A stretch of 64,000 bases of DNA from Eubacteriales bacterium (GCA_028706405.1 JAQWBM010000004.1:3294-67293); one strand, 5' to 3'. Positions 1 through 64,000 are shown, numbered from the stretch's first letter. Translations and numbers: made by a program. Notes: a model not told the origin generated them from the sequence alone.

Positions 1-150
1 CTTGAAAGTGCCGGTAACTTTTTTATCAGGATCAGCCAGTATCCCGCTGTAGATCCTGGTTTCGGCAGAACTGTATTCCTTCCAGAAAGCTTCAAAGGTT
101 TCATCGGTCTGGTTATTGATCAGATCTTGCCACTGCTCATACAAAGTCAT
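1..150 (-). CDS. 5' part of a conserved clostridial protein, possibly SEC-C metal-binding family; runs off the window edge
   Basis: Not in ORF track. Manual translation from ATG at 150: MTLYEQWQDLINNQTDETFEAFWKEYSSAETRIYSGILADPDKKVTGTFK, open to base 1; lies directly downstream of hom. Confidence 0.55.
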   Translation of the reverse strand, partial: MTLYEQWQDLINNQTDETFEAFWKEYSSAETRIYSGILADPDKKVTGTFK

Positions 151-177
151 TGCGCGTTTCCCCCAATCGTATATCCC

Positions 178-1467
178 TTACATTACTCTGATTATGCTTT
201 TAATTTCACTGGCAAATTTTGAACTGCCGATCTTATCCAATGCTTCGTCAAGCCTGGCTCGGGTGACCTCGTGAAGTATAAATATCAGGGGAACTTCTCT
301 GTTTGTATTTACATCCTTGGACAACTGCAAAACGGAATCAACACCGATGCCAAAGGCTCCAAAGGTGGTGGATATGCCCCCAAGGACTCCGGGCACGTCC
401 TTTACCATCATGTTGACGTAGTATTTATTCTGGCCCTCACCCACATATCTCAGCATCTTTACGGCTTTAGATTCCGTATGATGATCAAAAGCGGCGTTCT
501 TTGCAATCGCTCTTGAGATTTCGATAACATCACCCATAACAGCGCTGCCTGTAGGTAACGGGCCTGCGCCTTTGCCATAGAACATTAGATCATCCACTGC
601 ATTGCCGGTTACAAAGATTGCGTTAAATTCATTGCTGACGGCTGCAAGGGGATGGTCCTTAGGCACGAAAGCCGGTTGTACATGGGCCTCCAGTTGATCT
701 CCTACCTTTTTCGCTGTAGCGAGCAGCTTGATCTTATAACCGAACTTATCTGCAAGCGCAATGTCATCCTTGGATATTTTTGTGATACCTTCCGTTGGTA
801 TCTCATTCGTCGTAACTCTGATGCCAAAGACCAGGGAAATAAGGATGGAAAGCTTATTGGCTACGTCTATTCCTTCTACATCTGCAGTAGGATCTGCTTC
901 GGCAAAGCCTTTTTCTTGAGCCACCTTAAGAACATCTGCATAATCCAGACCATATTCTGTCATTTGGGTCAGTATATAATTAGTAGTGCCGTTAACGATT
1001 CCCAGAATTTCTTCAAATTTATTTGCAAGCAGCGCAGTGGTCAAGGCATTCAAAATAGGGATGCCGCCGCCGACACTTGCTTCATAACGGAACATTACAT
1101 GATTTCTTTTCGCTGCATCCATAAAATCATCAAAATTTGCCGCTACCGCCGCTTTATTGGCCGTAACCACATGTTTTTTGTTTTCTAATGCCTTCAGCAT
1201 GAAACCACTGGCAGGTTCAATTCCCCCAAGCAGCTCTATTACTATATCAATAGACGGATCCAGAAGAATATCATCAGGATTTTGCGTGAACTGATCATGT
1301 GAGACCGAGATGTCTCTTTTTCTGCCTACATCCTTTTCGAGTATTTTGACTATTTCAATTGAAAGACCTGTATTTGCTTCGATTTGCTTTCTATTCATTT
1401 CTAAAGTCTTGTAGGTCCCGGTACCGATATTCCCGAGGCCGAGGAGTCCGATCTTTATCGCATTCAT
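178..1467 (-). CDS. hom: Homoserine dehydrogenase with C-terminal ACT domain
   Basis: GLLGLGNIG Rossmann motif, VVTANKA, YEASVGGGIP, GIVNGTTNYIL, EADPTADVEG. Confidence 0.95.
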   Translation of the reverse strand: MNAIKIGLLGLGNIGTGTYKTLEMNRKQIEANTGLSIEIVKILEKDVGRKRDISVSHDQFTQNPDDILLDPSIDIVIELLGGIEPASGFMLKALENKKHVVTANKAAVAANFDDFMDAAKRNHVMFRYEASVGGGIPILNALTTALLANKFEEILGIVNGTTNYILTQMTEYGLDYADVLKVAQEKGFAEADPTADVEGIDVANKLSILISLVFGIRVTTNEIPTEGITKISKDDIALADKFGYKIKLLATAKKVGDQLEAHVQPAFVPKDHPLAAVSNEFNAIFVTGNAVDDLMFYGKGAGPLPTGSAVMGDVIEISRAIAKNAAFDHHTESKAVKMLRYVGEGQNKYYVNMMVKDVPGVLGGISTTFGAFGIGVDSVLQLSKDVNTNREVPLIFILHEVTRARLDEALDKIGSSKFASEIKSIIRVM

Positions 1468-1583
1468 TGCAACAACCTCCTAATAATTATCAACGTAATG
1501 CGTTAAATATATCATATAATTGTAAAATTGTCTTTAAAAAATTACAAAAATTTATTATAGTGTTATAATAGAGGTGATTCAAT

Positions 1584-2054
1584 TTGACTATACATATCGT
1601 ACTTGTTGAGCCTGAAATACCGCCAAACACAGGAAATATCGCCCGATCCTGTGTAGCGACCGGTTCAAGACTGCATCTGATAAAACCGTTAGGCTTCTCT
1701 CTTGAAGACAGGTATTTAAAAAGAGCCGGGCTGGATTACTGGCCATATGTTAATCTGGAGGTATACGAAAATTTAGAGGATTTTCTTGAAAAATACAGTG
1801 ATATACCAATATATTTGGCGACAACAAAAGGAGTCAGGAATTACGCAGATGTTCATTATGAAGAAAATGTTATACTTATGTTTGGTAAGGAAACAGCCGG
1901 ACTTCCAAGTTATTTGATCGATGAATTCAAGGATAGAACAATACGTATCCCTATGAGCAAGGAGACAAGATTCCGTTCACTGAATGTATCAAACTCGGCA
2001 AATATTATTTTGTTTGAAGTTCTGCGTCAGCATAAATTTCTCGATTTCGACTAA
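1584..2054 (+). CDS. trmL: tRNA (cytidine(34)-2'-O)-methyltransferase, SPOUT family
   Basis: EPEIPPNTGNIAR, RAGLDYW, FGKETAGLP, RSLNVSNS; TTG start. Confidence 0.93.
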   Translation: MTIHIVLVEPEIPPNTGNIARSCVATGSRLHLIKPLGFSLEDRYLKRAGLDYWPYVNLEVYENLEDFLEKYSDIPIYLATTKGVRNYADVHYEENVILMFGKETAGLPSYLIDEFKDRTIRIPMSKETRFRSLNVSNSANIILFEVLRQHKFLDFD

Positions 2055-2339
2055 GAGTATAATCGATTTTGCAACAAGGCAAAGATATCCCCCTATCTCT
2101 TTAGGTGGCGGGTACTTAAGCAGTTATAAATGCTGCTTTTAAATTTATATTATTTATATTATTTTAGCACAAAATTGGAATAACTATAGCTATGGTATAA
2201 TGCAGCAGAAATCTAAAAGTTTAAAAAGAGTTTAAACCTTGTGATTTCTTTGCATAAGTTCGCTGTCAATTTGTTTTACAAATTGGTCAAGCTGGCAGAT
2301 TAAGAGGTTTTAAGCAAACCTTTCATAATGAGGTGCATT

Positions 2340-3782
2340 ATGAGATTAGGGTACGAACTGACAATTGAACAATCGCAGAAACTGGTTATGACTCCGGAGC
2401 TTATTCAAGCAATTCAGATACTTCAGTTCAACACACAGGAGCTGGAGAACTATGTGGAAGAACAATTGCTGACAAATCCAATCCTTGAAACTGCAAATAC
2501 TGCATTATCTGATCATACAGAAGGCGAAGGCGGAAAACTCGAGGAAGATTTCTCTTCAAAAGCGGAAACGGAAGATTTTAAGGGAAAAGATGATACTGAA
2601 ATTGACTGGGCGGAGCATTTTAAAGAAAAAGGATACGATGATATAAGCTACAGGCAGTGGGAATATAACTCAGAAAATAATGATTACACCTATGAGCAAT
2701 ATGTATCTTCTGAAATTACACTGACTGAGCACTTGATGTTCCAGCTGCAGTTTGCTCCGATCAAGCACAGCTGTCGGAATATTGGCAGATATATTATAGA
2801 GTCACTTGATGAAAACGGCTATATGACCTTGGATGTAGAGGAAATTGCAAAAGAGCTAGGGGTAAGTCTAAACTATGTAAATATCGTATTGGAAGCGATT
2901 CAGGGATTTGAACCGATTGGTGTAGGGGCAAAAAACCTGAAGGATTGTTTGCTGATCCAGCTTAGACACCAGAATAATAACAGCCCTTTGATCGAGGAGA
3001 TCATCAATAATTATCTCGAAGATATCGCCTGCAACAGGCTTAACAATATTGCAAAAGCTCTGAATGTTTCCGTAAAAGAAATCCAGGAAGCAGGAGACAT
3101 TATAAAGGGATTGGAGCCGAAGCCGGGCAGGCAGTTCAGCTCCACAGACGAAACCAGATATATAATACCCGATGTAACAGTAGAGAAAATCGATGGTGAG
3201 TATATTGTGACCGTCAATGAAAGCAGCGCACCGCGTCTGAATATCAGCCATTACTACCAAAAAATGCTGATAAATTCTGACAAGGAATCCAATATATCCA
3301 AATTTTTGACAGGAAGATTAAACTCGGCATTATGGCTTATTAAGAGCATCGAACAGCGTAAACAAACTATTTACAACGTGGTTAGCGCAGTTGTGAAATA
3401 TCAGGTCGATTTTTTTGAAAAGGGGCCGAAATATTTAAAAACGCTGACATTAAAACAAATAGCTGATGAGGTGGGCATCCATGAATCTACGGTTAGCCGT
3501 TCTATTAACGGAAAATATATGCAATGCCCAAGAGGAATGTTTGAAATCAAATATTTCTTTACAAGCGGTGTGCCAGGCAACAGCGGCGAGGGTATTTCAT
3601 CGGAAAGCATAAAAACTTTTATCAGGGAAATAGTAGAAAGTGAGGATCCGAAAGCGCCGCTTAGCGACCAGGCTATGGTAGGGCTGCTTGCGGAACGGGG
3701 AATTGAAATTTCCAGAAGAACAGTCGCCAAATATAGAGATGAAATGCGCCTGCCGTCTTCTTCGAAAAGAAAAAGGTATTAG
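2340..3782 (+). CDS. rpoN: RNA polymerase sigma-54 factor
   Basis: Q/L-rich region I, HESTVSR helix-turn-helix, RpoN box SRRTVAKYR; ATG 2340 follows an AGGTG RBS. Confidence 0.96.
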   Translation: MRLGYELTIEQSQKLVMTPELIQAIQILQFNTQELENYVEEQLLTNPILETANTALSDHTEGEGGKLEEDFSSKAETEDFKGKDDTEIDWAEHFKEKGYDDISYRQWEYNSENNDYTYEQYVSSEITLTEHLMFQLQFAPIKHSCRNIGRYIIESLDENGYMTLDVEEIAKELGVSLNYVNIVLEAIQGFEPIGVGAKNLKDCLLIQLRHQNNNSPLIEEIINNYLEDIACNRLNNIAKALNVSVKEIQEAGDIIKGLEPKPGRQFSSTDETRYIIPDVTVEKIDGEYIVTVNESSAPRLNISHYYQKMLINSDKESNISKFLTGRLNSALWLIKSIEQRKQTIYNVVSAVVKYQVDFFEKGPKYLKTLTLKQIADEVGIHESTVSRSINGKYMQCPRGMFEIKYFFTSGVPGNSGEGISSESIKTFIREIVESEDPKAPLSDQAMVGLLAERGIEISRRTVAKYRDEMRLPSSSKRKRY

Positions 3783-3835
3783 CGGTTAAAACAAAACAGC
3801 GGCTGGACGGCAACAAATATGAGTTATGAGTTTAG

Positions 3836-4861
<1,026 letters not shown>

Positions 4862-4863
4862 TA

Positions 4864-6054
4864 ATGAGCAAGAAGACGGTAAAGGATATCGAAGTAAAAA
4901 ATAAAACGGTTATCGTCCGATGTGATTTCAATGTGCCTCAGGACCAAGACGGCAACATTACAGATGACATAAGGATTACAAGTTCTATTCCAACAATAAG
5001 CTACCTGGTTGAACAAGGAGCCAAGGTGATCCTGATGTCCCATCTGGGAAGACCGGAAGGCAAAGCAGATATGAAATATACTCTCAAGCCTGTAGCAGTC
5101 AGGCTGTCAGAGGTGCTTGGCAGAATAGTTATTTTTATAAGCGCGCCTGAAGTTGTAAACAGGCAGGTAACAGAAGCCGCTGCCGGAATGTCTGCTGGGG
5201 ATGTGATGCTGCTTGAAAATGTGAGATTCCGCAGTGAGGAAACGAAAAACGGAGCAAACTTCTCGAAAGAGCTTGCCGGTTTAGCGGACATTTTCGTAAA
5301 TGATGCGTTTGGAACAGCACATAGAGCTCATTCTTCAACGGTGGGCATTGCAGCATATTTGCCTGCAGTGTCCGGTTTTTTGATTGAAAAAGAAGTCAAA
5401 TTTCTGGGAGATGCAGTCGATTCACCTGAAAGGCCTTTTGTGGCTATGCTTGGCGGAGCCAAAGTGGCTGATAAGATTCCGGTGATCGAAAACCTTTTAA
5501 ACAATGTTGACACCTTGATGATAGGAGGAGGAATGGCCTATACATTCTTGAAAGCAAAAGGAAATGAAATCGGGAAATCTATTTTGGATGAAGAAAAAAT
5601 AGAATTGGCTGCAGAACTCATGAAGAAAGCGGAAGCAAAAGGTGTAAAGCTTATGCTCCCAATAGATATCGTAGCCGCGAAGGAATTCAGTAATGATTCT
5701 GAAAGGGCTGAATTTGAAAGCGGAAATATTCCTCAGGACTGGATGGGGTTGGATATTGGGACAAATACAGCGGAGCTTTTCAGAGAAGAAATACTTAAGG
5801 CGGGCACTGCGGTCTGGAATGGACCGATGGGTGTTTTTGAAATGCCTAATTATGCAAATGGCACCAAAAAAGTCGCAGAAGCCCTGGCTGAAAGCAACGG
5901 AGTAACGATCATCGGCGGAGGCGATTCTGCGGCGGCAGTTGAGCAGTTTGGCATGGCGGATAAAATGACACATATATCTACCGGAGGCGGCGCCTCTTTG
6001 GAATTTCTGGAAGGAAAGGAACTGCCCGGTATTGCGGTATTGATGGAGAAATGA
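4864..6054 (+). CDS. pgk: Phosphoglycerate kinase
   Basis: [39 protein letters not shown]; start moved to ATG 4864. Confidence 0.98.
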
Positions 6055-6085
6055 AATGATGGAATGTAACAGTTGGAGGTAGATT

Positions 6086-8136
<2,051 letters not shown>

Positions 8137-8227
8137 TGTTAATTTGATTGATTTTTTACTTAAATTATTGATTAATGTAACATATTATGGTATAATAATC
8201 AGATTGAATTGATTAGGAGGTACAAAA

Positions 8228-8458
8228 GTGCAAATATTCTTAATGATATTGCTTGCAATTGCCAGTATTGTACTAATCGCCAGCATACTTATGCAGTCCG
8301 GAAACAGTGCGGGATTGTCAGGATCAATAGGCGGCGGTGCAGAACAGCTTTTCGGTAAAAAGAAGGGCAGAGGTTATGAAGCAATATTAAGTAAAATCAG
8401 CACCATAGGTGCAATTGTATTTATTTCATGTTCACTTTTACTCGTTGCGATTGAGTAA
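8228..8458 (+). CDS. secG: Preprotein translocase subunit SecG
   Basis: Two hydrophobic segments around GLSGSIGGGAEQLFG; usual position after eno. Confidence 0.92.
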   Translation: MQIFLMILLAIASIVLIASILMQSGNSAGLSGSIGGGAEQLFGKKKGRGYEAILSKISTIGAIVFISCSLLLVAIE

Positions 8459-8500
8459 TATGGTTGGAAAGAAAAAACAATTTAATATAGCTTTCCTCAT

Positions 8501-8532
8501 TTGGATTTATTACTAATTGGATTTATTACTAA
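8501..8532. repeat. Perfect tandem duplication of 16 bp (TTGGATTTATTACTAA x2)
   Basis: Read directly at 8501-8516 and 8517-8532, upstream of hppA. Confidence 0.95.
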
Positions 8533-8589
8533 GAGGTACTTATGTGCCTCTTTAATTTATGATCGCTTTTTTAGGAGGGATTTAAGTTT

Positions 8590-10617
8590 ATGGATACATT
8601 AGCTTTTTCAGCTCCGTTTGCAGCCGTCATTGCATTGGTATTTGCTTTCGGTTTAACTAATTGGGTTGGCAAACAGGACCCGGGAACAGATCGAATGAAG
8701 GAAATCTCCGGCTACATAAGAGAAGGCGCCATGGCATTCCTGCGGCGTGAATATCAGTACATGGTCATCGTTATTGTAATACTTTTTCTTGTTTTAGGAT
8801 TTTTAATCAATTGGATTACTGCTGTACTTTATGTATTCGGTTCACTTTTTTCGGTTCTTGCAGGATATTTCGGAATGACAGTAGCCACAAAGGGAAATAC
8901 ACGAACTGCAGCTGCAGCCATGACAAGAGGGATGAACAAAGCTCTGAAGATTGCTTTCAGAAGCGGTGCGGTCATGGGTCTTTGTGTGGTAGGACTTGGT
9001 CTGCTTGGTCTTGGTACGATTTTCGTAATTATGGGTACTGACTCAGCAGCTGTCGTCACAGGATTCAGTCTCGGTGCATCTTCCATGGCACTATTTGGAC
9101 GTGTTGGCGGCGGTATTTACACAAAAGCTGCAGATGTCGGCGCAGACCTTGTAGGAAAGGTTGAAGCAGGAATACCTGAGGATGATCCGAGAAACCCTGC
9201 GGTTATAGCAGATAATGTAGGAGATAATGTTGGTGATGTTGCAGGTATGGGATCCGACTTGTTTGAATCCTATGTAGGCTCAATCGTTTCTGCAATTACT
9301 CTGGCGGTCATCATACCGACTGTAACGCCAAGGTTTGGACCAGAATTTGAATTGCCGCCTCTGGAAGGCTGCATTTTTCCTCTGGCACTTTCAGCTATCG
9401 GAATCATTGCTTCCATAATTGGAGTAATGTGCGTACGTGGCGGTGAAAAGGGAAATCCGGCTGCAGCTATGAATGCCGGAACCTATCTGAGCAGTGCAAT
9501 TGTTATTATCGGCGCTGTCGTACTCAGTAAATTATTATTCGGCAACTACAATTGTGCCATTGCAATTGTTGCGGGCTTGATTGTTGGTTCCGCCATAGGT
9601 AAAATAACTGAAATATATACTTCAAGCGATTATAAGCATGTTAAAAAAATTGCAGAACAATCTCAGACAGGCTCTGCTACTGCAATAATCAGCGGAATGG
9701 GCGTTGGAATGCTTTCCACAGTCTGGCCCCTCCTTTTTATTGCCGTAGGAATCCTTGTTGCAGACGCATATGCGGGCCTATACGGAATTGCGCTTGCAGC
9801 GGTGGGAATGCTTTCCACCACAGGTATGGTAGTTGCGGTAGACGCGTATGGACCTGTATCGGATAATGCGGGAGGGATTGCTGAAATGGCTGAACTTCCT
9901 CATGATGTAAGAGTCATTACTGACAAGCTGGATTCAGTCGGAAATACAACAGCAGCTATAGGAAAAGGCTTTGCCATAGGTTCTGCGGCGTTAACAGCAT
10001 TGGCACTGTTTGCATCCTATTCTCAGGTTGCAATGCTTAAGGAAATCAGTCTGCTCTCCCCTCTGGTAATTGCCGGTCTGTTTATAGGGGCAATGCTCCC
10101 GTTCCTGTTCTCCGCGATGACCATGAATTCAGTAGGTAAAGCAGCGAATGATATGATCGAGGAGGTAAGAAGGCAATTTCGTGAAGATTCCGGAATTATG
10201 GCCGGAACATCCAAGCCCCAATATGCAAGATGCGTTGATATCAGCACAAAAGCCGCATTGAAAGAAATGCTTGCTCCGGGATTGCTGGCAATTATTGCTC
10301 CGTTGGCAGTTGGTATCATCATGGGCACTGAAGCATTGGGCGGAATGCTGGCAGGTGCGCTTGCATCCGGCGTTCTTCTGGCTATCATGATGGCAAATGC
10401 GGGAGGAGCCTGGGACAATTCTAAAAAATACATCGAAGAAGGGCATTATGGCGGTAAAGGCAGTGAAGCCCACAAGGCAGGAGTCGTAGGAGATACTGTC
10501 GGCGACCCATTTAAAGATACAGCAGGTCCTTCGATCAATATCCTGATCAAATTGATGACAATAGTGTCACTTGTATTTGCTCCGCTCTTCGTTAAAATCG
10601 GCGGATTAATACTGTAA
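8590..10617 (+). CDS. hppA: Membrane ion-translocating pyrophosphatase, K+-dependent type, probably Na+-pumping
   Basis: [30 protein letters not shown] motifs; GNTTAA (Ala, not Lys) marks the K+-dependent subfamily. Confidence 0.93.
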
Positions 10618-10632
10618 TTGAGACTTAAAAAT

Positions 10633-10658
10633 AAAGCCCCTGTTTTTTAGGGGCTTTT
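10633..10658 (+). terminator. Intrinsic terminator after hppA
   Basis: AAAGCCCCT-N7-AGGGGCTTT(T) hairpin. Confidence 0.8.
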
Positions 10659-10800
10659 GCTATGGCAACCTGATTCGTGAATTTTGCCTTATTTATGCCT
10701 TGTCCTATTTGCACAAAGAAAAATCCGATATCTTGTTGACAACAACATAAAAAAACATTAAGATTTATTTATTATTATGAGAAGGTGGTGTATTATCGAA

Positions 10801-11976
10801 ATGAAAAAATCTCTAGTATTATTGCTGGCTTTGATTCTGGTAATTGGTTCATTTACTGCCTGTGGCGATGACGCGGACACTGGTGACGCAGATGCAACAG
10901 AAGTAAAAATTGGTGTAAACTATGAATTGACAGGTGCTGTAGCTACATACGGAGAAGCTTCTAAAGACGGTATCCTGATGGCATTTGAAGAAATTAATGC
11001 AGCAGGAGGAGTTAACGGGCTCCAGATTGTTCCTGTAACAGTCGATAACAAGTCTGATGCTGCGGAAGCGACTTCACTGGCAACAAGACTGATGACTCAG
11101 GAGGGAGTAGCAGCTTGTCTTGGACCTGCTACATCAGGAAACTATATGGCTACCATTCCTGTAGCGATGGGGAATGGAATTCCGATCATTTCTGCTTCCG
11201 CTACAGCAGATGATGGCGTAACTGTTGATGCAAACGGAAACATCAACGAATATGTTTTCAGACTTTGCTTCAACGATTCCTTCCAGGGAGTAACCATGGC
11301 AAACTTCGCTTCGGAAAACCTTGAAGCCAAGACCGCTGTAATCATTCAGGACAATTCCAGTGATTATGCAAAAGGTCTTGCTAAGAACTTTAAATCAACC
11401 TTTACTGATGCCGGAGGTACTATTGTGGCAGAAGAAGGTTATCTGTCAAAGGATAAGGATTTTAATGCGATTCTGACCAGTATCAAAGGTAAGGAATTTG
11501 ATGTAATCTTCCTCCCCGGATACTATCAGGAAGCCGGCTTGGTCATCAAGCAGGCACGTGATCTAGGAATCACTGCTCCAATTCTAGGTGCTGACGGATT
11601 TGATTCACCTGTTCTGTTAGAGCTTGCCGGAGCGGAAGCTTTGAATGATGTTTATTTTTCGAACCATTATTCATCACAGGATCAAGACCCGCTGGTACAG
11701 GATTTTATCGCAGCTTTTAAGGATAAATACGGCACAGAACCAAACGCATTCCATGCTCTCGGGTATGACCTTGGGAAATTTATTGCTGACGCAATTGAGC
11801 GTGCCGGATCAACGGATCCTGATGCTATCAAAGATGCTCTTGCAGGAACAACCAACTTTGTCGGTGTAACCGGTACTTTCAGTATAGGAGAAGATCATAA
11901 TCCGATAAAATCCATAGTAGTTATCGGACTTGAAGACGGTGTTCAGGCTACAAGCGTTAAGGTAGATCCAAAATAA
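10801..11976 (+). CDS. livK: Branched-chain amino acid ABC transporter substrate-binding lipoprotein
   Basis: Lipobox FTAC; periplasmic-binding-protein type 1 motifs; heads the liv cluster; ATG 10801. Confidence 0.88.
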   Translation: MKKSLVLLLALILVIGSFTACGDDADTGDADATEVKIGVNYELTGAVATYGEASKDGILMAFEEINAAGGVNGLQIVPVTVDNKSDAAEATSLATRLMTQEGVAACLGPATSGNYMATIPVAMGNGIPIISASATADDGVTVDANGNINEYVFRLCFNDSFQGVTMANFASENLEAKTAVIIQDNSSDYAKGLAKNFKSTFTDAGGTIVAEEGYLSKDKDFNAILTSIKGKEFDVIFLPGYYQEAGLVIKQARDLGITAPILGADGFDSPVLLELAGAEALNDVYFSNHYSSQDQDPLVQDFIAAFKDKYGTEPNAFHALGYDLGKFIADAIERAGSTDPDAIKDALAGTTNFVGVTGTFSIGEDHNPIKSIVVIGLEDGVQATSVKVDPK

Positions 11977-12211
11977 AAATATATGCTAAATCATATTTCC
12001 CGGGATACCCCGGGAATATATTTGGGAAAGTATATAGATACTATTTATATTGACAGTATTCAGGCGAAATGCGCCTTTCTAAACAATTGGCTTATAAGCG
12101 AACAGTAGTTATGATAATCAAGTTAGAGTGCATGCTCTAACTTAATTATTGTTTAAAATCGGTACTGATTTTTAAAAATAAAGAAATAATCGATGTGGAG
12201 GTGCCAAAACC

Positions 12212-13090
12212 TTGGATCAATTCTTGCAACAGATCGTAAACGGAATTTCCCTTGGCAGTATTTATGCTCTAATTGCCTTAGGGTATACAATGATCTATGG
12301 GATAATAAAATTAATAAACTTTGCTCATGGCGATATATACATGATTGGTGCTTACATCGGCTTTGCGGTCACCACATATACTAATCTCGGATTTTTCCCG
12401 GCACTTATTATTGCCATGGCTGGTTGTACAGTCTTAGGCGTTACGATTGAAAAGATAGCATATAGGCCGCTGAGAAACGCGTCCAGAATAGCTGTTTTAA
12501 TCACTGCAATCGGTATGTCTTTTTTCCTTGAATATACAATGATGTTCTTTGTCGGTGCGGAGGTAAGGTCTTACCCTATGATATTATCCAAGAAAACATT
12601 CAATTTTGGGGATATTCTTATTAATATACAGCAGATTTATATAGTTCTTACTGCAGTGGCACTTATGATATTACTCCAGTTTATTGTGCATAAAACTAAG
12701 ACCGGTAAAGCTATGCGTGCCGTTTCTGTTGACAAGGAAGCAGCACAACTGATGGGCATAAATGTTAATACTACGATTTCATTTACATTTGCTATCGGTT
12801 CGGCCTTTGCAGGCGCTGCCGGTGTATTGGTTGGAATATATTATAACTCGATAGATCCTCTTATGGGAATGATGCCCGGCTTAAAAGCTTTTGTAGCTGC
12901 TGTTTTCGGAGGTATAGGAAACATTCCGGGAGCCATGATAGGAGGACTTGGCATAGGTATTATGGAGACGCTTATTTCCGGATACGGAAATTCAATGTAC
13001 CGAGATGCCGCGGTATTTGCATTGCTGATCATTATATTGATCGTTAAGCCGACAGGTCTTCTCGGCAAGAATACAAGAGAGAAGGTGTAA
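12212..13090 (+). CDS. livH: Branched-chain amino acid ABC permease
   Basis: GSIYALIALGYTMIYG, INFAHG, GGIGNIPGAMIGG. Confidence 0.92.
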   Translation: MDQFLQQIVNGISLGSIYALIALGYTMIYGIIKLINFAHGDIYMIGAYIGFAVTTYTNLGFFPALIIAMAGCTVLGVTIEKIAYRPLRNASRIAVLITAIGMSFFLEYTMMFFVGAEVRSYPMILSKKTFNFGDILINIQQIYIVLTAVALMILLQFIVHKTKTGKAMRAVSVDKEAAQLMGINVNTTISFTFAIGSAFAGAAGVLVGIYYNSIDPLMGMMPGLKAFVAAVFGGIGNIPGAMIGGLGIGIMETLISGYGNSMYRDAAVFALLIIILIVKPTGLLGKNTREKV

Positions 13091-13093
13091 TAG

Positions 13094-14050
13094 ATGAGAA
13101 CATTGACGAAAAAAAACTTATTGATTCTTGGTTCCATTTTATTAACCTTTGCGCTTGTACAAGTATTAGTGTTGGTTGGTATTCTTGATAGTTTTTATGA
13201 GATTACCATAGCTACGATATGTATAAATATCATATTAGCCGTAAGTCTAAATCTGGTAACAGGGTTTACAGGACAGTTTTCTCTTGGTCATGCAGGCTTT
13301 ATGTCGATTGGTGCATATGTCTGCGCTATTATTTCAATGCGAATTGGGACTGTGGGCGGATTTCTTTTAGGACTTTTAGCAGGCGCCCTTGCCGCAACCG
13401 TTGTTGGGATTTTGATTGGTATACCCACGCTGCGGTTAAAAGGAGATTATCTGGCAATTGCGACTCTGGGAATGGCTGAGATTATTCGTGTTGTATTTTT
13501 AAATCTGGAGATTACAAATGGGGCTGCGGGATTAAATGGGATTCCCCGATATGCAAACTGGCTTTGGTTGTACTTTTTTACTGTCATGGCAATAGTTATC
13601 ATAAATAATTTTCTCAAATCTTCCCCCGGCCGTGCATGCATTGCGATACGCGAAGACGAGATCGCGGCAGAATCTATGGGTATCAACACAACAAAGTACA
13701 AGGTCATAGCATTTGCAGTCGGCGCTTTTTTTGCAGGACTTGCAGGAGGTCTTTATGCATCGTATTTCTACTTTCTGAAGCCTGACCTGTTCGGCTTCAT
13801 GAAGTCGGTCGATATTTTAGTAATCGTTGTGCTTGGCGGATTAGGAAGCCTAACCGGATCAGTAATTGCGGCCATTTTATTGGGTTTAATAACAACTTTC
13901 CTTCAGTCATTTACGGCAGTGCGAATGATCGTGTATGCAGTACTCCTTGTAGTGATCATGATATTCAGACCGCAGGGATTAATGGGATCCAAAGAAATAA
14001 ACGACTTATTAAAATTTAGATTCGGAAAAAAAGAAGAGAAAATAGAGTGA
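13094..14050 (+). CDS. livM: Branched-chain amino acid ABC permease
   Basis: GQFSLGHAGFM, LRLKGDYLAIATLG, GGLGSLTGS. Confidence 0.92.
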   Translation: MRTLTKKNLLILGSILLTFALVQVLVLVGILDSFYEITIATICINIILAVSLNLVTGFTGQFSLGHAGFMSIGAYVCAIISMRIGTVGGFLLGLLAGALAATVVGILIGIPTLRLKGDYLAIATLGMAEIIRVVFLNLEITNGAAGLNGIPRYANWLWLYFFTVMAIVIINNFLKSSPGRACIAIREDEIAAESMGINTTKYKVIAFAVGAFFAGLAGGLYASYFYFLKPDLFGFMKSVDILVIVVLGGLGSLTGSVIAAILLGLITTFLQSFTAVRMIVYAVLLVVIMIFRPQGLMGSKEINDLLKFRFGKKEEKIE

Positions 14051-14850
14051 AGGAGGTGCCTATAGTGCCATTACTGAAAGTTGACAAATTAACAAAATCC
14101 TTTGGTGGGCTTACCGCAGTATCCAATGTCAGTATTGATATCAATAAAGGGGAGTTGGTTGGACTTATCGGCCCGAATGGCGCCGGAAAAACTACTCTGT
14201 TCAATCTGCTTACCGGGGTATATGTACCCTCATCGGGGTCAATCGCGTTGAAAAAAAACGCAGCAACCATTGAACTTGGCGGAAAAAAGCCGTATCATGT
14301 GACCAAAGAAGGCTTAGCAAGAACATTCCAGAACATAAGATTGTTCAAAGATTTGACCGTTATGGATAATGTGAGGATCGCAATGCATCAGAACGTAAAA
14401 TACGGGTTGGTGTCCGCTTTTCTGCATTTTAATAAATATCATAAAGAAGAAGATGAATTGAAAGCTGAGGCAGAACGGCTTTTGGAAATATTTCATCTTT
14501 CACATAAAAAAATGGAATTGGCAAGAAATCTTCCTTATGGAGAACAGCGTCATCTTGAGATTGCCAGAGCTCTGGCAACAAAACCATCCCTGTTACTGCT
14601 AGATGAGCCCGCGGCAGGTATGAATCCATATGAAACGGCAGCATTGACGGAAATCATAGGTTGGATACGCAACGAATTCGGCCTGACCATATTGTTGATC
14701 GAGCACGACATGTCACTTGTTATGAAAATCTGCGAGCGAATCTATGTACTGGATTACGGTATGCTGATCGCTTCCGGAGAACCGAATAAGATCAAGAAAA
14801 ACAAGAGAGTGATCGAGGCATATTTAGGGGAGGACGTTAGCAATGCTTGA
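14047..14850 (+). CDS. livG: Branched-chain amino acid ABC ATPase
   Basis: GPNGAGKTT, LPYGEQR, LLLDEPAAG. Confidence 0.92.
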   Translation: MKEVPIVPLLKVDKLTKSFGGLTAVSNVSIDINKGELVGLIGPNGAGKTTLFNLLTGVYVPSSGSIALKKNAATIELGGKKPYHVTKEGLARTFQNIRLFKDLTVMDNVRIAMHQNVKYGLVSAFLHFNKYHKEEDELKAEAERLLEIFHLSHKKMELARNLPYGEQRHLEIARALATKPSLLLLDEPAAGMNPYETAALTEIIGWIRNEFGLTILLIEHDMSLVMKICERIYVLDYGMLIASGEPNKIKKNKRVIEAYLGEDVSNA

Positions 14851-15550
14851 GATAAATAATCTTAATGTACATTATGGTGTCATTCATGCCTTGAAAGATA
14901 TTACGCTAAAGGTAAATGAGGGTGAGATTGTAACGCTGATAGGTGCTAACGGAGCAGGCAAATCGACAACGCTTCGCACCATATCCGGATTAATCAAAGC
15001 TACCAGTGGCGGCATCCTCTTGGAAGGAAGAGATATTTCCATACTTTCAGCGCCTCAGAGAGTAGAGCTGGGTATTTCCCAGGTACCGGAGGGAAGAAGG
15101 GTTTTTCCGGACATGAGCGTATATGAGAACCTTGAGCTTGGCGCATTTCTCAGGAAGAATAAGGGAGATATCAAAAAGGATATAGACTCGGTCTTTGAAC
15201 AATTCCCGATCCTTGGAGAACGAAGAAAACAGATGGCCGGAACTTTGTCAGGAGGAGAGCAGCAAATGCTTGCCATAGGACGAGGTCTCATGTCGAAGCC
15301 CAGAATACTTCTGCTGGACGAACCATCCATGGGGCTTGCGCCTCTGCTTGTACGCGAAATATTCAGTATCATTCAGGATATAAATCGAACAGGCACTACG
15401 ATTCTTTTAGTGGAACAGAATGCAAGTATGGCGCTATCTATCGCACAACGAGCTTATGTATTGGAAACAGGTTCGATCGTATTGAGTGGAACAGGGGAGG
15501 AACTTGTAAAGAGCAGCGATATTCAAAAGGCTTATTTAGGAGGGGAATAG
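14843..15550 (+). CDS. livF: Branched-chain amino acid ABC ATPase
   Basis: GANGAGKST, LSGGEQQ, LLDEPSMGL. Confidence 0.92.
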   Translation: MLEINNLNVHYGVIHALKDITLKVNEGEIVTLIGANGAGKSTTLRTISGLIKATSGGILLEGRDISILSAPQRVELGISQVPEGRRVFPDMSVYENLELGAFLRKNKGDIKKDIDSVFEQFPILGERRKQMAGTLSGGEQQMLAIGRGLMSKPRILLLDEPSMGLAPLLVREIFSIIQDINRTGTTILLVEQNASMALSIAQRAYVLETGSIVLSGTGEELVKSSDIQKAYLGGE

Positions 15551-15551
15551 T

Positions 15552-16196
15552 ATGTATGTAAAAAACAGAATGACTACGAATCCATACACTATAGCTTTTG
15601 ACGCACCGATTACAGATGTAATCGAACTTATGCGGGAAAAAAAACTTAAGAGAGTCCCTGTTGTTAATGGAGAAAAAGTTGTTGGAATGTTGACCCGCAG
15701 TGATATTCAAAGGGTTTCTCCGACAAAAGCGACAACCTTGAGTATTTATGAACTGAATTATCTCTTGGCAAAGACCAAGGTCAGCGATGCCATGACAAAG
15801 GGAGTTATTACCATATCTCCAGACGCTCTATTAGAAGAAGCTGCCGTACTGATGCGTGACAGCAGGGTAGGCACATTGGTGGTAGTACAGGATGATAAGC
15901 TCATAGGGATAATAACAGAAAGTGATATTTTTGAATCGTTTATCGATTTGCTTGGATTCCGTGAAAAGGGGAGCAGAATAACGATGCAGGCACAAGATGT
16001 TCCGGGTATCTTGGCTGACATTGCTGAAATATTCAAAGAACTAAATTCCAATATCACACACATAGCCGTATATCGAAGAAATTCCGGTTACAGTGATATT
16101 GTTATAAGAACCAGCTCTATGAACACGGATATACTCGAAAAGAGGCTGAATGAGCACGGATACAAGGTTGAAAACATTATTAGAAGTGAAGACTGA
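15552..16196 (+). CDS. CBS-pair plus ACT domain protein (AcuB-like)
   Basis: Two CBS repeats followed by an ACT-like segment (DVPGILADIAEIF). Confidence 0.85.
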   Translation: MYVKNRMTTNPYTIAFDAPITDVIELMREKKLKRVPVVNGEKVVGMLTRSDIQRVSPTKATTLSIYELNYLLAKTKVSDAMTKGVITISPDALLEEAAVLMRDSRVGTLVVVQDDKLIGIITESDIFESFIDLLGFREKGSRITMQAQDVPGILADIAEIFKELNSNITHIAVYRRNSGYSDIVIRTSSMNTDILEKRLNEHGYKVENIIRSED

Positions 16197-16256
16197 TTTC
16201 AAATGAAAAATTAATTCAGCTGTTATAAATTTTTAAATATTGAATATGATAAAAGA

Positions 16257-16286
16257 GGGAAGTTCAAATCAGAACTTTCCTTTTTT
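16257..16286 (+). terminator. Intrinsic terminator after the liv operon
   Basis: GGGAAGTTC-N6-GAACTTTCC followed by T6. Confidence 0.8.
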
Positions 16287-16348
16287 ATCTAGCGTAAAAA
16301 TTCTAATTACGGTAAATAATATAATTGTGAAAGAGAGGAGATGAAAAA

Positions 16349-16585
16349 ATGAAAAATGGGAAAATTTTTCTCATGCTTTTATTGATTTGTACTTTATTGG
16401 CATCCACCGCATGCGCCACCAATGATGATAATGTAGTTCCAGACGTACCAAATGTTACAGACGATGGAATCATAAACGAAAACGGCGAAGGAATTGATAA
16501 TGGCGGCGGACATACCAACAATGGCGGAGCCAATGGGGGAATGGATGATCCTGGAGTAACAACTAATGGCGGAATCGCGGACTAA
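16349..16585 (+). CDS. Small secreted or lipoprotein with a low-complexity G/N/D tail
   Basis: Signal peptide with a lipobox-like Cys (ASTAC); GGAG RBS; own terminator. Confidence 0.65.
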   Translation: MKNGKIFLMLLLICTLLASTACATNDDNVVPDVPNVTDDGIINENGEGIDNGGGHTNNGGANGGMDDPGVTTNGGIAD

Positions 16586-16604
16586 GAATCAATAAAAGGC
16601 TAAG

Positions 16605-16633
16605 AGCACAGAGGTAATGCCTTTGTGCTTTTT
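16605..16633 (+). terminator. Intrinsic terminator
   Basis: AGCACAGAGG-N5-CCTTTGTGCT followed by a T run. Confidence 0.8.
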
Positions 16634-16738
16634 ATCTTACATTTAAAAATTTAGGTAAGCCAGAGACCTGAGAGCAGTAAGGTACAGAGGACTGCTTTTC
16701 CTATAGCCTGTAAATCCAGTCTATGGTATAATAAATCG

Positions 16739-18724
16739 GTGATAAATATGAAAGTTAAAAAAAAGACTAATAGAAAAGAATCGGCTTTAATGAGAGTAAA
16801 AAAAGTAGAAGTAAAAGGGACACTCTCAAAACATAAAAAGGGCTTTGGCTTTGTAATACCGGAATCGAATGAGGGAGGGGACATTTTTATATCACCTGCC
16901 AACATCAACGGCGCAATGAATGGAGATTATGTAGCAGTCAGATTGCTGTCATCCGGAGAATCAGGAACAACAAGGGAAGGCGTAATAGAACAAATTCTTA
17001 AAAGAGCTGCGCTTGAGATCATCGGGACATTTGAAAAAAGCAAGCGTTTTGGCTTTGTTGTAGCTTACGATAAAAGATATAGTGATGATATTTTTGTACT
17101 TAAAAAGGATTTTAACGGCGCACAGTCCGGGGATATGGTAGTAGTTTATATCAGTAAATATCCGGATAAGCATAACTGCGCGGAAGGAAAGATTACGGAG
17201 ATCATAAGTAAGGTTGGGGAAGCGGGAGGAGATATTAAGGCCTTGATCCGCCAGTATCATCTAAAGCAAGAATTCCCTGCAAAGGTTGAGACGGAGACAA
17301 AGAAAATACCGCTGAAAATAACTGAAGAAGAGATTAACAGAAGAACAGACTTGCGTCATAAAACAATCATAACGATTGACGGTGCTGACGCAAAGGATTT
17401 GGACGACGCAGTTTCGGTGGAAATATCAGAAAACGGTAATTATCTGCTTGGTGTTCATATTGCTGATGTAAGTCATTATGTCATCGAAGGCAGCCATATT
17501 GATAAAGAAGCTTTGATAAGAGGAAATAGTGTATATCTGATTGATCAGGTCATTCCAATGCTTCCCAAAATATTATCAAACGGAATATGCAGCCTGAATC
17601 CCGGCACAGACAGACTGACATTGTCTGTAAATATGGAAATCAACGGCAGAGGTAAGGTAGTAAACTATGAAATCTGTGAGAGTATTATTCATTCTAAAGC
17701 ACGGATGGTATACTGTGATGTTTCCGATATTCTGGAGAGTAAAGATGAGTCATTGATTGAAAAGTACCGATATATTTATGACAGTCTCTTACGCATGAAT
17801 GAATTGGCGGCGATTCTGCGCAAGTCAAGGGATGACAGGGGGAGCCTTGATTTTGATATTGATGAAGCCTACATCACACTGAATGAGCAGGGAATTCCAA
17901 TCAACGTGGAAACAGCGGAAAGACGGGTAGCAAATCACATAATCGAAGAATTCATGCTGATTGCAAACGAAACCATTGCAGAGCATTTTTATTGGATGGG
18001 AATTCCTTTTGTTTTTCGTGTTCATGAATCTCCCGCTGTAGAAAAAATCGAGGTATTTAAAAAATTTATACAAAGCTTCGGGCTTAATTTAAAAGGAAAT
18101 CCGGAAAACATTCATCCGAAGGCACTAAATGAGATAATAAAAAGCGTAGAGGGAAAACCTGAGGAGCACGTGGTAAATACTGTAATGCTTCGATCTATGA
18201 AAAAAGCATTTTATGGAACAGAGTGTGAAGGTCATTTTGGTCTGGGAGTAAAATATTACTGCCATTTCACTTCACCTATACGAAGGTATCCGGATTTGAT
18301 TATACACCGTATCATTAAGGAAGCTCTTCAAGGGAAAATGGACCTAAAGCGGATCCGGTCACTCAGGAAAAAAACAGAAAAGGCAGCGTTAACGGCATCT
18401 GAAACGGAACGGCAGGCCCTTGCACTTGAAAGAGAAGTAGAAAAGCTAAAAAAGGCTGAATATATGACTTATCATGTGGGGGAAACCTATGAAGGTATAA
18501 TCAGCGGGGTTGCAAGCTTCGGTTTCTTCGTGGCAATAGAGAATACCATAGAGGGAATGGTAAAAGTTGATTCCCTGAATGACGATTACTATGATTATGA
18601 AAACACGAAATATCGGCTTATTGGCAGGAGAACAAATAAAATCTATGCCTTAGGTAATAAGGTGACGATAAGCGTGCAGTCAGTGGATCTGCAACAAAGG
18701 GAAATCAATTTTGTAATCGTATAA
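16739..18724 (+). CDS. rnr: Ribonuclease R
   Basis: Cold-shock domains (KGFGFV), RNB TIDGADAKDLDDA, HFTSPIRRYPDL, C-terminal S1; start codon uncertain. Confidence 0.93.
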   Translation: MINMKVKKKTNRKESALMRVKKVEVKGTLSKHKKGFGFVIPESNEGGDIFISPANINGAMNGDYVAVRLLSSGESGTTREGVIEQILKRAALEIIGTFEKSKRFGFVVAYDKRYSDDIFVLKKDFNGAQSGDMVVVYISKYPDKHNCAEGKITEIISKVGEAGGDIKALIRQYHLKQEFPAKVETETKKIPLKITEEEINRRTDLRHKTIITIDGADAKDLDDAVSVEISENGNYLLGVHIADVSHYVIEGSHIDKEALIRGNSVYLIDQVIPMLPKILSNGICSLNPGTDRLTLSVNMEINGRGKVVNYEICESIIHSKARMVYCDVSDILESKDESLIEKYRYIYDSLLRMNELAAILRKSRDDRGSLDFDIDEAYITLNEQGIPINVETAERRVANHIIEEFMLIANETIAEHFYWMGIPFVFRVHESPAVEKIEVFKKFIQSFGLNLKGNPENIHPKALNEIIKSVEGKPEEHVVNTVMLRSMKKAFYGTECEGHFGLGVKYYCHFTSPIRRYPDLIIHRIIKEALQGKMDLKRIRSLRKKTEKAALTASETERQALALEREVEKLKKAEYMTYHVGETYEGIISGVASFGFFVAIENTIEGMVKVDSLNDDYYDYENTKYRLIGRRTNKIYALGNKVTISVQSVDLQQREINFVIV

Positions 18725-18730
18725 GTTTGT

Positions 18731-18760
18731 AACGAGGCGGGAAAAGACTCACGCCTCGTT
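18731..18760. terminator. Hairpin between convergent rnr and the CBS gene
   Basis: AACGAGGCG...CGCCTCGTT inverted repeat. Confidence 0.65.
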
Positions 18761-18776
18761 GGCTGTTTGTCCTATA

Positions 18777-19199
18777 CTAGTTTAATGTACTTTGTTTTGA
18801 AATAGCAGAAAGGGCATCCCCTGCTTCATCGACATAGATTGGCTTGCGGGCAATATCAGCCATAGCCAGCATACCTATTATTTTGTTATTTTCTAACACG
18901 GGGAGCCTTCTTACCTGATATTTTGCCATGAGCAAGGCTGCTTCATGAGTATTCATGTTTGGTTCTGCGAAGATCAAGTTTTTTGTCATTATATCTTTGG
19001 CGCTTTTTTGCTCATTTGAATTTGAAACAGAGCGAACAACGATATCCCTATCCGTTATGATCCCAAGAGCTTCGCCCCGGTCGTTGCAAACCGGAATAGA
19101 ACCAATGTTTTCCTGTTTCATTTGTTTCGCAACCTGTTCAATAGAAGTTTCAGGTCTCACGCAGGTTACTGTTGTAGACATTAAATCCTTTACACGCAT
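18777..19199 (-). CDS. CBS-domain protein (YhcV-like)
   Basis: Tandem CBS repeats (GIITDRDIVVR, VRRLPV). Confidence 0.88.
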   Translation of the reverse strand: MRVKDLMSTTVTCVRPETSIEQVAKQMKQENIGSIPVCNDRGEALGIITDRDIVVRSVSNSNEQKSAKDIMTKNLIFAEPNMNTHEAALLMAKYQVRRLPVLENNKIIGMLAMADIARKPIYVDEAGDALSAISKQSTLN

Positions 19200-19279
19200 A
19201 TCGGCCTCCTAATAATAATGTTTACCCAAAAGAGATAATCCTGTTCTTAGGTTCCCCATTTTCTCCGAAAAATATGCAA

Positions 19280-20740
19280 TTATTTAGCTTTCCAAAACGA
19301 AGGTGACAATAACATTATTACTGCAAACAATTCCAGGCGGCCCGCTATCATTAAAATAGATAAGTATAATCTGGAGGCCTCGGAAAATATCCCGAAATTC
19401 CCATCATGGCCTATAACCCCAAATCCTATGCCGGTATTCGACATGGCGCTTGCCACTGCGCTGATGGTTGTAAGTAAATCATAGTTTCCCAGCGATAATA
19501 ACATAGAACTGATAATAAAAATGGAAAAATACAAAAGTGTAAAGGAGCTGACTCTGGATACGATTTCAGAGGGAACGACTTTAGTCCCTATTTTGATACC
19601 GGCTACCGCATTGGGATGCAGCCTTTTGTGCATTCCTCTGGCTATAAGCTTGAATATGATCACTATACGGATCACTTTCATAGATCCGGCGGTAGAGGTT
19701 GAGCATCCTCCGATAAACATAAGACATAAAAGAATCATTTGACTGAAGCTTGGCCATATCGTGAAGTCAGCGGTAGAATTACCGCAGGTGGATATAAAGG
19801 AAGCAGCCTGAAAAAATGCATGCCTGACAGAAGAACCAAGACTTTCATAGCTGTTTGAAAACCATAAATTAAAAGCAATCAGAACAGTAGCAGCTGATAA
19901 TATCGCGAGAAATGTACGGAGCTCATGATCTTTAATAAACTCTCTCCATTTTCCTTTAAACAGCTTATGGTATAAAACAAAATTAACCGAAGCTATAAGA
20001 TTGAAAAAGATTATAATGATTTCTACATAAAGACTATTGAAATATCTTATTCCGTTTGGGTAAATTTGTGTGCCGCCGGTGCTGATACTTGTCAATGTGT
20101 GAGTCAGGGCATCAAAAAAGTTTAAACCCCCTAACTTTAAAAGGATGATTTCAATCAAGGTGAATGCGATATACACTATATATAATATTTTGGCGGAATC
20201 AGAAATATGTGCGTTCATTTTTTCAACGGTTGGTCCGGGTGCTTCCACATTGGCAATCGTAAGACCCCCAATGCCCAATGCAGGCAGCAGGGATATGGCA
20301 AGGATCAATATTCCCATAGCGCCAAGCCAATGGCTTAATGAACGCCAAAATATAATAGCTTTAGGCATTTCATGGTAATTGTCAATGATCGTCACACCGG
20401 TAGTGGTAAATCCCGATACAGATTCAAAGAATGCGTCTAAATAAGATGGCAATATTTCTGAAAACAGATAAGGAAATGCGCCCAGAGCCGATGCCGCAAA
20501 CCAGCATACGGCAGCGATCAGGTACCCATCCCTTATTCTTATTTGTGAAGATGCAGATTGTATTGAAAGCCGGGTAATTCCGCCAATGGCAAAGGCAAGC
20601 AGGATAGACTTTATAAATGCTTCCCCGGTTTCTTTTTCGCCATAATAATAAGCTGCTATTAATGAGGGAATCATTGCGATTCCGATTATAACAGAAATGA
20701 TACCTGCTATTCTAATTATTACCTTATAATTAAAGTACAT
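19280..20740 (-). CDS. trkH: Trk potassium uptake permease (copy 2)
   Basis: FESVSGFTTTG, WLGAMG, GRLE motifs; start moved to ATG 20740 behind a GGTGAGG RBS. Confidence 0.9.
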   Translation of the reverse strand: MYFNYKVIIRIAGIISVIIGIAMIPSLIAAYYYGEKETGEAFIKSILLAFAIGGITRLSIQSASSQIRIRDGYLIAAVCWFAASALGAFPYLFSEILPSYLDAFFESVSGFTTTGVTIIDNYHEMPKAIIFWRSLSHWLGAMGILILAISLLPALGIGGLTIANVEAPGPTVEKMNAHISDSAKILYIVYIAFTLIEIILLKLGGLNFFDALTHTLTSISTGGTQIYPNGIRYFNSLYVEIIIIFFNLIASVNFVLYHKLFKGKWREFIKDHELRTFLAILSAATVLIAFNLWFSNSYESLGSSVRHAFFQAASFISTCGNSTADFTIWPSFSQMILLCLMFIGGCSTSTAGSMKVIRIVIIFKLIARGMHKRLHPNAVAGIKIGTKVVPSEIVSRVSSFTLLYFSIFIISSMLLSLGNYDLLTTISAVASAMSNTGIGFGVIGHDGNFGIFSEASRLYLSILMIAGRLELFAVIMLLSPSFWKAK

Positions 20741-20750
20741 AAATAATACC

Positions 20751-22214
20751 TCACCTGTCCGGATTCCAGAACTGTTTTGTAAACAGCAGGATGATAGTAA
20801 ACAATTCCAAACGTCCAACCAACATCACAAAGGATAACAAAAGTGTGGATGCATTTGAGAAGATGCTGTAATTCAATTCCGGTCCAACCAGATTGAAACC
20901 GGGTCCGACATTTCCAAGGCATGAGGCTATGGCGCTTGCAGTAGTAATCAGGTCAAAATTATCTAAGGATAGCAGCAGAGTTCCAATGAAGAAAACACCT
21001 ATATAAAGGAACACGAAATTTATTACGCCCGATACGGTATCCGATGATACAGGTCTTTCATTAATTTTAATTGAAATAACCGCTCTTGGATGCAGACGCA
21101 GAGATATGCTGTTTTTAAGGTACTTGAATACGATCAGTGTGCGTATGATCTTTATACCGCTGCTTGTTGAGGAAGAACAGCCTCCAATGAACATCAATAC
21201 AAACAATATCATTTTACTGAAGGTCGGCCATAAATCAAAATTGGCAGTAGAAAAGCCGGTGGTTGTTGCGATGGAGACAGATTGGAAAACAGAATATCGA
21301 AGGGATTCACCCAGTGAGTCATAGCAATTGCTAAACCAAAGGTTTAACGCAATCAGCAACACTGCCGCCGAGACAATGAGCAGATAAGAACGCAGCTCTC
21401 TGTCGGAAAAAAACTCCTTCCAGTGTCTCCTTAATACAAAATAATATAGAGTAAAATTTATTCCGGACAGAAACATCGATACTGTAATGACCATTTCAAA
21501 ATACAGATTGTTATAGTGGGCGATACTGGAGTTATAATTGGAATAACCGCCGGTTCCCACTGACCCAAAGGTGTTGATCATAGCGTCAAAGGTACTCATT
21601 CCGCCCAATTCTAATAAAAGAATCTCCAATAATGTAATACTTATGTATATTAGGTACAGGATTTTTGATGACTGGGATATTTTCGGTGTTATCTTTTCAA
21701 TAGTTGGTCCGGCGGGTTCTGCCATGGCAATCCTCTGACCGCGCATTCCAAGGGCTGGCAGCAAAGCCATGGCAAATAGTATTATTCCCATGCCGCCTAT
21801 CCAATGAGTGAAAGATCGCCAGAACAATAAACCCTTTGGCAATGATTCCACATTGGCAAGAATAGAGGCTCCCGTAGTAGTAAAGCCTGAAACAGTTTCA
21901 AAGAATGCATCGATATAGTTGGGGATATAACCGGAGATCACAAAAGGAACAGCACCCAGGGCTGAACTGAGAGTCCAGCAGAGTGCTGCTATAATATAAC
22001 CGTCACGTATTTTTAATGAATTAAAATCGGCTTTAACAGTCCTGGTTATAATGATGCCAAAAACCAGCATCGGAATTATGGTGAACCAAAAAGCGATTAC
22101 AACATTGGTCTCGTTGTAAAAATATGAACATAAAAGAGATGGGAGCATTAATCCGGCCATGATCGTAATAATGATACCAATCAGTTTCATTATAGCCTTA
22201 TAATTTAATATCAT
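20751..22214 (-). CDS. trkH: Trk potassium uptake permease (copy 1)
   Basis: FETVSGFTTTG, WIGGMG, TTTGF, GNVGPG, GRLE. Confidence 0.92.
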   Translation of the reverse strand: MILNYKAIMKLIGIIITIMAGLMLPSLLCSYFYNETNVVIAFWFTIIPMLVFGIIITRTVKADFNSLKIRDGYIIAALCWTLSSALGAVPFVISGYIPNYIDAFFETVSGFTTTGASILANVESLPKGLLFWRSFTHWIGGMGIILFAMALLPALGMRGQRIAMAEPAGPTIEKITPKISQSSKILYLIYISITLLEILLLELGGMSTFDAMINTFGSVGTGGYSNYNSSIAHYNNLYFEMVITVSMFLSGINFTLYYFVLRRHWKEFFSDRELRSYLLIVSAAVLLIALNLWFSNCYDSLGESLRYSVFQSVSIATTTGFSTANFDLWPTFSKMILFVLMFIGGCSSSTSSGIKIIRTLIVFKYLKNSISLRLHPRAVISIKINERPVSSDTVSGVINFVFLYIGVFFIGTLLLSLDNFDLITTASAIASCLGNVGPGFNLVGPELNYSIFSNASTLLLSFVMLVGRLELFTIILLFTKQFWNPDR

Positions 22215-22283
22215 GATAGTATTAACAACCTCTTAACATTCTGTCAACAGCGCTACAGTTTGACAAAATAGAATTTTTATCAC

Positions 22284-23648
22284 CTATATGAAAAAGCCGT
22301 TTTTACCGGAACGAATGAATTTTTCCAGTTCTGTAACCGTGGATAACAGGCAGATGATGATTACCTTGTCATCCTTTTGTATCTCGGTTTCTCCATTGGG
22401 AATGATCACATCGGTGCCGCGATGGATTGCGGCAATAATCACACCGTCAGGGAGTCCTATCTGAACGATCGGTTTATTTGAAAGACGCATATGGTCGTTG
22501 GCTATAATTTCAATCATTTCTGCCTGCCCCCGGATCAATTGTGAGAAAATGACACGTTTCGAACCCTGGATGAATCGCAGAATATGGCTGGCAGTCATAT
22601 CCAGAGGGTTAAGCGCCATATCTATACCCATACTTTCAATCAGCATGGCATAGCTTTCTTGGCTCACCTTAGCAATGACATCTTCCACACCATGCTTTTT
22701 CGCCATAAGAGCCAGGAGAAGATTCACTTCATCAAATCCTGTTGCAGTTACAACAGCATCCATTTCATCTAAGTTCTCTTCCTCCAGCAGTGTCATGTCG
22801 GTAGCATCGCCGTAAAGCACCAATACATTGTCAAGATGATTGGATAAATACTCGCAGCGAGTCTTATCTTTTTCAATTATTTTTACCGCAATACCGAATT
22901 CCGAGAGCTTCTGCGCAAGATAAAGCCCGGTTTTTCCTCCGCCCAGAATCATAACTTTTTGCAGGTGAGTATATTTTTCCTTATCATGAACCCGTTGATT
23001 GAGCCGCATGATTCGGCTTTTTTCTCCCACTACGTATAGAAAATCATCCTTGGTTATATCAGTAGTTTTTTTTGGAATGATTACTTTTCCGTTCCTGGAT
23101 ATGGCAACCACATGCATATTTCCTAAAGCTCCATTGGCGTAATAAACGTTTTTACCTATGAGTTCAGTCATTTTTTCAGTAGAAAATTCAATCAGCGCTA
23201 TCTTGCCGCTGGAAAAAATACCGTTGCTCAATGTATATTTTTCAATCAGGAATTTATAGATTTCCACAGTCATAGAAAGATCGGGGTTTACGATGTAATC
23301 AATATTCATGGTATCTTTAACAAAATCAAGTTGATTTATGTGCTCCGGATCCCTGACACGGGCGATTACCTTTCTGCATCCCATTGCCTTGGCAAAGGCG
23401 CATATAACGATGTTTTTTTCATCGGAATTCGTTACGGCGATCAGATAATCATACGTATTGATACCGAGACTCTCAAGGAGACTGATCTGCTTTGCGTTAC
23501 CCTCCACCGTCATGAGATCAAAATGTGAGCTGAGTTTCTGCAGCAAAGCGTCATTCTTATCTATTATAGTTACAGAATGATCTCCGCCAATAAGAGCTTC
23601 TATAATTTTGATCCCCAGTTTACCCGCACCGGCGATAGCTATTTTCAT
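22284..23648 (-). CDS. trkA: Trk potassium uptake regulatory subunit (double RCK)
   Basis: Two Rossmann-like motifs, IAGAGKLG and ILGGGKTG. Confidence 0.93.
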   Translation of the reverse strand: MKIAIAGAGKLGIKIIEALIGGDHSVTIIDKNDALLQKLSSHFDLMTVEGNAKQISLLESLGINTYDYLIAVTNSDEKNIVICAFAKAMGCRKVIARVRDPEHINQLDFVKDTMNIDYIVNPDLSMTVEIYKFLIEKYTLSNGIFSSGKIALIEFSTEKMTELIGKNVYYANGALGNMHVVAISRNGKVIIPKKTTDITKDDFLYVVGEKSRIMRLNQRVHDKEKYTHLQKVMILGGGKTGLYLAQKLSEFGIAVKIIEKDKTRCEYLSNHLDNVLVLYGDATDMTLLEEENLDEMDAVVTATGFDEVNLLLALMAKKHGVEDVIAKVSQESYAMLIESMGIDMALNPLDMTASHILRFIQGSKRVIFSQLIRGQAEMIEIIANDHMRLSNKPIVQIGLPDGVIIAAIHRGTDVIIPNGETEIQKDDKVIIICLLSTVTELEKFIRSGKNGFFI

Positions 23649-23859
23649 GATTCGTAACCTTCTTTCTATATTAATCCAAAGCCTGATATATAGTTCATCT
23701 AATCAAGGATAAGCTATATTGTACCACTATTATCATTGAAAGCAATATCTATTTGTCATTTCTGCCCTAATCAGTTAAAATAGATGTGATGAGTTGATAA
23801 TTGCTGTTAATTATTATTTCTGAATGTACGGGTACATATTAGAAAAATGAGGGAAATAA

Positions 23860-24447
23860 ATGAAAATAAAAAGATTCGTCGGAGGAAATCTGGAAAGCAA
23901 CGGTTATATCATTTATGACAAGGAGCATGGAGAGTGCTTTATAATAGATCCCGGCTATAACGGAGAGAAATTTATAAAGATCATAGAAGAATTAGGGCTG
24001 AAATTGAAAGGGATTTTGTTGACTCATCACCACTATGACCATGTGGGCGGAGTAAATAAAATCAAGGAATCCACCGGCTGTACCGTCTATATACACAGAG
24101 CAGATGGCGATTGTTATAATAAGGAGGCCGAGCTGCTCGAGTCCGGAGATACTCTTCTTCTTGGGAATGAAAAGATCAATGTGATCAATACGCCGGGACA
24201 TACTAAGGGAAGTGTTTGTTATTACTCCGAGAAGAGCAAGCTTGCTTTTACCGGCGATACTATTTTTGACATTGACCTCGGACGAACCGATTTGGCAGAT
24301 GGTTCTCCTGCGGAAATGGAGAAGTCAATTCTTAATATCATAAGCCTATGGAGTAATGAAATAATGATTTATCCGGGACATGGAGACTCTTGCACTATGA
24401 AATTCGTTAAAGAGAATAATCAGGAATATTTGGGCATTGTTCAATAA
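23860..24447 (+). CDS. MBL-fold metallo-hydrolase (glyoxalase II-like)
   Basis: THHHYDHVGG, TPGHT, FTGDT, PGHG. Confidence 0.9.
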   Translation: MKIKRFVGGNLESNGYIIYDKEHGECFIIDPGYNGEKFIKIIEELGLKLKGILLTHHHYDHVGGVNKIKESTGCTVYIHRADGDCYNKEAELLESGDTLLLGNEKINVINTPGHTKGSVCYYSEKSKLAFTGDTIFDIDLGRTDLADGSPAEMEKSILNIISLWSNEIMIYPGHGDSCTMKFVKENNQEYLGIVQ

Positions 24448-24491
24448 AGCGGAGCATCGATATAAAAAATTTATAAAAAATGATTGACAGT

Positions 24492-24541
24492 ACAGGTTTA
24501 CTGCGATAAACTTAACGTGAAGTTTATTGCAATAAACCTGT
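24492..24541. promoter_or_regulatory. Twin dyad operator candidate overlapping a sigma-A promoter upstream of the BlaI-family gene
   Basis: 22-bp inverted arms (20/22 match) containing GTTTACTGCGATAAAC (24496-24511) and the perfect palindrome GTTTATTGCAATAAAC (24522-24537); TTGACA(24484)-N17-TAAACT. Confidence 0.65.
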
Positions 24542-24586
24542 CTTCTGTTATATGTGTGATTAGAGATGGATAAGGAGGGGGAAAGA

Positions 24587-24958
24587 ATGTCTGGCTATAA
24601 GCTGTTTGAATCGGAGTACAAATTTATGGAGGTGGTCTGGAAGCACGCGCCCGTGAACTCCACGAAACTGGTGCTGCTGTGTTCGGAAATCCTGGGATGG
24701 AAAAAATCGACCACCTATACGGTTTTAAGGAAGCTGTGCGAAAGAGGCCTTTTGAAAAACGAAAACGCTACGGTGAAATATCTGGTGGGAAAGGAAGAAA
24801 TCCAGATACAGGAGAGCAAAGAACTGTTGGAAAAATCCTTTGAGGGTTCCCTGCCCATGTTCCTGGCTGCATTTCTGAAAGAAGAGACCCTGTCCGAGCA
24901 GGAAGCTATGGAATTAAAGAGGATCATCGACGAGAGCAGAAAGGAAAAGGGTGAATGA
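24587..24958 (+). CDS. BlaI/MecI/CopY-family transcriptional repressor
   Basis: ESEYKFMEVVW, WKKSTTYTVLRKL, FEGSLPMFLAAF; ATG 24587 behind a GGAGG RBS. Confidence 0.9.
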   Translation: MSGYKLFESEYKFMEVVWKHAPVNSTKLVLLCSEILGWKKSTTYTVLRKLCERGLLKNENATVKYLVGKEEIQIQESKELLEKSFEGSLPMFLAAFLKEETLSEQEAMELKRIIDESRKEKGE

Positions 24959-25292
24959 AATGCTGGTCCGGTACAGAAAGGGATATCACGAAGGGGACCT
25001 TGCGCGTATCGAGGTGGAAAAGGCTTTCCTGGCGGCAATGCTCGAACAGAAATCTGATATAAAAATAGGCTCCTTCCATGAAATCTATCAGGCGCTGTCC
25101 GGCAGAATCGAAACGGACCTTGATATGAAAACGGCAAAAAACCTGATCTCGCTGTTTTTCAAAGGAGAAACCGCCGCCATTGTCGAACTTCCTGTACAGC
25201 AGACCTCCGATGATCCTAGGTCGCTGCTTCTTTTCACACAGGAGGCAAAGGAAACGCTGAAAAAAAGTTTTAAGCGTCTCAGCCGTACATGA
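24951..25292 (+). CDS. Hypothetical protein
   Basis: 113-aa ORF overlapping the BlaI stop codon. Confidence 0.6.
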   Translation: MNEMLVRYRKGYHEGDLARIEVEKAFLAAMLEQKSDIKIGSFHEIYQALSGRIETDLDMKTAKNLISLFFKGETAAIVELPVQQTSDDPRSLLLFTQEAKETLKKSFKRLSRT

Positions 25293-25465
25293 ACAAGATT
25301 CAGTTTAAAAGGTGACAAGAAACTAAGCACCCTCGGGTAGTAACCCCAAATGTTAAACATAATTAACCTTTGGAGGCCACTTCACCCAGGGTGCATTTTA
25401 ATGCTTGACAAATATAATAATATATGTAAAAATATGTAAAATAATGCAAATGAAGGTGATTTAAA

Positions 25466-25810
25466 ATGTCTTTAGGCAGCTTTGGAGAGAAATTGGCAGA
25501 ACGCTTCCTGATCAATAAGGGATATAAGATCCTTGAAAGGAATTTTCGCTGCAAGCAGGGAGAGATTGATATTATTGCATTGGACGGCATTGTTCTCGTG
25601 TTTATAGAGGTAAAAACAAGACGAAATCAGAAATTTGGACTACCCTGTGAAGCAATTACTTCCGAGAAATTGAGACACTTAAAAAAAGCAGTGGCCTACT
25701 ATACGATGATTTCCTCTGTGGAGCAATACGATATGCGGATCGATGCAATTGAAATATTAATAAAAGATGGTAAGCAGTATCTTCATCATCTTGAGAATGT
25801 GCAGGAGTAA
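25466..25810 (+). CDS. yraN: YraN/UPF0102 family putative nuclease
   Basis: GEIDII, LVFIEVKTR, RIDAIEI. Confidence 0.92.
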   Translation: MSLGSFGEKLAERFLINKGYKILERNFRCKQGEIDIIALDGIVLVFIEVKTRRNQKFGLPCEAITSEKLRHLKKAVAYYTMISSVEQYDMRIDAIEILIKDGKQYLHHLENVQE

Positions 25811-25816
25811 ACACAT

Positions 25817-26989
25817 ATGTATTCACAAATAGTAAGCGGATCGCTATACGGGTTGGCCTCGGAGCAGGTGATCGTAGAAACCGATCTGTCTCCGGGACTG
25901 CCTGCATTTAATGTTGTAGGGTTACCGGATACGACCGTCAAGGAATCAAAGGAAAGGATTCGTGCGGCAATCGTTAATTCGGGTTATAAATTTCCGGCAA
26001 AAAGAATCATAATCAATTTGTCACCGGCAGGCACAAAAAAGGAAGGAACTCATTTTGATCTTCCTATCGCATTGGGAGTTATGACGTCCGCCGGTTATAT
26101 TGAAAAGGAAAAAATAAATGATTTTGCGTTTCTTGGTGAGCTTTCTCTGGATGGAAGGGTCAACCGAATAAACGGCGCTTTGCCTTTAGTGATCGGCTTG
26201 AGAAATCAGGGAATTGAAAAAATAATACTGCCTATGGATAATGCGGAGGAAGCTTCGGCGATAGTTGATGTGAAACTATATCCTGTTGACCATCTAAATG
26301 AAATTACCGCATTTTTTGAAAATAGAATAAAGATACTTCCTTTTAAAAAGAATAACTTCGACCCGGTAAAGAAAAACCAGGAACGTTTGGACTTCAGCGA
26401 TGTTGCCGGACAGGAGAATATTAAAAGAGCTCTGCAAATCAGCGCGGCCGCATCTCACAATGTGCTGCTGATTGGACCGCCGGGCTCTGGTAAAACAATG
26501 ATGGCTAAGCGAATGCCAGGTATTCTGCCTGACTTAACATATGAGGAAAAGCTTGAGGTCACTAAAATTTACAGCATTGCCGGAGAACTCTCTGCCGACT
26601 GCCCCATTATCGCAGAAAGACCATTTCGTTCCCCTCATCATACTATATCCGGAGCAGCTTTGGTGGGAGGAGGCTCAAGCCCAAAGCCGGGGGAAGTGTC
26701 ATTGGCGCATTTTGGAGTTCTTTTTTTGGATGAACTTCCCGAATTCAACCGAAACATTCTTCAGATGCTGAGACAACCTATGGAGGATGAAAGGGTTGTT
26801 ATAAGCAGAATGAAAGGAACGGTTTCATACCCGTCAAAATTCATGCTTTTGGCTTCTATGAACCCTTGTCCTTGTGGTTATTACGGTGATCCCACACATG
26901 AATGCACTTGTTCGCTGATTCAGATAAGGCATTACTTATCAAAGATTTCAGGACCTCTTATGGATAGTAGCGGACGCGTAATAATTTAG
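25817..26989 (+). pseudogene. comM: ComM/YifB Mg-chelatase-like AAA+ ATPase, 3'-truncated by element insertion
   Basis: Lon-like N-terminus, [20 protein letters not shown]; ends [15 protein letters not shown] where the family continues ...GPL(L/M)DR(I)D... for about 100 more residues. Confidence 0.88.
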
Positions 26990-27128
26990 ATGACATTGAT
27001 AAAGAGCAAATAGAGAAAAGTTCTGAAATTTAAACGGTTCAAGGGTTTTCTATGTTTGCTTTAATTCGGTTGAGGTTTTGAGCCGTTTTCTTTTGATTTG
27101 GAATATTTTATGATATACTAATAAAATA

Positions 27129-27716
27129 ATGATAATAGGAGATATGATCGTGAAACTGAAGGATACAGCCTATTTAATAGATATAAATATTGATGATACC
27201 TATAGCTTAGAATCAACCGACAATAGACATTATGATTTTATTTTTAATCCTGAGTCTCTGACTCGAAATGATTTCACGAAGGTTTTTGCTATTAAGGCTT
27301 CAGACGGATTTGATGAACCTAAAAATATTGCATTAATTGGTTCATTGTATTCATGTGCTAAGGACTGTGCAGTTTTAGAAGATAGCCAGTTGATCGTATT
27401 AATGAATTCAGCAGTAACTGTGATTGACCTTGATACGTTCAAATTAATTGAGCATAAAGAATTTAGCGACTTTGGATGCTTCTTCTCTATATACCCTTTC
27501 GATATGGGGTATCTCGTTTATGGAGAACTTGAAATTGTTAAGTTAAATAAAAACTTAGAAATTGAATGGGATTTTAGCGGCGCGGATATTTTTGTTTCGC
27601 CTGATGAGTTAATTAATCCGTTTAGTATAAATGGAGACACTATTGAATTATATGATTGGAATGGAAGCTTTTATCTTTTAGATAAATCCGGGAATCAAAT
27701 CAATAGAACGAGATAA
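27129..27716 (+). CDS. Hypothetical cargo protein
   Basis: 195-aa ORF; beta-rich pattern; no family recognised. Confidence 0.7.
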   Translation: MIIGDMIVKLKDTAYLIDINIDDTYSLESTDNRHYDFIFNPESLTRNDFTKVFAIKASDGFDEPKNIALIGSLYSCAKDCAVLEDSQLIVLMNSAVTVIDLDTFKLIEHKEFSDFGCFFSIYPFDMGYLVYGELEIVKLNKNLEIEWDFSGADIFVSPDELINPFSINGDTIELYDWNGSFYLLDKSGNQINRTR

Positions 27717-27720
27717 CAGA

Positions 27721-27945
27721 ATGAATATTATTGAAAACGAAAATGATAAAGTGACAATTGATGGCATTCGGATAGAAGGATTCATATCTGATGATAGATG
27801 TAAGGTTTGCAATCAAAACCTAATTCTATATAAAAAATATGATGCCTTATTTTGCCCTGAATGCAATCAATGGGCAGAATCTAAATGCAGTGATCCTGAT
27901 TGCGTATATTGCAGAAATAGACCAGATAAACCATTGGAAAGGTAA
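27721..27945 (+). CDS. Small Cys-rich (Zn-binding) hypothetical protein
   Basis: CKVC, CPEC, CSDPDCVYC. Confidence 0.7.
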   Translation: MNIIENENDKVTIDGIRIEGFISDDRCKVCNQNLILYKKYDALFCPECNQWAESKCSDPDCVYCRNRPDKPLER

Positions 27946-28051
27946 AAACGTTTATGGTAGCGATAAGACGCTTTAAATCGCGAAACGGAGGACAGTAAGG
28001 CTATCGTAGCGGTTATATTCTACTCAAACTTTCCCAAGGAGGAGCCTTCTC

Positions 28052-28480
28052 ATGATATACACAGACCCGACAAAACGAGCAATGCAAATCGCATATAAAG
28101 CGCATCATGGACAGACCGACAAGAGTGATGTACCGTACATATTCCATCCTATACATCTGGCAGAGCAGATGCAAACTGAAGCAGAAACAATTACTGCGCT
28201 TCTTCACGATGTTGTTGAAGATACGGATGTGACACTGGATGACCTTGTCAAAGAAGATTTTTCTTCCGAGGTTATAGCTGCGCTGCAATTGTTGACTCAC
28301 GATGATGCCGTTCCATATTTGGATTATGTACGGGAGATAAAGAAAAATCCTATTGCTCGTGCAGTAAAGCTGGCAGACCTGAAGCACAACAGTGACTCAG
28401 GTCGTCTCAGTACGTTGGATGAAAAAGCACTGGCTCGGTTGGAGAAATATAAAATGGCGATTGCTATTCTGAACACTTAA
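28052..28480 (+). CDS. Stand-alone RelA/SpoT-type HD hydrolase (small alarmone hydrolase-like)
   Basis: AHHGQ..PYIFHP, ALLHDVVEDT, VKLADLKHN; no synthetase domain; GGAGG RBS. Confidence 0.82.
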   Translation: MIYTDPTKRAMQIAYKAHHGQTDKSDVPYIFHPIHLAEQMQTEAETITALLHDVVEDTDVTLDDLVKEDFSSEVIAALQLLTHDDAVPYLDYVREIKKNPIARAVKLADLKHNSDSGRLSTLDEKALARLEKYKMAIAILNT

Positions 28481-28593
28481 TCTTCACTAATAGGTAAGTA
28501 TTGTCCAGATATGTTACACTAGTACTGATTGCAAATTACTTAAACCGAGAATTTCAGCCAATTAAATTAAGCGATGAAAGTGAGGAAGTCATT

Positions 28594-29082
28594 ATGTTTA
28601 GAGAAATGAGAAGAGGAAAACAATTATTGTCAATGGAAGATACTATAGCTGTAATGGACAGATGCACAAATGGTTCACTAGCATGTCTGGGTGATGATGA
28701 TTATCCATATTCAGTTCCACTTAGCTATGTTTATTACAATGGCAAGATTTATTTTCATTCAGCTAAAGCCGGACATAAAATTGATGCGATTACTAAGAAT
28801 CCAAAGGTGTCTTTTTCAGTAATAGATGAAGATACGATAGTCAGTGAAGAATATACAACTTATTTCCGCAGCGCTGTAGCTTTTGGAAAAGTAAGAATTG
28901 TAGAAGGTGATGAATGGCTAGAAGCTTTCAAGGCTTTAGTTGAAAAGTATTCAGGAGATCAGCCTGAAGAAGCCAAGCATAAGGAGATAACCGGATGTAC
29001 GCAGGCATACATTATTGCAATTGATGTCGAACACATAACCGGCAAGGAAGCCATTGAATACGTCAACGCTAAAAAGAAGTAG
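28594..29082 (+). CDS. Nim-family nitroimidazole reductase-like protein (pyridoxamine 5'-phosphate oxidase fold)
   Basis: MFREMRR N-terminus, YPYSVPLSY, IYFHSA..GHK, TTYFRS, IEHITGKEAIE-type ending; start moved to 28594. Confidence 0.8.
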   Translation: MFREMRRGKQLLSMEDTIAVMDRCTNGSLACLGDDDYPYSVPLSYVYYNGKIYFHSAKAGHKIDAITKNPKVSFSVIDEDTIVSEEYTTYFRSAVAFGKVRIVEGDEWLEAFKALVEKYSGDQPEEAKHKEITGCTQAYIIAIDVEHITGKEAIEYVNAKKK

Positions 29083-29179
29083 CCGTTTTCCATATTAGTT
29101 AAAATATGCTGCTAGATTCCAATTGCGCATTATATTTTTATAGATGTTTAATCAATTGACGTTTGAAAGGCGGTTATTC

Positions 29180-29494
29180 ATGGATACGTTAGATTTTGAT
29201 TATTTTTTCAAACAATTGAAAGCCGGGGTATCCATTGACGAAACTTGTTTTTATTTTATTGATGATCCAATGGAGGAAGAGCATTACCTCGGATATCTTC
29301 CAGAATATGAAACCCCTTATTGGGTCGGCTATTGTGATATTCCAGATGGGACTGATTTTTTGACTGCCGAAGAGTTAGTCGATGCAAAAATATTTGATGG
29401 AAAATCACTTAAAGAACGATGGGAGAATGTTCGTATTGTTAGTATCTGGGGTATTGGATTAGATGGTTGGCTCGATTGCTGTCATCATGTGTAA
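29180..29494 (+). CDS. Hypothetical cargo protein
   Basis: Acidic, aromatic-rich ORF; probable ATG 29180 behind AAAGG. Confidence 0.65.
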   Translation: MDTLDFDYFFKQLKAGVSIDETCFYFIDDPMEEEHYLGYLPEYETPYWVGYCDIPDGTDFLTAEELVDAKIFDGKSLKERWENVRIVSIWGIGLDGWLDCCHHV

Positions 29495-29548
29495 TGGAAA
29501 TTGAAGAGTATATTCAAAAGTATATTGGAAAGAAGAGGTGTGTATTAA

Positions 29549-30685
29549 ATGAAAAAGAAATTATCGGTCATCTTATCAATCCTGATTGTAGCAATGTCAT
29601 TTGTGCCAACATATGCGACTAATATTAGTATCAATAACCAGAAGGTTCAGTTCACTGAGTCATCTGGAACGCCATTTATTGATTCTGCCAATCGTACACA
29701 AGTGCCATTTAGACAGACGCTGGAAGCCTTTGGAGCAACGGTAAGCTGGGATAAAGTCAATAATATGGCAGTAGCGGTTAAGGATGGAGTAACCGTTCAG
29801 GTGCCGATAGGAGCCTCATACATAATTAAGGATGGTCAGCAGATAACAAATGATACAGCTGCCCTTATTAAAAACGGTCGAACATATTTGCCAATTAGAG
29901 CTGTTCTTGAAGCATTCGGAGCTGATGTAAGCTGGGATAGTGGCACTCAAACAGTAGTTGCTGTTAGTAGCCAAAGTGAAAAAGAATATAAAAAGATTGT
30001 TGTAGATGGCGGGAATATGAGTGGAAATCGTGAGGCAAATGTTGTTGTGGATATTGGCTTCGGCGATAGAGAATATTGGGCATATACGAACGACTATGGA
30101 CAGTTGTTTCGGGTTACTGCTAATAAAATAACTCTTCAGGATGATGCTACAGAACCCGTTACATCAGACGGACGTTATTATAATGATGAAGCCGCTGTAC
30201 CAGGAACAGAACTATCTAACTATGATCAAGGTCATGTTATCGCAGACTCGTTGGGCGGAGTATCCAATGCTTACAATATTACACCACAGGATAGCACGAT
30301 GAACCGCCACGGCGATCAGGCATATATGGAAAAGAATATTAGAGATGCCGGTGGCTGTACAAATTTTGAAGCAATCATAACCTATCCTAATACAACAACC
30401 CAAATCCCGAGTCATTACCATTATACGTATACGTTAAATGGCAACGTGATCACAGAGGATTTCGATAATGTGAATCCAGATGAAGTTAATAAAACATTAT
30501 CGGAACCGACTCAAAGTCCAGTTTCAAATGAAAGCCATGACATTTCTTCTATTGATACAAATGGCAATGGTCAGGTATCAATAGCGGAAGCTAAAGCTGC
30601 TGGATTCAAAATGCCGATTACAAAAGACCATTGGTTGTATAAGTACATGGATGATCGTGACGGTGATGGGATGGTTGGCGAATAA
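29549..30685 (+). CDS. Secreted DNA/RNA non-specific endonuclease with copper-amine-oxidase-N (cell-surface) domain and EF-hand-like tail
   Basis: Signal peptide; RTQVPFR / RTYLPIRAVLEAFGA repeats; His-Me finger DQGHVIADSLGG...NITPQ...MN; DTNGNGQVS and DRDGDG loops. Confidence 0.8.
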   Translation: MKKKLSVILSILIVAMSFVPTYATNISINNQKVQFTESSGTPFIDSANRTQVPFRQTLEAFGATVSWDKVNNMAVAVKDGVTVQVPIGASYIIKDGQQITNDTAALIKNGRTYLPIRAVLEAFGADVSWDSGTQTVVAVSSQSEKEYKKIVVDGGNMSGNREANVVVDIGFGDREYWAYTNDYGQLFRVTANKITLQDDATEPVTSDGRYYNDEAAVPGTELSNYDQGHVIADSLGGVSNAYNITPQDSTMNRHGDQAYMEKNIRDAGGCTNFEAIITYPNTTTQIPSHYHYTYTLNGNVITEDFDNVNPDEVNKTLSEPTQSPVSNESHDISSIDTNGNGQVSIAEAKAAGFKMPITKDHWLYKYMDDRDGDGMVGE

Positions 30686-30766
30686 GGATTGAAACCATTG
30701 ACAACCCCAACTATACTGGTAATATAAGGATATACGACAAATTTCATCAAGGAAAGGGGTAATTCT

Positions 30767-30952
30767 ATGGAATCATCGAAGCGCACTAAAAAAGCTAAAA
30801 ATACTGAAGACATTGAGGACAAGCAATCGCCAATCCGAGAAGTCATCGAATTCACTAATCCTGTTGAAATATCTGGAGACGGAGAATATCTCTATATAAC
30901 TGAAATCGATACTGACTCCAAATCCAATGTTATGAAAGGATTATTGCAATGA
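30767..30952 (+). CDS. Small hypothetical protein
   Basis: 61 aa; AAAGGGG RBS; stop overlaps the next start (ATGA). Confidence 0.5.
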   Translation: MESSKRTKKAKNTEDIEDKQSPIREVIEFTNPVEISGDGEYLYITEIDTDSKSNVMKGLLQ

Positions 30953-31191
30953 AGGCCACTGGAATCGTAAGAAAAGTTGATGAATTAGGACGTATTGTTC
31001 TGCCAAAAGAACTCCGAACCGTACTGGATATAGAAATTAAAGACCCTGTTGAAATCTTCACAGAGGACGAATACATTGTGCTAAAGAAGTACAACCCTTC
31101 TTGCTGCCTTTGTGGGAGCATGGAAAATCTGAGGTATTTTAAAGACAAGAAGATTTGCCAGAAGTGTATTGACTCATTTAAGGAACAATAA
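30949..31191 (+). CDS. AbrB/MazE/SpoVT-family DNA-binding protein
   Basis: MKATGIVRKVDELGRIVLPKELR plus C-terminal CxxC pairs. Confidence 0.92.
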   Translation: MKATGIVRKVDELGRIVLPKELRTVLDIEIKDPVEIFTEDEYIVLKKYNPSCCLCGSMENLRYFKDKKICQKCIDSFKEQ

Positions 31192-31192
31192 T

Positions 31193-31243
31193 AAACATAT
31201 GTTTTGAACACGTGTTTACAAAAGGCTTCTTTTCGTGTATAAT
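31193..31243 (+). promoter_or_regulatory. Sigma-A promoter overlapped by two LexA (Cheo)-like boxes
   Basis: AAACATATGTTT (31193-31204) and GAACACGTGTTT (31206-31217); TTTACA(31215)-N17-TATAAT(31238). Confidence 0.72.
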
Positions 31244-31278
31244 TATCCCATAGTTAGTTTTTTATGGAGGTGATTGTT

Positions 31279-32703
31279 TTGAACGATAATACATTGGCCT
31301 TGACACAAGAAGAACTAGTTTTGTTAAAAAATAGCGAAGAGGGTAAAGACATTGAAACCTACGGCAATCTATATGAAATTGCCACAAAATATAAATCGAT
31401 TAAACATAGCGATATAGAAAAAATAGGTTTGGACGAAACTGCAAAATTAGTATTGAAATCAGGTAAAGCTAATCTTTTTACGAATATTATGATGGAATGG
31501 TACGCTCGGAAAGACGAAGACATAGCTAACTCAGATGAGACCGTAAAATGCGGATTGTGCGGAAGAGAAAATACATATATTTTCTATATTCGTAATAGGT
31601 ATAATGAAGCAGAGCTACACGTTGGCTCGAGCTGCATTCGTAAATTTTCTGGTATTGAAAATTCAAATGAAATCTTAAAAATGTTTAACGGTAATAAGAA
31701 AATCAGGGAAGAACAACGCCGGATTAACGCTTTCCTTAAAAAGATTCCCAATGCCGATAATCTTATCAGTAAGTCAAGGAGAGAATTTCATGAGTTACCT
31801 GTACTGTTGCCTTGGGACTTGTATAATTCACTAGATGAAGAAATACTGAATTTGAACAAGATATATAACGATTTCAAATCCAGTGGAAATATTAATAACC
31901 TTGAAAATGTCATTTCTCAGTTTAAGGAATCAGAAGAAGTATATAAAGTCCTAAAGCAGCAAGCAAATAAATTTGTAATGAAACGGGAGAGTACTGAAAA
32001 TCAAACCATAATTTGCAAAAGAAGAGAATGCCGCTGGCTCCTTGATACTGGAAATAAGAAGCTTTTTAGGAGGATTGCAGAAGATCAAGGGCTTTATACT
32101 CCCGACACCATTAAAGAAATAAGCAGCCATGATTTTATATCAGAATTAAAACCCGTAATTCAGAAATGCTGCGAAGATACCGCTTTCAAAATTAAGGAAG
32201 TAAGATATGAGGATAAGAAACTTGTATTCTTGATAGATGACCGAATCCATAGAGATGTTTTGGAAGCCACGGTGCCGGAAGAACAGTTTATGAGAAGCAT
32301 AGGCTGGAAATGTGTTTTCCAAGAAAATTATAAAATTATGATTAATCCTGAAGTCTTTACTATAACAAGCTCAAAGCGGAACATAAATGTTATTCTAAGC
32401 CGGGTAAATAGAGCTATTTCTAAAACAGAATACTTGATCGAATTTGTTTATGATGACGATCATGAGAGATTATATTTTGAAAAAAGAATTAATGGAACGT
32501 ATATGGTATTAGGAACGGAATTTTTCTTAAAACAATATTTACGCAATATTGATTTGAGCGAGAAAAAATTGCGTGAAGTTTATATAAATTATTTTCATGA
32601 ACTGGATAAGGATAAGGGTTGGCTATTGATCAAAGATAGAATGGAAAGATATGAATTTGAAAAAATGATGGCAAAAGAAAAACTGGGGAGAAAAAGAGCA
32701 TAG
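31279..32703 (+). CDS. Uncharacterised ~474-aa protein with an N-terminal Cys Zn-finger-like motif
   Basis: CGLCG-x(~20)-VGSSCI; probable TTG start 31279 behind GGAGGTG. Confidence 0.75.
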   Translation: MNDNTLALTQEELVLLKNSEEGKDIETYGNLYEIATKYKSIKHSDIEKIGLDETAKLVLKSGKANLFTNIMMEWYARKDEDIANSDETVKCGLCGRENTYIFYIRNRYNEAELHVGSSCIRKFSGIENSNEILKMFNGNKKIREEQRRINAFLKKIPNADNLISKSRREFHELPVLLPWDLYNSLDEEILNLNKIYNDFKSSGNINNLENVISQFKESEEVYKVLKQQANKFVMKRESTENQTIICKRRECRWLLDTGNKKLFRRIAEDQGLYTPDTIKEISSHDFISELKPVIQKCCEDTAFKIKEVRYEDKKLVFLIDDRIHRDVLEATVPEEQFMRSIGWKCVFQENYKIMINPEVFTITSSKRNINVILSRVNRAISKTEYLIEFVYDDDHERLYFEKRINGTYMVLGTEFFLKQYLRNIDLSEKKLREVYINYFHELDKDKGWLLIKDRMERYEFEKMMAKEKLGRKRA

Positions 32704-32750
32704 CCGATTCATATTGCCGCATACCCCTTATCGGTATAATATATTGTTAT

Positions 32751-32810
32751 AAGCTGAATTATGCTATGTTGAGTTGAGCTAGGCTGAGCCGGGATGAGAT
32801 ATGTTAGGCG
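32751..32810. repeat. Twelve tandem degenerate pentamers (consensus about RNGYT)
   Basis: AAGCT GAATT ATGCT ATGTT GAGTT GAGCT AGGCT GAGCC GGGAT GAGAT ATGTT AGGCG. Confidence 0.7.
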
Positions 32811-32844
32811 AGAATATTGCTGATGTATCAAAAGGAGGCCAATT

Positions 32845-33051
32845 ATGCCTATAAACAGTATTAATTCATCTTATACAGCTAGGGAGCAAAAATTCCGAAG
32901 GCTGGCAAAGAAGCGTGACTTGCGTCTGGTTAAATCAAGAAAAAAATATCCATATGATGGATATATGATTGTTGATGTGTATTTCAATCGAATTGATTAT
33001 GGAGGATTACTGTCGCTTGATGATGTGGAAGAATATTTTCTGCAAAGCTAG
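32845..33051 (+). CDS. Small basic hypothetical protein
   Basis: 68 aa; AGGAGG RBS; followed by a terminator. Confidence 0.65.
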   Translation: MPINSINSSYTAREQKFRRLAKKRDLRLVKSRKKYPYDGYMIVDVYFNRIDYGGLLSLDDVEEYFLQS

Positions 33052-33061
33052 ACAACAGCCC

Positions 33062-33109
33062 AAGACTAGTGCCGATGAGTCATTATCGGGCTAGTCTTCT
33101 TCTTTTTTT
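33062..33109. terminator. Terminator between convergent genes
   Basis: AAGACTAG...CTAGTCTT hairpin and T run. Confidence 0.7.
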
Positions 33110-33166
33110 GATTCCAACTTCACGAATTTTATATTGAATATTGTAGAAGGTAAAATGTATAAAAGA

Positions 33167-33505
33167 CTATTCTTTGTAATCACAGATCTCTTTAATAATC
33201 TTTGCTGCGAGAGCAGTTTTCGCCGGAGAGCAATTGCTCAATAAGTCAGTTATTTCATTTCTCATATAATTCTCTGACGATGAGACAGAGCCGTTCAAAA
33301 TAAAGGACATAGAAACACCCAAGCAATCACATATTGCTGAAAAAGTACTCAGATTGAGAGATGTCTTGCCTCTTTCAATTTTGCTTACATATGCATTTGA
33401 GACATCAAGATATTCTGAGAGTTTTTCCTGTGTAATTCCTTTATCTTCTCTTGCTTTTCTAAGTCGTTTTCCAATTAAAATATAATCTACCGCCAATAAA
33501 ATCAC
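33167..33505 (-). CDS. XRE-family helix-turn-helix regulator without a peptidase domain
   Basis: RLRKAREDKGITQEKLSEYLDVSNAYVSKIERG. Confidence 0.9.
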   Translation of the reverse strand: MILLAVDYILIGKRLRKAREDKGITQEKLSEYLDVSNAYVSKIERGKTSLNLSTFSAICDCLGVSMSFILNGSVSSSENYMRNEITDLLSNCSPAKTALAAKIIKEICDYKE

Positions 33506-33562
33506 CCATTAAAAATTATATAAATTTCTAAGAATTATTAACAGGTATGACAAGTCAACTTG

Positions 33563-33614
33563 AACTAATAGGTTAAAAATGGTAAACTAGTAAGGAAATA
33601 AAAACCTATAGGTT
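33563..33614. promoter_or_regulatory. Candidate paired XRE operators in the divergent promoter region
   Basis: AACTAATAGGTT (33563-33574) and perfect palindrome AACCTATAGGTT (33603-33614), 10/12 identical. Confidence 0.55.
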
Positions 33615-33627
33615 GAGGTGAGATTCG

Positions 33628-36285
33628 ATGAATATTTCGCAGATAGAAAATAATGTTAATGAATTACTTAGATTATTTAAGAAAGATACATTTATCTTTG
33701 ATTTATTACTTTCATATGGTGTTCCTAGGGCATCAATAACAAGACTCCAAAAAGGAAATATGAATCTTTCGAAAAATACTGGAGAAGTGATCTGGAAAAA
33801 GAAGCTTTTTTTTAAAGAGGTTTATGAAGAAGATATTCACAATTCCATTGATAAAATAAAGAATGAAAATAAATATATGATTTATGAACCTAGATTCGTT
33901 ATTGTTACAGATTATAAAACGATACTGGCTATTGATACCAGAACAAGTGAATCGCTTGATATTTCAATAAGCGATATTAATAAGCATTACGATTTTTTCT
34001 TGCCTTGGGCTGGTATGGAAAAAACTCAACTTCAAATTGAAAACCCTGCGGATGTAAAAGCAGCAGAGCGAATGGCTAGATTATATGATGAAATTAAAAA
34101 AAATAACCCAACTTCTACATATTATGAAACTCATAGATTAAATGTTTTCTTGTCTCGTTTGTTGTTTTGCTTCTTCGCTGAAGATACTGGAATTTTTAAA
34201 AATAAACTTTTCACAAAGTCCATAAACTCCTTTACTCAAATTGATGGTAGTGACTTAAATAGTTATTTAAATAAATTGTTTGAGGTTTTAGATACAAAAA
34301 CACGTTGCAATTTGCCTGTTTACCTGAAGGATTTTCCTTATGTAAATGGTGGCTTATTTAGAGACAATTATAATGCCCCATTATTTACAAAACGTTCACG
34401 TGAGGCAATTATTCATAGTGGTGAACTCAACTGGTCTGGTATTAATCCAGATATTTTTGGTTCAATGATTCAAGCGGTAGTGTCGCCAGAACATCGCAGT
34501 GGTTTTGGCATGCACTACACTTCGGTTACGAACATTATGAAAGTAATTAAGCCACTCTTTTTAGATAAACTTTATGAAGAATTCAATAAAAGTATCGATA
34601 ACATACACAGATTGAATAGTTTGAATGCAAGATTATCCAAAATTAAAGTATTCGATCCAGCTTGTGGCTCTGGCAATTTTCTAATAATTGCTTATAAAGA
34701 ACTTCGAAGATTAGAAATGAAGATATTTAAACAGTTAAATAAAATTGATAAGCAGCAATCCATATATTATTCGAAGATAAGTCTGTCTCAATTTTATGGA
34801 ATCGAATTGGATGATTTTGCACATGAAGTAGCTATTCTATCTTTGTGGTTAGCTGAACATCAAATGAATGTTGAATTCTATAACGAGTTTGGAAACACAA
34901 AACCGACTTTGCCATTGCAGGATGCAGGTAGAATTATACAAGGTAATGCAGCAATTTTATCTTGGAAGGATGTCTGTCCAGTCAAAGAAGGAGATGAAGT
35001 TTACATTTTAGGTAATCCTCCATATCTTGGAGCAAGGCTGCTAGATAAACATCAAAAAGATGATATGGCATACACCTTTACTGGGACAGGCATCAAGTTT
35101 AATGATTTAGATTATATTGCATGTTGGTTTTATAAGGGAGCTAAATATATAGAAGGTTTAAATGCCAAATTTGCTTTTGTTTCTACAAGCTCAATTTGCC
35201 AAGGAGCTCAGGTAAGTACCCTTTTTAAACATATCCTCAACGAACGACTTGAAATTGAATTCGCGAACCAACCGTTCAAGTGGTCTAATAACGCAAAGTC
35301 AAAGGCTGTGGTAAGTTGTGTCATTATTGGAATAAGAAATAAAGCTGATGATTTTAAGTATATTTATAACGATAAAGTGAGACTCAAAGTTAAAAATATT
35401 TCTCCGTATTTGGTTGAGGGAGATAGTATCTTTGTTTTAAGTAGAAGTAAGCCGATTTCTTCATTGCCACCTATGAGCTTTGGAAATATGCCGAATGACG
35501 GAGGGCATTTGTTATTAAATCAGGAAGAATACGATAAAATTGTATCTTCAAATCCAAAGGCTGTTGAGTTTATTCGTAAGTATCTAGGTTCACGAGAATT
35601 TATTAATAGAATTCCTAGATGGTGTATTTGGTTAACCAAGATGGATGAAAATAATTCAATACAAATTCCTGAAATTGAATCGAGGATAAATAAAGTTCAA
35701 GAGCACAGACTTAAGAGCGAGAGAGAATCCACCCGAAATCTTTCATATGTACCATATAGATTTGCAGAAGTTCGCCACAGGAATACAGATGCTATAATCA
35801 TACCCAGGCATTCATCGGAGTTAAGAGAGTATATACCTATGGGCTTCCTAAACCGAGATACAATAATAGGTGATTCCGCTTTAGCAATTTATGATTCTGA
35901 TCCATGGGTTTTTGGTGTTATAACTTCACATATTCATATGGTTTGGGTTAGAAGCGTCGGAGGTAGGTTAGAGTCTCGAATTAGGTACTCTGCAGACATA
36001 TGTTATAACACATTTCCGTTCCCGGAAGTATCTAAAAGTCAGAAGTCTGATATAACAAGACTTGTTTATCAAGTTTTAGAAGAGAGAGAAAATCACTCTG
36101 AGAAAACTCTTGCACAATTATATGACCCTGACAAAATGCCGCAAGGGTTACGTTTAGCCCATCAAAAACTGGATTTTGCAGTAGAAAAATGTTATCGCTC
36201 CAATCCATTCACCAATGATGAAGAACGCATAGAACATTTATTTAAGCTATATGAAAAAATGATAAAAGAAAAGCAGGTGAAGTAA
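33628..36285 (+). CDS. MmeI/YeeA-like N6-adenine DNA methyltransferase with target-recognition domain
   Basis: RLLFCFFAEDTG, INPDIFGSM, HYTS, motif I FDPACGSGNF, motif IV GNPPY, C-terminal RYS..CYNTFPFP and LYDPDKMP. Confidence 0.88.
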   Translation: MNISQIENNVNELLRLFKKDTFIFDLLLSYGVPRASITRLQKGNMNLSKNTGEVIWKKKLFFKEVYEEDIHNSIDKIKNENKYMIYEPRFVIVTDYKTILAIDTRTSESLDISISDINKHYDFFLPWAGMEKTQLQIENPADVKAAERMARLYDEIKKNNPTSTYYETHRLNVFLSRLLFCFFAEDTGIFKNKLFTKSINSFTQIDGSDLNSYLNKLFEVLDTKTRCNLPVYLKDFPYVNGGLFRDNYNAPLFTKRSREAIIHSGELNWSGINPDIFGSMIQAVVSPEHRSGFGMHYTSVTNIMKVIKPLFLDKLYEEFNKSIDNIHRLNSLNARLSKIKVFDPACGSGNFLIIAYKELRRLEMKIFKQLNKIDKQQSIYYSKISLSQFYGIELDDFAHEVAILSLWLAEHQMNVEFYNEFGNTKPTLPLQDAGRIIQGNAAILSWKDVCPVKEGDEVYILGNPPYLGARLLDKHQKDDMAYTFTGTGIKFNDLDYIACWFYKGAKYIEGLNAKFAFVSTSSICQGAQVSTLFKHILNERLEIEFANQPFKWSNNAKSKAVVSCVIIGIRNKADDFKYIYNDKVRLKVKNISPYLVEGDSIFVLSRSKPISSLPPMSFGNMPNDGGHLLLNQEEYDKIVSSNPKAVEFIRKYLGSREFINRIPRWCIWLTKMDENNSIQIPEIESRINKVQEHRLKSERESTRNLSYVPYRFAEVRHRNTDAIIIPRHSSELREYIPMGFLNRDTIIGDSALAIYDSDPWVFGVITSHIHMVWVRSVGGRLESRIRYSADICYNTFPFPEVSKSQKSDITRLVYQVLEERENHSEKTLAQLYDPDKMPQGLRLAHQKLDFAVEKCYRSNPFTNDEERIEHLFKLYEKMIKEKQVK

Positions 36286-36286
36286 A

Positions 36287-38212
36287 ATGCCGGATATTGT
36301 AAAAGTTTTTTATGAACAAAGTGGACAAAGCACAAAAACTAATAAATTAGGGATGCGTGAAATGCAAGAACGTGCATATGCGGCTAGAGATGCACAATAC
36401 CTATTGATAAAAGCCCCACCTGCATCTGGAAAATCTCGAGCACTTATGTTTATAGCCTTAGACAAACTTTTTGATCAAGGGCTGAAGAAGGTCATCGTTG
36501 CTGTTCCAGAAAAAACAATTGGTCGCTCTTTTGAAAGTACTAATTTAAAAAATTACGGTTTTTTTGAAAATTGGGAGGTAAATCCACTTTATAATCTTTG
36601 TACACCTGGGGGTGATAAAAGTAAGGTGCAAACATTTAAGAGTTTTTTAGAAAGTGATGAGACAATTTTAATCTGTACGCACTCGACTCTTCGTTTTGCA
36701 TTTGAAGAAATAGAAGAACAAAGGTTTAATGATCTATTATTAGCTATCGACGAATTTCATCATGTATCAACAGATGGTGATAATAAGTTGGGTGAACTAT
36801 TACGTGCGATAATGAGTAAATCAACAGCTCATATTATTGCAATGACGGGTTCATATTTTCGTGGTGATAGTATGCCGGTTTTGATACCGGAAGATGAAGC
36901 CAAATTTACTAAAGTTACATATAATTATTATGAACAGTTAAATGGCTATAATTATTTGAAGTCTTTAGGTATAGGGTATCATTTTTACCAAGGTAAATAT
37001 ACTTCAGCTATAAATGAAGTCTTGGATACTGATAAAAAGACTATTCTTCATATTCCAAATGTAAATTCAGGCGAATCTACGAAAGATAAGCACAATGAAG
37101 TTGATGCAATTCTTGATATGATTGGTGATGTGTCACATCAGGATAACGAAACCGGCGTTATTTATATAATACGTCATAATGATGGAAAGATAATTAAAGT
37201 TGCAGATCTTGTTGATGATAGCCCCAGAGAAAGAGAACGTATAGTAGATTATCTTCGAAAAATGAAATCTCTTGAAGATATGGATTTAATAATTGCACTT
37301 GGGATGGCTAAAGAAGGATTTGATTGGCCTTATTGTGAGCATGCATTAACTGTTGGTTACAGAGGATCATTAACAGAGATCATTCAAATTATTGGAAGAT
37401 GTACTAGGGATAGTAGTAACAAGACTCATGCTCAATTTACAAATCTTATTGCACAACCTGATGCGACAGATGAACTGGTAAAGCTTTCCGTAAACAATAT
37501 GTTAAAAGCGATTACTGCGTCATTGCTGATGGAGCAAGTTCTCGCCCCAAGTTTTAAATTTAAAACTAGAGTCGTTGGTGATGAAGAAGTTAAACCAGGA
37601 GAAATTAGAATCTGGGGTTTGAGAGAACCTACGTCAAAACGTGTAAAAGAGATTATTGAATCTGATTTAGATGATTTGAAGGCAAGCATTTTACAAGATG
37701 ATAAGATGATAAAAGCTATGCCAGGTAATGTAGAACCAGAAGTGATAAATAAAGTTTTAATACCTAAGATTATTCAGGTGAAATATCCAGAATTATCAGA
37801 GGAAGAAATTGAAGAATTGCGTCAGCACGTTGTCGTAGATTCAGTGATAAAAAATGGAGAAGTTAAAGAAACTGGCGATAAACGATTTATTAGAATGGCA
37901 GGTCAATTTGTTAATATAGATGATTTGCATATTGATTTAATAGATAGCATAAATCCTTTTCAAAAGGCTTTTGAGATTTTATCAAAGTCTGTAACTACAC
38001 AGGTTCTAAAGGTAATTCAGGAAACTATTGAAGCAACGCGTATTCAAATGAGCGAAGAAGAAGCTATTTTATTGTGGCCTAAAATAAACCATTTTATAAA
38101 AACGAGGAATACTCAACCAAGGATTAATTCAACTGATCCTCTTGAAAAGAGACTCGCTGAAGCAATTATTTTTTTAAAAGAACTAAAAAGGAAGATGATA
38201 CAAAATGGATAG
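36287..38212 (+). CDS. SF2 DEAD/DEAH helicase-like ATPase (YeeB-like)
   Basis: Walker A APPASGKS, Walker B DEFHH, MTGS, QIIGRCTR. Confidence 0.85.
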   Translation: MPDIVKVFYEQSGQSTKTNKLGMREMQERAYAARDAQYLLIKAPPASGKSRALMFIALDKLFDQGLKKVIVAVPEKTIGRSFESTNLKNYGFFENWEVNPLYNLCTPGGDKSKVQTFKSFLESDETILICTHSTLRFAFEEIEEQRFNDLLLAIDEFHHVSTDGDNKLGELLRAIMSKSTAHIIAMTGSYFRGDSMPVLIPEDEAKFTKVTYNYYEQLNGYNYLKSLGIGYHFYQGKYTSAINEVLDTDKKTILHIPNVNSGESTKDKHNEVDAILDMIGDVSHQDNETGVIYIIRHNDGKIIKVADLVDDSPRERERIVDYLRKMKSLEDMDLIIALGMAKEGFDWPYCEHALTVGYRGSLTEIIQIIGRCTRDSSNKTHAQFTNLIAQPDATDELVKLSVNNMLKAITASLLMEQVLAPSFKFKTRVVGDEEVKPGEIRIWGLREPTSKRVKEIIESDLDDLKASILQDDKMIKAMPGNVEPEVINKVLIPKIIQVKYPELSEEEIEELRQHVVVDSVIKNGEVKETGDKRFIRMAGQFVNIDDLHIDLIDSINPFQKAFEILSKSVTTQVLKVIQETIEATRIQMSEEEAILLWPKINHFIKTRNTQPRINSTDPLEKRLAEAIIFLKELKRKMIQNG

Positions 38213-39368
38213 CAATTCGCAAAAGCTAAAAGAGATTTTTGAAGATGACCCATATGATTTACTTGAAATAAAACCTAAAATTACGCAAGCTAAGAGCGAA
38301 GATTCAAGGCTTATTGACTCTTTTAATGAAATTATGGATTTTTATTATCAATATAATAGAGAACCAGATCTCGGAGCTGATATTTCAGAAAGAACGCTTT
38401 ACTATAGATTAAAAGCTATTCGAGAAAATAAAGAGAAAACAAACTTACTGCTTAAATATGACTCATATAACCTATTAGATGAAGCAGTAGAGGATGATGT
38501 GAAATCAATTGATGAAATTTTTAGTAATGATTATTTTGGAATTTTAAATTGTGAAGCAGATGATGTATTCGAACTTAAACATGTTCCTAAAGAAACAACG
38601 ATGCCAGAATATGTAGCAAGCAGAAAAAAATGTACCGATTTTGAAAAATATGAGCCTCTTTTAAAAGAATGTCAATTAGATATTAAATCTGGAAAGCGAC
38701 GACTGAAGCCATTTAAAAATGAACAGCAAATAGAGAAAGGATATTTCTTTATTCTAAAAGGCGTTCTTCTATACATTGCTGATATCGGTGAGCGTGAATC
38801 AATAAAAGGCAAAATTAATGCTAGGCTCCGATGTATATTTGAAAATGGAACGGAATCCGATATGCTACTGCGTTCGTTGTCGGCGGAACTTTATAAGAAT
38901 GGAAGAAGAGTTACAGAGCATAGTGATAGGCTTCTTGATAATTTTTACAATATTACAGATGAGGATAGAGAGTCAGGTTATATCTACATTTTAAAGACAA
39001 AAAGTGACAGACCTGAGATAAAAGTAATCGAAAATTTATATAAAATTGGATACTCAAGAATACCAGTCGAAGAAAGAGTTAAAAATGCTGAACAAGAGCC
39101 AACTTATTTAATGGCACCTGTATCAATCATATCTGTTTATAAATGTTATAATATGAATCCACAAAAATTTGAACAGTTACTACATAATTTCTTTGGAAAT
39201 TCATGCTTGAATATTGATATATATGATAGAAATGGATTAAGACATACACCAAGAGAATGGTTTGTTGCAGATCTTTCCATTATTGAGGAAGCCATTCAAC
39301 TAATAATTAGTGGAAAGATTGTTGCTTATAAATATGATTCCTTGCAACAGATAATTATTGAAAAATAA
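38205..39368 (+). CDS. GIY-YIG / T5orf172-family nuclease (YeeC-like)
   Basis: SGYIYIL..., LYKIGYS, EQLLHNFF, PREWF; start overlaps the helicase stop. Confidence 0.82.
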   Translation: MDSNSQKLKEIFEDDPYDLLEIKPKITQAKSEDSRLIDSFNEIMDFYYQYNREPDLGADISERTLYYRLKAIRENKEKTNLLLKYDSYNLLDEAVEDDVKSIDEIFSNDYFGILNCEADDVFELKHVPKETTMPEYVASRKKCTDFEKYEPLLKECQLDIKSGKRRLKPFKNEQQIEKGYFFILKGVLLYIADIGERESIKGKINARLRCIFENGTESDMLLRSLSAELYKNGRRVTEHSDRLLDNFYNITDEDRESGYIYILKTKSDRPEIKVIENLYKIGYSRIPVEERVKNAEQEPTYLMAPVSIISVYKCYNMNPQKFEQLLHNFFGNSCLNIDIYDRNGLRHTPREWFVADLSIIEEAIQLIISGKIVAYKYDSLQQIIIEK

Positions 39369-39454
39369 TATGTTATTACATGGTATTGAATATTCAGATG
39401 AAATTGAGTGGTAGAAGTAATATAATAAAAGAAAAACCAAGGAGGACAAACCTT

Positions 39455-39634
39455 ATGAAAAATTGTGAAATGAAACTGAACGGTAATATACTGACTATAA
39501 CGGTTGATATCTCAAAGGAATTCGGAGTATCATCTTCCGGGAAGAGCATTATTATCGGTTCTACCGAAGGCAATGTTTCTATACCAGAAAAAGACGATAT
39601 TAAAATCGGTCTGAATGTTTACAGAAAGGCTTAA
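39455..39634 (+). CDS. Small hypothetical protein
   Basis: 59 aa from ATG 39455 behind GGAGG. Confidence 0.65.
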   Translation: MKNCEMKLNGNILTITVDISKEFGVSSSGKSIIIGSTEGNVSIPEKDDIKIGLNVYRKA

Positions 39635-39649
39635 GGAATTGAGGTTACA

Positions 39650-39949
39650 ATGAGATACTCAGAACTCGAATTAAAGCGGCTTTTTAATAAAGGTCATGAA
39701 AACTTATCTACTGAAGAAGAAATTGCCGCCAATATCCTAAACTTTATAAGCTGCATTCATTTGAACAAGCAAGATTTCTACAGCGAGCCTTTTAATTCGC
39801 AGTATTTTGGTGAACTGGAGATGGATTTCCAAAAGCCCGGGAACTGCTTGATCGGGAGTTGCAGAGTTCATATAAAAATACAGGACAAGATTCTTTTTTA
39901 TCTATTCACAGAAAATGGGTTCGAGGAGTTAAAAGATGTAGTAGTGTAG
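39650..39949 (+). CDS. Hypothetical protein
   Basis: 99-aa ORF behind GAGG. Confidence 0.6.
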   Translation: MRYSELELKRLFNKGHENLSTEEEIAANILNFISCIHLNKQDFYSEPFNSQYFGELEMDFQKPGNCLIGSCRVHIKIQDKILFYLFTENGFEELKDVVV

Positions 39950-40089
39950 ATGTGGTCTCATTTGATCGGAAATATATTCAAAGAAAAGGTTATAGAATTG
40001 TTTTAATGGTTATTATGGAATAATTGAAAGCCAATCCCATAATACCCGTAAATATTGTAATAGTGTTTTTGTAATTTGGAGGTGTTAAT

Positions 40090-40254
40090 ATGGCATTAAT
40101 GAGATGCCCTGCTTGTGGAAATCAAGTATCGTCAAATGCAACTACGTGTCCCCAATGTGGACATCCACTAAAGAAAGGTGGGGGAGGGCTAACTTTTTGG
40201 GGTGTGGTAGGAGCGATTATTGTTGCGGTAATAATTATTTCAGTAGTCGGATAA
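40090..40254 (+). CDS. 54-aa zinc-ribbon membrane microprotein (not in ORF track)
   Basis: MALMRCPACGNQVSSNATTCPQCGHPLKKGGGGLTFWGVVGAIIVAVIIISVVG*; GGAGGT RBS; TAATG overlap with the next gene. Confidence 0.8.
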   Translation: MALMRCPACGNQVSSNATTCPQCGHPLKKGGGGLTFWGVVGAIIVAVIIISVVG

Positions 40255-40646
40255 TGAAAAAGAAGTATAAAAATCTAATTACTTTGCTGGGCTCAATGCT
40301 ATTTTATGTGATAAATAGCAATATAGAAATAAATAGCAGGGTTGATTTGATAAATATTTTCTTTAAAAATTATTTTAACGATATGCTTGCTTCGATAGTA
40401 TTGCTATCATATTCAAATTTCCTGTTACTGCTTATAAATAAAGAACTCAGGAAATTAAGATACATATATTTGATTATTTTAATATGTGGTGTCATATGGG
40501 AGATTATCACTCCAATATTTAGAAGAAACAGTATATGCGATCTTTATGATTTTTTAGCATACTTTGTTGGAGCTACAATATATTGCTTTATCAATCAGGG
40601 AATTGCTAAGCGTACTAAAACTCCGAATGCTCCGCAGAATGAATAA
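40254..40646 (+). CDS. Small multi-pass membrane protein
   Basis: Start reassigned to ATG 40254 (MKKKYKNL...); several hydrophobic segments with FNDMLA, WEIITP, DLYDFLAY. Confidence 0.65.
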   Translation: MKKKYKNLITLLGSMLFYVINSNIEINSRVDLINIFFKNYFNDMLASIVLLSYSNFLLLLINKELRKLRYIYLIILICGVIWEIITPIFRRNSICDLYDFLAYFVGATIYCFINQGIAKRTKTPNAPQNE

Positions 40647-40893
40647 ATGTTTTTGCCGGAATAAAATTTCCAAAAGGGTTGCCTGTCCATGTACTGGCGG
40701 ATGGGAGATTGGGAATTTCACTGGTTTTCAGTAGTGGCTCCGACAATCGGTAGACAAAAGTTCCTGGCATTATTCGGATAAAATGTAACGGTAGATATTA
40801 AACAGTAGAAACAGCAGCAGAATGGGTTTGGGATGTTGCGGGATGCTGTGAAATAGGAGTGCTTTATATCAAAATCGGAAGGGTGGTCTGATT

Positions 40894-41151
40894 ATGGAAA
40901 AACAAATTGATATTACAAATCGATTTAGCAGTGAAATCGGGGACATAGCTTATATTCTACAGGGGTTAAAGACTGGAAGAATATATGGTTATAATGGCAA
41001 TTGTTCTAAAAGCGATGGTTCACTGGAAACAAATGTTGAAAAGCTTGAGAAGGCAATCAGTGAGCTAATTCATAAGATTGAATATGGAAAAGATTCCGAT
41101 TCAGAAAAATTAGCAAAGGCATTTTATCTACATAACACCGATGATAAATAA
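40894..41151 (+). CDS. Hypothetical protein
   Basis: 85-aa ORF behind GGGTGG. Confidence 0.55.
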   Translation: MEKQIDITNRFSSEIGDIAYILQGLKTGRIYGYNGNCSKSDGSLETNVEKLEKAISELIHKIEYGKDSDSEKLAKAFYLHNTDDK

Positions 41152-41187
41152 TATGATGACCGGAATGTAAAATCATGGGGAAAACCA

Positions 41188-41266
41188 TAGAAATTTCTTG
41201 AGTGTCTGATATAATTGAATAATGGAAGTTGCAGAGAACTGGGAGGAAACTTTCGGTTCTTTTTTT
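41188..41266 (+). promoter_or_regulatory. Extended -10 promoter followed by a leader terminator, upstream of the RNA polymerase gene
   Basis: TGnTATAAT at 41207-41215; hairpin AGAACTG-GGAG-GAAA-CTTT-CGGTTCT followed by T6 (41235-41266). Confidence 0.65.
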
Positions 41267-41286
41267 ATATGTGGTGGGAGATTTTT

Positions 41287-44200
41287 ATGAGTAGCAAAGA
41301 TGATACTAGGCTGAATGAGACCGCTAATGAAGCCAATGATGACGGCGATAATAAAATGATGTATGAAATACTAAAATTCAAAAATCAGGATATAGAGGAA
41401 ACCGTCGTAGAGGAAACTGGAGAGAAAAGTTTTTGCATATCTATTTCAGAAGATAAGCTTGATAAAAAAACTACACTTGTTCGGGAAAGCGAAATTATTA
41501 GAATCATAAAAGCATTGGACATAGATGACTGCAAGCCAAGAAAAGATAAAAATGGAAGGGATAGCGATTTCCCATTTGTTAAAGATTTAATTGCAATAAA
41601 TGTATCCACCAAACAATATAAGAAAAATAATGAAGGCATAATTACCCTTAAAATTGAAAAGAAAGTCGGATCAAAAACCAGAAAAAAAGAGTATCGCTTT
41701 ATAAGATTACTAGCCAGCACGAGCAACATTAGAAATAAAAAAATTATATATATTAAAGAGAATTTATACGATAAGGTAAATGAGATTTTACTATGTGGTA
41801 TGCCTACTGATATGGAGCATAAACAATTTAGCAAGTATTCTGCCTATTATGCTTTAGCTTCAACAGACAGCATTCCTGTTACAATGCCCAACCTTGTTGT
41901 TATTAATGATTATAAAAATAGAATTACCGGTGCTTGTGACTTGGTTCAGGAAGAAATAATTAAAGGCGAACAGAGGTTTCGTAAAAGTACAGGAAAGCCA
42001 TTGTTAGATAAAAAGACTGGAGAACCAAAATTTAAGAATGATACGATAAAATATAGCGTTGACAATAATATTAATCATATAATTGAAGAAAATAAACCCT
42101 TTGATGGTGCAGGACTGGTTGATGTTTCGTTGGCAAATATATGGGCAGCCGAAATGCATCTGGATTATTTACCGTCAGCATTTCAATTCAGAGCAATTCC
42201 AGGTATAAAAGGGAATCTTTATGTGTTTGATTTTCAGAAATTTGCTGATGAATTTCATAATAATGTAAGAAAGGACAAATCAAATAAAATAGTAATTCAA
42301 GATGCATGGAATAAGGAAATACAGCTGTTAAATGAAGATGGCTCCTTGGCGATCAATGTTATTTTAACCAAGAGCCAATATAAATTCTATGATTATTTAG
42401 ATTTTGATACATGGAAAGAAGAGTTTGTAAAGGAATGTTATGGATATAAAAGAACATTCAATATTTCGGGTAGATCGGTCAAATTTGAAGATATTAAGCG
42501 TGAAGTGCTTCTGAGTTACCAACCGCTTCAAAGTTTGGATATTAGCTTGGCAGAAATCCAAAAATTATGCGAATGTACAGTTGAAAGAATCAAAAAGATA
42601 AGCACTAATGTCAAAGAATTTCTGAAATACAGAGGCTTGTTGGACGCTGAGGAAAATGAAAGAGGCGAAAGGAAATCCAAGAGAGATATTCCTCCATATT
42701 ACAAAGCGTTAATGAAGAATCCAGAGATGTTGTTTGCAGATAAATACATTCAGAGTAAGGTTCAGAGTGACATTAAGAGGTTCAAGGAAAACACGTACAA
42801 AGGGGCTGTGCTAGTACCGGGCAACTATCAGACGCTTATGCCGGATATCTTCGCACTTGCTCAATGGGCGTTTGGGATAATGCCAACTGGATTGCTTGTG
42901 GGAGATCAAGTGTATAGCAGATATTGGTTAAGCCAAAAGGTAACCGAAATTGATATCATTCGATTCCCCCATATTGCTAATGAACATAGCATTGGTAAGG
43001 TTGTTGATATAAATAAATCAGAGACAATAAAAACTTATTATAAGTATGCCACGGAAGGAATCATAACGGCTATTGATTCATTCATACCGTTAAAAGCCAA
43101 TAGCGCAGACTTTGATGGGGATCATGTCTTAACAAATTCTAGTGCCGTTTTAATTGATATGTATAAAAGCCAAAAAAGTAACACAGTAGTACATATACCG
43201 GCAAATAGAGATGAAAACACTGAAAAGAAAGCATATAAAATCAATGACATGACCAAGACAATTGATACTGATATTAATGGAATGAGCAATTCTATCGGTA
43301 GAGTTGTAAATCAAATTACTAGACTGTGGAGCCAGGAAAAATCACCTGAAGTTTTGGATTATATTAAAATCATGAATGTAATTGGAAGTCTAACGATTGA
43401 TTTTGTTAAAACAGGAGAGAAGGCTGCTATCCCTACAGATATAAAAAAGTATTTGCAAAATGTTAAAAAACCAGATTTTATGAGGGTTATTTATCCAAAG
43501 ATAGAACGAAAGGAAAAGGACACAAATAGAATTAGAAGAATTAATAAGCAAGCGGAAATTAGGTTATTTGGGAGCACTGATTGTACGATGAACAGAATAT
43601 ATAAGTACATGAAGAGTGAACTTGAACAAATTAAAATAGAACATGATGAAAGCGAGTTTGAATACAAAATTCTTATGGAAAACTCAAAACCGAATATTGC
43701 TGGGAATAAGTCCTATCCAATGATTGTCGAGACATTACTGGAATTGAAAAAGGAATATAATTCAATTGTGCAAGGGAATTCTATGGATGACGAAAGCGAT
43801 GAATATAATGACGAAAAGAAGCAAGATCATGATTATAAATTCAGGATTTTTAATTCATATGCAAGAAAAACGTTGCTGACGTTATGTACTCCCAAAAATC
43901 AGATGACAAAGGAAAAGCTGCTCGACTATCTTGTTTATGCTCATTACTACGATAAAACATTTGCTAATAATGAGGATAGAAATATAATTTGGAACTGCTT
44001 CGGAAGAGAATTTAATGAGAGGTTAGAGTACGGTACAAATACCAAGTTCAAGGAAATTGATCATGAGGCCAATGAAAAGTCACTTAAAAAACAAAAAAGT
44101 ATTATTCACAGAATAAAATCCGATAATAAAACAGTTATCATAACGAGCTTGCGGCCAAACGAAGGCGATCCTCAAAAAGAAATTACAATATTTCAGAGCG

Positions 44201-44550
44201 AAATAGATTATATAAAGCAGAATTTTCTATCGTATAAAGAAAGAAAAATGGCGTTTGTGCTAATCATTATGGATAAATTTTGTAAAGCATATGAAGAACC
44301 GTTTGATATATATAATGGAAAGAAAAACCGTATTTCTAAAAGCAGTTTGCTGAATCTATCGGATGTTCATAGTAGAGACTATGAAATTATAATGGAGAAG
44401 CTGGTAGAACAGCAATTCATTAGATATACGCAGATTGGGAACACTACAACTGTCATCTGCACCATATTACCAGAAATTAAAGAGTCCGGGTGCGGCATAA
44501 AACTAACGGATGTAAATCAGTGCAAAAAATATTTACGGAAATTAAATTAG
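41287..44550 (+). CDS. Single-subunit two-barrel RNA polymerase, cellular-RdRP / phage SPbeta YonO family
   Basis: Ordered family motifs: FDGAGLV, PSAFQFR..GIKG, KSQYKF, LSYQ, IRFPH, catalytic ADFDGD (DFDGD at 43108-43122), SIGRVVN, TIDFVKTG, KPDFM; 1087 aa from ATG 41287. Confidence 0.88.
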   Translation: MSSKDDTRLNETANEANDDGDNKMMYEILKFKNQDIEETVVEETGEKSFCISISEDKLDKKTTLVRESEIIRIIKALDIDDCKPRKDKNGRDSDFPFVKDLIAINVSTKQYKKNNEGIITLKIEKKVGSKTRKKEYRFIRLLASTSNIRNKKIIYIKENLYDKVNEILLCGMPTDMEHKQFSKYSAYYALASTDSIPVTMPNLVVINDYKNRITGACDLVQEEIIKGEQRFRKSTGKPLLDKKTGEPKFKNDTIKYSVDNNINHIIEENKPFDGAGLVDVSLANIWAAEMHLDYLPSAFQFRAIPGIKGNLYVFDFQKFADEFHNNVRKDKSNKIVIQDAWNKEIQLLNEDGSLAINVILTKSQYKFYDYLDFDTWKEEFVKECYGYKRTFNISGRSVKFEDIKREVLLSYQPLQSLDISLAEIQKLCECTVERIKKISTNVKEFLKYRGLLDAEENERGERKSKRDIPPYYKALMKNPEMLFADKYIQSKVQSDIKRFKENTYKGAVLVPGNYQTLMPDIFALAQWAFGIMPTGLLVGDQVYSRYWLSQKVTEIDIIRFPHIANEHSIGKVVDINKSETIKTYYKYATEGIITAIDSFIPLKANSADFDGDHVLTNSSAVLIDMYKSQKSNTVVHIPANRDENTEKKAYKINDMTKTIDTDINGMSNSIGRVVNQITRLWSQEKSPEVLDYIKIMNVIGSLTIDFVKTGEKAAIPTDIKKYLQNVKKPDFMRVIYPKIERKEKDTNRIRRINKQAEIRLFGSTDCTMNRIYKYMKSELEQIKIEHDESEFEYKILMENSKPNIAGNKSYPMIVETLLELKKEYNSIVQGNSMDDESDEYNDEKKQDHDYKFRIFNSYARKTLLTLCTPKNQMTKEKLLDYLVYAHYYDKTFANNEDRNIIWNCFGREFNERLEYGTNTKFKEIDHEANEKSLKKQKSIIHRIKSDNKTVIITSLRPNEGDPQKEITIFQSEIDYIKQNFLSYKERKMAFVLIIMDKFCKAYEEPFDIYNGKKNRISKSSLLNLSDVHSRDYEIIMEKLVEQQFIRYTQIGNTTTVICTILPEIKESGCGIKLTDVNQCKKYLRKLN

Positions 44551-44744
44551 AACAAAAAAATTACCCTCAATTATTTACCAAGGTAAACTTGTCCCAAAAC
44601 CCTTGTATTTCAACACATACAGGGGGGCTTGGATATTTTATTACAGGGTAACGTAAAAAAGACATAAAGTCTTATGCCTAAAAATATAATACCACAACCA
44701 GAAACAAAGTCAATAGTTTTTTAAAAAAATATCAAAAAATTTAG

Positions 44745-44777
44745 CAGGTCGTGTTTATAGCCACAACCTGTTTTTTT
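44745..44777 (+). terminator. Terminator-like hairpin between the RNAP and primase genes
   Basis: CAGGTCGTG-N8-CACAACCTG followed by T7. Confidence 0.7.
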
Positions 44778-44870
44778 ATGTCCAAAAGGAGGGATGGATT
44801 GTAACAACTGAGATTTTAATTTGGTAGAGAATGCAATAACGATAGGAGGAAGAAGTTGATGTACAAGTAG

Positions 44871-46922
44871 ATGAAAATAAAATGCGTAATAGATACAGTA
44901 ACGTATCAAGAAAAACCAGATAACCCCGGAACAGTTACCAATAGAATGACGATTGACAAGTCAAATAATTATTCCATTGAAGATATTAAGAAAAGTATTC
45001 TTGCTGGTCAAACGGTACGTCCTGCTTTTTGCGGGAAGAAGGAAATTGAGTGGAAAAGCCAGCAGATGTTTATGATAGACATAGACAATGAGGGAAAGCT
45101 AACAAATGATATTGTCCTTGGTGATTTATATAAGATGAAGGAAGGCAAGAAAGATGTAGTCCGCTTTCTTGTTGGCAGTAAAGAGCATCGTACATATAAC
45201 CAAATTTTAGAACATTGCAAATTAATTGATTTGGTACCGAGCTTTGTATATACCAGTTTTAACCATAAAGAAGAACAGCATAAGTTCAGGCTGGTTTATA
45301 TTTTGGATAAAGTCATTGAAGATTTTATAACCGCCAAGAGAGTCCAACTTTATCTTATGAATGCCTTTGGGGAATCTGATCCATCTTGTAAAGAATTAAA
45401 AAGATTTTACTATGGCGGTAGACAGATTGTATTTGACAGTGGAAATATATTAAGTACCGACTGGTTGATTGAATCATCAAAGGATATTGATGTTGATGAT
45501 AATAAAGGTTCAAAACCCTTGAAAACATTGGCCTGTGAGGAAAGGGTGGATAATATATTTAATCAATATATTTCTTTATCTAATATATTGTCCACCCAAA
45601 ACCCAGAACATAGTGATACTAATAATTCCAACGACACTTACAACATAAAAGCCATAGGGGAAAGGGATATAGAATATCTGAAATCAAAGATCAATAGTCC
45701 ACCTATTCAGTTTGAGAGTGAAGCTGATTTCTGGAGCTATGTGTACAAAGATATTAATATGGTAGATTTACTGGAAATAAAATATCCGAAAAGTTTTCGA
45801 TGTCTGTTTCATGATGATGGAAGTCCTTCTGCGTCAATATATCAGCATCAAGGGGTATGGCTATATAAATGCTGGTCAGCAAGTTGTGATACAAACAATA
45901 AAGCATTAAACAATAAACAGGTCATTGAAAAGCTGGGAAAATTCAGAAGTGAATATAAAGCCATTGAATTCATAAAGGATATATTTAATCTGTCAATTAA
46001 GGAATCAGAATGGAGCATAGAGCAGAAAGCTAATTTGGACTTGATTTTACATAATCTTAATCTTAACAAGTTTTCTGAACTGTGTCCACAGGCTGATAAA
46101 AATATAAAATATGTTAAAGATACCTTCAAAGCATTGATATCAATCGCTAAAGAAAATATTTACAGTGAAAATTATATGAATTCTGATGGTGATGTAGTAT
46201 TCTTTGTGAGTTTAGGGGAACTGGCAAAAATTCTTAATGTATCACCAACTCATATAAATAGAATTTCTCAGAGAATTGCCGTACTGGTTTATCATGATCT
46301 GGTTCGCAAGCTGGATGATGATAAAATTCCAGAGAAATTGTTGCAGAGAGCACAGGCAATAGCGATTGATAGAAAAACAGACAAGCGGATAAACTTTTAT
46401 TCTATTCCAAGTTGGGTTATTGATCAGCTTAAGACAATAGAAGATCAGGGCATAAAGTGGAAAGATAAAGGCTATACGGTTAAGGGGACTTCTTATGAAA
46501 TGTTTTATCGTGGTGAAGGTCTGGAAGTCGCACAGAAACTTTATCCGCAGCATAAAAAGGCTAAGTCTGAAACAGTTGATTATGAAACAGGGGAAATAAT
46601 TAACACAGTTGAAGATCGGACTACAAGCGTTAAGAGCAATAACAGAACAAAAAGGATTATTGCCTATATTGAAACATTAATTGGAGAAAAAAGTTATGCA
46701 ACAGAAAAAGAGTTGGTTGAAGGACTTTGGGAAAAATACCGGTCTAAGACAATAACCGAAACTCAATTAAGAAAAATCCGGGGTGAATATGAAAAACTTG
46801 GATTTAGCCGAATACGGGCAAATAAAGAAGTAAAAGAAAAATATAATATGGATGCCGCTGGGTATCCTTTTTTAATTGTAAGAAATACGAAAGGAAAAAT
46901 GAATGGCGAGACAGGAATTTAA
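44871..46922 (+). CDS. Replication protein: AEP-type primase-polymerase domain plus CHC2 zinc finger plus C-terminal helical/HTH region
   Basis: FMIDIDN (DxD), YTSFNH, KFRLVY; CLFHDD...YKCWSASC matches the primase CHC2 finger. Confidence 0.72.
   Translation: MKIKCVIDTVTYQEKPDNPGTVTNRMTIDKSNNYSIEDIKKSILAGQTVRPAFCGKKEIEWKSQQMFMIDIDNEGKLTNDIVLGDLYKMKEGKKDVVRFLVGSKEHRTYNQILEHCKLIDLVPSFVYTSFNHKEEQHKFRLVYILDKVIEDFITAKRVQLYLMNAFGESDPSCKELKRFYYGGRQIVFDSGNILSTDWLIESSKDIDVDDNKGSKPLKTLACEERVDNIFNQYISLSNILSTQNPEHSDTNNSNDTYNIKAIGERDIEYLKSKINSPPIQFESEADFWSYVYKDINMVDLLEIKYPKSFRCLFHDDGSPSASIYQHQGVWLYKCWSASCDTNNKALNNKQVIEKLGKFRSEYKAIEFIKDIFNLSIKESEWSIEQKANLDLILHNLNLNKFSELCPQADKNIKYVKDTFKALISIAKENIYSENYMNSDGDVVFFVSLGELAKILNVSPTHINRISQRIAVLVYHDLVRKLDDDKIPEKLLQRAQAIAIDRKTDKRINFYSIPSWVIDQLKTIEDQGIKWKDKGYTVKGTSYEMFYRGEGLEVAQKLYPQHKKAKSETVDYETGEIINTVEDRTTSVKSNNRTKRIIAYIETLIGEKSYATEKELVEGLWEKYRSKTITETQLRKIRGEYEKLGFSRIRANKEVKEKYNMDAAGYPFLIVRNTKGKMNGETGI
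45544..45597. repeat. Inverted repeat with internal AT-rich direct repeats inside the primase gene; origin candidate
   Basis: GGGTGGATAATATATT (45544-45559) and AATATATTGTCCACCC (45582-45597), 15/16 match; AATATATT at 45552, 45565 and 45582. Confidence 0.7.
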
Positions 46923-47805
46923 ATGGACGCAGCATAATATTGACAAGTTAAAACTTGTGAAAGAAATATTGGAAGAATTGGAGCAATACAAGCCACTAAC
47001 GCTCCGGCAAGTATATTACCAGTTGGTCGGCAAAGGACATATTGAAAATAATAAGAGCCAGTATGTCATGCTGTCAAAACTGCTCAAATGGGCAAGAATT
47101 GACGACCACATTCCTTGGTCGGATATCGAAGATCGGGTACGTGACTATCATAGTTCCGGCGGCTGGAATGATGTTGATAATTTTATAAGAAGTGAGATCA
47201 ATGGACTCTTTAAATACTATTCCAGAAACCTTGCACAGACGCAGCCGAAATACATAGAGGTTTGGATCGAGAAGGATGCGCTATCTTCTATTTTTACGAA
47301 TGTGGCAGAGAAATATTATGTCCCGGTTACAGTTTGCCGAGGATTTTCAAGTGTATCGTTTCTAAATGATTTCAAAAATAGGTTGGATCGGTACGCAAAA
47401 GAAAAACCGGCGGTAATGCTATACTTCGGAGACTTCGATCCGTCCGGCGTCGAGATGATGGAATCAATGAGAATAACTTTAAAAGAGGAACTTGGTATAT
47501 CTGATATTGAATTCAAGCGGGTTGGACTTCTAAAGGATGATATAGAACGGTATAAACTTCCGCATAATCCCGATGCATTAAAGAAGAAAGATACTCGAGC
47601 CGAAAAGCATGTCAAGAAATATGGAGAGCTGGCAGTGGAACTGGATGCACTGAGGCCCAATATACTCGAACAGAAAATACAGGAGGCTATTGAAGCGGAA
47701 TTTGATATGGAAGCTTTTGAACAGGAAAAGAGAATATATTGGAGTGAAATTGACAAGTTAACTGCATATCGGGAAAGGTTTCAGAATTTGTTAGAAGCAA
47801 TTTAA
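46903..47805 (+). CDS. Topo VI-A / Spo11-like winged-helix plus TOPRIM protein without a B subunit
   Basis: TLRQVYYQLV, EVWIEKD, CRGFSS, GDFDPSG, VELDAL; start overlaps the primase gene end. Confidence 0.8.
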   Translation: MARQEFKWTQHNIDKLKLVKEILEELEQYKPLTLRQVYYQLVGKGHIENNKSQYVMLSKLLKWARIDDHIPWSDIEDRVRDYHSSGGWNDVDNFIRSEINGLFKYYSRNLAQTQPKYIEVWIEKDALSSIFTNVAEKYYVPVTVCRGFSSVSFLNDFKNRLDRYAKEKPAVMLYFGDFDPSGVEMMESMRITLKEELGISDIEFKRVGLLKDDIERYKLPHNPDALKKKDTRAEKHVKKYGELAVELDALRPNILEQKIQEAIEAEFDMEAFEQEKRIYWSEIDKLTAYRERFQNLLEAI

Positions 47806-47819
47806 ATATATGTTTTACG

Positions 47820-47849
47820 GGAGCATCAATACCGGTGTTCCTATTTTTT
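47820..47849 (+). terminator. Intrinsic terminator after the replication module
   Basis: GGAGCATC-N6-GGTGTTCC followed by TATTTTTT. Confidence 0.7.
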
Positions 47850-47870
47850 ATGCAAAAGGAGGATACAAAA

Positions 47871-48062
47871 ATGGAAGTATTAAAAACAGTATTTGACACA
47901 ATGATGTATGTGAGTCTTGGCATTTGGGGTTGGGTGATTTTAGCTCTTGTTATGATGTCGATTTCATATGTAATAGAGAAAACAGTTAGGTTCATCATAA
48001 AAATAATTGCAAAGTTTAGAAAGCCGAAAGCAGCAGAGGAGATTGATAATAATGGAATTTAG
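47871..48062 (+). CDS. Small membrane protein
   Basis: ATG 47871 behind AGGAGG; one hydrophobic segment. Confidence 0.6.
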   Translation: MEVLKTVFDTMMYVSLGIWGWVILALVMMSISYVIEKTVRFIIKIIAKFRKPKAAEEIDNNGI

Positions 48063-49326
48063 AAAAATACAAATATCAGATTTGCGGCATGCCAGTTACA
48101 ATCCCCGAATTGATCTTAAACCGGGAGATCCGGAGTTTGAGAAAATAAAGAGCAGCATTTCCGAATTTGGATATGTGGAGCCGATTATCGTAAATTCTGA
48201 TATGACAATCGTAGGAGGCCATCAACGTGCTAAAGTTCTGAAGGAACTTGGATTTGATGAAATTGATTGCGTTGTTGTTGAAATTGACAAGACAAAAGAG
48301 AAAGCATTGAATATTGCGCTTAATAAGATTTCTGGTGATTGGGACTTCCCGGCATTGGCAAAGCTGCTGGAAGACCTTAAAGAGGAAGATTATAATGTGG
48401 AACTTACCGGCTTTGATTGGTCTGAGGCTGAGAAGCTTTGGGATACATATAAAGAAGTCACTGACGATTTTGATGGCGAAAATCCTGATGATGATTTTGA
48501 CATAGTACTTCCAGAAGAACCGATTAGTAGGTTGGGAGATTTATGGCTGCTTGGCAAGCACAGATTATTCTGCGGAGATTCCACCAGACAGGAGGATGTT
48601 GCCGTTTTAATGCAGGAAGAAAAAGCACATATGGTTTTTACTGATCCGCCTTGGAATGTGAACTATGGAGCCGATATGGATCATCCAAGTTGGAAACCAA
48701 GAACGATAATGAATGATTCTATGAGTACTGAAGATTTCAAGGACTTTATGAATGGAACCTTTAAAGTAATGAATTATTTCTCTATGCCGGGAGCAATAAC
48801 CTATGTTGTCATGAGTCAGCAGGAATGGGGAAATTTAATGCTGACAATGAAAGAAAATGATTATCATTGGAGCAGCACGATTATCTGGAAAAAGGATTCT
48901 TTGGTGCTCTCGAGGAAGGATTATAACACAATTTATGAAGGAATATGGTATGGGTGGCTCGAAGGCGCACCGAGACTACATCCAGTTACAAATACAAAGG
49001 AATGCGACTGCTGGGAAATTCCTCGATATAAGGTATCGGTCTACCACCCTACGCAAAAACCAGTGGATTTGGTCATAAGGGCTATTAAGAATTCGAGTGA
49101 TATGAAAAATATTGTGCTGGATCTATTTGGTGGATCTGGAACTACGTTGATTGCCTGTGAAGAAACTGATAGACATTGCCGAATGATGGAACTCGATCCG
49201 AAATACGTTGATGTAATTGTAAAAAGGTATATTGATAAGGTTGGTTCTGATACGGATGCTTTCTTGGTTAGAGATGGAGAAAAAATTCCGTATTCGATGT
49301 TGGTTCAAAAACAGAATGTAGCATAA
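48052..49326 (+). CDS. ParB-N domain fused to an N6/N4 DNA methyltransferase
   Basis: YNPR, FGYVEPIIVN, GGHQR; DPPW, HPTQKP, LDLFGGSGTT; start moved to 48052. Confidence 0.9.
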   Translation: MEFRKIQISDLRHASYNPRIDLKPGDPEFEKIKSSISEFGYVEPIIVNSDMTIVGGHQRAKVLKELGFDEIDCVVVEIDKTKEKALNIALNKISGDWDFPALAKLLEDLKEEDYNVELTGFDWSEAEKLWDTYKEVTDDFDGENPDDDFDIVLPEEPISRLGDLWLLGKHRLFCGDSTRQEDVAVLMQEEKAHMVFTDPPWNVNYGADMDHPSWKPRTIMNDSMSTEDFKDFMNGTFKVMNYFSMPGAITYVVMSQQEWGNLMLTMKENDYHWSSTIIWKKDSLVLSRKDYNTIYEGIWYGWLEGAPRLHPVTNTKECDCWEIPRYKVSVYHPTQKPVDLVIRAIKNSSDMKNIVLDLFGGSGTTLIACEETDRHCRMMELDPKYVDVIVKRYIDKVGSDTDAFLVRDGEKIPYSMLVQKQNVA

Positions 49327-49420
49327 AATTATTTTTTAATCCCTTCATTTTACTTGATTTAATGTGCTTTCAGAGTGATTAATGTAGTACCAAAAATCTT
49401 AAAAAGGAGGGTTTTATATT

Positions 49421-50164
49421 ATGGAAAAGAAAGAAATCTTAAAATCACTGGAAGCTCACTTTGGGGTTAAGCCAAAATACCTGGGAGTACCAAGTCTCTC
49501 ATATCAGATTCAGACAGCAGTTGGTATTTACACAATTGACAAGGTCGGAAAGATCACGGATTCGGAAGGGAATGAAGTGGAACTTGAGACTCTGGTCGGT
49601 TCCGGCATTGAACAAGAAAAAATGGAAACACCGGCGACGGTAGGAATAAGCTATGAAGTCTCGGTTCCGATGGCTAACCATACTGGTAACAGCTTACGGA
49701 ATCTGGTCAATATTATTTACAGTAAACAGGCTCTTATAAAAAAATCACTTGGGTTGGATGCCGACATTATTGAGGACAATTTCTGCAATGCCATTAATAA
49801 TGCGAACACTGCGACCGTAGCAGATTTCAAAGCAGCTATTGAGGGTAAAGAAAATGGGTCTACGGGAATTGCATTTGACTTCGAAGGGAAGACCGTTACA
49901 TTGAAATTTCTGAACGATGATGCCAGTCCTGAAATGGTACAGGCATATGCCCAATTTATCGCTCTTCTGAATAAGATTTCAAAGGAACTGAAATATGCTT
50001 CGGCTCGGACTACGGATACCGATAATGACAAATTCACATTCAGAAGTTTCCTTATAAGGCTTGGAATGATTGGTGATGATTATAAAATGACGAGGAAAGT
50101 GCTTCTTAAAAATTTAGATGGCAATTCGGCTTTTCGGAACGGCAGGGTAAGTGATGATAACTGA
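49421..50164 (+). CDS. Conserved Firmicutes prophage protein (often annotated virulence-related)
   Basis: C-terminal FTFRSFLIRLGMIG...RKVLLKNLDGNSAF pattern. Confidence 0.7.
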   Translation: MEKKEILKSLEAHFGVKPKYLGVPSLSYQIQTAVGIYTIDKVGKITDSEGNEVELETLVGSGIEQEKMETPATVGISYEVSVPMANHTGNSLRNLVNIIYSKQALIKKSLGLDADIIEDNFCNAINNANTATVADFKAAIEGKENGSTGIAFDFEGKTVTLKFLNDDASPEMVQAYAQFIALLNKISKELKYASARTTDTDNDKFTFRSFLIRLGMIGDDYKMTRKVLLKNLDGNSAFRNGRVSDDN

Positions 50165-50441
50165 ATTTGATGAAATAATGAGGAAAACTGCTCTTTGCCA
50201 AGTGGCTGATTATATCAAGAACGGTGATCCCTCTGATGTAAATGGAATTCTAACCAGTGGTCAGGACAGCTTCCGCTTAATGACTGAGTTGGAAGCCACC
50301 ATCAAATCAAAACTGAGTGAAGATGAATCGGAGAGTCTTATTGAGGAAGTGAACAGCTTCTTATTCAGAATTGAAAATATTTCTTTTCAGCAAGGAGTGC
50401 GAGTTGGGGCGAAGCTGCTGAAGGAACTGTTGCAAATATGA
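50151..50441 (+). CDS. Hypothetical protein
   Basis: 96-aa helical ORF overlapping the previous stop. Confidence 0.6.
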   Translation: MMITEFDEIMRKTALCQVADYIKNGDPSDVNGILTSGQDSFRLMTELEATIKSKLSEDESESLIEEVNSFLFRIENISFQQGVRVGAKLLKELLQI

Positions 50442-50451
50442 GTTGTCATAT

Positions 50452-50495
50452 ATATCGCTTCATGGGCTTGTAAGGGCTTTTGAGGCGATATTTTT
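50452..50495 (+). terminator. Intrinsic terminator
   Basis: ATATCGCTTCA...TGAGGCGATAT followed by TTTT. Confidence 0.7.
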
Positions 50496-50564
50496 ATACG
50501 AATAAATAAATCTATGGTTCTTGAAGTATTCTCTTTCTTGATATAATATCTTCAGTGAAAGGGG

Positions 50565-51344
50565 ATGAGATTGTTGAATTCAGAGCAACAGCAAATAAGC
50601 AAGCAGCTGAATGAAAAATATCCTGTATATCAAGAGTATTTTGATGAGTTGGTTGAGTTTTATTATGATTATTTTTATAGTGGTGAAGACCTCCTGAAAT
50701 TCATGGAGTCAATATTTGATTCCACACCGATGGTATCTATGGAATTAATATTTGACGCTGATAATGATTGCGATGCAAACATAAATATTCCAAGGCTTAT
50801 GCTCAACAATACGGTGAGATTATGTAAACTTGCCACTGACATGGAAAAAATCAGACCAGGAAAAGATGCTTTAAAAATAACATATCTGATAACCTGCATA
50901 GAGACTTTATATAATTTGTCTGGCATAACAACAAATTCTGTTGGGGAGAAATTAAATAAAACCACCACGATTATTGATTTCTTTGATATATATTTAATTG
51001 AGCCGGACAAAGAAGAGATTTTATCTAAAGTTAAAAGAAGCTTGGCAGATAGTTATTTTGATTCTGGACAGCCAAGCGAGACAATCACTATAGAAATCTT
51101 TGCACGAATCATAAACGAAGCACGTAATATTTTTATGCATGAAGGGGATTACTGGACTTTTTCTTTTTCTAATTCTGGTTATCCAGAGTTAAAAATAATT
51201 GACGTTGAGGAAAAATGGCGTACTGGCAAGCAAGAGCGAATATACGAGTTTAATTTGCAATACGAGGAATTGCATAAGATATGCATTCGGGCATTCATTA
51301 ATTTTATAAAACATTATATAAGTAATCCCAAAGAGAGTCATTAA
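50565..51344 (+). CDS. Putative HEPN-domain RNase (moron)
   Basis: Helical protein with Rx4H motif (ARNIFMHEG); AT-rich; flanked by terminators. Confidence 0.55.
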   Translation: MRLLNSEQQQISKQLNEKYPVYQEYFDELVEFYYDYFYSGEDLLKFMESIFDSTPMVSMELIFDADNDCDANINIPRLMLNNTVRLCKLATDMEKIRPGKDALKITYLITCIETLYNLSGITTNSVGEKLNKTTTIIDFFDIYLIEPDKEEILSKVKRSLADSYFDSGQPSETITIEIFARIINEARNIFMHEGDYWTFSFSNSGYPELKIIDVEEKWRTGKQERIYEFNLQYEELHKICIRAFINFIKHYISNPKESH

Positions 51345-51376
51345 GGCTCTTTTTCTTTTGGAAGGAGGTGATGCGG

Positions 51377-51940
51377 ATGGGCTTACGCAGTAAAAATAAT
51401 ACCAAATGGCTGACCAATGTTTTTCCGAGATTAGCCGAGATTCGGGACTGGTGCTTGGAAGGAAAGACAAACGAGCAGATGTGCGAGCTGTTAGGGATAA
51501 GTCAAGACAGTTGGTATACCTACATGAAAGAGCATGAAGAGCTAAATTCCTTAGTATACGCAGCCAAGTCTGTTATAGATTCCCAGGTAGAAAATGCGGT
51601 TCTGAAGTCAGCTCTCGGCTTCGAATATGAGGAGATAAAAACGATCATCGAGGAAGATCGAAATGGGAAAAAGCGTACCAGAATTGAAAAGGTAAAACGG
51701 TATATGCCGCCGAATGCATCAGCTCAGGCTTTCTGGCTCAGGAACCGTAAGAAAGAAGAGTGGGGAGATAAGAAGGAAATTATTATTGATACCACTTCAT
51801 TGGAGAACAAACGGAAGCAGATGTTCCTTGATATGATCGATGATAAGGAAATTATTGAAGCAGAGTTTGAAGTTGAGGAAACGGTTGACGATGGATTTAT
51901 AATGGAAGATAGCTTTGACTATGAGAACAACGAACAGTAG
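51377..51940 (+). CDS. Probable terminase small subunit
   Basis: N-terminal HTH (NEQMCELLGISQDSWY), VENAVLKSALGFEYEE, FWLRNRKKEEW; upstream of terL; GGAGGTG RBS. Confidence 0.72.
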   Translation: MGLRSKNNTKWLTNVFPRLAEIRDWCLEGKTNEQMCELLGISQDSWYTYMKEHEELNSLVYAAKSVIDSQVENAVLKSALGFEYEEIKTIIEEDRNGKKRTRIEKVKRYMPPNASAQAFWLRNRKKEEWGDKKEIIIDTTSLENKRKQMFLDMIDDKEIIEAEFEVEETVDDGFIMEDSFDYENNEQ

Positions 51941-51954
51941 AGAACGTTGAAAAT

Positions 51955-51982
51955 TCAATCCATAGTTAGCGTTATGTCGTTA
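51955..51982. other. dif-like 28-bp recombination site candidate
   Basis: TCAATCCATAG-TTAGCG-TTATGTCGTTA: 11+6+11 layout with CATA(G)...TTATG inner arms, directly upstream of the tyrosine recombinase gene. Confidence 0.55.
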
Positions 51983-52049
51983 GTATTCTCTTGATTAGCA
52001 ACCAGAACAGAGGTAACATGGACACACCAAAGAAAGAAGGTGTGTTTTT

Positions 52050-52895
52050 ATGTTTGATTTAAAAGGTTTTGAATTATCCCTTTACCGGCAGGAGTTTAGT
52101 GAAAATACGGTCTCCTGCTATATCCGGGACACCAAGGAATTTCTGAAATGGCTTGATGGACAAGGCAAGCATATCACCGAGATCGATGAGTTTATCCTTA
52201 TAAACTATAAAAAGCATTTGCTGAAGCTGAACCAGTCAATCCTAAGCAAGAACCGTAAGCTGGCTTCTTTAAATTCCTTTTGCAAGTTCCTTTGTACCGA
52301 TAATGTCTTAGATGAAATCATCAGTATAAAGCTGGTCAGAAACCGGGAAAGAGGCGAATATAAGGGATTACAGGCAAATGACCTGCACCGGCTGAGGGAA
52401 CTAATTCACCAAGAAGGGAATAAGCAACATATCTGTATCATTGAACTGCTGATATCGACCGGAATAAGAGTAAGCGAGCTTTGCAATCTACGGCTTCAAG
52501 ATATTACATTGGATGGAGACAAGAGCAAAATCCATGTAGTTGGCAAAGGAAGCGTCAACCGAGCCATTCCATTGAATACTGATGCGAAGAAAGCGATTGA
52601 GGACTACTTGGAGGTTAGACCCAACACCGATCAAGACAACCTTATTATCGGGCAAAGGGGGTCATACAGTCGAAATGCAATCAATCTAATATTAGAGAAA
52701 TATGGAAAAAGCCTTGGATTCAAAGTCACACCACATAATCTGCGCCACAGTTTCGCATATAAGTTGATTATGGGGGGAGCACCAATCACTATGATACAGG
52801 ACTTGCTTGGTCATTCTTCAATACTAACAACGATTCGGTACACTCAGGTCACGGAGCAGGATAAGGTAGACGCATTGAATGGTTTGGATTGGTGA
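52050..52895 (+). CDS. XerC/D-like tyrosine recombinase
   Basis: SAM-like N-domain; catalytic R (TGIRVSEL), K (VVGKG), HxxR (HNLRH), LLGH, Y (TIRYT); promoter TTGATT(51991)-N17-TAACAT. Confidence 0.92.
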   Translation: MFDLKGFELSLYRQEFSENTVSCYIRDTKEFLKWLDGQGKHITEIDEFILINYKKHLLKLNQSILSKNRKLASLNSFCKFLCTDNVLDEIISIKLVRNRERGEYKGLQANDLHRLRELIHQEGNKQHICIIELLISTGIRVSELCNLRLQDITLDGDKSKIHVVGKGSVNRAIPLNTDAKKAIEDYLEVRPNTDQDNLIIGQRGSYSRNAINLILEKYGKSLGFKVTPHNLRHSFAYKLIMGGAPITMIQDLLGHSSILTTIRYTQVTEQDKVDALNGLDW

Positions 52896-52912
52896 ACGAA
52901 TAAGATTTAATC

Positions 52913-52945
52913 AGCACTTCTTCCAGGGGGGAGGGGTGCTTCTTT
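52913..52945 (+). terminator. Terminator after the tyrosine recombinase
   Basis: AGCACTTCTTCC...GGAGGGGTGCT followed by TCTTT. Confidence 0.6.
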
Positions 52946-53035
52946 ATTGGAAAGACCGAGCCGCCAGCTGGCAGCACGGAAATTTTTACAGTAATTTTAG
53001 GCAGAAACTTTAATTTACATAGGAAGGAGGTTTTG

Positions 53036-54649
53036 ATGGATATAAATCCAGAACAGAAAATAGAAATATTAAGGCAGAACCAACTGCTCAAACAGTATAT
53101 GAACAAACACTTTTCCTCGGCAAAGATAAGAGAACTGGTCGAGGAATTTTCATTTTCAGAACTCAGGAAGCTCATGGGCGAGATAGATATCGAGCTATTC
53201 GCGTTGCTCTACTTCCCTAAATATTTTGATAGGCCGTTTGGGGTATTCCATAGGGAGCTGTTTTCTGAACTTAAGTATATGCTGAGCAACAGCGGACTTA
53301 TAAATGCATTTGGCCTACCCCGGGAGCATGGTAAAAGCACGATCAATTCTTTTTTATTTCCGCTATATTCAACACTATATGGGAAATCCCAATTTACATT
53401 AATCATATCTGCCACTGAGCAAATTGCTCTTCCCTTCCTGGACATGATTAAAGATGAACTGGAGACTAATCAGCTACTCATTGAGGATTTTGGAATCACT
53501 AAAGGTAACCGTTGGAATAATAATGAGATTTGGATTCGTGGAAAAGCTGGACTTGATGCTTGCATAATGATTCGAGGCATTGATGGAAGTTTACGTGGAA
53601 TTCATTTTAAACAGTTCAGGCCAACACTGGTTCTGCTGGATGACTTGCTGAAGGATGATACCGCAAAATCAGAAAGCAAGCGAGAGCAGGTAAAGAGCAC
53701 ATTTACCGATGTCGTGATTCCGATTGGTACCCGTGACACAAATATCCTAATTGTCGGAACCATTCTAAATGAAGAGGATCTGATGGCTGATCTTTTAAAG
53801 GGAAAAGTCGCTGGGGTAAGATCGATTCGTAAAAGCGCAGTAATCAAATGGGCAGAGCGAGATGATCTGTGGGCAGAGTGGCAAATTAAATATAATAATT
53901 TACAGGACTTGGATAGGATTCAAACTGCTAGGTCTTTTTATTTGGGGCATGAGGACGAAATGCTTCAGGGAACCGAAATACTCTGGTCTGAGTACCTCGA
54001 TTATTACTATTTGCAATGTAAGCGCCTCAGCATGGGTGAGAGAAGCTTTCAAAAAGAACTCCAGAACGATCCCCGATCTACTGACGATTATATATTTCAA
54101 GATATTCAATATTGGGATAAGCTGCCGGACTTTGAGGAGCTTGAAGTGGTAATGTATGTAGATCCTGCAATTAAAGCCGGGAAGAATAATGACTTTTCTG
54201 CAATAACGATATTAGGTCAACACCGAAAGACCAAGCAAAAATACATTATAGATGGGTCAATACATAAAGTCCTGCCGGATGATTTGTTTCAAATTGCGAT
54301 TGACAAGTTAAACCAGTATCCAGTGGGTAAGATAGGTTTCGAAGTGACCCAGGCCCAAAGTTATATGAAGCAGAAGTTCGAGGAGCGGCTTTGGGATAAT
54401 CAAATATACACTCCTGTTGATAGTGTGATCAGTAAGGGAAATAAGCACGAGCGGATTATTTCCCTAGAACCCGAAGTTAAAAACGCGCATATCCTTTTCA
54501 ATTCTGGAAATATAAGGTATAATAATCAAGTAAAGGATTACAACAAAGGGGCGAAATTTGACGATGCTCCCGACAGCCTTTATGGATCGGTGCAATTGGT
54601 GCAAGGGGTTCAGAGCTTAAAATTCTTTGATAGGGGATTGCTGTTTTAA
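53036..54649 (+). CDS. terL: Terminase large subunit
   Basis: Walker A PREHGKST, Walker B LLDDL, nuclease YVDPA ... DDAPDSL. Confidence 0.9.
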   Translation: MDINPEQKIEILRQNQLLKQYMNKHFSSAKIRELVEEFSFSELRKLMGEIDIELFALLYFPKYFDRPFGVFHRELFSELKYMLSNSGLINAFGLPREHGKSTINSFLFPLYSTLYGKSQFTLIISATEQIALPFLDMIKDELETNQLLIEDFGITKGNRWNNNEIWIRGKAGLDACIMIRGIDGSLRGIHFKQFRPTLVLLDDLLKDDTAKSESKREQVKSTFTDVVIPIGTRDTNILIVGTILNEEDLMADLLKGKVAGVRSIRKSAVIKWAERDDLWAEWQIKYNNLQDLDRIQTARSFYLGHEDEMLQGTEILWSEYLDYYYLQCKRLSMGERSFQKELQNDPRSTDDYIFQDIQYWDKLPDFEELEVVMYVDPAIKAGKNNDFSAITILGQHRKTKQKYIIDGSIHKVLPDDLFQIAIDKLNQYPVGKIGFEVTQAQSYMKQKFEERLWDNQIYTPVDSVISKGNKHERIISLEPEVKNAHILFNSGNIRYNNQVKDYNKGAKFDDAPDSLYGSVQLVQGVQSLKFFDRGLLF

Positions 54650-54826
54650 ATATTTTTTTTGATTGGAGTATAATGTTAGTGGTTTTATTAAATGCACTAA
54701 GTTAAGTTCTATTTAGATGGAAATAATTTTTAATGTGTTGCAATTTGGGTAAATAATAAGTATTATAGTGGTAGATGTATATATTTGAGAATACTTTAAA
54801 AATATGTACATGAAGGAGGAATAGAT

Positions 54827-55270
54827 ATGGTTGAGAGAATGGAGAGAAGATATTCTGCATTAGATATTGCAAAATATGTTATAAATAAATGCACTGTGGA
54901 AGATTCTCCGATCAGCAACTTACAATTGCAAAAGATATTATATTTTTTGCAAAGAAAATATCTTGTGGATAAAGGGAGACCTTTATTTGATGATGAAATC
55001 CAGGCTTGGCAATTTGGGCCGGTTGTGCCAGAAACATATTATCAGTATTGTGGTTTTGGATCAATGGCTATTACGATGAACTATGCAATTGATATTAATG
55101 AGGATGATTCAAGCATAATTGATACTATTGCTGAAGAAAAACGATGCAGAAATCCTTGGGACTTGGTAGAAGAGACACATAGTGAAGGGAAAGCATGGGC
55201 TGCTATATATCGTAATGGATTAGGTAATCACAAGACAATACCTGTTGAGTTGATAAGGACGAAAGGGTAG
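54827..55270 (+). CDS. Panacea / SocA (DUF4065) antitoxin-family protein
   Basis: ISNLQLQKILYF, QAWQFGPVVP, THSEGKAW. Confidence 0.9.
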   Translation: MVERMERRYSALDIAKYVINKCTVEDSPISNLQLQKILYFLQRKYLVDKGRPLFDDEIQAWQFGPVVPETYYQYCGFGSMAITMNYAIDINEDDSSIIDTIAEEKRCRNPWDLVEETHSEGKAWAAIYRNGLGNHKTIPVELIRTKG

Positions 55271-55278
55271 TAGAGAGT

Positions 55279-56145
55279 TTGATAACTGATAAAGTAGATG
55301 TGAAACGCAATAAATTTAAAATGCTTTTGTTTAGGCTTGCCGAATCTCAAAAGATTTTGAGTTCGCCTAAAGAAAAAAGTGATATTTATATTGAACTTGA
55401 ATCTATATATTCCGGTATAGCTGATAAAGAAGAATTTAGACATTATTATTCTGATATTTTTGCGGTTATATCTCAAGTAGATAAAGACCCCCAGTTAGGT
55501 AATACTGAAGTATTGAATCAGAATATGAATCTAGTTAGGCAAGGATATCAACCTCAAAATAAGGATCCTGAGACAAATCAACTCATTGATATTAGTAAGC
55601 AGATTAATAAGTTATATGACCATATTAATTTGGATATTGCGAGACTTAATTATTTTAAAACGATAGAATCTAGGAGTCAGAGTGACTTAAATAAAGTAAA
55701 TGAAACATTAGAACAAGTCGGAAAATCGGTTTCATTAATGCAAGATAATGTAGAAAAGGCTGACGATATGCAAAAACAGTACGTAACAATACTGGGTATT
55801 TTTGCAGCAATTGTATTAACATTTACGGGAGGAATTGCATTTTCTACATCGGTATTGGAAAATATAGGAAACGCAAGCGTATATAAAATTGTATTAATTG
55901 CGGTAGGTGTAGCGTTTGTATTAATTAATATAATCTATATTTTGACCAGATTTATTTTAGAAATAAATAAAAAGGAAAATGAAGTAATAAAATATCCAAA
56001 GTTTATGCTTATATTAAATTTAGTCTGCGTTTGCGTTGTTTCAATTGTTATCGTAAGCTGGTTTTTCGATGTCGGCAGGGCAGCGGAGATTTTTAGAAAT
56101 TTGATTTATCAAAACTTTGAAACTGCTAACAAAATATCTAACTAG
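55279..56145 (+). CDS. Uncharacterised Panacea partner with coiled coil and three C-terminal TM helices; putative toxin
   Basis: Follows the antitoxin by 8 nt; ILGIFAAIVLTFTGG TM segment; AT-rich. Confidence 0.6.
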   Translation: MITDKVDVKRNKFKMLLFRLAESQKILSSPKEKSDIYIELESIYSGIADKEEFRHYYSDIFAVISQVDKDPQLGNTEVLNQNMNLVRQGYQPQNKDPETNQLIDISKQINKLYDHINLDIARLNYFKTIESRSQSDLNKVNETLEQVGKSVSLMQDNVEKADDMQKQYVTILGIFAAIVLTFTGGIAFSTSVLENIGNASVYKIVLIAVGVAFVLINIIYILTRFILEINKKENEVIKYPKFMLILNLVCVCVVSIVIVSWFFDVGRAAEIFRNLIYQNFETANKISN

Positions 56146-56172
56146 CTAAAGTTAGTAGGGTTATGGATCGAT

Positions 56173-56201
56173 GCCGTTGCGCTTATGCAATGGCTTTTTT
56201 T
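56173..56201 (+). terminator. Intrinsic terminator upstream of the portal gene
   Basis: GCCGTTGC-N6-GCAATGGC followed by T7. Confidence 0.75.
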
Positions 56202-56228
56202 ATGCCCATTTTAGAAAGGAAGAATAAT

Positions 56229-57521
56229 TTGCATATAGATGAAAAATTAATATTACAATGTTTACTGGAGCTTAACAAAAGCATTCCGGCAAAAATAATC
56301 TACAAAGATTACTATGAAGGGAAGCATTCCATATTAAGTGATTACAAGATGCAGGACTCCCGGAGCAATATGAAGCTCGTTTTTAATTACCCACGCAAGT
56401 TTGTGGACAACGAGGTTGGGTATCTGCTTGGGAAGCCTGTGAATTACGTTTCCAAGTCTGATGATGAAAATATCATCGATGCCATTGATATTAACACTAG
56501 CCATTGGGACAAGGAGCATAATATCAACCTAAGAAAGCAAAGCGAAATCTTCGGCGAGGCTTACGAACTCAACTATATCAATACCGATGGAGAGTTTTCT
56601 GCTACTGTGTTAAATCCGCTGAATTGTTATGTGCTGGAAGATGGAACTGCTGAGCGGAATGCTCTGCTTGCAATTCATAAATATAAAAAGCATTTTGATG
56701 ATAAACAGTATATGGACGTTTATACAGATACAGAAATTCTGCATTATCAAATCGGGACTGTGAACAGTGGAAATAGCTATTCAGGTGGAAATCTCACCTA
56801 TACGGGAAGTCACAGCCATATCTTTGGAAGAGTGCCGGTGCTTGTTTGTCCAGCCAATAGCGAAAGAAAGCCCGGCTTTCACGATATCATATCACTTTTT
56901 GATGCGTACAACGCTTTGAATAGCGACTTGGTCAACGAAATTGCGGATCACCGAAACGCTTACTTAATTATTGAGAATAGTAAGCTTGAAGAAGACGATC
57001 TTGGCAAGATGAAGGAGATGGGAATAATTCAAGTCCCGGCAGGAGGAAAGGTATCATGGCTGACCAAAGATATCAACGACAGTTTTGTAAAGAATGAGTT
57101 GGATAATATCGAGAAGAAGATTTACGATCTTATGGATGAGGTTAATTTTTCGGAGAATTGGGCGTCAAATACGTCCTCATTGGCACTTCGGAATAAGCTT
57201 CTGAATATGGAGAACAGAGTGTCAATACGGGAAGCCATTATGGAAAAGGTAATCAAGGAGAGATTAAAGCTTCTCTTTATTTTTTTGTCTAAAAAGGAAG
57301 GCTCTGCATATGACTACCGGGATATTTCCGTGAAATTTACAAGGAATTTACCAACTGATCTTACAGGTCTAGCCGACGTAATCGTGAAGCTTACTGATGT
57401 ATGCAGTCAAGAGACATTATTGACCTTGCTACCTTTTGTAGAAAATCCGAAGCTGGAGGTAGGTAAATATAAGGCAGAGCAGAAAAATACAGAAACTAAT
57501 GAAGGAGAAACAACAGATTGA
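56229..57521 (+). CDS. Portal protein, SPP1 gp6-like
   Basis: YYEGKH, FNYPRKFVDNEVGYLLGKPV, HIFGRVPV, SSLALR, FTRNLP; probable TTG start 56229 behind AGAAAGGA. Confidence 0.92.
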   Translation: MHIDEKLILQCLLELNKSIPAKIIYKDYYEGKHSILSDYKMQDSRSNMKLVFNYPRKFVDNEVGYLLGKPVNYVSKSDDENIIDAIDINTSHWDKEHNINLRKQSEIFGEAYELNYINTDGEFSATVLNPLNCYVLEDGTAERNALLAIHKYKKHFDDKQYMDVYTDTEILHYQIGTVNSGNSYSGGNLTYTGSHSHIFGRVPVLVCPANSERKPGFHDIISLFDAYNALNSDLVNEIADHRNAYLIIENSKLEEDDLGKMKEMGIIQVPAGGKVSWLTKDINDSFVKNELDNIEKKIYDLMDEVNFSENWASNTSSLALRNKLLNMENRVSIREAIMEKVIKERLKLLFIFLSKKEGSAYDYRDISVKFTRNLPTDLTGLADVIVKLTDVCSQETLLTLLPFVENPKLEVGKYKAEQKNTETNEGETTD

Positions 57522-57892
57522 AAAATATTAATAGAATAAAGAGCCTTATAAAAGAGGAGTGCGCTGGATATGTCACAGGCTTCGTCAATAATTACTGTTG
57601 TAATCATGATGAGGCTTGTTTGTATTTTGGAGAAGGTGATATGCTTCGTTGCAAATATTTTGAGGAAGGGGTGCTTCCATTGGAAGAGGATTTGGAAAGA
57701 CAGTACCGGCAGGAACACAATATGGGAGCAGCAGTCGGAAGAAAGGCAAAGCCAAAGGTAAAATGCGAACGGTGCGGAGAACTGTTTGATGCTAATTCTA
57801 ACCGGCAACATTATTGTGAAAAGTGCCAAAAGATAGTTAGGAGAGAACAGTCAAGAGAAAGACAATATCGGCTGCGAGTGAATTCAGCATAG
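57518..57892 (+). CDS. Cys-rich zinc-binding protein with a basic C-terminus
   Basis: CERCG...YCEKC and an N-terminal Cys cluster; overlaps the portal stop. Confidence 0.7.
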   Translation: MKNINRIKSLIKEECAGYVTGFVNNYCCNHDEACLYFGEGDMLRCKYFEEGVLPLEEDLERQYRQEHNMGAAVGRKAKPKVKCERCGELFDANSNRQHYCEKCQKIVRREQSRERQYRLRVNSA

Positions 57893-58106
57893 CATAACGC
57901 ATTAGAGGGGTCTGAAACCTTGTAATTGCAAGGGGTAAAAATGAAAAAATGACCTCTTGATACTAGGATATGGCTTAGCTAAAAAGCAATTAAATTTATT
58001 CGTTTTTTATTTGTCCTGAGTATGACGTTTAAACTGCTCTATTTATATATTTTTTTATAATGTGTATTCGGGCATATGGTCGAATGTGCGAGAAATGGAG
58101 TAATTT

Positions 58107-58685
58107 ATGACAATCGAAGAAGTAAAAAAGTACGTTGAGGAAAACAAAGATAGTGAGGAACTCAAAGCATATTTGAAGGGCTTAATAAGTGTTGACGGAA
58201 TGCAGAAATTCCTTTCTGAAAATGAGGAAGGGAGAAAGTGGCTCGATAGCGAGAAGGACAAACACCTCAATAAGGGGCTTGATACTTGGAAATCCAACAA
58301 TCTTCAGAAGGAAATTGATAAAAAGATTTCAGAGCTGTATCCAGAGGAAACCCCTGAGAAAAAGCAGCTCCGGGAACTGAATGCCAAGATTGAAAAAATG
58401 GAGTCGGAGAAACAGCGAGAGGTTTTGAAAAATAAGGCTCTTACGATTGCTGCGGAAAAGAAACTCCCTATTAATCAGGTCATTGACTTGTTAATAGCAG
58501 AAGATGAGGAATCCACCGTTTCCAATATCGGCAAGTTTGAAGAAATCTTTGGATCTTCCGTTCAGGCGGCTGTCGAAGAACGGCTTAAGGGAGGCGGTTA
58601 CACTCCACCTAACAATGCTGGGGGAGATAATCAGCCAAAGAATTTAAATGAAGCATTGAAAAATCATTATAGCAGAAGTAATTAA
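58107..58685 (+). CDS. Capsid scaffolding protein (DUF4355-like)
   Basis: Charged coiled coil, YPEETPE, VEERLKG; directly before the capsid gene. Confidence 0.85.
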   Translation: MTIEEVKKYVEENKDSEELKAYLKGLISVDGMQKFLSENEEGRKWLDSEKDKHLNKGLDTWKSNNLQKEIDKKISELYPEETPEKKQLRELNAKIEKMESEKQREVLKNKALTIAAEKKLPINQVIDLLIAEDEESTVSNIGKFEEIFGSSVQAAVEERLKGGGYTPPNNAGGDNQPKNLNEALKNHYSRSN

Positions 58686-58705
58686 AAGAAAAGGAGATTA
58701 TTATT

Positions 58706-59686
58706 ATGGTAACTTTAGAACAAGCAAAATTAAACACACAGGACGATATCCAAATCGGCGTTATTGATGAATTTAGAAAGAGCTCATTTATACTGGACAA
58801 TATTGCATTCGATGATGCAGTGACTCCCGGCACAAACGGAGCAACCCTTACATACGGCTATACAAGACTGATTACTCAGCCGACAGCCGCATTTCGTGAA
58901 ATAAACGCAGAGTACACCGCTCAGGAAGTCACAAAGCAAAGATATACTACCGAATTAAAACCATTCGGTGGCTCATTCCAGATTGATAGAATTATTGCTA
59001 ATACAGGCGGTCTTGTAGATGAACTGAGTCTTCAGGTACAGCAAAAGGTTAAGGCTGCAAAAAGTCTCTTCCACGACACGGTTATTAATGGGGATTCAGC
59101 TGTGGATACGAAATCCTTTGATGGATTGAATAAGGCAATCACCGGCTCCAGTACAGAATACAACACTGGATCATATATTGATCTTTCCAGTTCATCTGCG
59201 GTAGATAGCAATTATAAACTGTTTCTTGATTCAATTGACGAATTCTTATCTAACCTTGATGGAAAACCATCTTTCCTTGGTGGAAACTCAAAGCTGATTA
59301 CCAAAATCAAATCCGTAGCAAGAAGAGCAGGATATCTCACTCAAAGCGAAGATGCTTTTGGTAGAAAAGTTGATGCATACGATGGGATCGTGCTGGTTGA
59401 TCTCGGAGAAAGATCGGGAAGCAATCTTCCGGTCGTTTCTATTGTTGATACAAGAAAACCGAATGGAACGGATATTGTAACTGGTCTGACTGACCTTTAT
59501 GCGGCGAATCTGTCACTGGATGGATTCCATGCCGTTTCGCTTGCGGGTCAGGACTTGGTGAAAATCTGGCTTCCTGACTTCACAACCTCAGGAGCTGTAA
59601 AAACGGGAGAAGTCGAAATGGTCGCAGCCGTTGCGCTCAAAGCAACAAAGAGCGCAGGAGTTTTCAGAAATATAAAGGTAGCGTAG
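58706..59686 (+). CDS. Major capsid protein (HK97 fold)
   Basis: 326 aa after the scaffold; FREINAEY, PFGGSFQIDR, TGEVEMVAAVAL patterns of Firmicutes phage capsids. Confidence 0.85.
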   Translation: MVTLEQAKLNTQDDIQIGVIDEFRKSSFILDNIAFDDAVTPGTNGATLTYGYTRLITQPTAAFREINAEYTAQEVTKQRYTTELKPFGGSFQIDRIIANTGGLVDELSLQVQQKVKAAKSLFHDTVINGDSAVDTKSFDGLNKAITGSSTEYNTGSYIDLSSSSAVDSNYKLFLDSIDEFLSNLDGKPSFLGGNSKLITKIKSVARRAGYLTQSEDAFGRKVDAYDGIVLVDLGERSGSNLPVVSIVDTRKPNGTDIVTGLTDLYAANLSLDGFHAVSLAGQDLVKIWLPDFTTSGAVKTGEVEMVAAVALKATKSAGVFRNIKVA

Positions 59687-59698
59687 GGGGAAGTACAT

Positions 59699-60028
59699 AT
59701 GGCGAAGATATACTGTAATAAAGAGTTTAACGGTATATCGGTTACGGTAAACTTTATTAACGGGGTAGGGGTCAGCGATGATCCTTACCTCATTTCTTGG
59801 TTTACTGAGAATGGATATACAGTGGAAGAAGAAAAGAGAGAGCCATCAGAATATGATTCTTTATCTTACAAGGAACTGACTGAACGTGCTAAGGAACGTG
59901 GATTTAATGCAATTGGCGTAAAGAAGGAGCAGTTGATTGTAGAGCTTATAAAACTTGATGAAGGAGCAGCAACGGGCTTATGTGAAACGAAAAATTCAGA
60001 ACAGAAATCAGAAGAAGCGGAGGAATAA
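59699..60028 (+). CDS. Small head-associated protein
   Basis: Directly after the capsid gene; C-terminal HeH/Rho-N-like segment (YKELTERAKERG..KKEQLI). Confidence 0.6.
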   Translation: MAKIYCNKEFNGISVTVNFINGVGVSDDPYLISWFTENGYTVEEEKREPSEYDSLSYKELTERAKERGFNAIGVKKEQLIVELIKLDEGAATGLCETKNSEQKSEEAEE

Positions 60029-60031
60029 GGC

Positions 60032-60337
60032 ATGCTTGTAATTGTAAAAATGCTGCTCGGCATTGCAGTGGACGATACTTCAAAAGATGATGTACTGAAT
60101 CACTTCATCGGACTGGCTTTGAAGATGGCACTGTCTTATTGTAATATTACCGATATTAGTTCGGAATATAACGGAGCGGTCGCAGAGCTTGCAGTTTATT
60201 TATATAAGAACAAAGATAGCACCGGGTATAAGCAGAAGACCGAGGGAGAACGCAGCGTTACATATATAGATGGAGCGATTCCAGAATATATTAAATCAGC
60301 ATTGCCGCTACCAAAGATAAAGGTTGGAGGTGCTTAA
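60032..60337 (+). CDS. Head-tail connector (SPP1 gp15 / HK97 gp6-like)
   Basis: KMLLGI...ALSYCN...AVAELAVYLY...TEGERSVTY pattern. Confidence 0.8.
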   Translation: MLVIVKMLLGIAVDDTSKDDVLNHFIGLALKMALSYCNITDISSEYNGAVAELAVYLYKNKDSTGYKQKTEGERSVTYIDGAIPEYIKSALPLPKIKVGGA

Positions 60338-60618
60338 TGTTTTATGAGACATTAATAAAAATATATTCCAGCCCCGGCTCTACAGCATACATTAAATCCT
60401 TATACGCAGATTTTCAACCCTATACCAAAAGCATATTGTTTGAGGATGGATTTCAAATTGATATATCAAACAGGATATTTTGTGATCCTGATACATCAAT
60501 CGACACTGAAAAATATATAGAAGTTGAAAATGAACTGTATAAAATAATGGATTTAATAAAATGGGACGGTTACTATGAAGTACACCTGTACAAGCTGAAA
60601 CGGCAGGTGCAGTCATGA
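60337..60618 (+). CDS. Probable head-closure protein (gp16-like)
   Basis: 93-aa beta-rich ORF after the connector; coupled by TAATG. Confidence 0.55.
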   Translation: MFYETLIKIYSSPGSTAYIKSLYADFQPYTKSILFEDGFQIDISNRIFCDPDTSIDTEKYIEVENELYKIMDLIKWDGYYEVHLYKLKRQVQS

Positions 60619-61766
60619 CGCAAGAAATAGATGAAATGCTTGATTTTCTTCTTTATGAAAAAGGCGAGGAAATTACGATTAATGTAGCAGTGCAAGTTGC
60701 TCTGATAATAGATGCGGCAGATAAGCCGACCTATTATGATGATAAAATTATCCGTGTGAAAGGCCAGTTAAAAACCGGCGATATGATTGGATATAACAAT
60801 GTTAAATATCTTGTTATCAGCCAGGTCAATAAAGAAGAAAAATCATATAAGGCAAGAATCAGAAAATGCAGCTATCGTATTGCTTTCAACTGGTCGGGTA
60901 ATATTAAATGGTTTGATTGTATTGAAGAAAGTAGCTTCTTTGATGTCTCTACCGGTACTATTATTTCCACAGCTACTGGGAATATTTTTGTTACTCTTCC
61001 GTACAATTCTGATACAAGAGCTATTTCTTTAAGCCAGAGATTCTACGTGACCAATCAACCGTTTAAAGTGGTCGGAATCGATAAATCGCAAGAGGGACTT
61101 ATAAAGTTAAACTGCGCATTAGATACGATTATTCAGACTGATGATGATGTCGAGAATAATATTGCAGATCGATGGAAATACGAAGTGGCGCATACGTACG
61201 CTCTTACCATTATTAATGGGGATGCGGCCAATGTCCTTATTAATGATGTTATGCAATTGAATGTAACGGCTACGGATAATGGAACGTCCATAACAAATCC
61301 GGCGGTTACCTTTGCCAGTAATAATCCGGAAATTGTAAGTGTTGATAATTCTGGAAAGGTGATGGGCATTGAGTTGGGACAGGCAACTGTTACTGCCAAG
61401 CTGACATATCATAATACGATTTCAGATACGATAACTGTAACATCAGTAGAAACAGAAACCCATAATTATTCGATCAGTATTTCCGGCAGCAGCACGATTA
61501 TGAGCGGAGTAAAGAAGTCTTTTGTTTCACATATTTATGATAACGGTTCGGAAGTTACGGATAAATCCGTTGTATGGAGCATCAGGAATCAAGATGGGAC
61601 TACGTCGATGGCATATGCTACGATCACAGCAAGTACCGGCACCAGTGTCACCGTAAAAGCTGATTTAAGCATCAGCTGCGTCGGAAAATATGTGGTTTTG
61701 AAGGCAACTTTGTCTGATGATGCGACCGTCTTTAGTGAACACATAATTGAGATAATTGATATTTAA
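60615..61766 (+). CDS. Virion-associated protein with bacterial Ig-like (Big_2) domain(s)
   Basis: VTFASNNPEIVSVDNSGKVMGIELGQATVTA Ig motif; beta-barrel-like N-terminal region. Confidence 0.75.
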   Translation: MTQEIDEMLDFLLYEKGEEITINVAVQVALIIDAADKPTYYDDKIIRVKGQLKTGDMIGYNNVKYLVISQVNKEEKSYKARIRKCSYRIAFNWSGNIKWFDCIEESSFFDVSTGTIISTATGNIFVTLPYNSDTRAISLSQRFYVTNQPFKVVGIDKSQEGLIKLNCALDTIIQTDDDVENNIADRWKYEVAHTYALTIINGDAANVLINDVMQLNVTATDNGTSITNPAVTFASNNPEIVSVDNSGKVMGIELGQATVTAKLTYHNTISDTITVTSVETETHNYSISISGSSTIMSGVKKSFVSHIYDNGSEVTDKSVVWSIRNQDGTTSMAYATITASTGTSVTVKADLSISCVGKYVVLKATLSDDATVFSEHIIEIIDI

Positions 61767-61776
61767 CAGCGATATG

Positions 61777-61801
61777 GGGCTTGCCAAGCGGCAAGTCCTT
61801 T
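61777..61801 (+). terminator. Terminator closing the structural operon
   Basis: GGGCTTGCC-AAGC-GGCAAGTCC followed by TTT. Confidence 0.75.
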
Positions 61802-61822
61802 CTAATATAAAGGGGAATTTAA

Positions 61823-61945
61823 ATGATAGAAATTTCAGTATTACAAATACTTTTAAAAGAAAATTTGATCACGAAAAGTGAATTTGATAAAGCAAGCAAA
61901 GAAGTCAAGAAAATGGCTAAAAATCAACAGTTAGAGCTTGATTAA
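61823..61945 (+). CDS. 40-aa SHOCT-like microprotein upstream of the recombinase (not in ORF track)
   Basis: MIEISVLQILLKENLITKSEFDKASKEVKKMAKNQQLELD*; AAAGGGGA RBS. Confidence 0.6.
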   Translation: MIEISVLQILLKENLITKSEFDKASKEVKKMAKNQQLELD

Positions 61946-62016
61946 TCATGCATAAGATTATATCATGCAGTGGACGCAATAGGAAAATTTTAGGTATTTA
62001 AGAAAGGTTATTATTC

Positions 62017-63597
62017 ATGGATAAAGTAGTATATTACGGCAGAGTATCAACAGAAGAAAAGGATCAGGTCTTAGCATTATCAAGACAAAAAGAGGAACTG
62101 GAAGAATACATTAATTCCCAGATCGACTGGGAGCTTGTGGGTGCATATGTTGATGAAGGAAAAAGCGGCACGAGCGAACAGGGCAGAAAGCAATATCAGA
62201 AATTATATGATGATTTGGAATCAGATAAGTTTGACATTGTAGTGATTAAAGATATTTCCCGGCTTAACCGGGATACGTTAAACTGGTACCTTTTTGTTGA
62301 TAGATTATTGAAAAATGAAAAGAAGTTGTTTTTCTATGATGAGAAAAACTACTATAGACCAGATGACGCTTTGATTATAGGGGTAAGAGCATTGATAGCG
62401 GCTCAATTCAGCAGGGACTTAAGCAAAAAAATCAATATGGCTCATACGCAAAGGGCAAAGAAGGGCAGAGCCGTCACGAACGGGAAAATGTGGGGTTACA
62501 ATCAGCACGATGGGCAGCTAACCATTAATGAAGAACAGGCCGAAGTGGTCAGAAAAGTCTTTGCTATGTATATTGATGGAATGGGCTTCCGAACTATTGT
62601 GAAAGAATTTACACGACTTGGAATTTTTAATCAGGATGGTAATGAGTTTTCAGAAACAACACTTAAGCGGATGATTCGGAATGAAAAGTATAAGGGGGTT
62701 CTGATCAGCAATAAGCGGCATAAGGATTTTGATACAAAAAAAGTTAATGACGTTCCTGAAGACCAGTGGATTGTCAGGGAAGGTGCTGTCCCTCCAATTG
62801 TGAGTACTGAGATTTGGGATCAGGCAAATGAAATCCTGGCTGGTAAGAGGCAGGTTTATAAAGATGGGGACAAAGAAAAGATGGCTGGTTATTTTAAAGG
62901 CGGCTATGTTTACTCGGGTAAAATCAAGTGCGAAGCTTGTGGAGAGACTTATTGGCATCAAACATATAAGTACACTACCAAAAAAGGTATGGCAGAGCAG
63001 GATGTTTGGCAGTGCGGTACATATCGGAAATTTGGAAAGTATACGGAGGACGGTTGTGGAAATCCACAGATTAAAACTGAGGAATTGGATCGAATGGTTA
63101 AAGGCGTAATATTTGACTTTTGGAATAATAAGGACAGTGTTATCAAAAATGCTTTAAAGGCTTTAGATAAATCACTCGGGGAGGACACTTCACTTGAGGA
63201 AATTAAAAAGTGTGATTCAGAAATTGCGAAACTGGAGAAGAAAAAAGAAAACCTCATCAATATGCGGGTGAATGCGGAAATTACAAAGGATGAGTTCGTA
63301 ATGCAAAAGGAGAAACTTGAAGGTGTAATTGAAAACTTCCGAAAGCAGACAAAAGAATTAGAAGTTAAAAGCTCAGAATTAGTCGACAAGAAAAAAAGAC
63401 TACTACTTATAAAGGACTTTCTTGGGGATAAATTGAAAAGTCCCGAGGGCATTGATGAAGAAATTATAAAACACTTTTTAATAGAAGTTCTTATAAAGAA
63501 AAATGGTGAGGTTGCTATCACATTAGATGGTGGCCTCACTTTTTTATGTAAAAGGGATGGCGGTGAAAATAATAGTCAGATGGACATTGCGGTTTAG
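62017..63597 (+). CDS. Large serine recombinase (integrase)
   Basis: YGRVSTEE (catalytic Ser), DISRLNR, recombinase domain, Zn ribbon CEACG...WQC, coiled coil; promoter TTGATT(61938)-N17-TATCAT. Confidence 0.95.
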   Translation: MDKVVYYGRVSTEEKDQVLALSRQKEELEEYINSQIDWELVGAYVDEGKSGTSEQGRKQYQKLYDDLESDKFDIVVIKDISRLNRDTLNWYLFVDRLLKNEKKLFFYDEKNYYRPDDALIIGVRALIAAQFSRDLSKKINMAHTQRAKKGRAVTNGKMWGYNQHDGQLTINEEQAEVVRKVFAMYIDGMGFRTIVKEFTRLGIFNQDGNEFSETTLKRMIRNEKYKGVLISNKRHKDFDTKKVNDVPEDQWIVREGAVPPIVSTEIWDQANEILAGKRQVYKDGDKEKMAGYFKGGYVYSGKIKCEACGETYWHQTYKYTTKKGMAEQDVWQCGTYRKFGKYTEDGCGNPQIKTEELDRMVKGVIFDFWNNKDSVIKNALKALDKSLGEDTSLEEIKKCDSEIAKLEKKKENLINMRVNAEITKDEFVMQKEKLEGVIENFRKQTKELEVKSSELVDKKKRLLLIKDFLGDKLKSPEGIDEEIIKHFLIEVLIKKNGEVAITLDGGLTFLCKRDGGENNSQMDIAV

Positions 63598-63735
63598 TAA
63601 AAAGATTAATGATTCGGTCGATAATTGTTGTTTATATTAATCTGCAATGGTAAAATAAGTAAAACTAAACTTGAATTGGTTTGTAAAGCTGAGCAGTCGT
63701 TTCCTCGAGTATTTGAAGAAAGGGAGAATTATTTT

Positions 63736-64000
63736 ATGTATTGCAGTAATTGTGGATTTGAAATTAATGATGACTCCAAGTTTTGCTCAAATTGCGGATA
63801 CAGTATTGTTAAAGACAAGGAACCATTATCGAAATGTGAGAATCATACTTATGAAGAGAATGAAGATGTTGCTGAACCAGCCCCGAAAACTACATCGGCT
63901 AGAGATTCTATTATTAAAGTAAAAAACATTCTGATGAAGAATAGAAAGATTTCGATTATTATAGGGTGTATTACTATTATTTTGATAATCGTTATAATCA
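63736..64000 (+). CDS. 5' part of a zinc-ribbon membrane protein; runs off the window edge
   Basis: MYCSNCGFEINDDSKFCSNCG... followed by a TM segment; GGGAG RBS. Confidence 0.75.
   Translation, partial: MYCSNCGFEINDDSKFCSNCGYSIVKDKEPLSKCENHTYEENEDVAEPAPKTTSARDSIIKVKNILMKNRKISIIIGCITIILIIVII

Follow-up and report, generated by a model that had tools for sequence, protein, structure and literature searches.

A Eubacteriales bacterium genome carries, inserted in comM, a 38.9-kb element that encodes its own RNA polymerase (RNAP) together with replication, packaging, and head genes, and in which no tail or lysis gene is recognisable. It belongs to a conserved Bacillota family, in which dozens of related elements share the same design. 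Judged by its gene content, the element is probably, although not with high confidence, a phage-sized, tail-stealing, capsid-forming satellite that would work much as cf-PICIs do without being one of them.

Boundaries and integration site

Positions are those of the window, the whole stretch of 64,000 nucleotides that was analysed. The element runs from 26,966 to about 65,868 (38,903 bp), ending 1.9 kb beyond the window end. Its att core is GGAT, with attL at 26962-26965 and attR at approximately 65,865-65,868, outside the window. The 5′ part of the host gene comM (25817..26965, + strand) is interrupted at the attL core, and the ORF that contains it (25817-26989) matches Pfam Mg_chelatase (E 4.5e-87) and ChlI; downstream of attR are the 3′ (C-terminal) part of comM and dprA, topA, hslVU, and codY. 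When the flanks are joined at the shared GGAT core, a complete 529-aa ComM is restored; uninterrupted comM, corresponding to the empty site, is present in 11 genomes of the same genus (comM frames of 522-540 aa). With comM split in this way, cells that carry the element would lose natural competence and regain it on excision.

The integrase is a large serine recombinase (LSR; 62017..63597, +) with Pfam Resolvase, Recombinase, and Zn_ribbon_recom domains, which, along with the short att core and the precise splitting of the target gene, mark this as an LSR element. The first-pass annotation had placed the element at 26968-63600. Its insertion in comM stands, but its right end is attR rather than the integrase (63,600). 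Between the two lie genes for a 497-aa Zn-ribbon protein with a single TM segment (63625..64000 in the window, +, continuing to 65,118) and a 175-aa signal-peptide protein (65,248-65,775, past the window), both read from the contig sequence (G000:C41). Tail genes just beyond 64,000, whose existence had been considered, are absent; these two non-tail cargo ORFs are the only ones before attR.

Cargo, polymerase, replication, and packaging genes

The gene order as first described, from the comM part through RNAP, packaging, and head genes to the LSR, was confirmed by Pfam and PHROG searches. The left-end cargo (26966..33051, +; Pfam) contains no tail or lysis families and comprises a 195-aa ORF, a Zn-ribbon protein, an HD-domain protein, a PNPOx-like protein, a MazE-like antitoxin, a secreted protein with Cu_amine_oxidN1 and Endonuclease_NS_2 domains, and a 479-aa Zn-finger protein with a single weak PHROG match to a family of unknown function. 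A candidate XRE/HTH_3 repressor (33167..33505, −; Pfam HTH_3, E 1.1e-16) is divergent from a defence-like operon (33628..39368, +), which encodes an MmeI-type IIG restriction-methylase of 885 aa (Pfam MmeI domains; PADLOC REase_MTase_IIG, E 0), an SF2 helicase (641 aa), and a T5orf172/GIY-YIG-like protein (387 aa).

The RNAP gene (41215..44550, +) encodes a single-subunit, two-barrel enzyme of 1111 aa from a long clade of the YonO family (phrog_8308, E 2.9e-81), with 25-28% identity to SPbeta YonO. Its homologs carry PF05183 (RdRP), and D632/D634/D636 (DFDGD), R583, and P585 are invariant across 32 of them; homology to YonO and PF05183, with the DxDGD metal-binding loop and the conserved R..P, identifies the enzyme as a YonO-type RNAP. 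A PDB sequence search with the RNAP profile gave no match. More distant homologs reside in tailed phages. Clostridium phages c-st and D-1873 are named as carriers of homologs. Directly 3′ of the RNAP stop codon is the conserved motif AAATTACCCTCAATT (44558..44572, +), which occurs once in the window. Similar motifs are found 2-50 nt past the RNAP stop in relatives (L048/L008 and G330/G342), with weak statistics, and AAATTACCCTCAATT is a candidate promoter or operator of the operon downstream. No repeated promoter motif was found in the intergenic regions of the element, and sigma-70-like sites in the 39.3-58.3 kb interval were no commoner than in shuffled sequence. In SPbeta, the late genes form a single operon that begins just 3′ of yonO and is transcribed by YonO (PMC5467207); this precedent and the gene order suggest that the element RNAP transcribes the element’s late genes, and the element may be transcriptionally autonomous.

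The replication module (44871..47805, +; PHROG, Pfam) encodes a 683-aa primase-like protein (phrog_25531, E 6e-69) and a 300-aa TOPRIM protein of TopoVI-A/Spo11 type (phrog_6247, E 1e-63; TOP6A Toprim, E 3e-4). The former had been called an AEP primase. AEP-like motifs (MIDID, TSFNH) and a CHC2-like one (CLFHDDGSPS) are indeed legible by eye in its sequence, but no Pfam, NCBIfam, or PDB match backs that identity; in relatives this slot holds D5_N/DUF5906 primase-helicases. A ParB_N-N6_N4 DNA methyltransferase and an amidoligase-like protein follow (48007..50164, +; Pfam; PADLOC MTase_II, E 2.6e-134; phrog_2443), a segment that is kept in relatives. The packaging genes are terS, an Xer-type tyrosine recombinase gene, and terL (51368..54649, +; phrog_309, Pfam Phage_integrase, phrog_38), and the Xer gene lies 5′ of terL in 20/22 related loci with enough upstream sequence. 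Between terL and the portal gene, an accessory slot whose gene content varies among relatives encodes a protein with a Panacea (SocA-like) antitoxin domain (SocA_Panacea, E 5.6e-19) and a 288-aa protein with three predicted TM segments (54827..56145, +).

Head genes and the absence of tail and lysis genes

The head genes (56163..59686, +; Pfam, PHROG) encode an SPP1-type portal (SPP1_portal, E 1e-97), a Cys-rich 124-aa protein, a DUF4355 scaffold (E 1.5e-30), and the major capsid protein (phrog_212, E 6.8e-72), which is 45-55% identical to its counterparts in siphophages of ~40 kb. A podovirus source of the capsid module was considered and then abandoned, as a tape measure protein is present in the related C. 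perfringens phage CPD1. Head completion is represented by a 109-aa protein, a Phage_connect_1 adaptor (101 aa; PF05135, E 1e-11; phrog_132, head-tail adaptor), and a 93-aa protein (59699..60618, +), in an order that is the same in all relatives.

The last structural gene, hereafter the Ig gene (60615..61766, +), encodes a 383-aa protein with precomputed Pfam labels YomX_N, YomX_C, and Big_2, for which the best BFVD matches are labelled ‘Head closure knob’ (E 3.7e-24). AF2 models place an N-terminal double beta-barrel, one half of which has a stopper-like fold, before two Ig-like domains. The N-terminal domain was modelled separately because the full-length PDB fold search was dominated by the Ig domains; its matches were the neck/stopper proteins of SPP1 (gp16), lambda, T1, R4C, SaPI1, and GTA, at high probability and weak Foldseek E-values (0.009-0.6). 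In hhalign comparisons, the knob profile gave no significant match to SPP1 gp16, gp16.1, gp17, or gp17.1 and a weak one to SPbeta YomX (E 6.5e-4). These fold matches and predicted labels tentatively suggest a YomX-like protein with a head-closure (stopper) fold, in which case the structural genes of the element would extend as far as the head–tail interface, with nothing recognisable on the tail side. The terminator claimed 3′ of this gene was not found by a simple scan.

The set of head, packaging, and neck genes is complete. Pfam, PHROG, and PADLOC screens detected no tail or lysis family in any ORF of the 38.9-kb element, including the stretch beyond 64,000, so that the initial impression of no visible tail or lysis genes holds throughout; six proteins (259, 479, 497, 195, 180, and 175 aa) received no assignment in this screen. 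Among the functions sought in the 38.9 kb, no peptidoglycan hydrolase, ejection protein, tape measure, nozzle, fibre, holin, or endolysin was found. As a positive control, the same tools identified Ad1, Hc1, Neck1, a major tail protein, and a tape measure in a prophage on C9, another contig of this assembly; according to PHROG annotation, the prophage is a complete siphovirus. The absence of a tail module (tube, tape measure, distal tail) and of a lysis cassette within the att boundaries sets the element apart from autonomous tailed phages.

Paenibacillus polymyxa (CP097778.3), a Bacillota MAG (JAEZUC010000059.1), and IMG/VR proviruses share the synteny of the element, a large RNAP-like ORF among the genes. 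Homologs with tails at the corresponding position had been envisaged; instead, the LSR is the next plus-strand gene in 45/45 IMG/VR loci with sequence past the Ig gene, and it directly follows the Ig gene in P. polymyxa, a Desulfosporosinus MAG, and the Bacillota MAG as well. From terL to the Ig gene, the IMG/VR loci contain no ORF larger than 430 aa except the portal. A one-off deletion remnant was rejected, as the tail-less architecture is conserved across close and distant relatives. The Desulfosporosinus relative (~39.7 kb) is inserted at exactly this comM codon and has similar attP half-sites, and the LSR of the Desulfosporosinus MAG, 46% identical, uses that same codon. LSR identities of 24-28% between relatives and the element point to other integration sites and hence to independent mobility. 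No description of such elements was found in the literature searched, and the earlier suggestion of an undescribed class of capsid-forming element is supported.

Likeness to known systems and competing explanations

cf-PICIs (e.g., EcCIEDL933) are integrated elements whose gene set covers terS, terL, portal, capsid, and head-tail connectors and lacks tails; they have been reported in Firmicutes too. Their stealing of tails from helpers and their release of DNA-filled tail-less capsids that then meet tails are established (10.1101/2022.09.08.507074; 10.1101/2025.02.11.637232). The element likewise has capsid, portal, connectors, terS, and terL and no tail genes. However, cf-PICIs are ~15 kb with small capsids, whereas the element is 38.9 kb with a capsid homologous to those of ~40-kb siphophages; they have a left-end tyrosine integrase, alpA, and pri-rep, whereas the element has a right-end LSR and an AEP-like or D5-like replication protein, and Pfam scans of it found no AlpA family. 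The HNH endonuclease that accompanies terS-terL in cf-PICIs and their head-maturation protease were not matched in the element, which has a DUF4355 scaffold instead. Unlike cf-PICIs, it also has an Xer gene between terS and terL, its own RNAP, a ParB-methylase, and a YomX-like knob.

In other respects the element resembles SPbeta, sharing a YonO-family single-subunit RNAP directly 5′ of a co-oriented late operon, a YomX-family protein in the neck region, a serine recombinase (SprA in SPbeta) that splits a host gene, and a tyrosine recombinase gene (yomM in SPbeta) within the late region. SPbeta, however, is 134 kb and has a complete tail, with YomI as its tape measure, as well as a lysis cassette, none of which the element has; direct BLAST similarity is confined to the RNAP (25%), which in the element is ~270 aa longer than YonO. 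Closer RNAPs (31-39% identical, full length) occur in the tailed temperate phages IMG/VR UViG_2740892543_000001, 2757320379_000001, and 3300006217_002453, the first two of which carry an Ig/YomX-like protein near portal-side genes. These long-RNAP tailed phages have YomI-like tape measure proteins of 1889-2778 aa, whereas the element family has none.

RNAP-bearing relatives with YomI-like tape measure proteins (G333, G336, G343) make tail loss from a tailed ancestor plausible, and the family is rare (3/401 genomes of the phylum). Both would fit a defective or domesticated prophage lineage that lost tail and lysis genes in an ancestor and does not move as a satellite, being retained either for what its cargo and defence genes provide or in the role of a GTA-like or encapsulin-like producer of heads. 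Such a lineage seems unlikely, as head, packaging, replication, and integrase genes are all intact across lineages with RNAP identities of 23-68%, the carriers are different hosts with the divergent integrases noted above, and same-genus genomes exist without the comM insertion; these observations argue for continued selection for mobility. Gene transfer agents have no replication or integrase modules and no terS-specific packaging system of their own, and their heads are too small for their own cluster, whereas the element has terS, a primase-like protein, an LSR, att sites, and a capsid type fitting ~40 kb.

Full phage size and possession of its own RNAP and replication genes could also describe an autonomous virus whose tail is minimal and non-canonical, in which the adaptor, the 93-aa protein, and the Ig-decorated knob form a stub that seals the portal and binds cells without need of a helper. 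The two exposed Ig-like domains are typical of adhesion, and the knob is the most conserved terminal structural gene. We nevertheless give this very little credence: the hydrolase, ejection, and other tail and lysis functions listed above are missing from the 38.9 kb, YomX homologs sit in the neck region of tailed phages (SPbeta), and no Caudoviricetes is known to infect Gram-positive cells with so minimal an apparatus. Even less probable is a split phage whose tail and lysis genes lie at a separate chromosomal locus and are co-expressed. The assembly does contain a second phage region with a full tail module (C9), and several more LSR genes are found elsewhere in the genome. The C9 prophage, however, has its own terL, portal, protease, capsid, Ad1, and Hc1, making it a complete independent siphovirus rather than a tail-only locus, and relatives in other genomes have no linked tail locus within 10 kb.

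Under the favoured satellite explanation, the LSR would insert the element into comM at the GGAT core, and excision would restore the gene. While integrated, the element would presumably be silenced by the XRE repressor, with cargo and defence genes (the type IIG restriction-modification enzyme, helicase, T5orf172 protein, and toxin-antitoxin genes) expressed. Induction would lead to excision and to replication by the primase-like and TOPRIM proteins, and the RNAP would transcribe the long co-oriented downstream operon, as YonO does for that of SPbeta. TerS and TerL could then package the genome into self-encoded capsids of the ~40-kb siphophage type, whose portal would be sealed by the adaptor and the Ig-bearing stopper. 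Tails and lysis would come from a co-resident or superinfecting helper phage; as has been reported for cf-PICIs, DNA-filled tail-less heads may also exit and encounter tails extracellularly. The C9 siphovirus could be a co-resident tail supplier; the GC content of C9 is 46% versus 39%, and as a contig of a binned assembly it may be mis-binned. Pfam PhageMin_Tail, Sipho_tail, and Phage_sheath_1 had no match in the genome, and the conclusion once drawn from this, that no helper is present, was overturned by the PHROG annotation of C9. At 39 kb the element is phage-sized and, unlike classical satellites, would gain no small-capsid advantage, which counts against a satellite.

A bolder proposal, possible although doubtful, is that these elements form a novel class of ‘head-only’ viruses or satellites of phage size that run replication and a head programme with their own RNAP and release sealed, Ig-decorated capsids, which gain the tails of unrelated phages extracellularly or deliver DNA via the knob without a conventional tail. 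If true, it would account for many ‘orphan’ YonO-like polymerase genes of Firmicutes chromosomes. Chromosomal YonO-like polymerases have been noted as ‘enigmatic’ (PMC2919709; PMC5467207), and the element family offers a context for them.

The satellites described so far (PICI, cf-PICI, P4, PLE, PICMI) are small elements that rely on host or helper transcription. If it is a satellite, the element would be as large as its helpers, would carry ~12 kb of cargo and defence genes alongside a single-subunit RNAP and replication genes of its own, and would depend on a helper only for tails and lysis. Tail stealing in Gram-positive spore-formers would then become a broader concept, and a function at the portal vertex could tentatively be assigned to the YomX family. 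Cultivable carriers of the family are available in Paenibacillus polymyxa.

Gene content and boundaries of the element in comM

Pfam and PHROG scans of the window bore out the gene order described in the first-pass annotation, from the 5′ part of comM (25817-26989) to the large serine recombinase (LSR; 62017-63597). Small cargo genes follow the comM 5′ part, and after them comes a minus-strand XRE repressor. Several paralogues of a MazE-like antitoxin gene (30949-31191), with 53-59% identity, lie on other contigs of the genome (C68, C46, and C10). A tight operon at 33628-39368 encodes an MmeI-type IIG restriction-methylase, an SF2 helicase, and a T5orf172 protein (PADLOC REase_MTase_IIG); because relatives hold other restriction genes in its place, namely a type I restriction-modification system with a NucS-like gene, the region upstream of the RNA polymerase (RNAP) is a defence hotspot. 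The RNAP (1111 aa, phrog_8308) is followed by a 683-aa replication protein (phrog_25531), a TopoVI-A-type TOPRIM protein, a ParB-methyltransferase and an amidoligase-like protein, and then terS, an Xer-type recombinase (52050-52895), and terL. A Panacea protein and its three-TM partner (54827-56145) occupy the slot between terL and the genes for the portal (SPP1-type), the scaffold (DUF4355), and the major capsid protein (phrog_212), which is of a kind found in phages of about 40 kb. A Phage_connect_1 adaptor, flanked on each side by a small ORF, and a 383-aa Big_2 (Ig) protein, the last structural gene, complete the series before the LSR. No ORF of the element matched a tail, holin, or endolysin family in the Pfam and PHROG scans. 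As a positive control, the same annotation tools recognised the tail genes of a complete-looking conventional siphovirus prophage in the same assembly, outside the window (C9:10745-29709), which carries terL, portal, protease, capsid, Ad1, Hc1, Neck1, major tail protein, and an 847-aa tape measure protein.

The contig extends 23 kb past the window, and the suggestion that tail genes might lie just beyond position 64,000 was not upheld. Past the LSR there are only two element ORFs, one for a Zn-ribbon protein of 497 aa that has one TM segment and the other for a protein of 175 aa whose N-terminus is signal-like, followed by the comM C-terminal domain, dprA, topA, hslVU, and codY. Both comM parts share a GGAT core (26962-26965 and 65865-65868), and joining them at this core yields an unbroken 529-aa ComM (...ISGPLMD/RFDMHIDIMPV..., the slash marking the junction). 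The cores and the restored frame together define an element of 38,903 bp with its right end 1.9 kb outside the window. The comM frame is uninterrupted (522-540 aa) in 11 genomes of the same genus. In a Desulfosporosinus MAG, a related element of about 39.7 kb with the same synteny lies at the same comM codon (ISGPLLD/RFD); its LSR is 46% identical, and its attP half-sites are similar. Four more LSR genes in the source assembly, on contigs C4, C37, C39, and C25, suggest further LSR-borne elements.

Conservation of the tail-less architecture

The same synteny recurs in a Bacillota MAG (RNAP 68% identical, LSR only 25%) and in IMG/VR proviruses (RNAP 43%, capsid 88%, and LSR 27% identical). The packaging-head-Ig-LSR block is also found in Paenibacillus polymyxa (CP097778.3, at about 4.05-4.08 Mb), a carrier that can be cultivated, where it is preceded by a 1173-aa ORF that is a distant RNAP relative, a D5-type primase, and a ParB-methylase. 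The conserved order is RNAP, replication protein, ParB-methylase, amidoligase-like protein, terS, Xer, terL, and an accessory slot, followed by portal, scaffold, capsid, small ORF, adaptor, 93-aa ORF, Ig protein, and LSR. Scanning IMG/VR with a profile of the Ig protein returned 46 loci, 45 of which have sequence past the Ig gene; the next plus-strand gene is the LSR in every one of them (45/45). Leaving portal aside, ORFs between terL and the Ig gene reach at most 430 aa in these loci, and of the 22 that are informative for Xer, 20 have it upstream of terL. A large RNAP-like ORF (1133-1194 aa) is present in eight of ten sampled records; the ninth has only a split ORF that is shorter (766 aa), and the tenth has, at the RNAP position, a 1096-aa ORF that is unmatched. 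Relatives with tails after the head genes, which would have made the element a deletion remnant, were thus absent from this set, and the family's tail-less design is conserved. Such elements are rare: among 401 evenly sampled genomes of the phylum, 3 carry a member, and the RNAP occurs in 4 of 301 genomes of the host family.

Some parts of the layout vary. The gap between terL and portal may hold an Rce1-like protease, Cu_amine_oxidN1, a Zn-ribbon membrane protein, or others (loci L150, L164, L179, and others). In a variant of the closest relative (L206; Logan SRR13347290, 38,677 bp) a 162-aa opposite-strand ORF replaces Xer and the rest is unchanged. The near-invariant Xer between terS and terL may be compared with yomM, a tyrosine recombinase gene inside the SPbeta late region. 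A 96-aa Ig-gene remnant lies upstream of a complete element in IMGVR_UViG_2922690425_000003 (8886-9176), and a single 53.7-kb provirus record (IMGVR_UViG_2751185905_000007; L195 and L197) contains two Ig-LSR modules, which suggests tandem or successive insertions of family members.

RNA polymerase and putative head-closure protein

The RNAP is 25-28% identical to SPbeta YonO across residues 161-823, and its homologues in a large protein collection carry PF05183 (RdRP). Residues D632, D634, and D636 (DFDGD) and R583/P585 are invariant in an alignment of 32 homologues and match the published two-barrel polymerase signature (PMC2919709). IMG/VR contigs that encode the long form of the enzyme (at least 30% identity, about 1000-1150 aa) measure 17-61 kb, and those with the short YonO-like form (about 24% identity) measure 76-233 kb, apart from a few that are short and fragmentary. 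In SPbeta, the late genes form a single operon that starts immediately downstream of yonO and is transcribed by YonO (PMC5467207). In the element, AAATTACCCTCAATT lies 6 nt 3′ of the RNAP stop codon (44558-44572) and occurs once in the window; similar motifs (ATATTTACCCTCAA, ATATTAACCTCAA) are found 2-50 nt past the RNAP stop in three other lineages, with weak statistics. AAATTACCCTCAATT is a weak candidate for the promoter that the RNAP uses; alternatively, it may be an operator.

Homologues of the Ig protein (60615..61766, plus strand) carry the precomputed Pfam labels YomX_N, YomX_C, and Big_2, and yomX itself is a neck-region gene of SPbeta, placed four genes past yonB (the putative capsid gene) and ahead of the tail genes. 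Modelled at full length with AlphaFold2 (pLDDT 82.9), the Ig protein has a beta-rich N-terminal part and a pair of Ig-like domains, and its best matches in BFVD are annotated ‘Head closure knob’ (E 3.7e-24), a label that denotes the Hc1 head-closure class (PMC10763512). The N-terminal 191 residues, modelled separately (pLDDT 78.8, pTM 0.74), matched neck and stopper proteins consistently, with high probability and low significance, namely 2pp6, lambda neck, PBSX XkdH, phage R4C, T1, SPP1 gp16 (7z4w), SaPI1 neck, and GTA. There is moderate support for reading the Ig protein as a component of head-closure (stopper) type that bears Ig domains as decoration. On this reading, the element would encode everything on the head side of the head-tail interface, and no recognisable gene for the tail side.

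Relation to satellites and tailed phages

Judged from its genes, the element is most likely a capsid-forming satellite that borrows tails, a reading we hold with moderate confidence. The LSR would excise the element, restoring comM, and replication would use the element's own proteins. By analogy with YonO in SPbeta, the RNAP would transcribe the co-oriented operon at 44.9-61.8 kb. The element's DNA would be packaged into capsids of the ~40-kb-phage type, the portal closed by the adaptor and the Ig protein as knob, and the particle completed by helper tails, with lysis also supplied by the helper. Tail borrowing has a precedent in capsid-forming PICIs (cf-PICIs), including capsids that leave the cell without tails and join them outside (10.1101/2022.09.08.507074; 10.1101/2025.02.11.637232). 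The likeness to cf-PICIs is one of working mode, which for the element is predicted from gene content; it lacks their tyrosine integrase, alpA, rep, HNH, protease, and small size. The siphovirus prophage on C9 is a candidate helper, with the caveat that the assembly is binned and that C9 has a GC content of 46%, against 39% for the element. The element's structural genes occur only once in the genome.

Like SPbeta, the element has an RNAP of the YonO family, a YomX-family protein, and integration by an LSR; however, it is 3.5 times smaller and without a tail. More distant tailed phages with an RNAP of the long clade were also found in IMG/VR (G333, G336, and G343; loci L136-L138 and L143-L147), with lengths of 37-61 kb and tape measure proteins of 1889-2778 aa that are of the SPbeta YomI type in all three. 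The RNAP of G333 and G336 is 37-39% identical to that of the element; G343 is a 60.7-kb record with direct terminal repeats. A plausible origin of the tail-less family is an SPbeta-related lineage of temperate, RNAP-bearing siphophages that lost its tail and lysis genes. Full-text literature searches found no description of such elements; earlier papers noted only ‘orphan’ YonO-like genes in Firmicutes chromosomes (PMC5467207; PMC2919709). G336 has an unusual gene order, with the tape measure gene between terL and portal.
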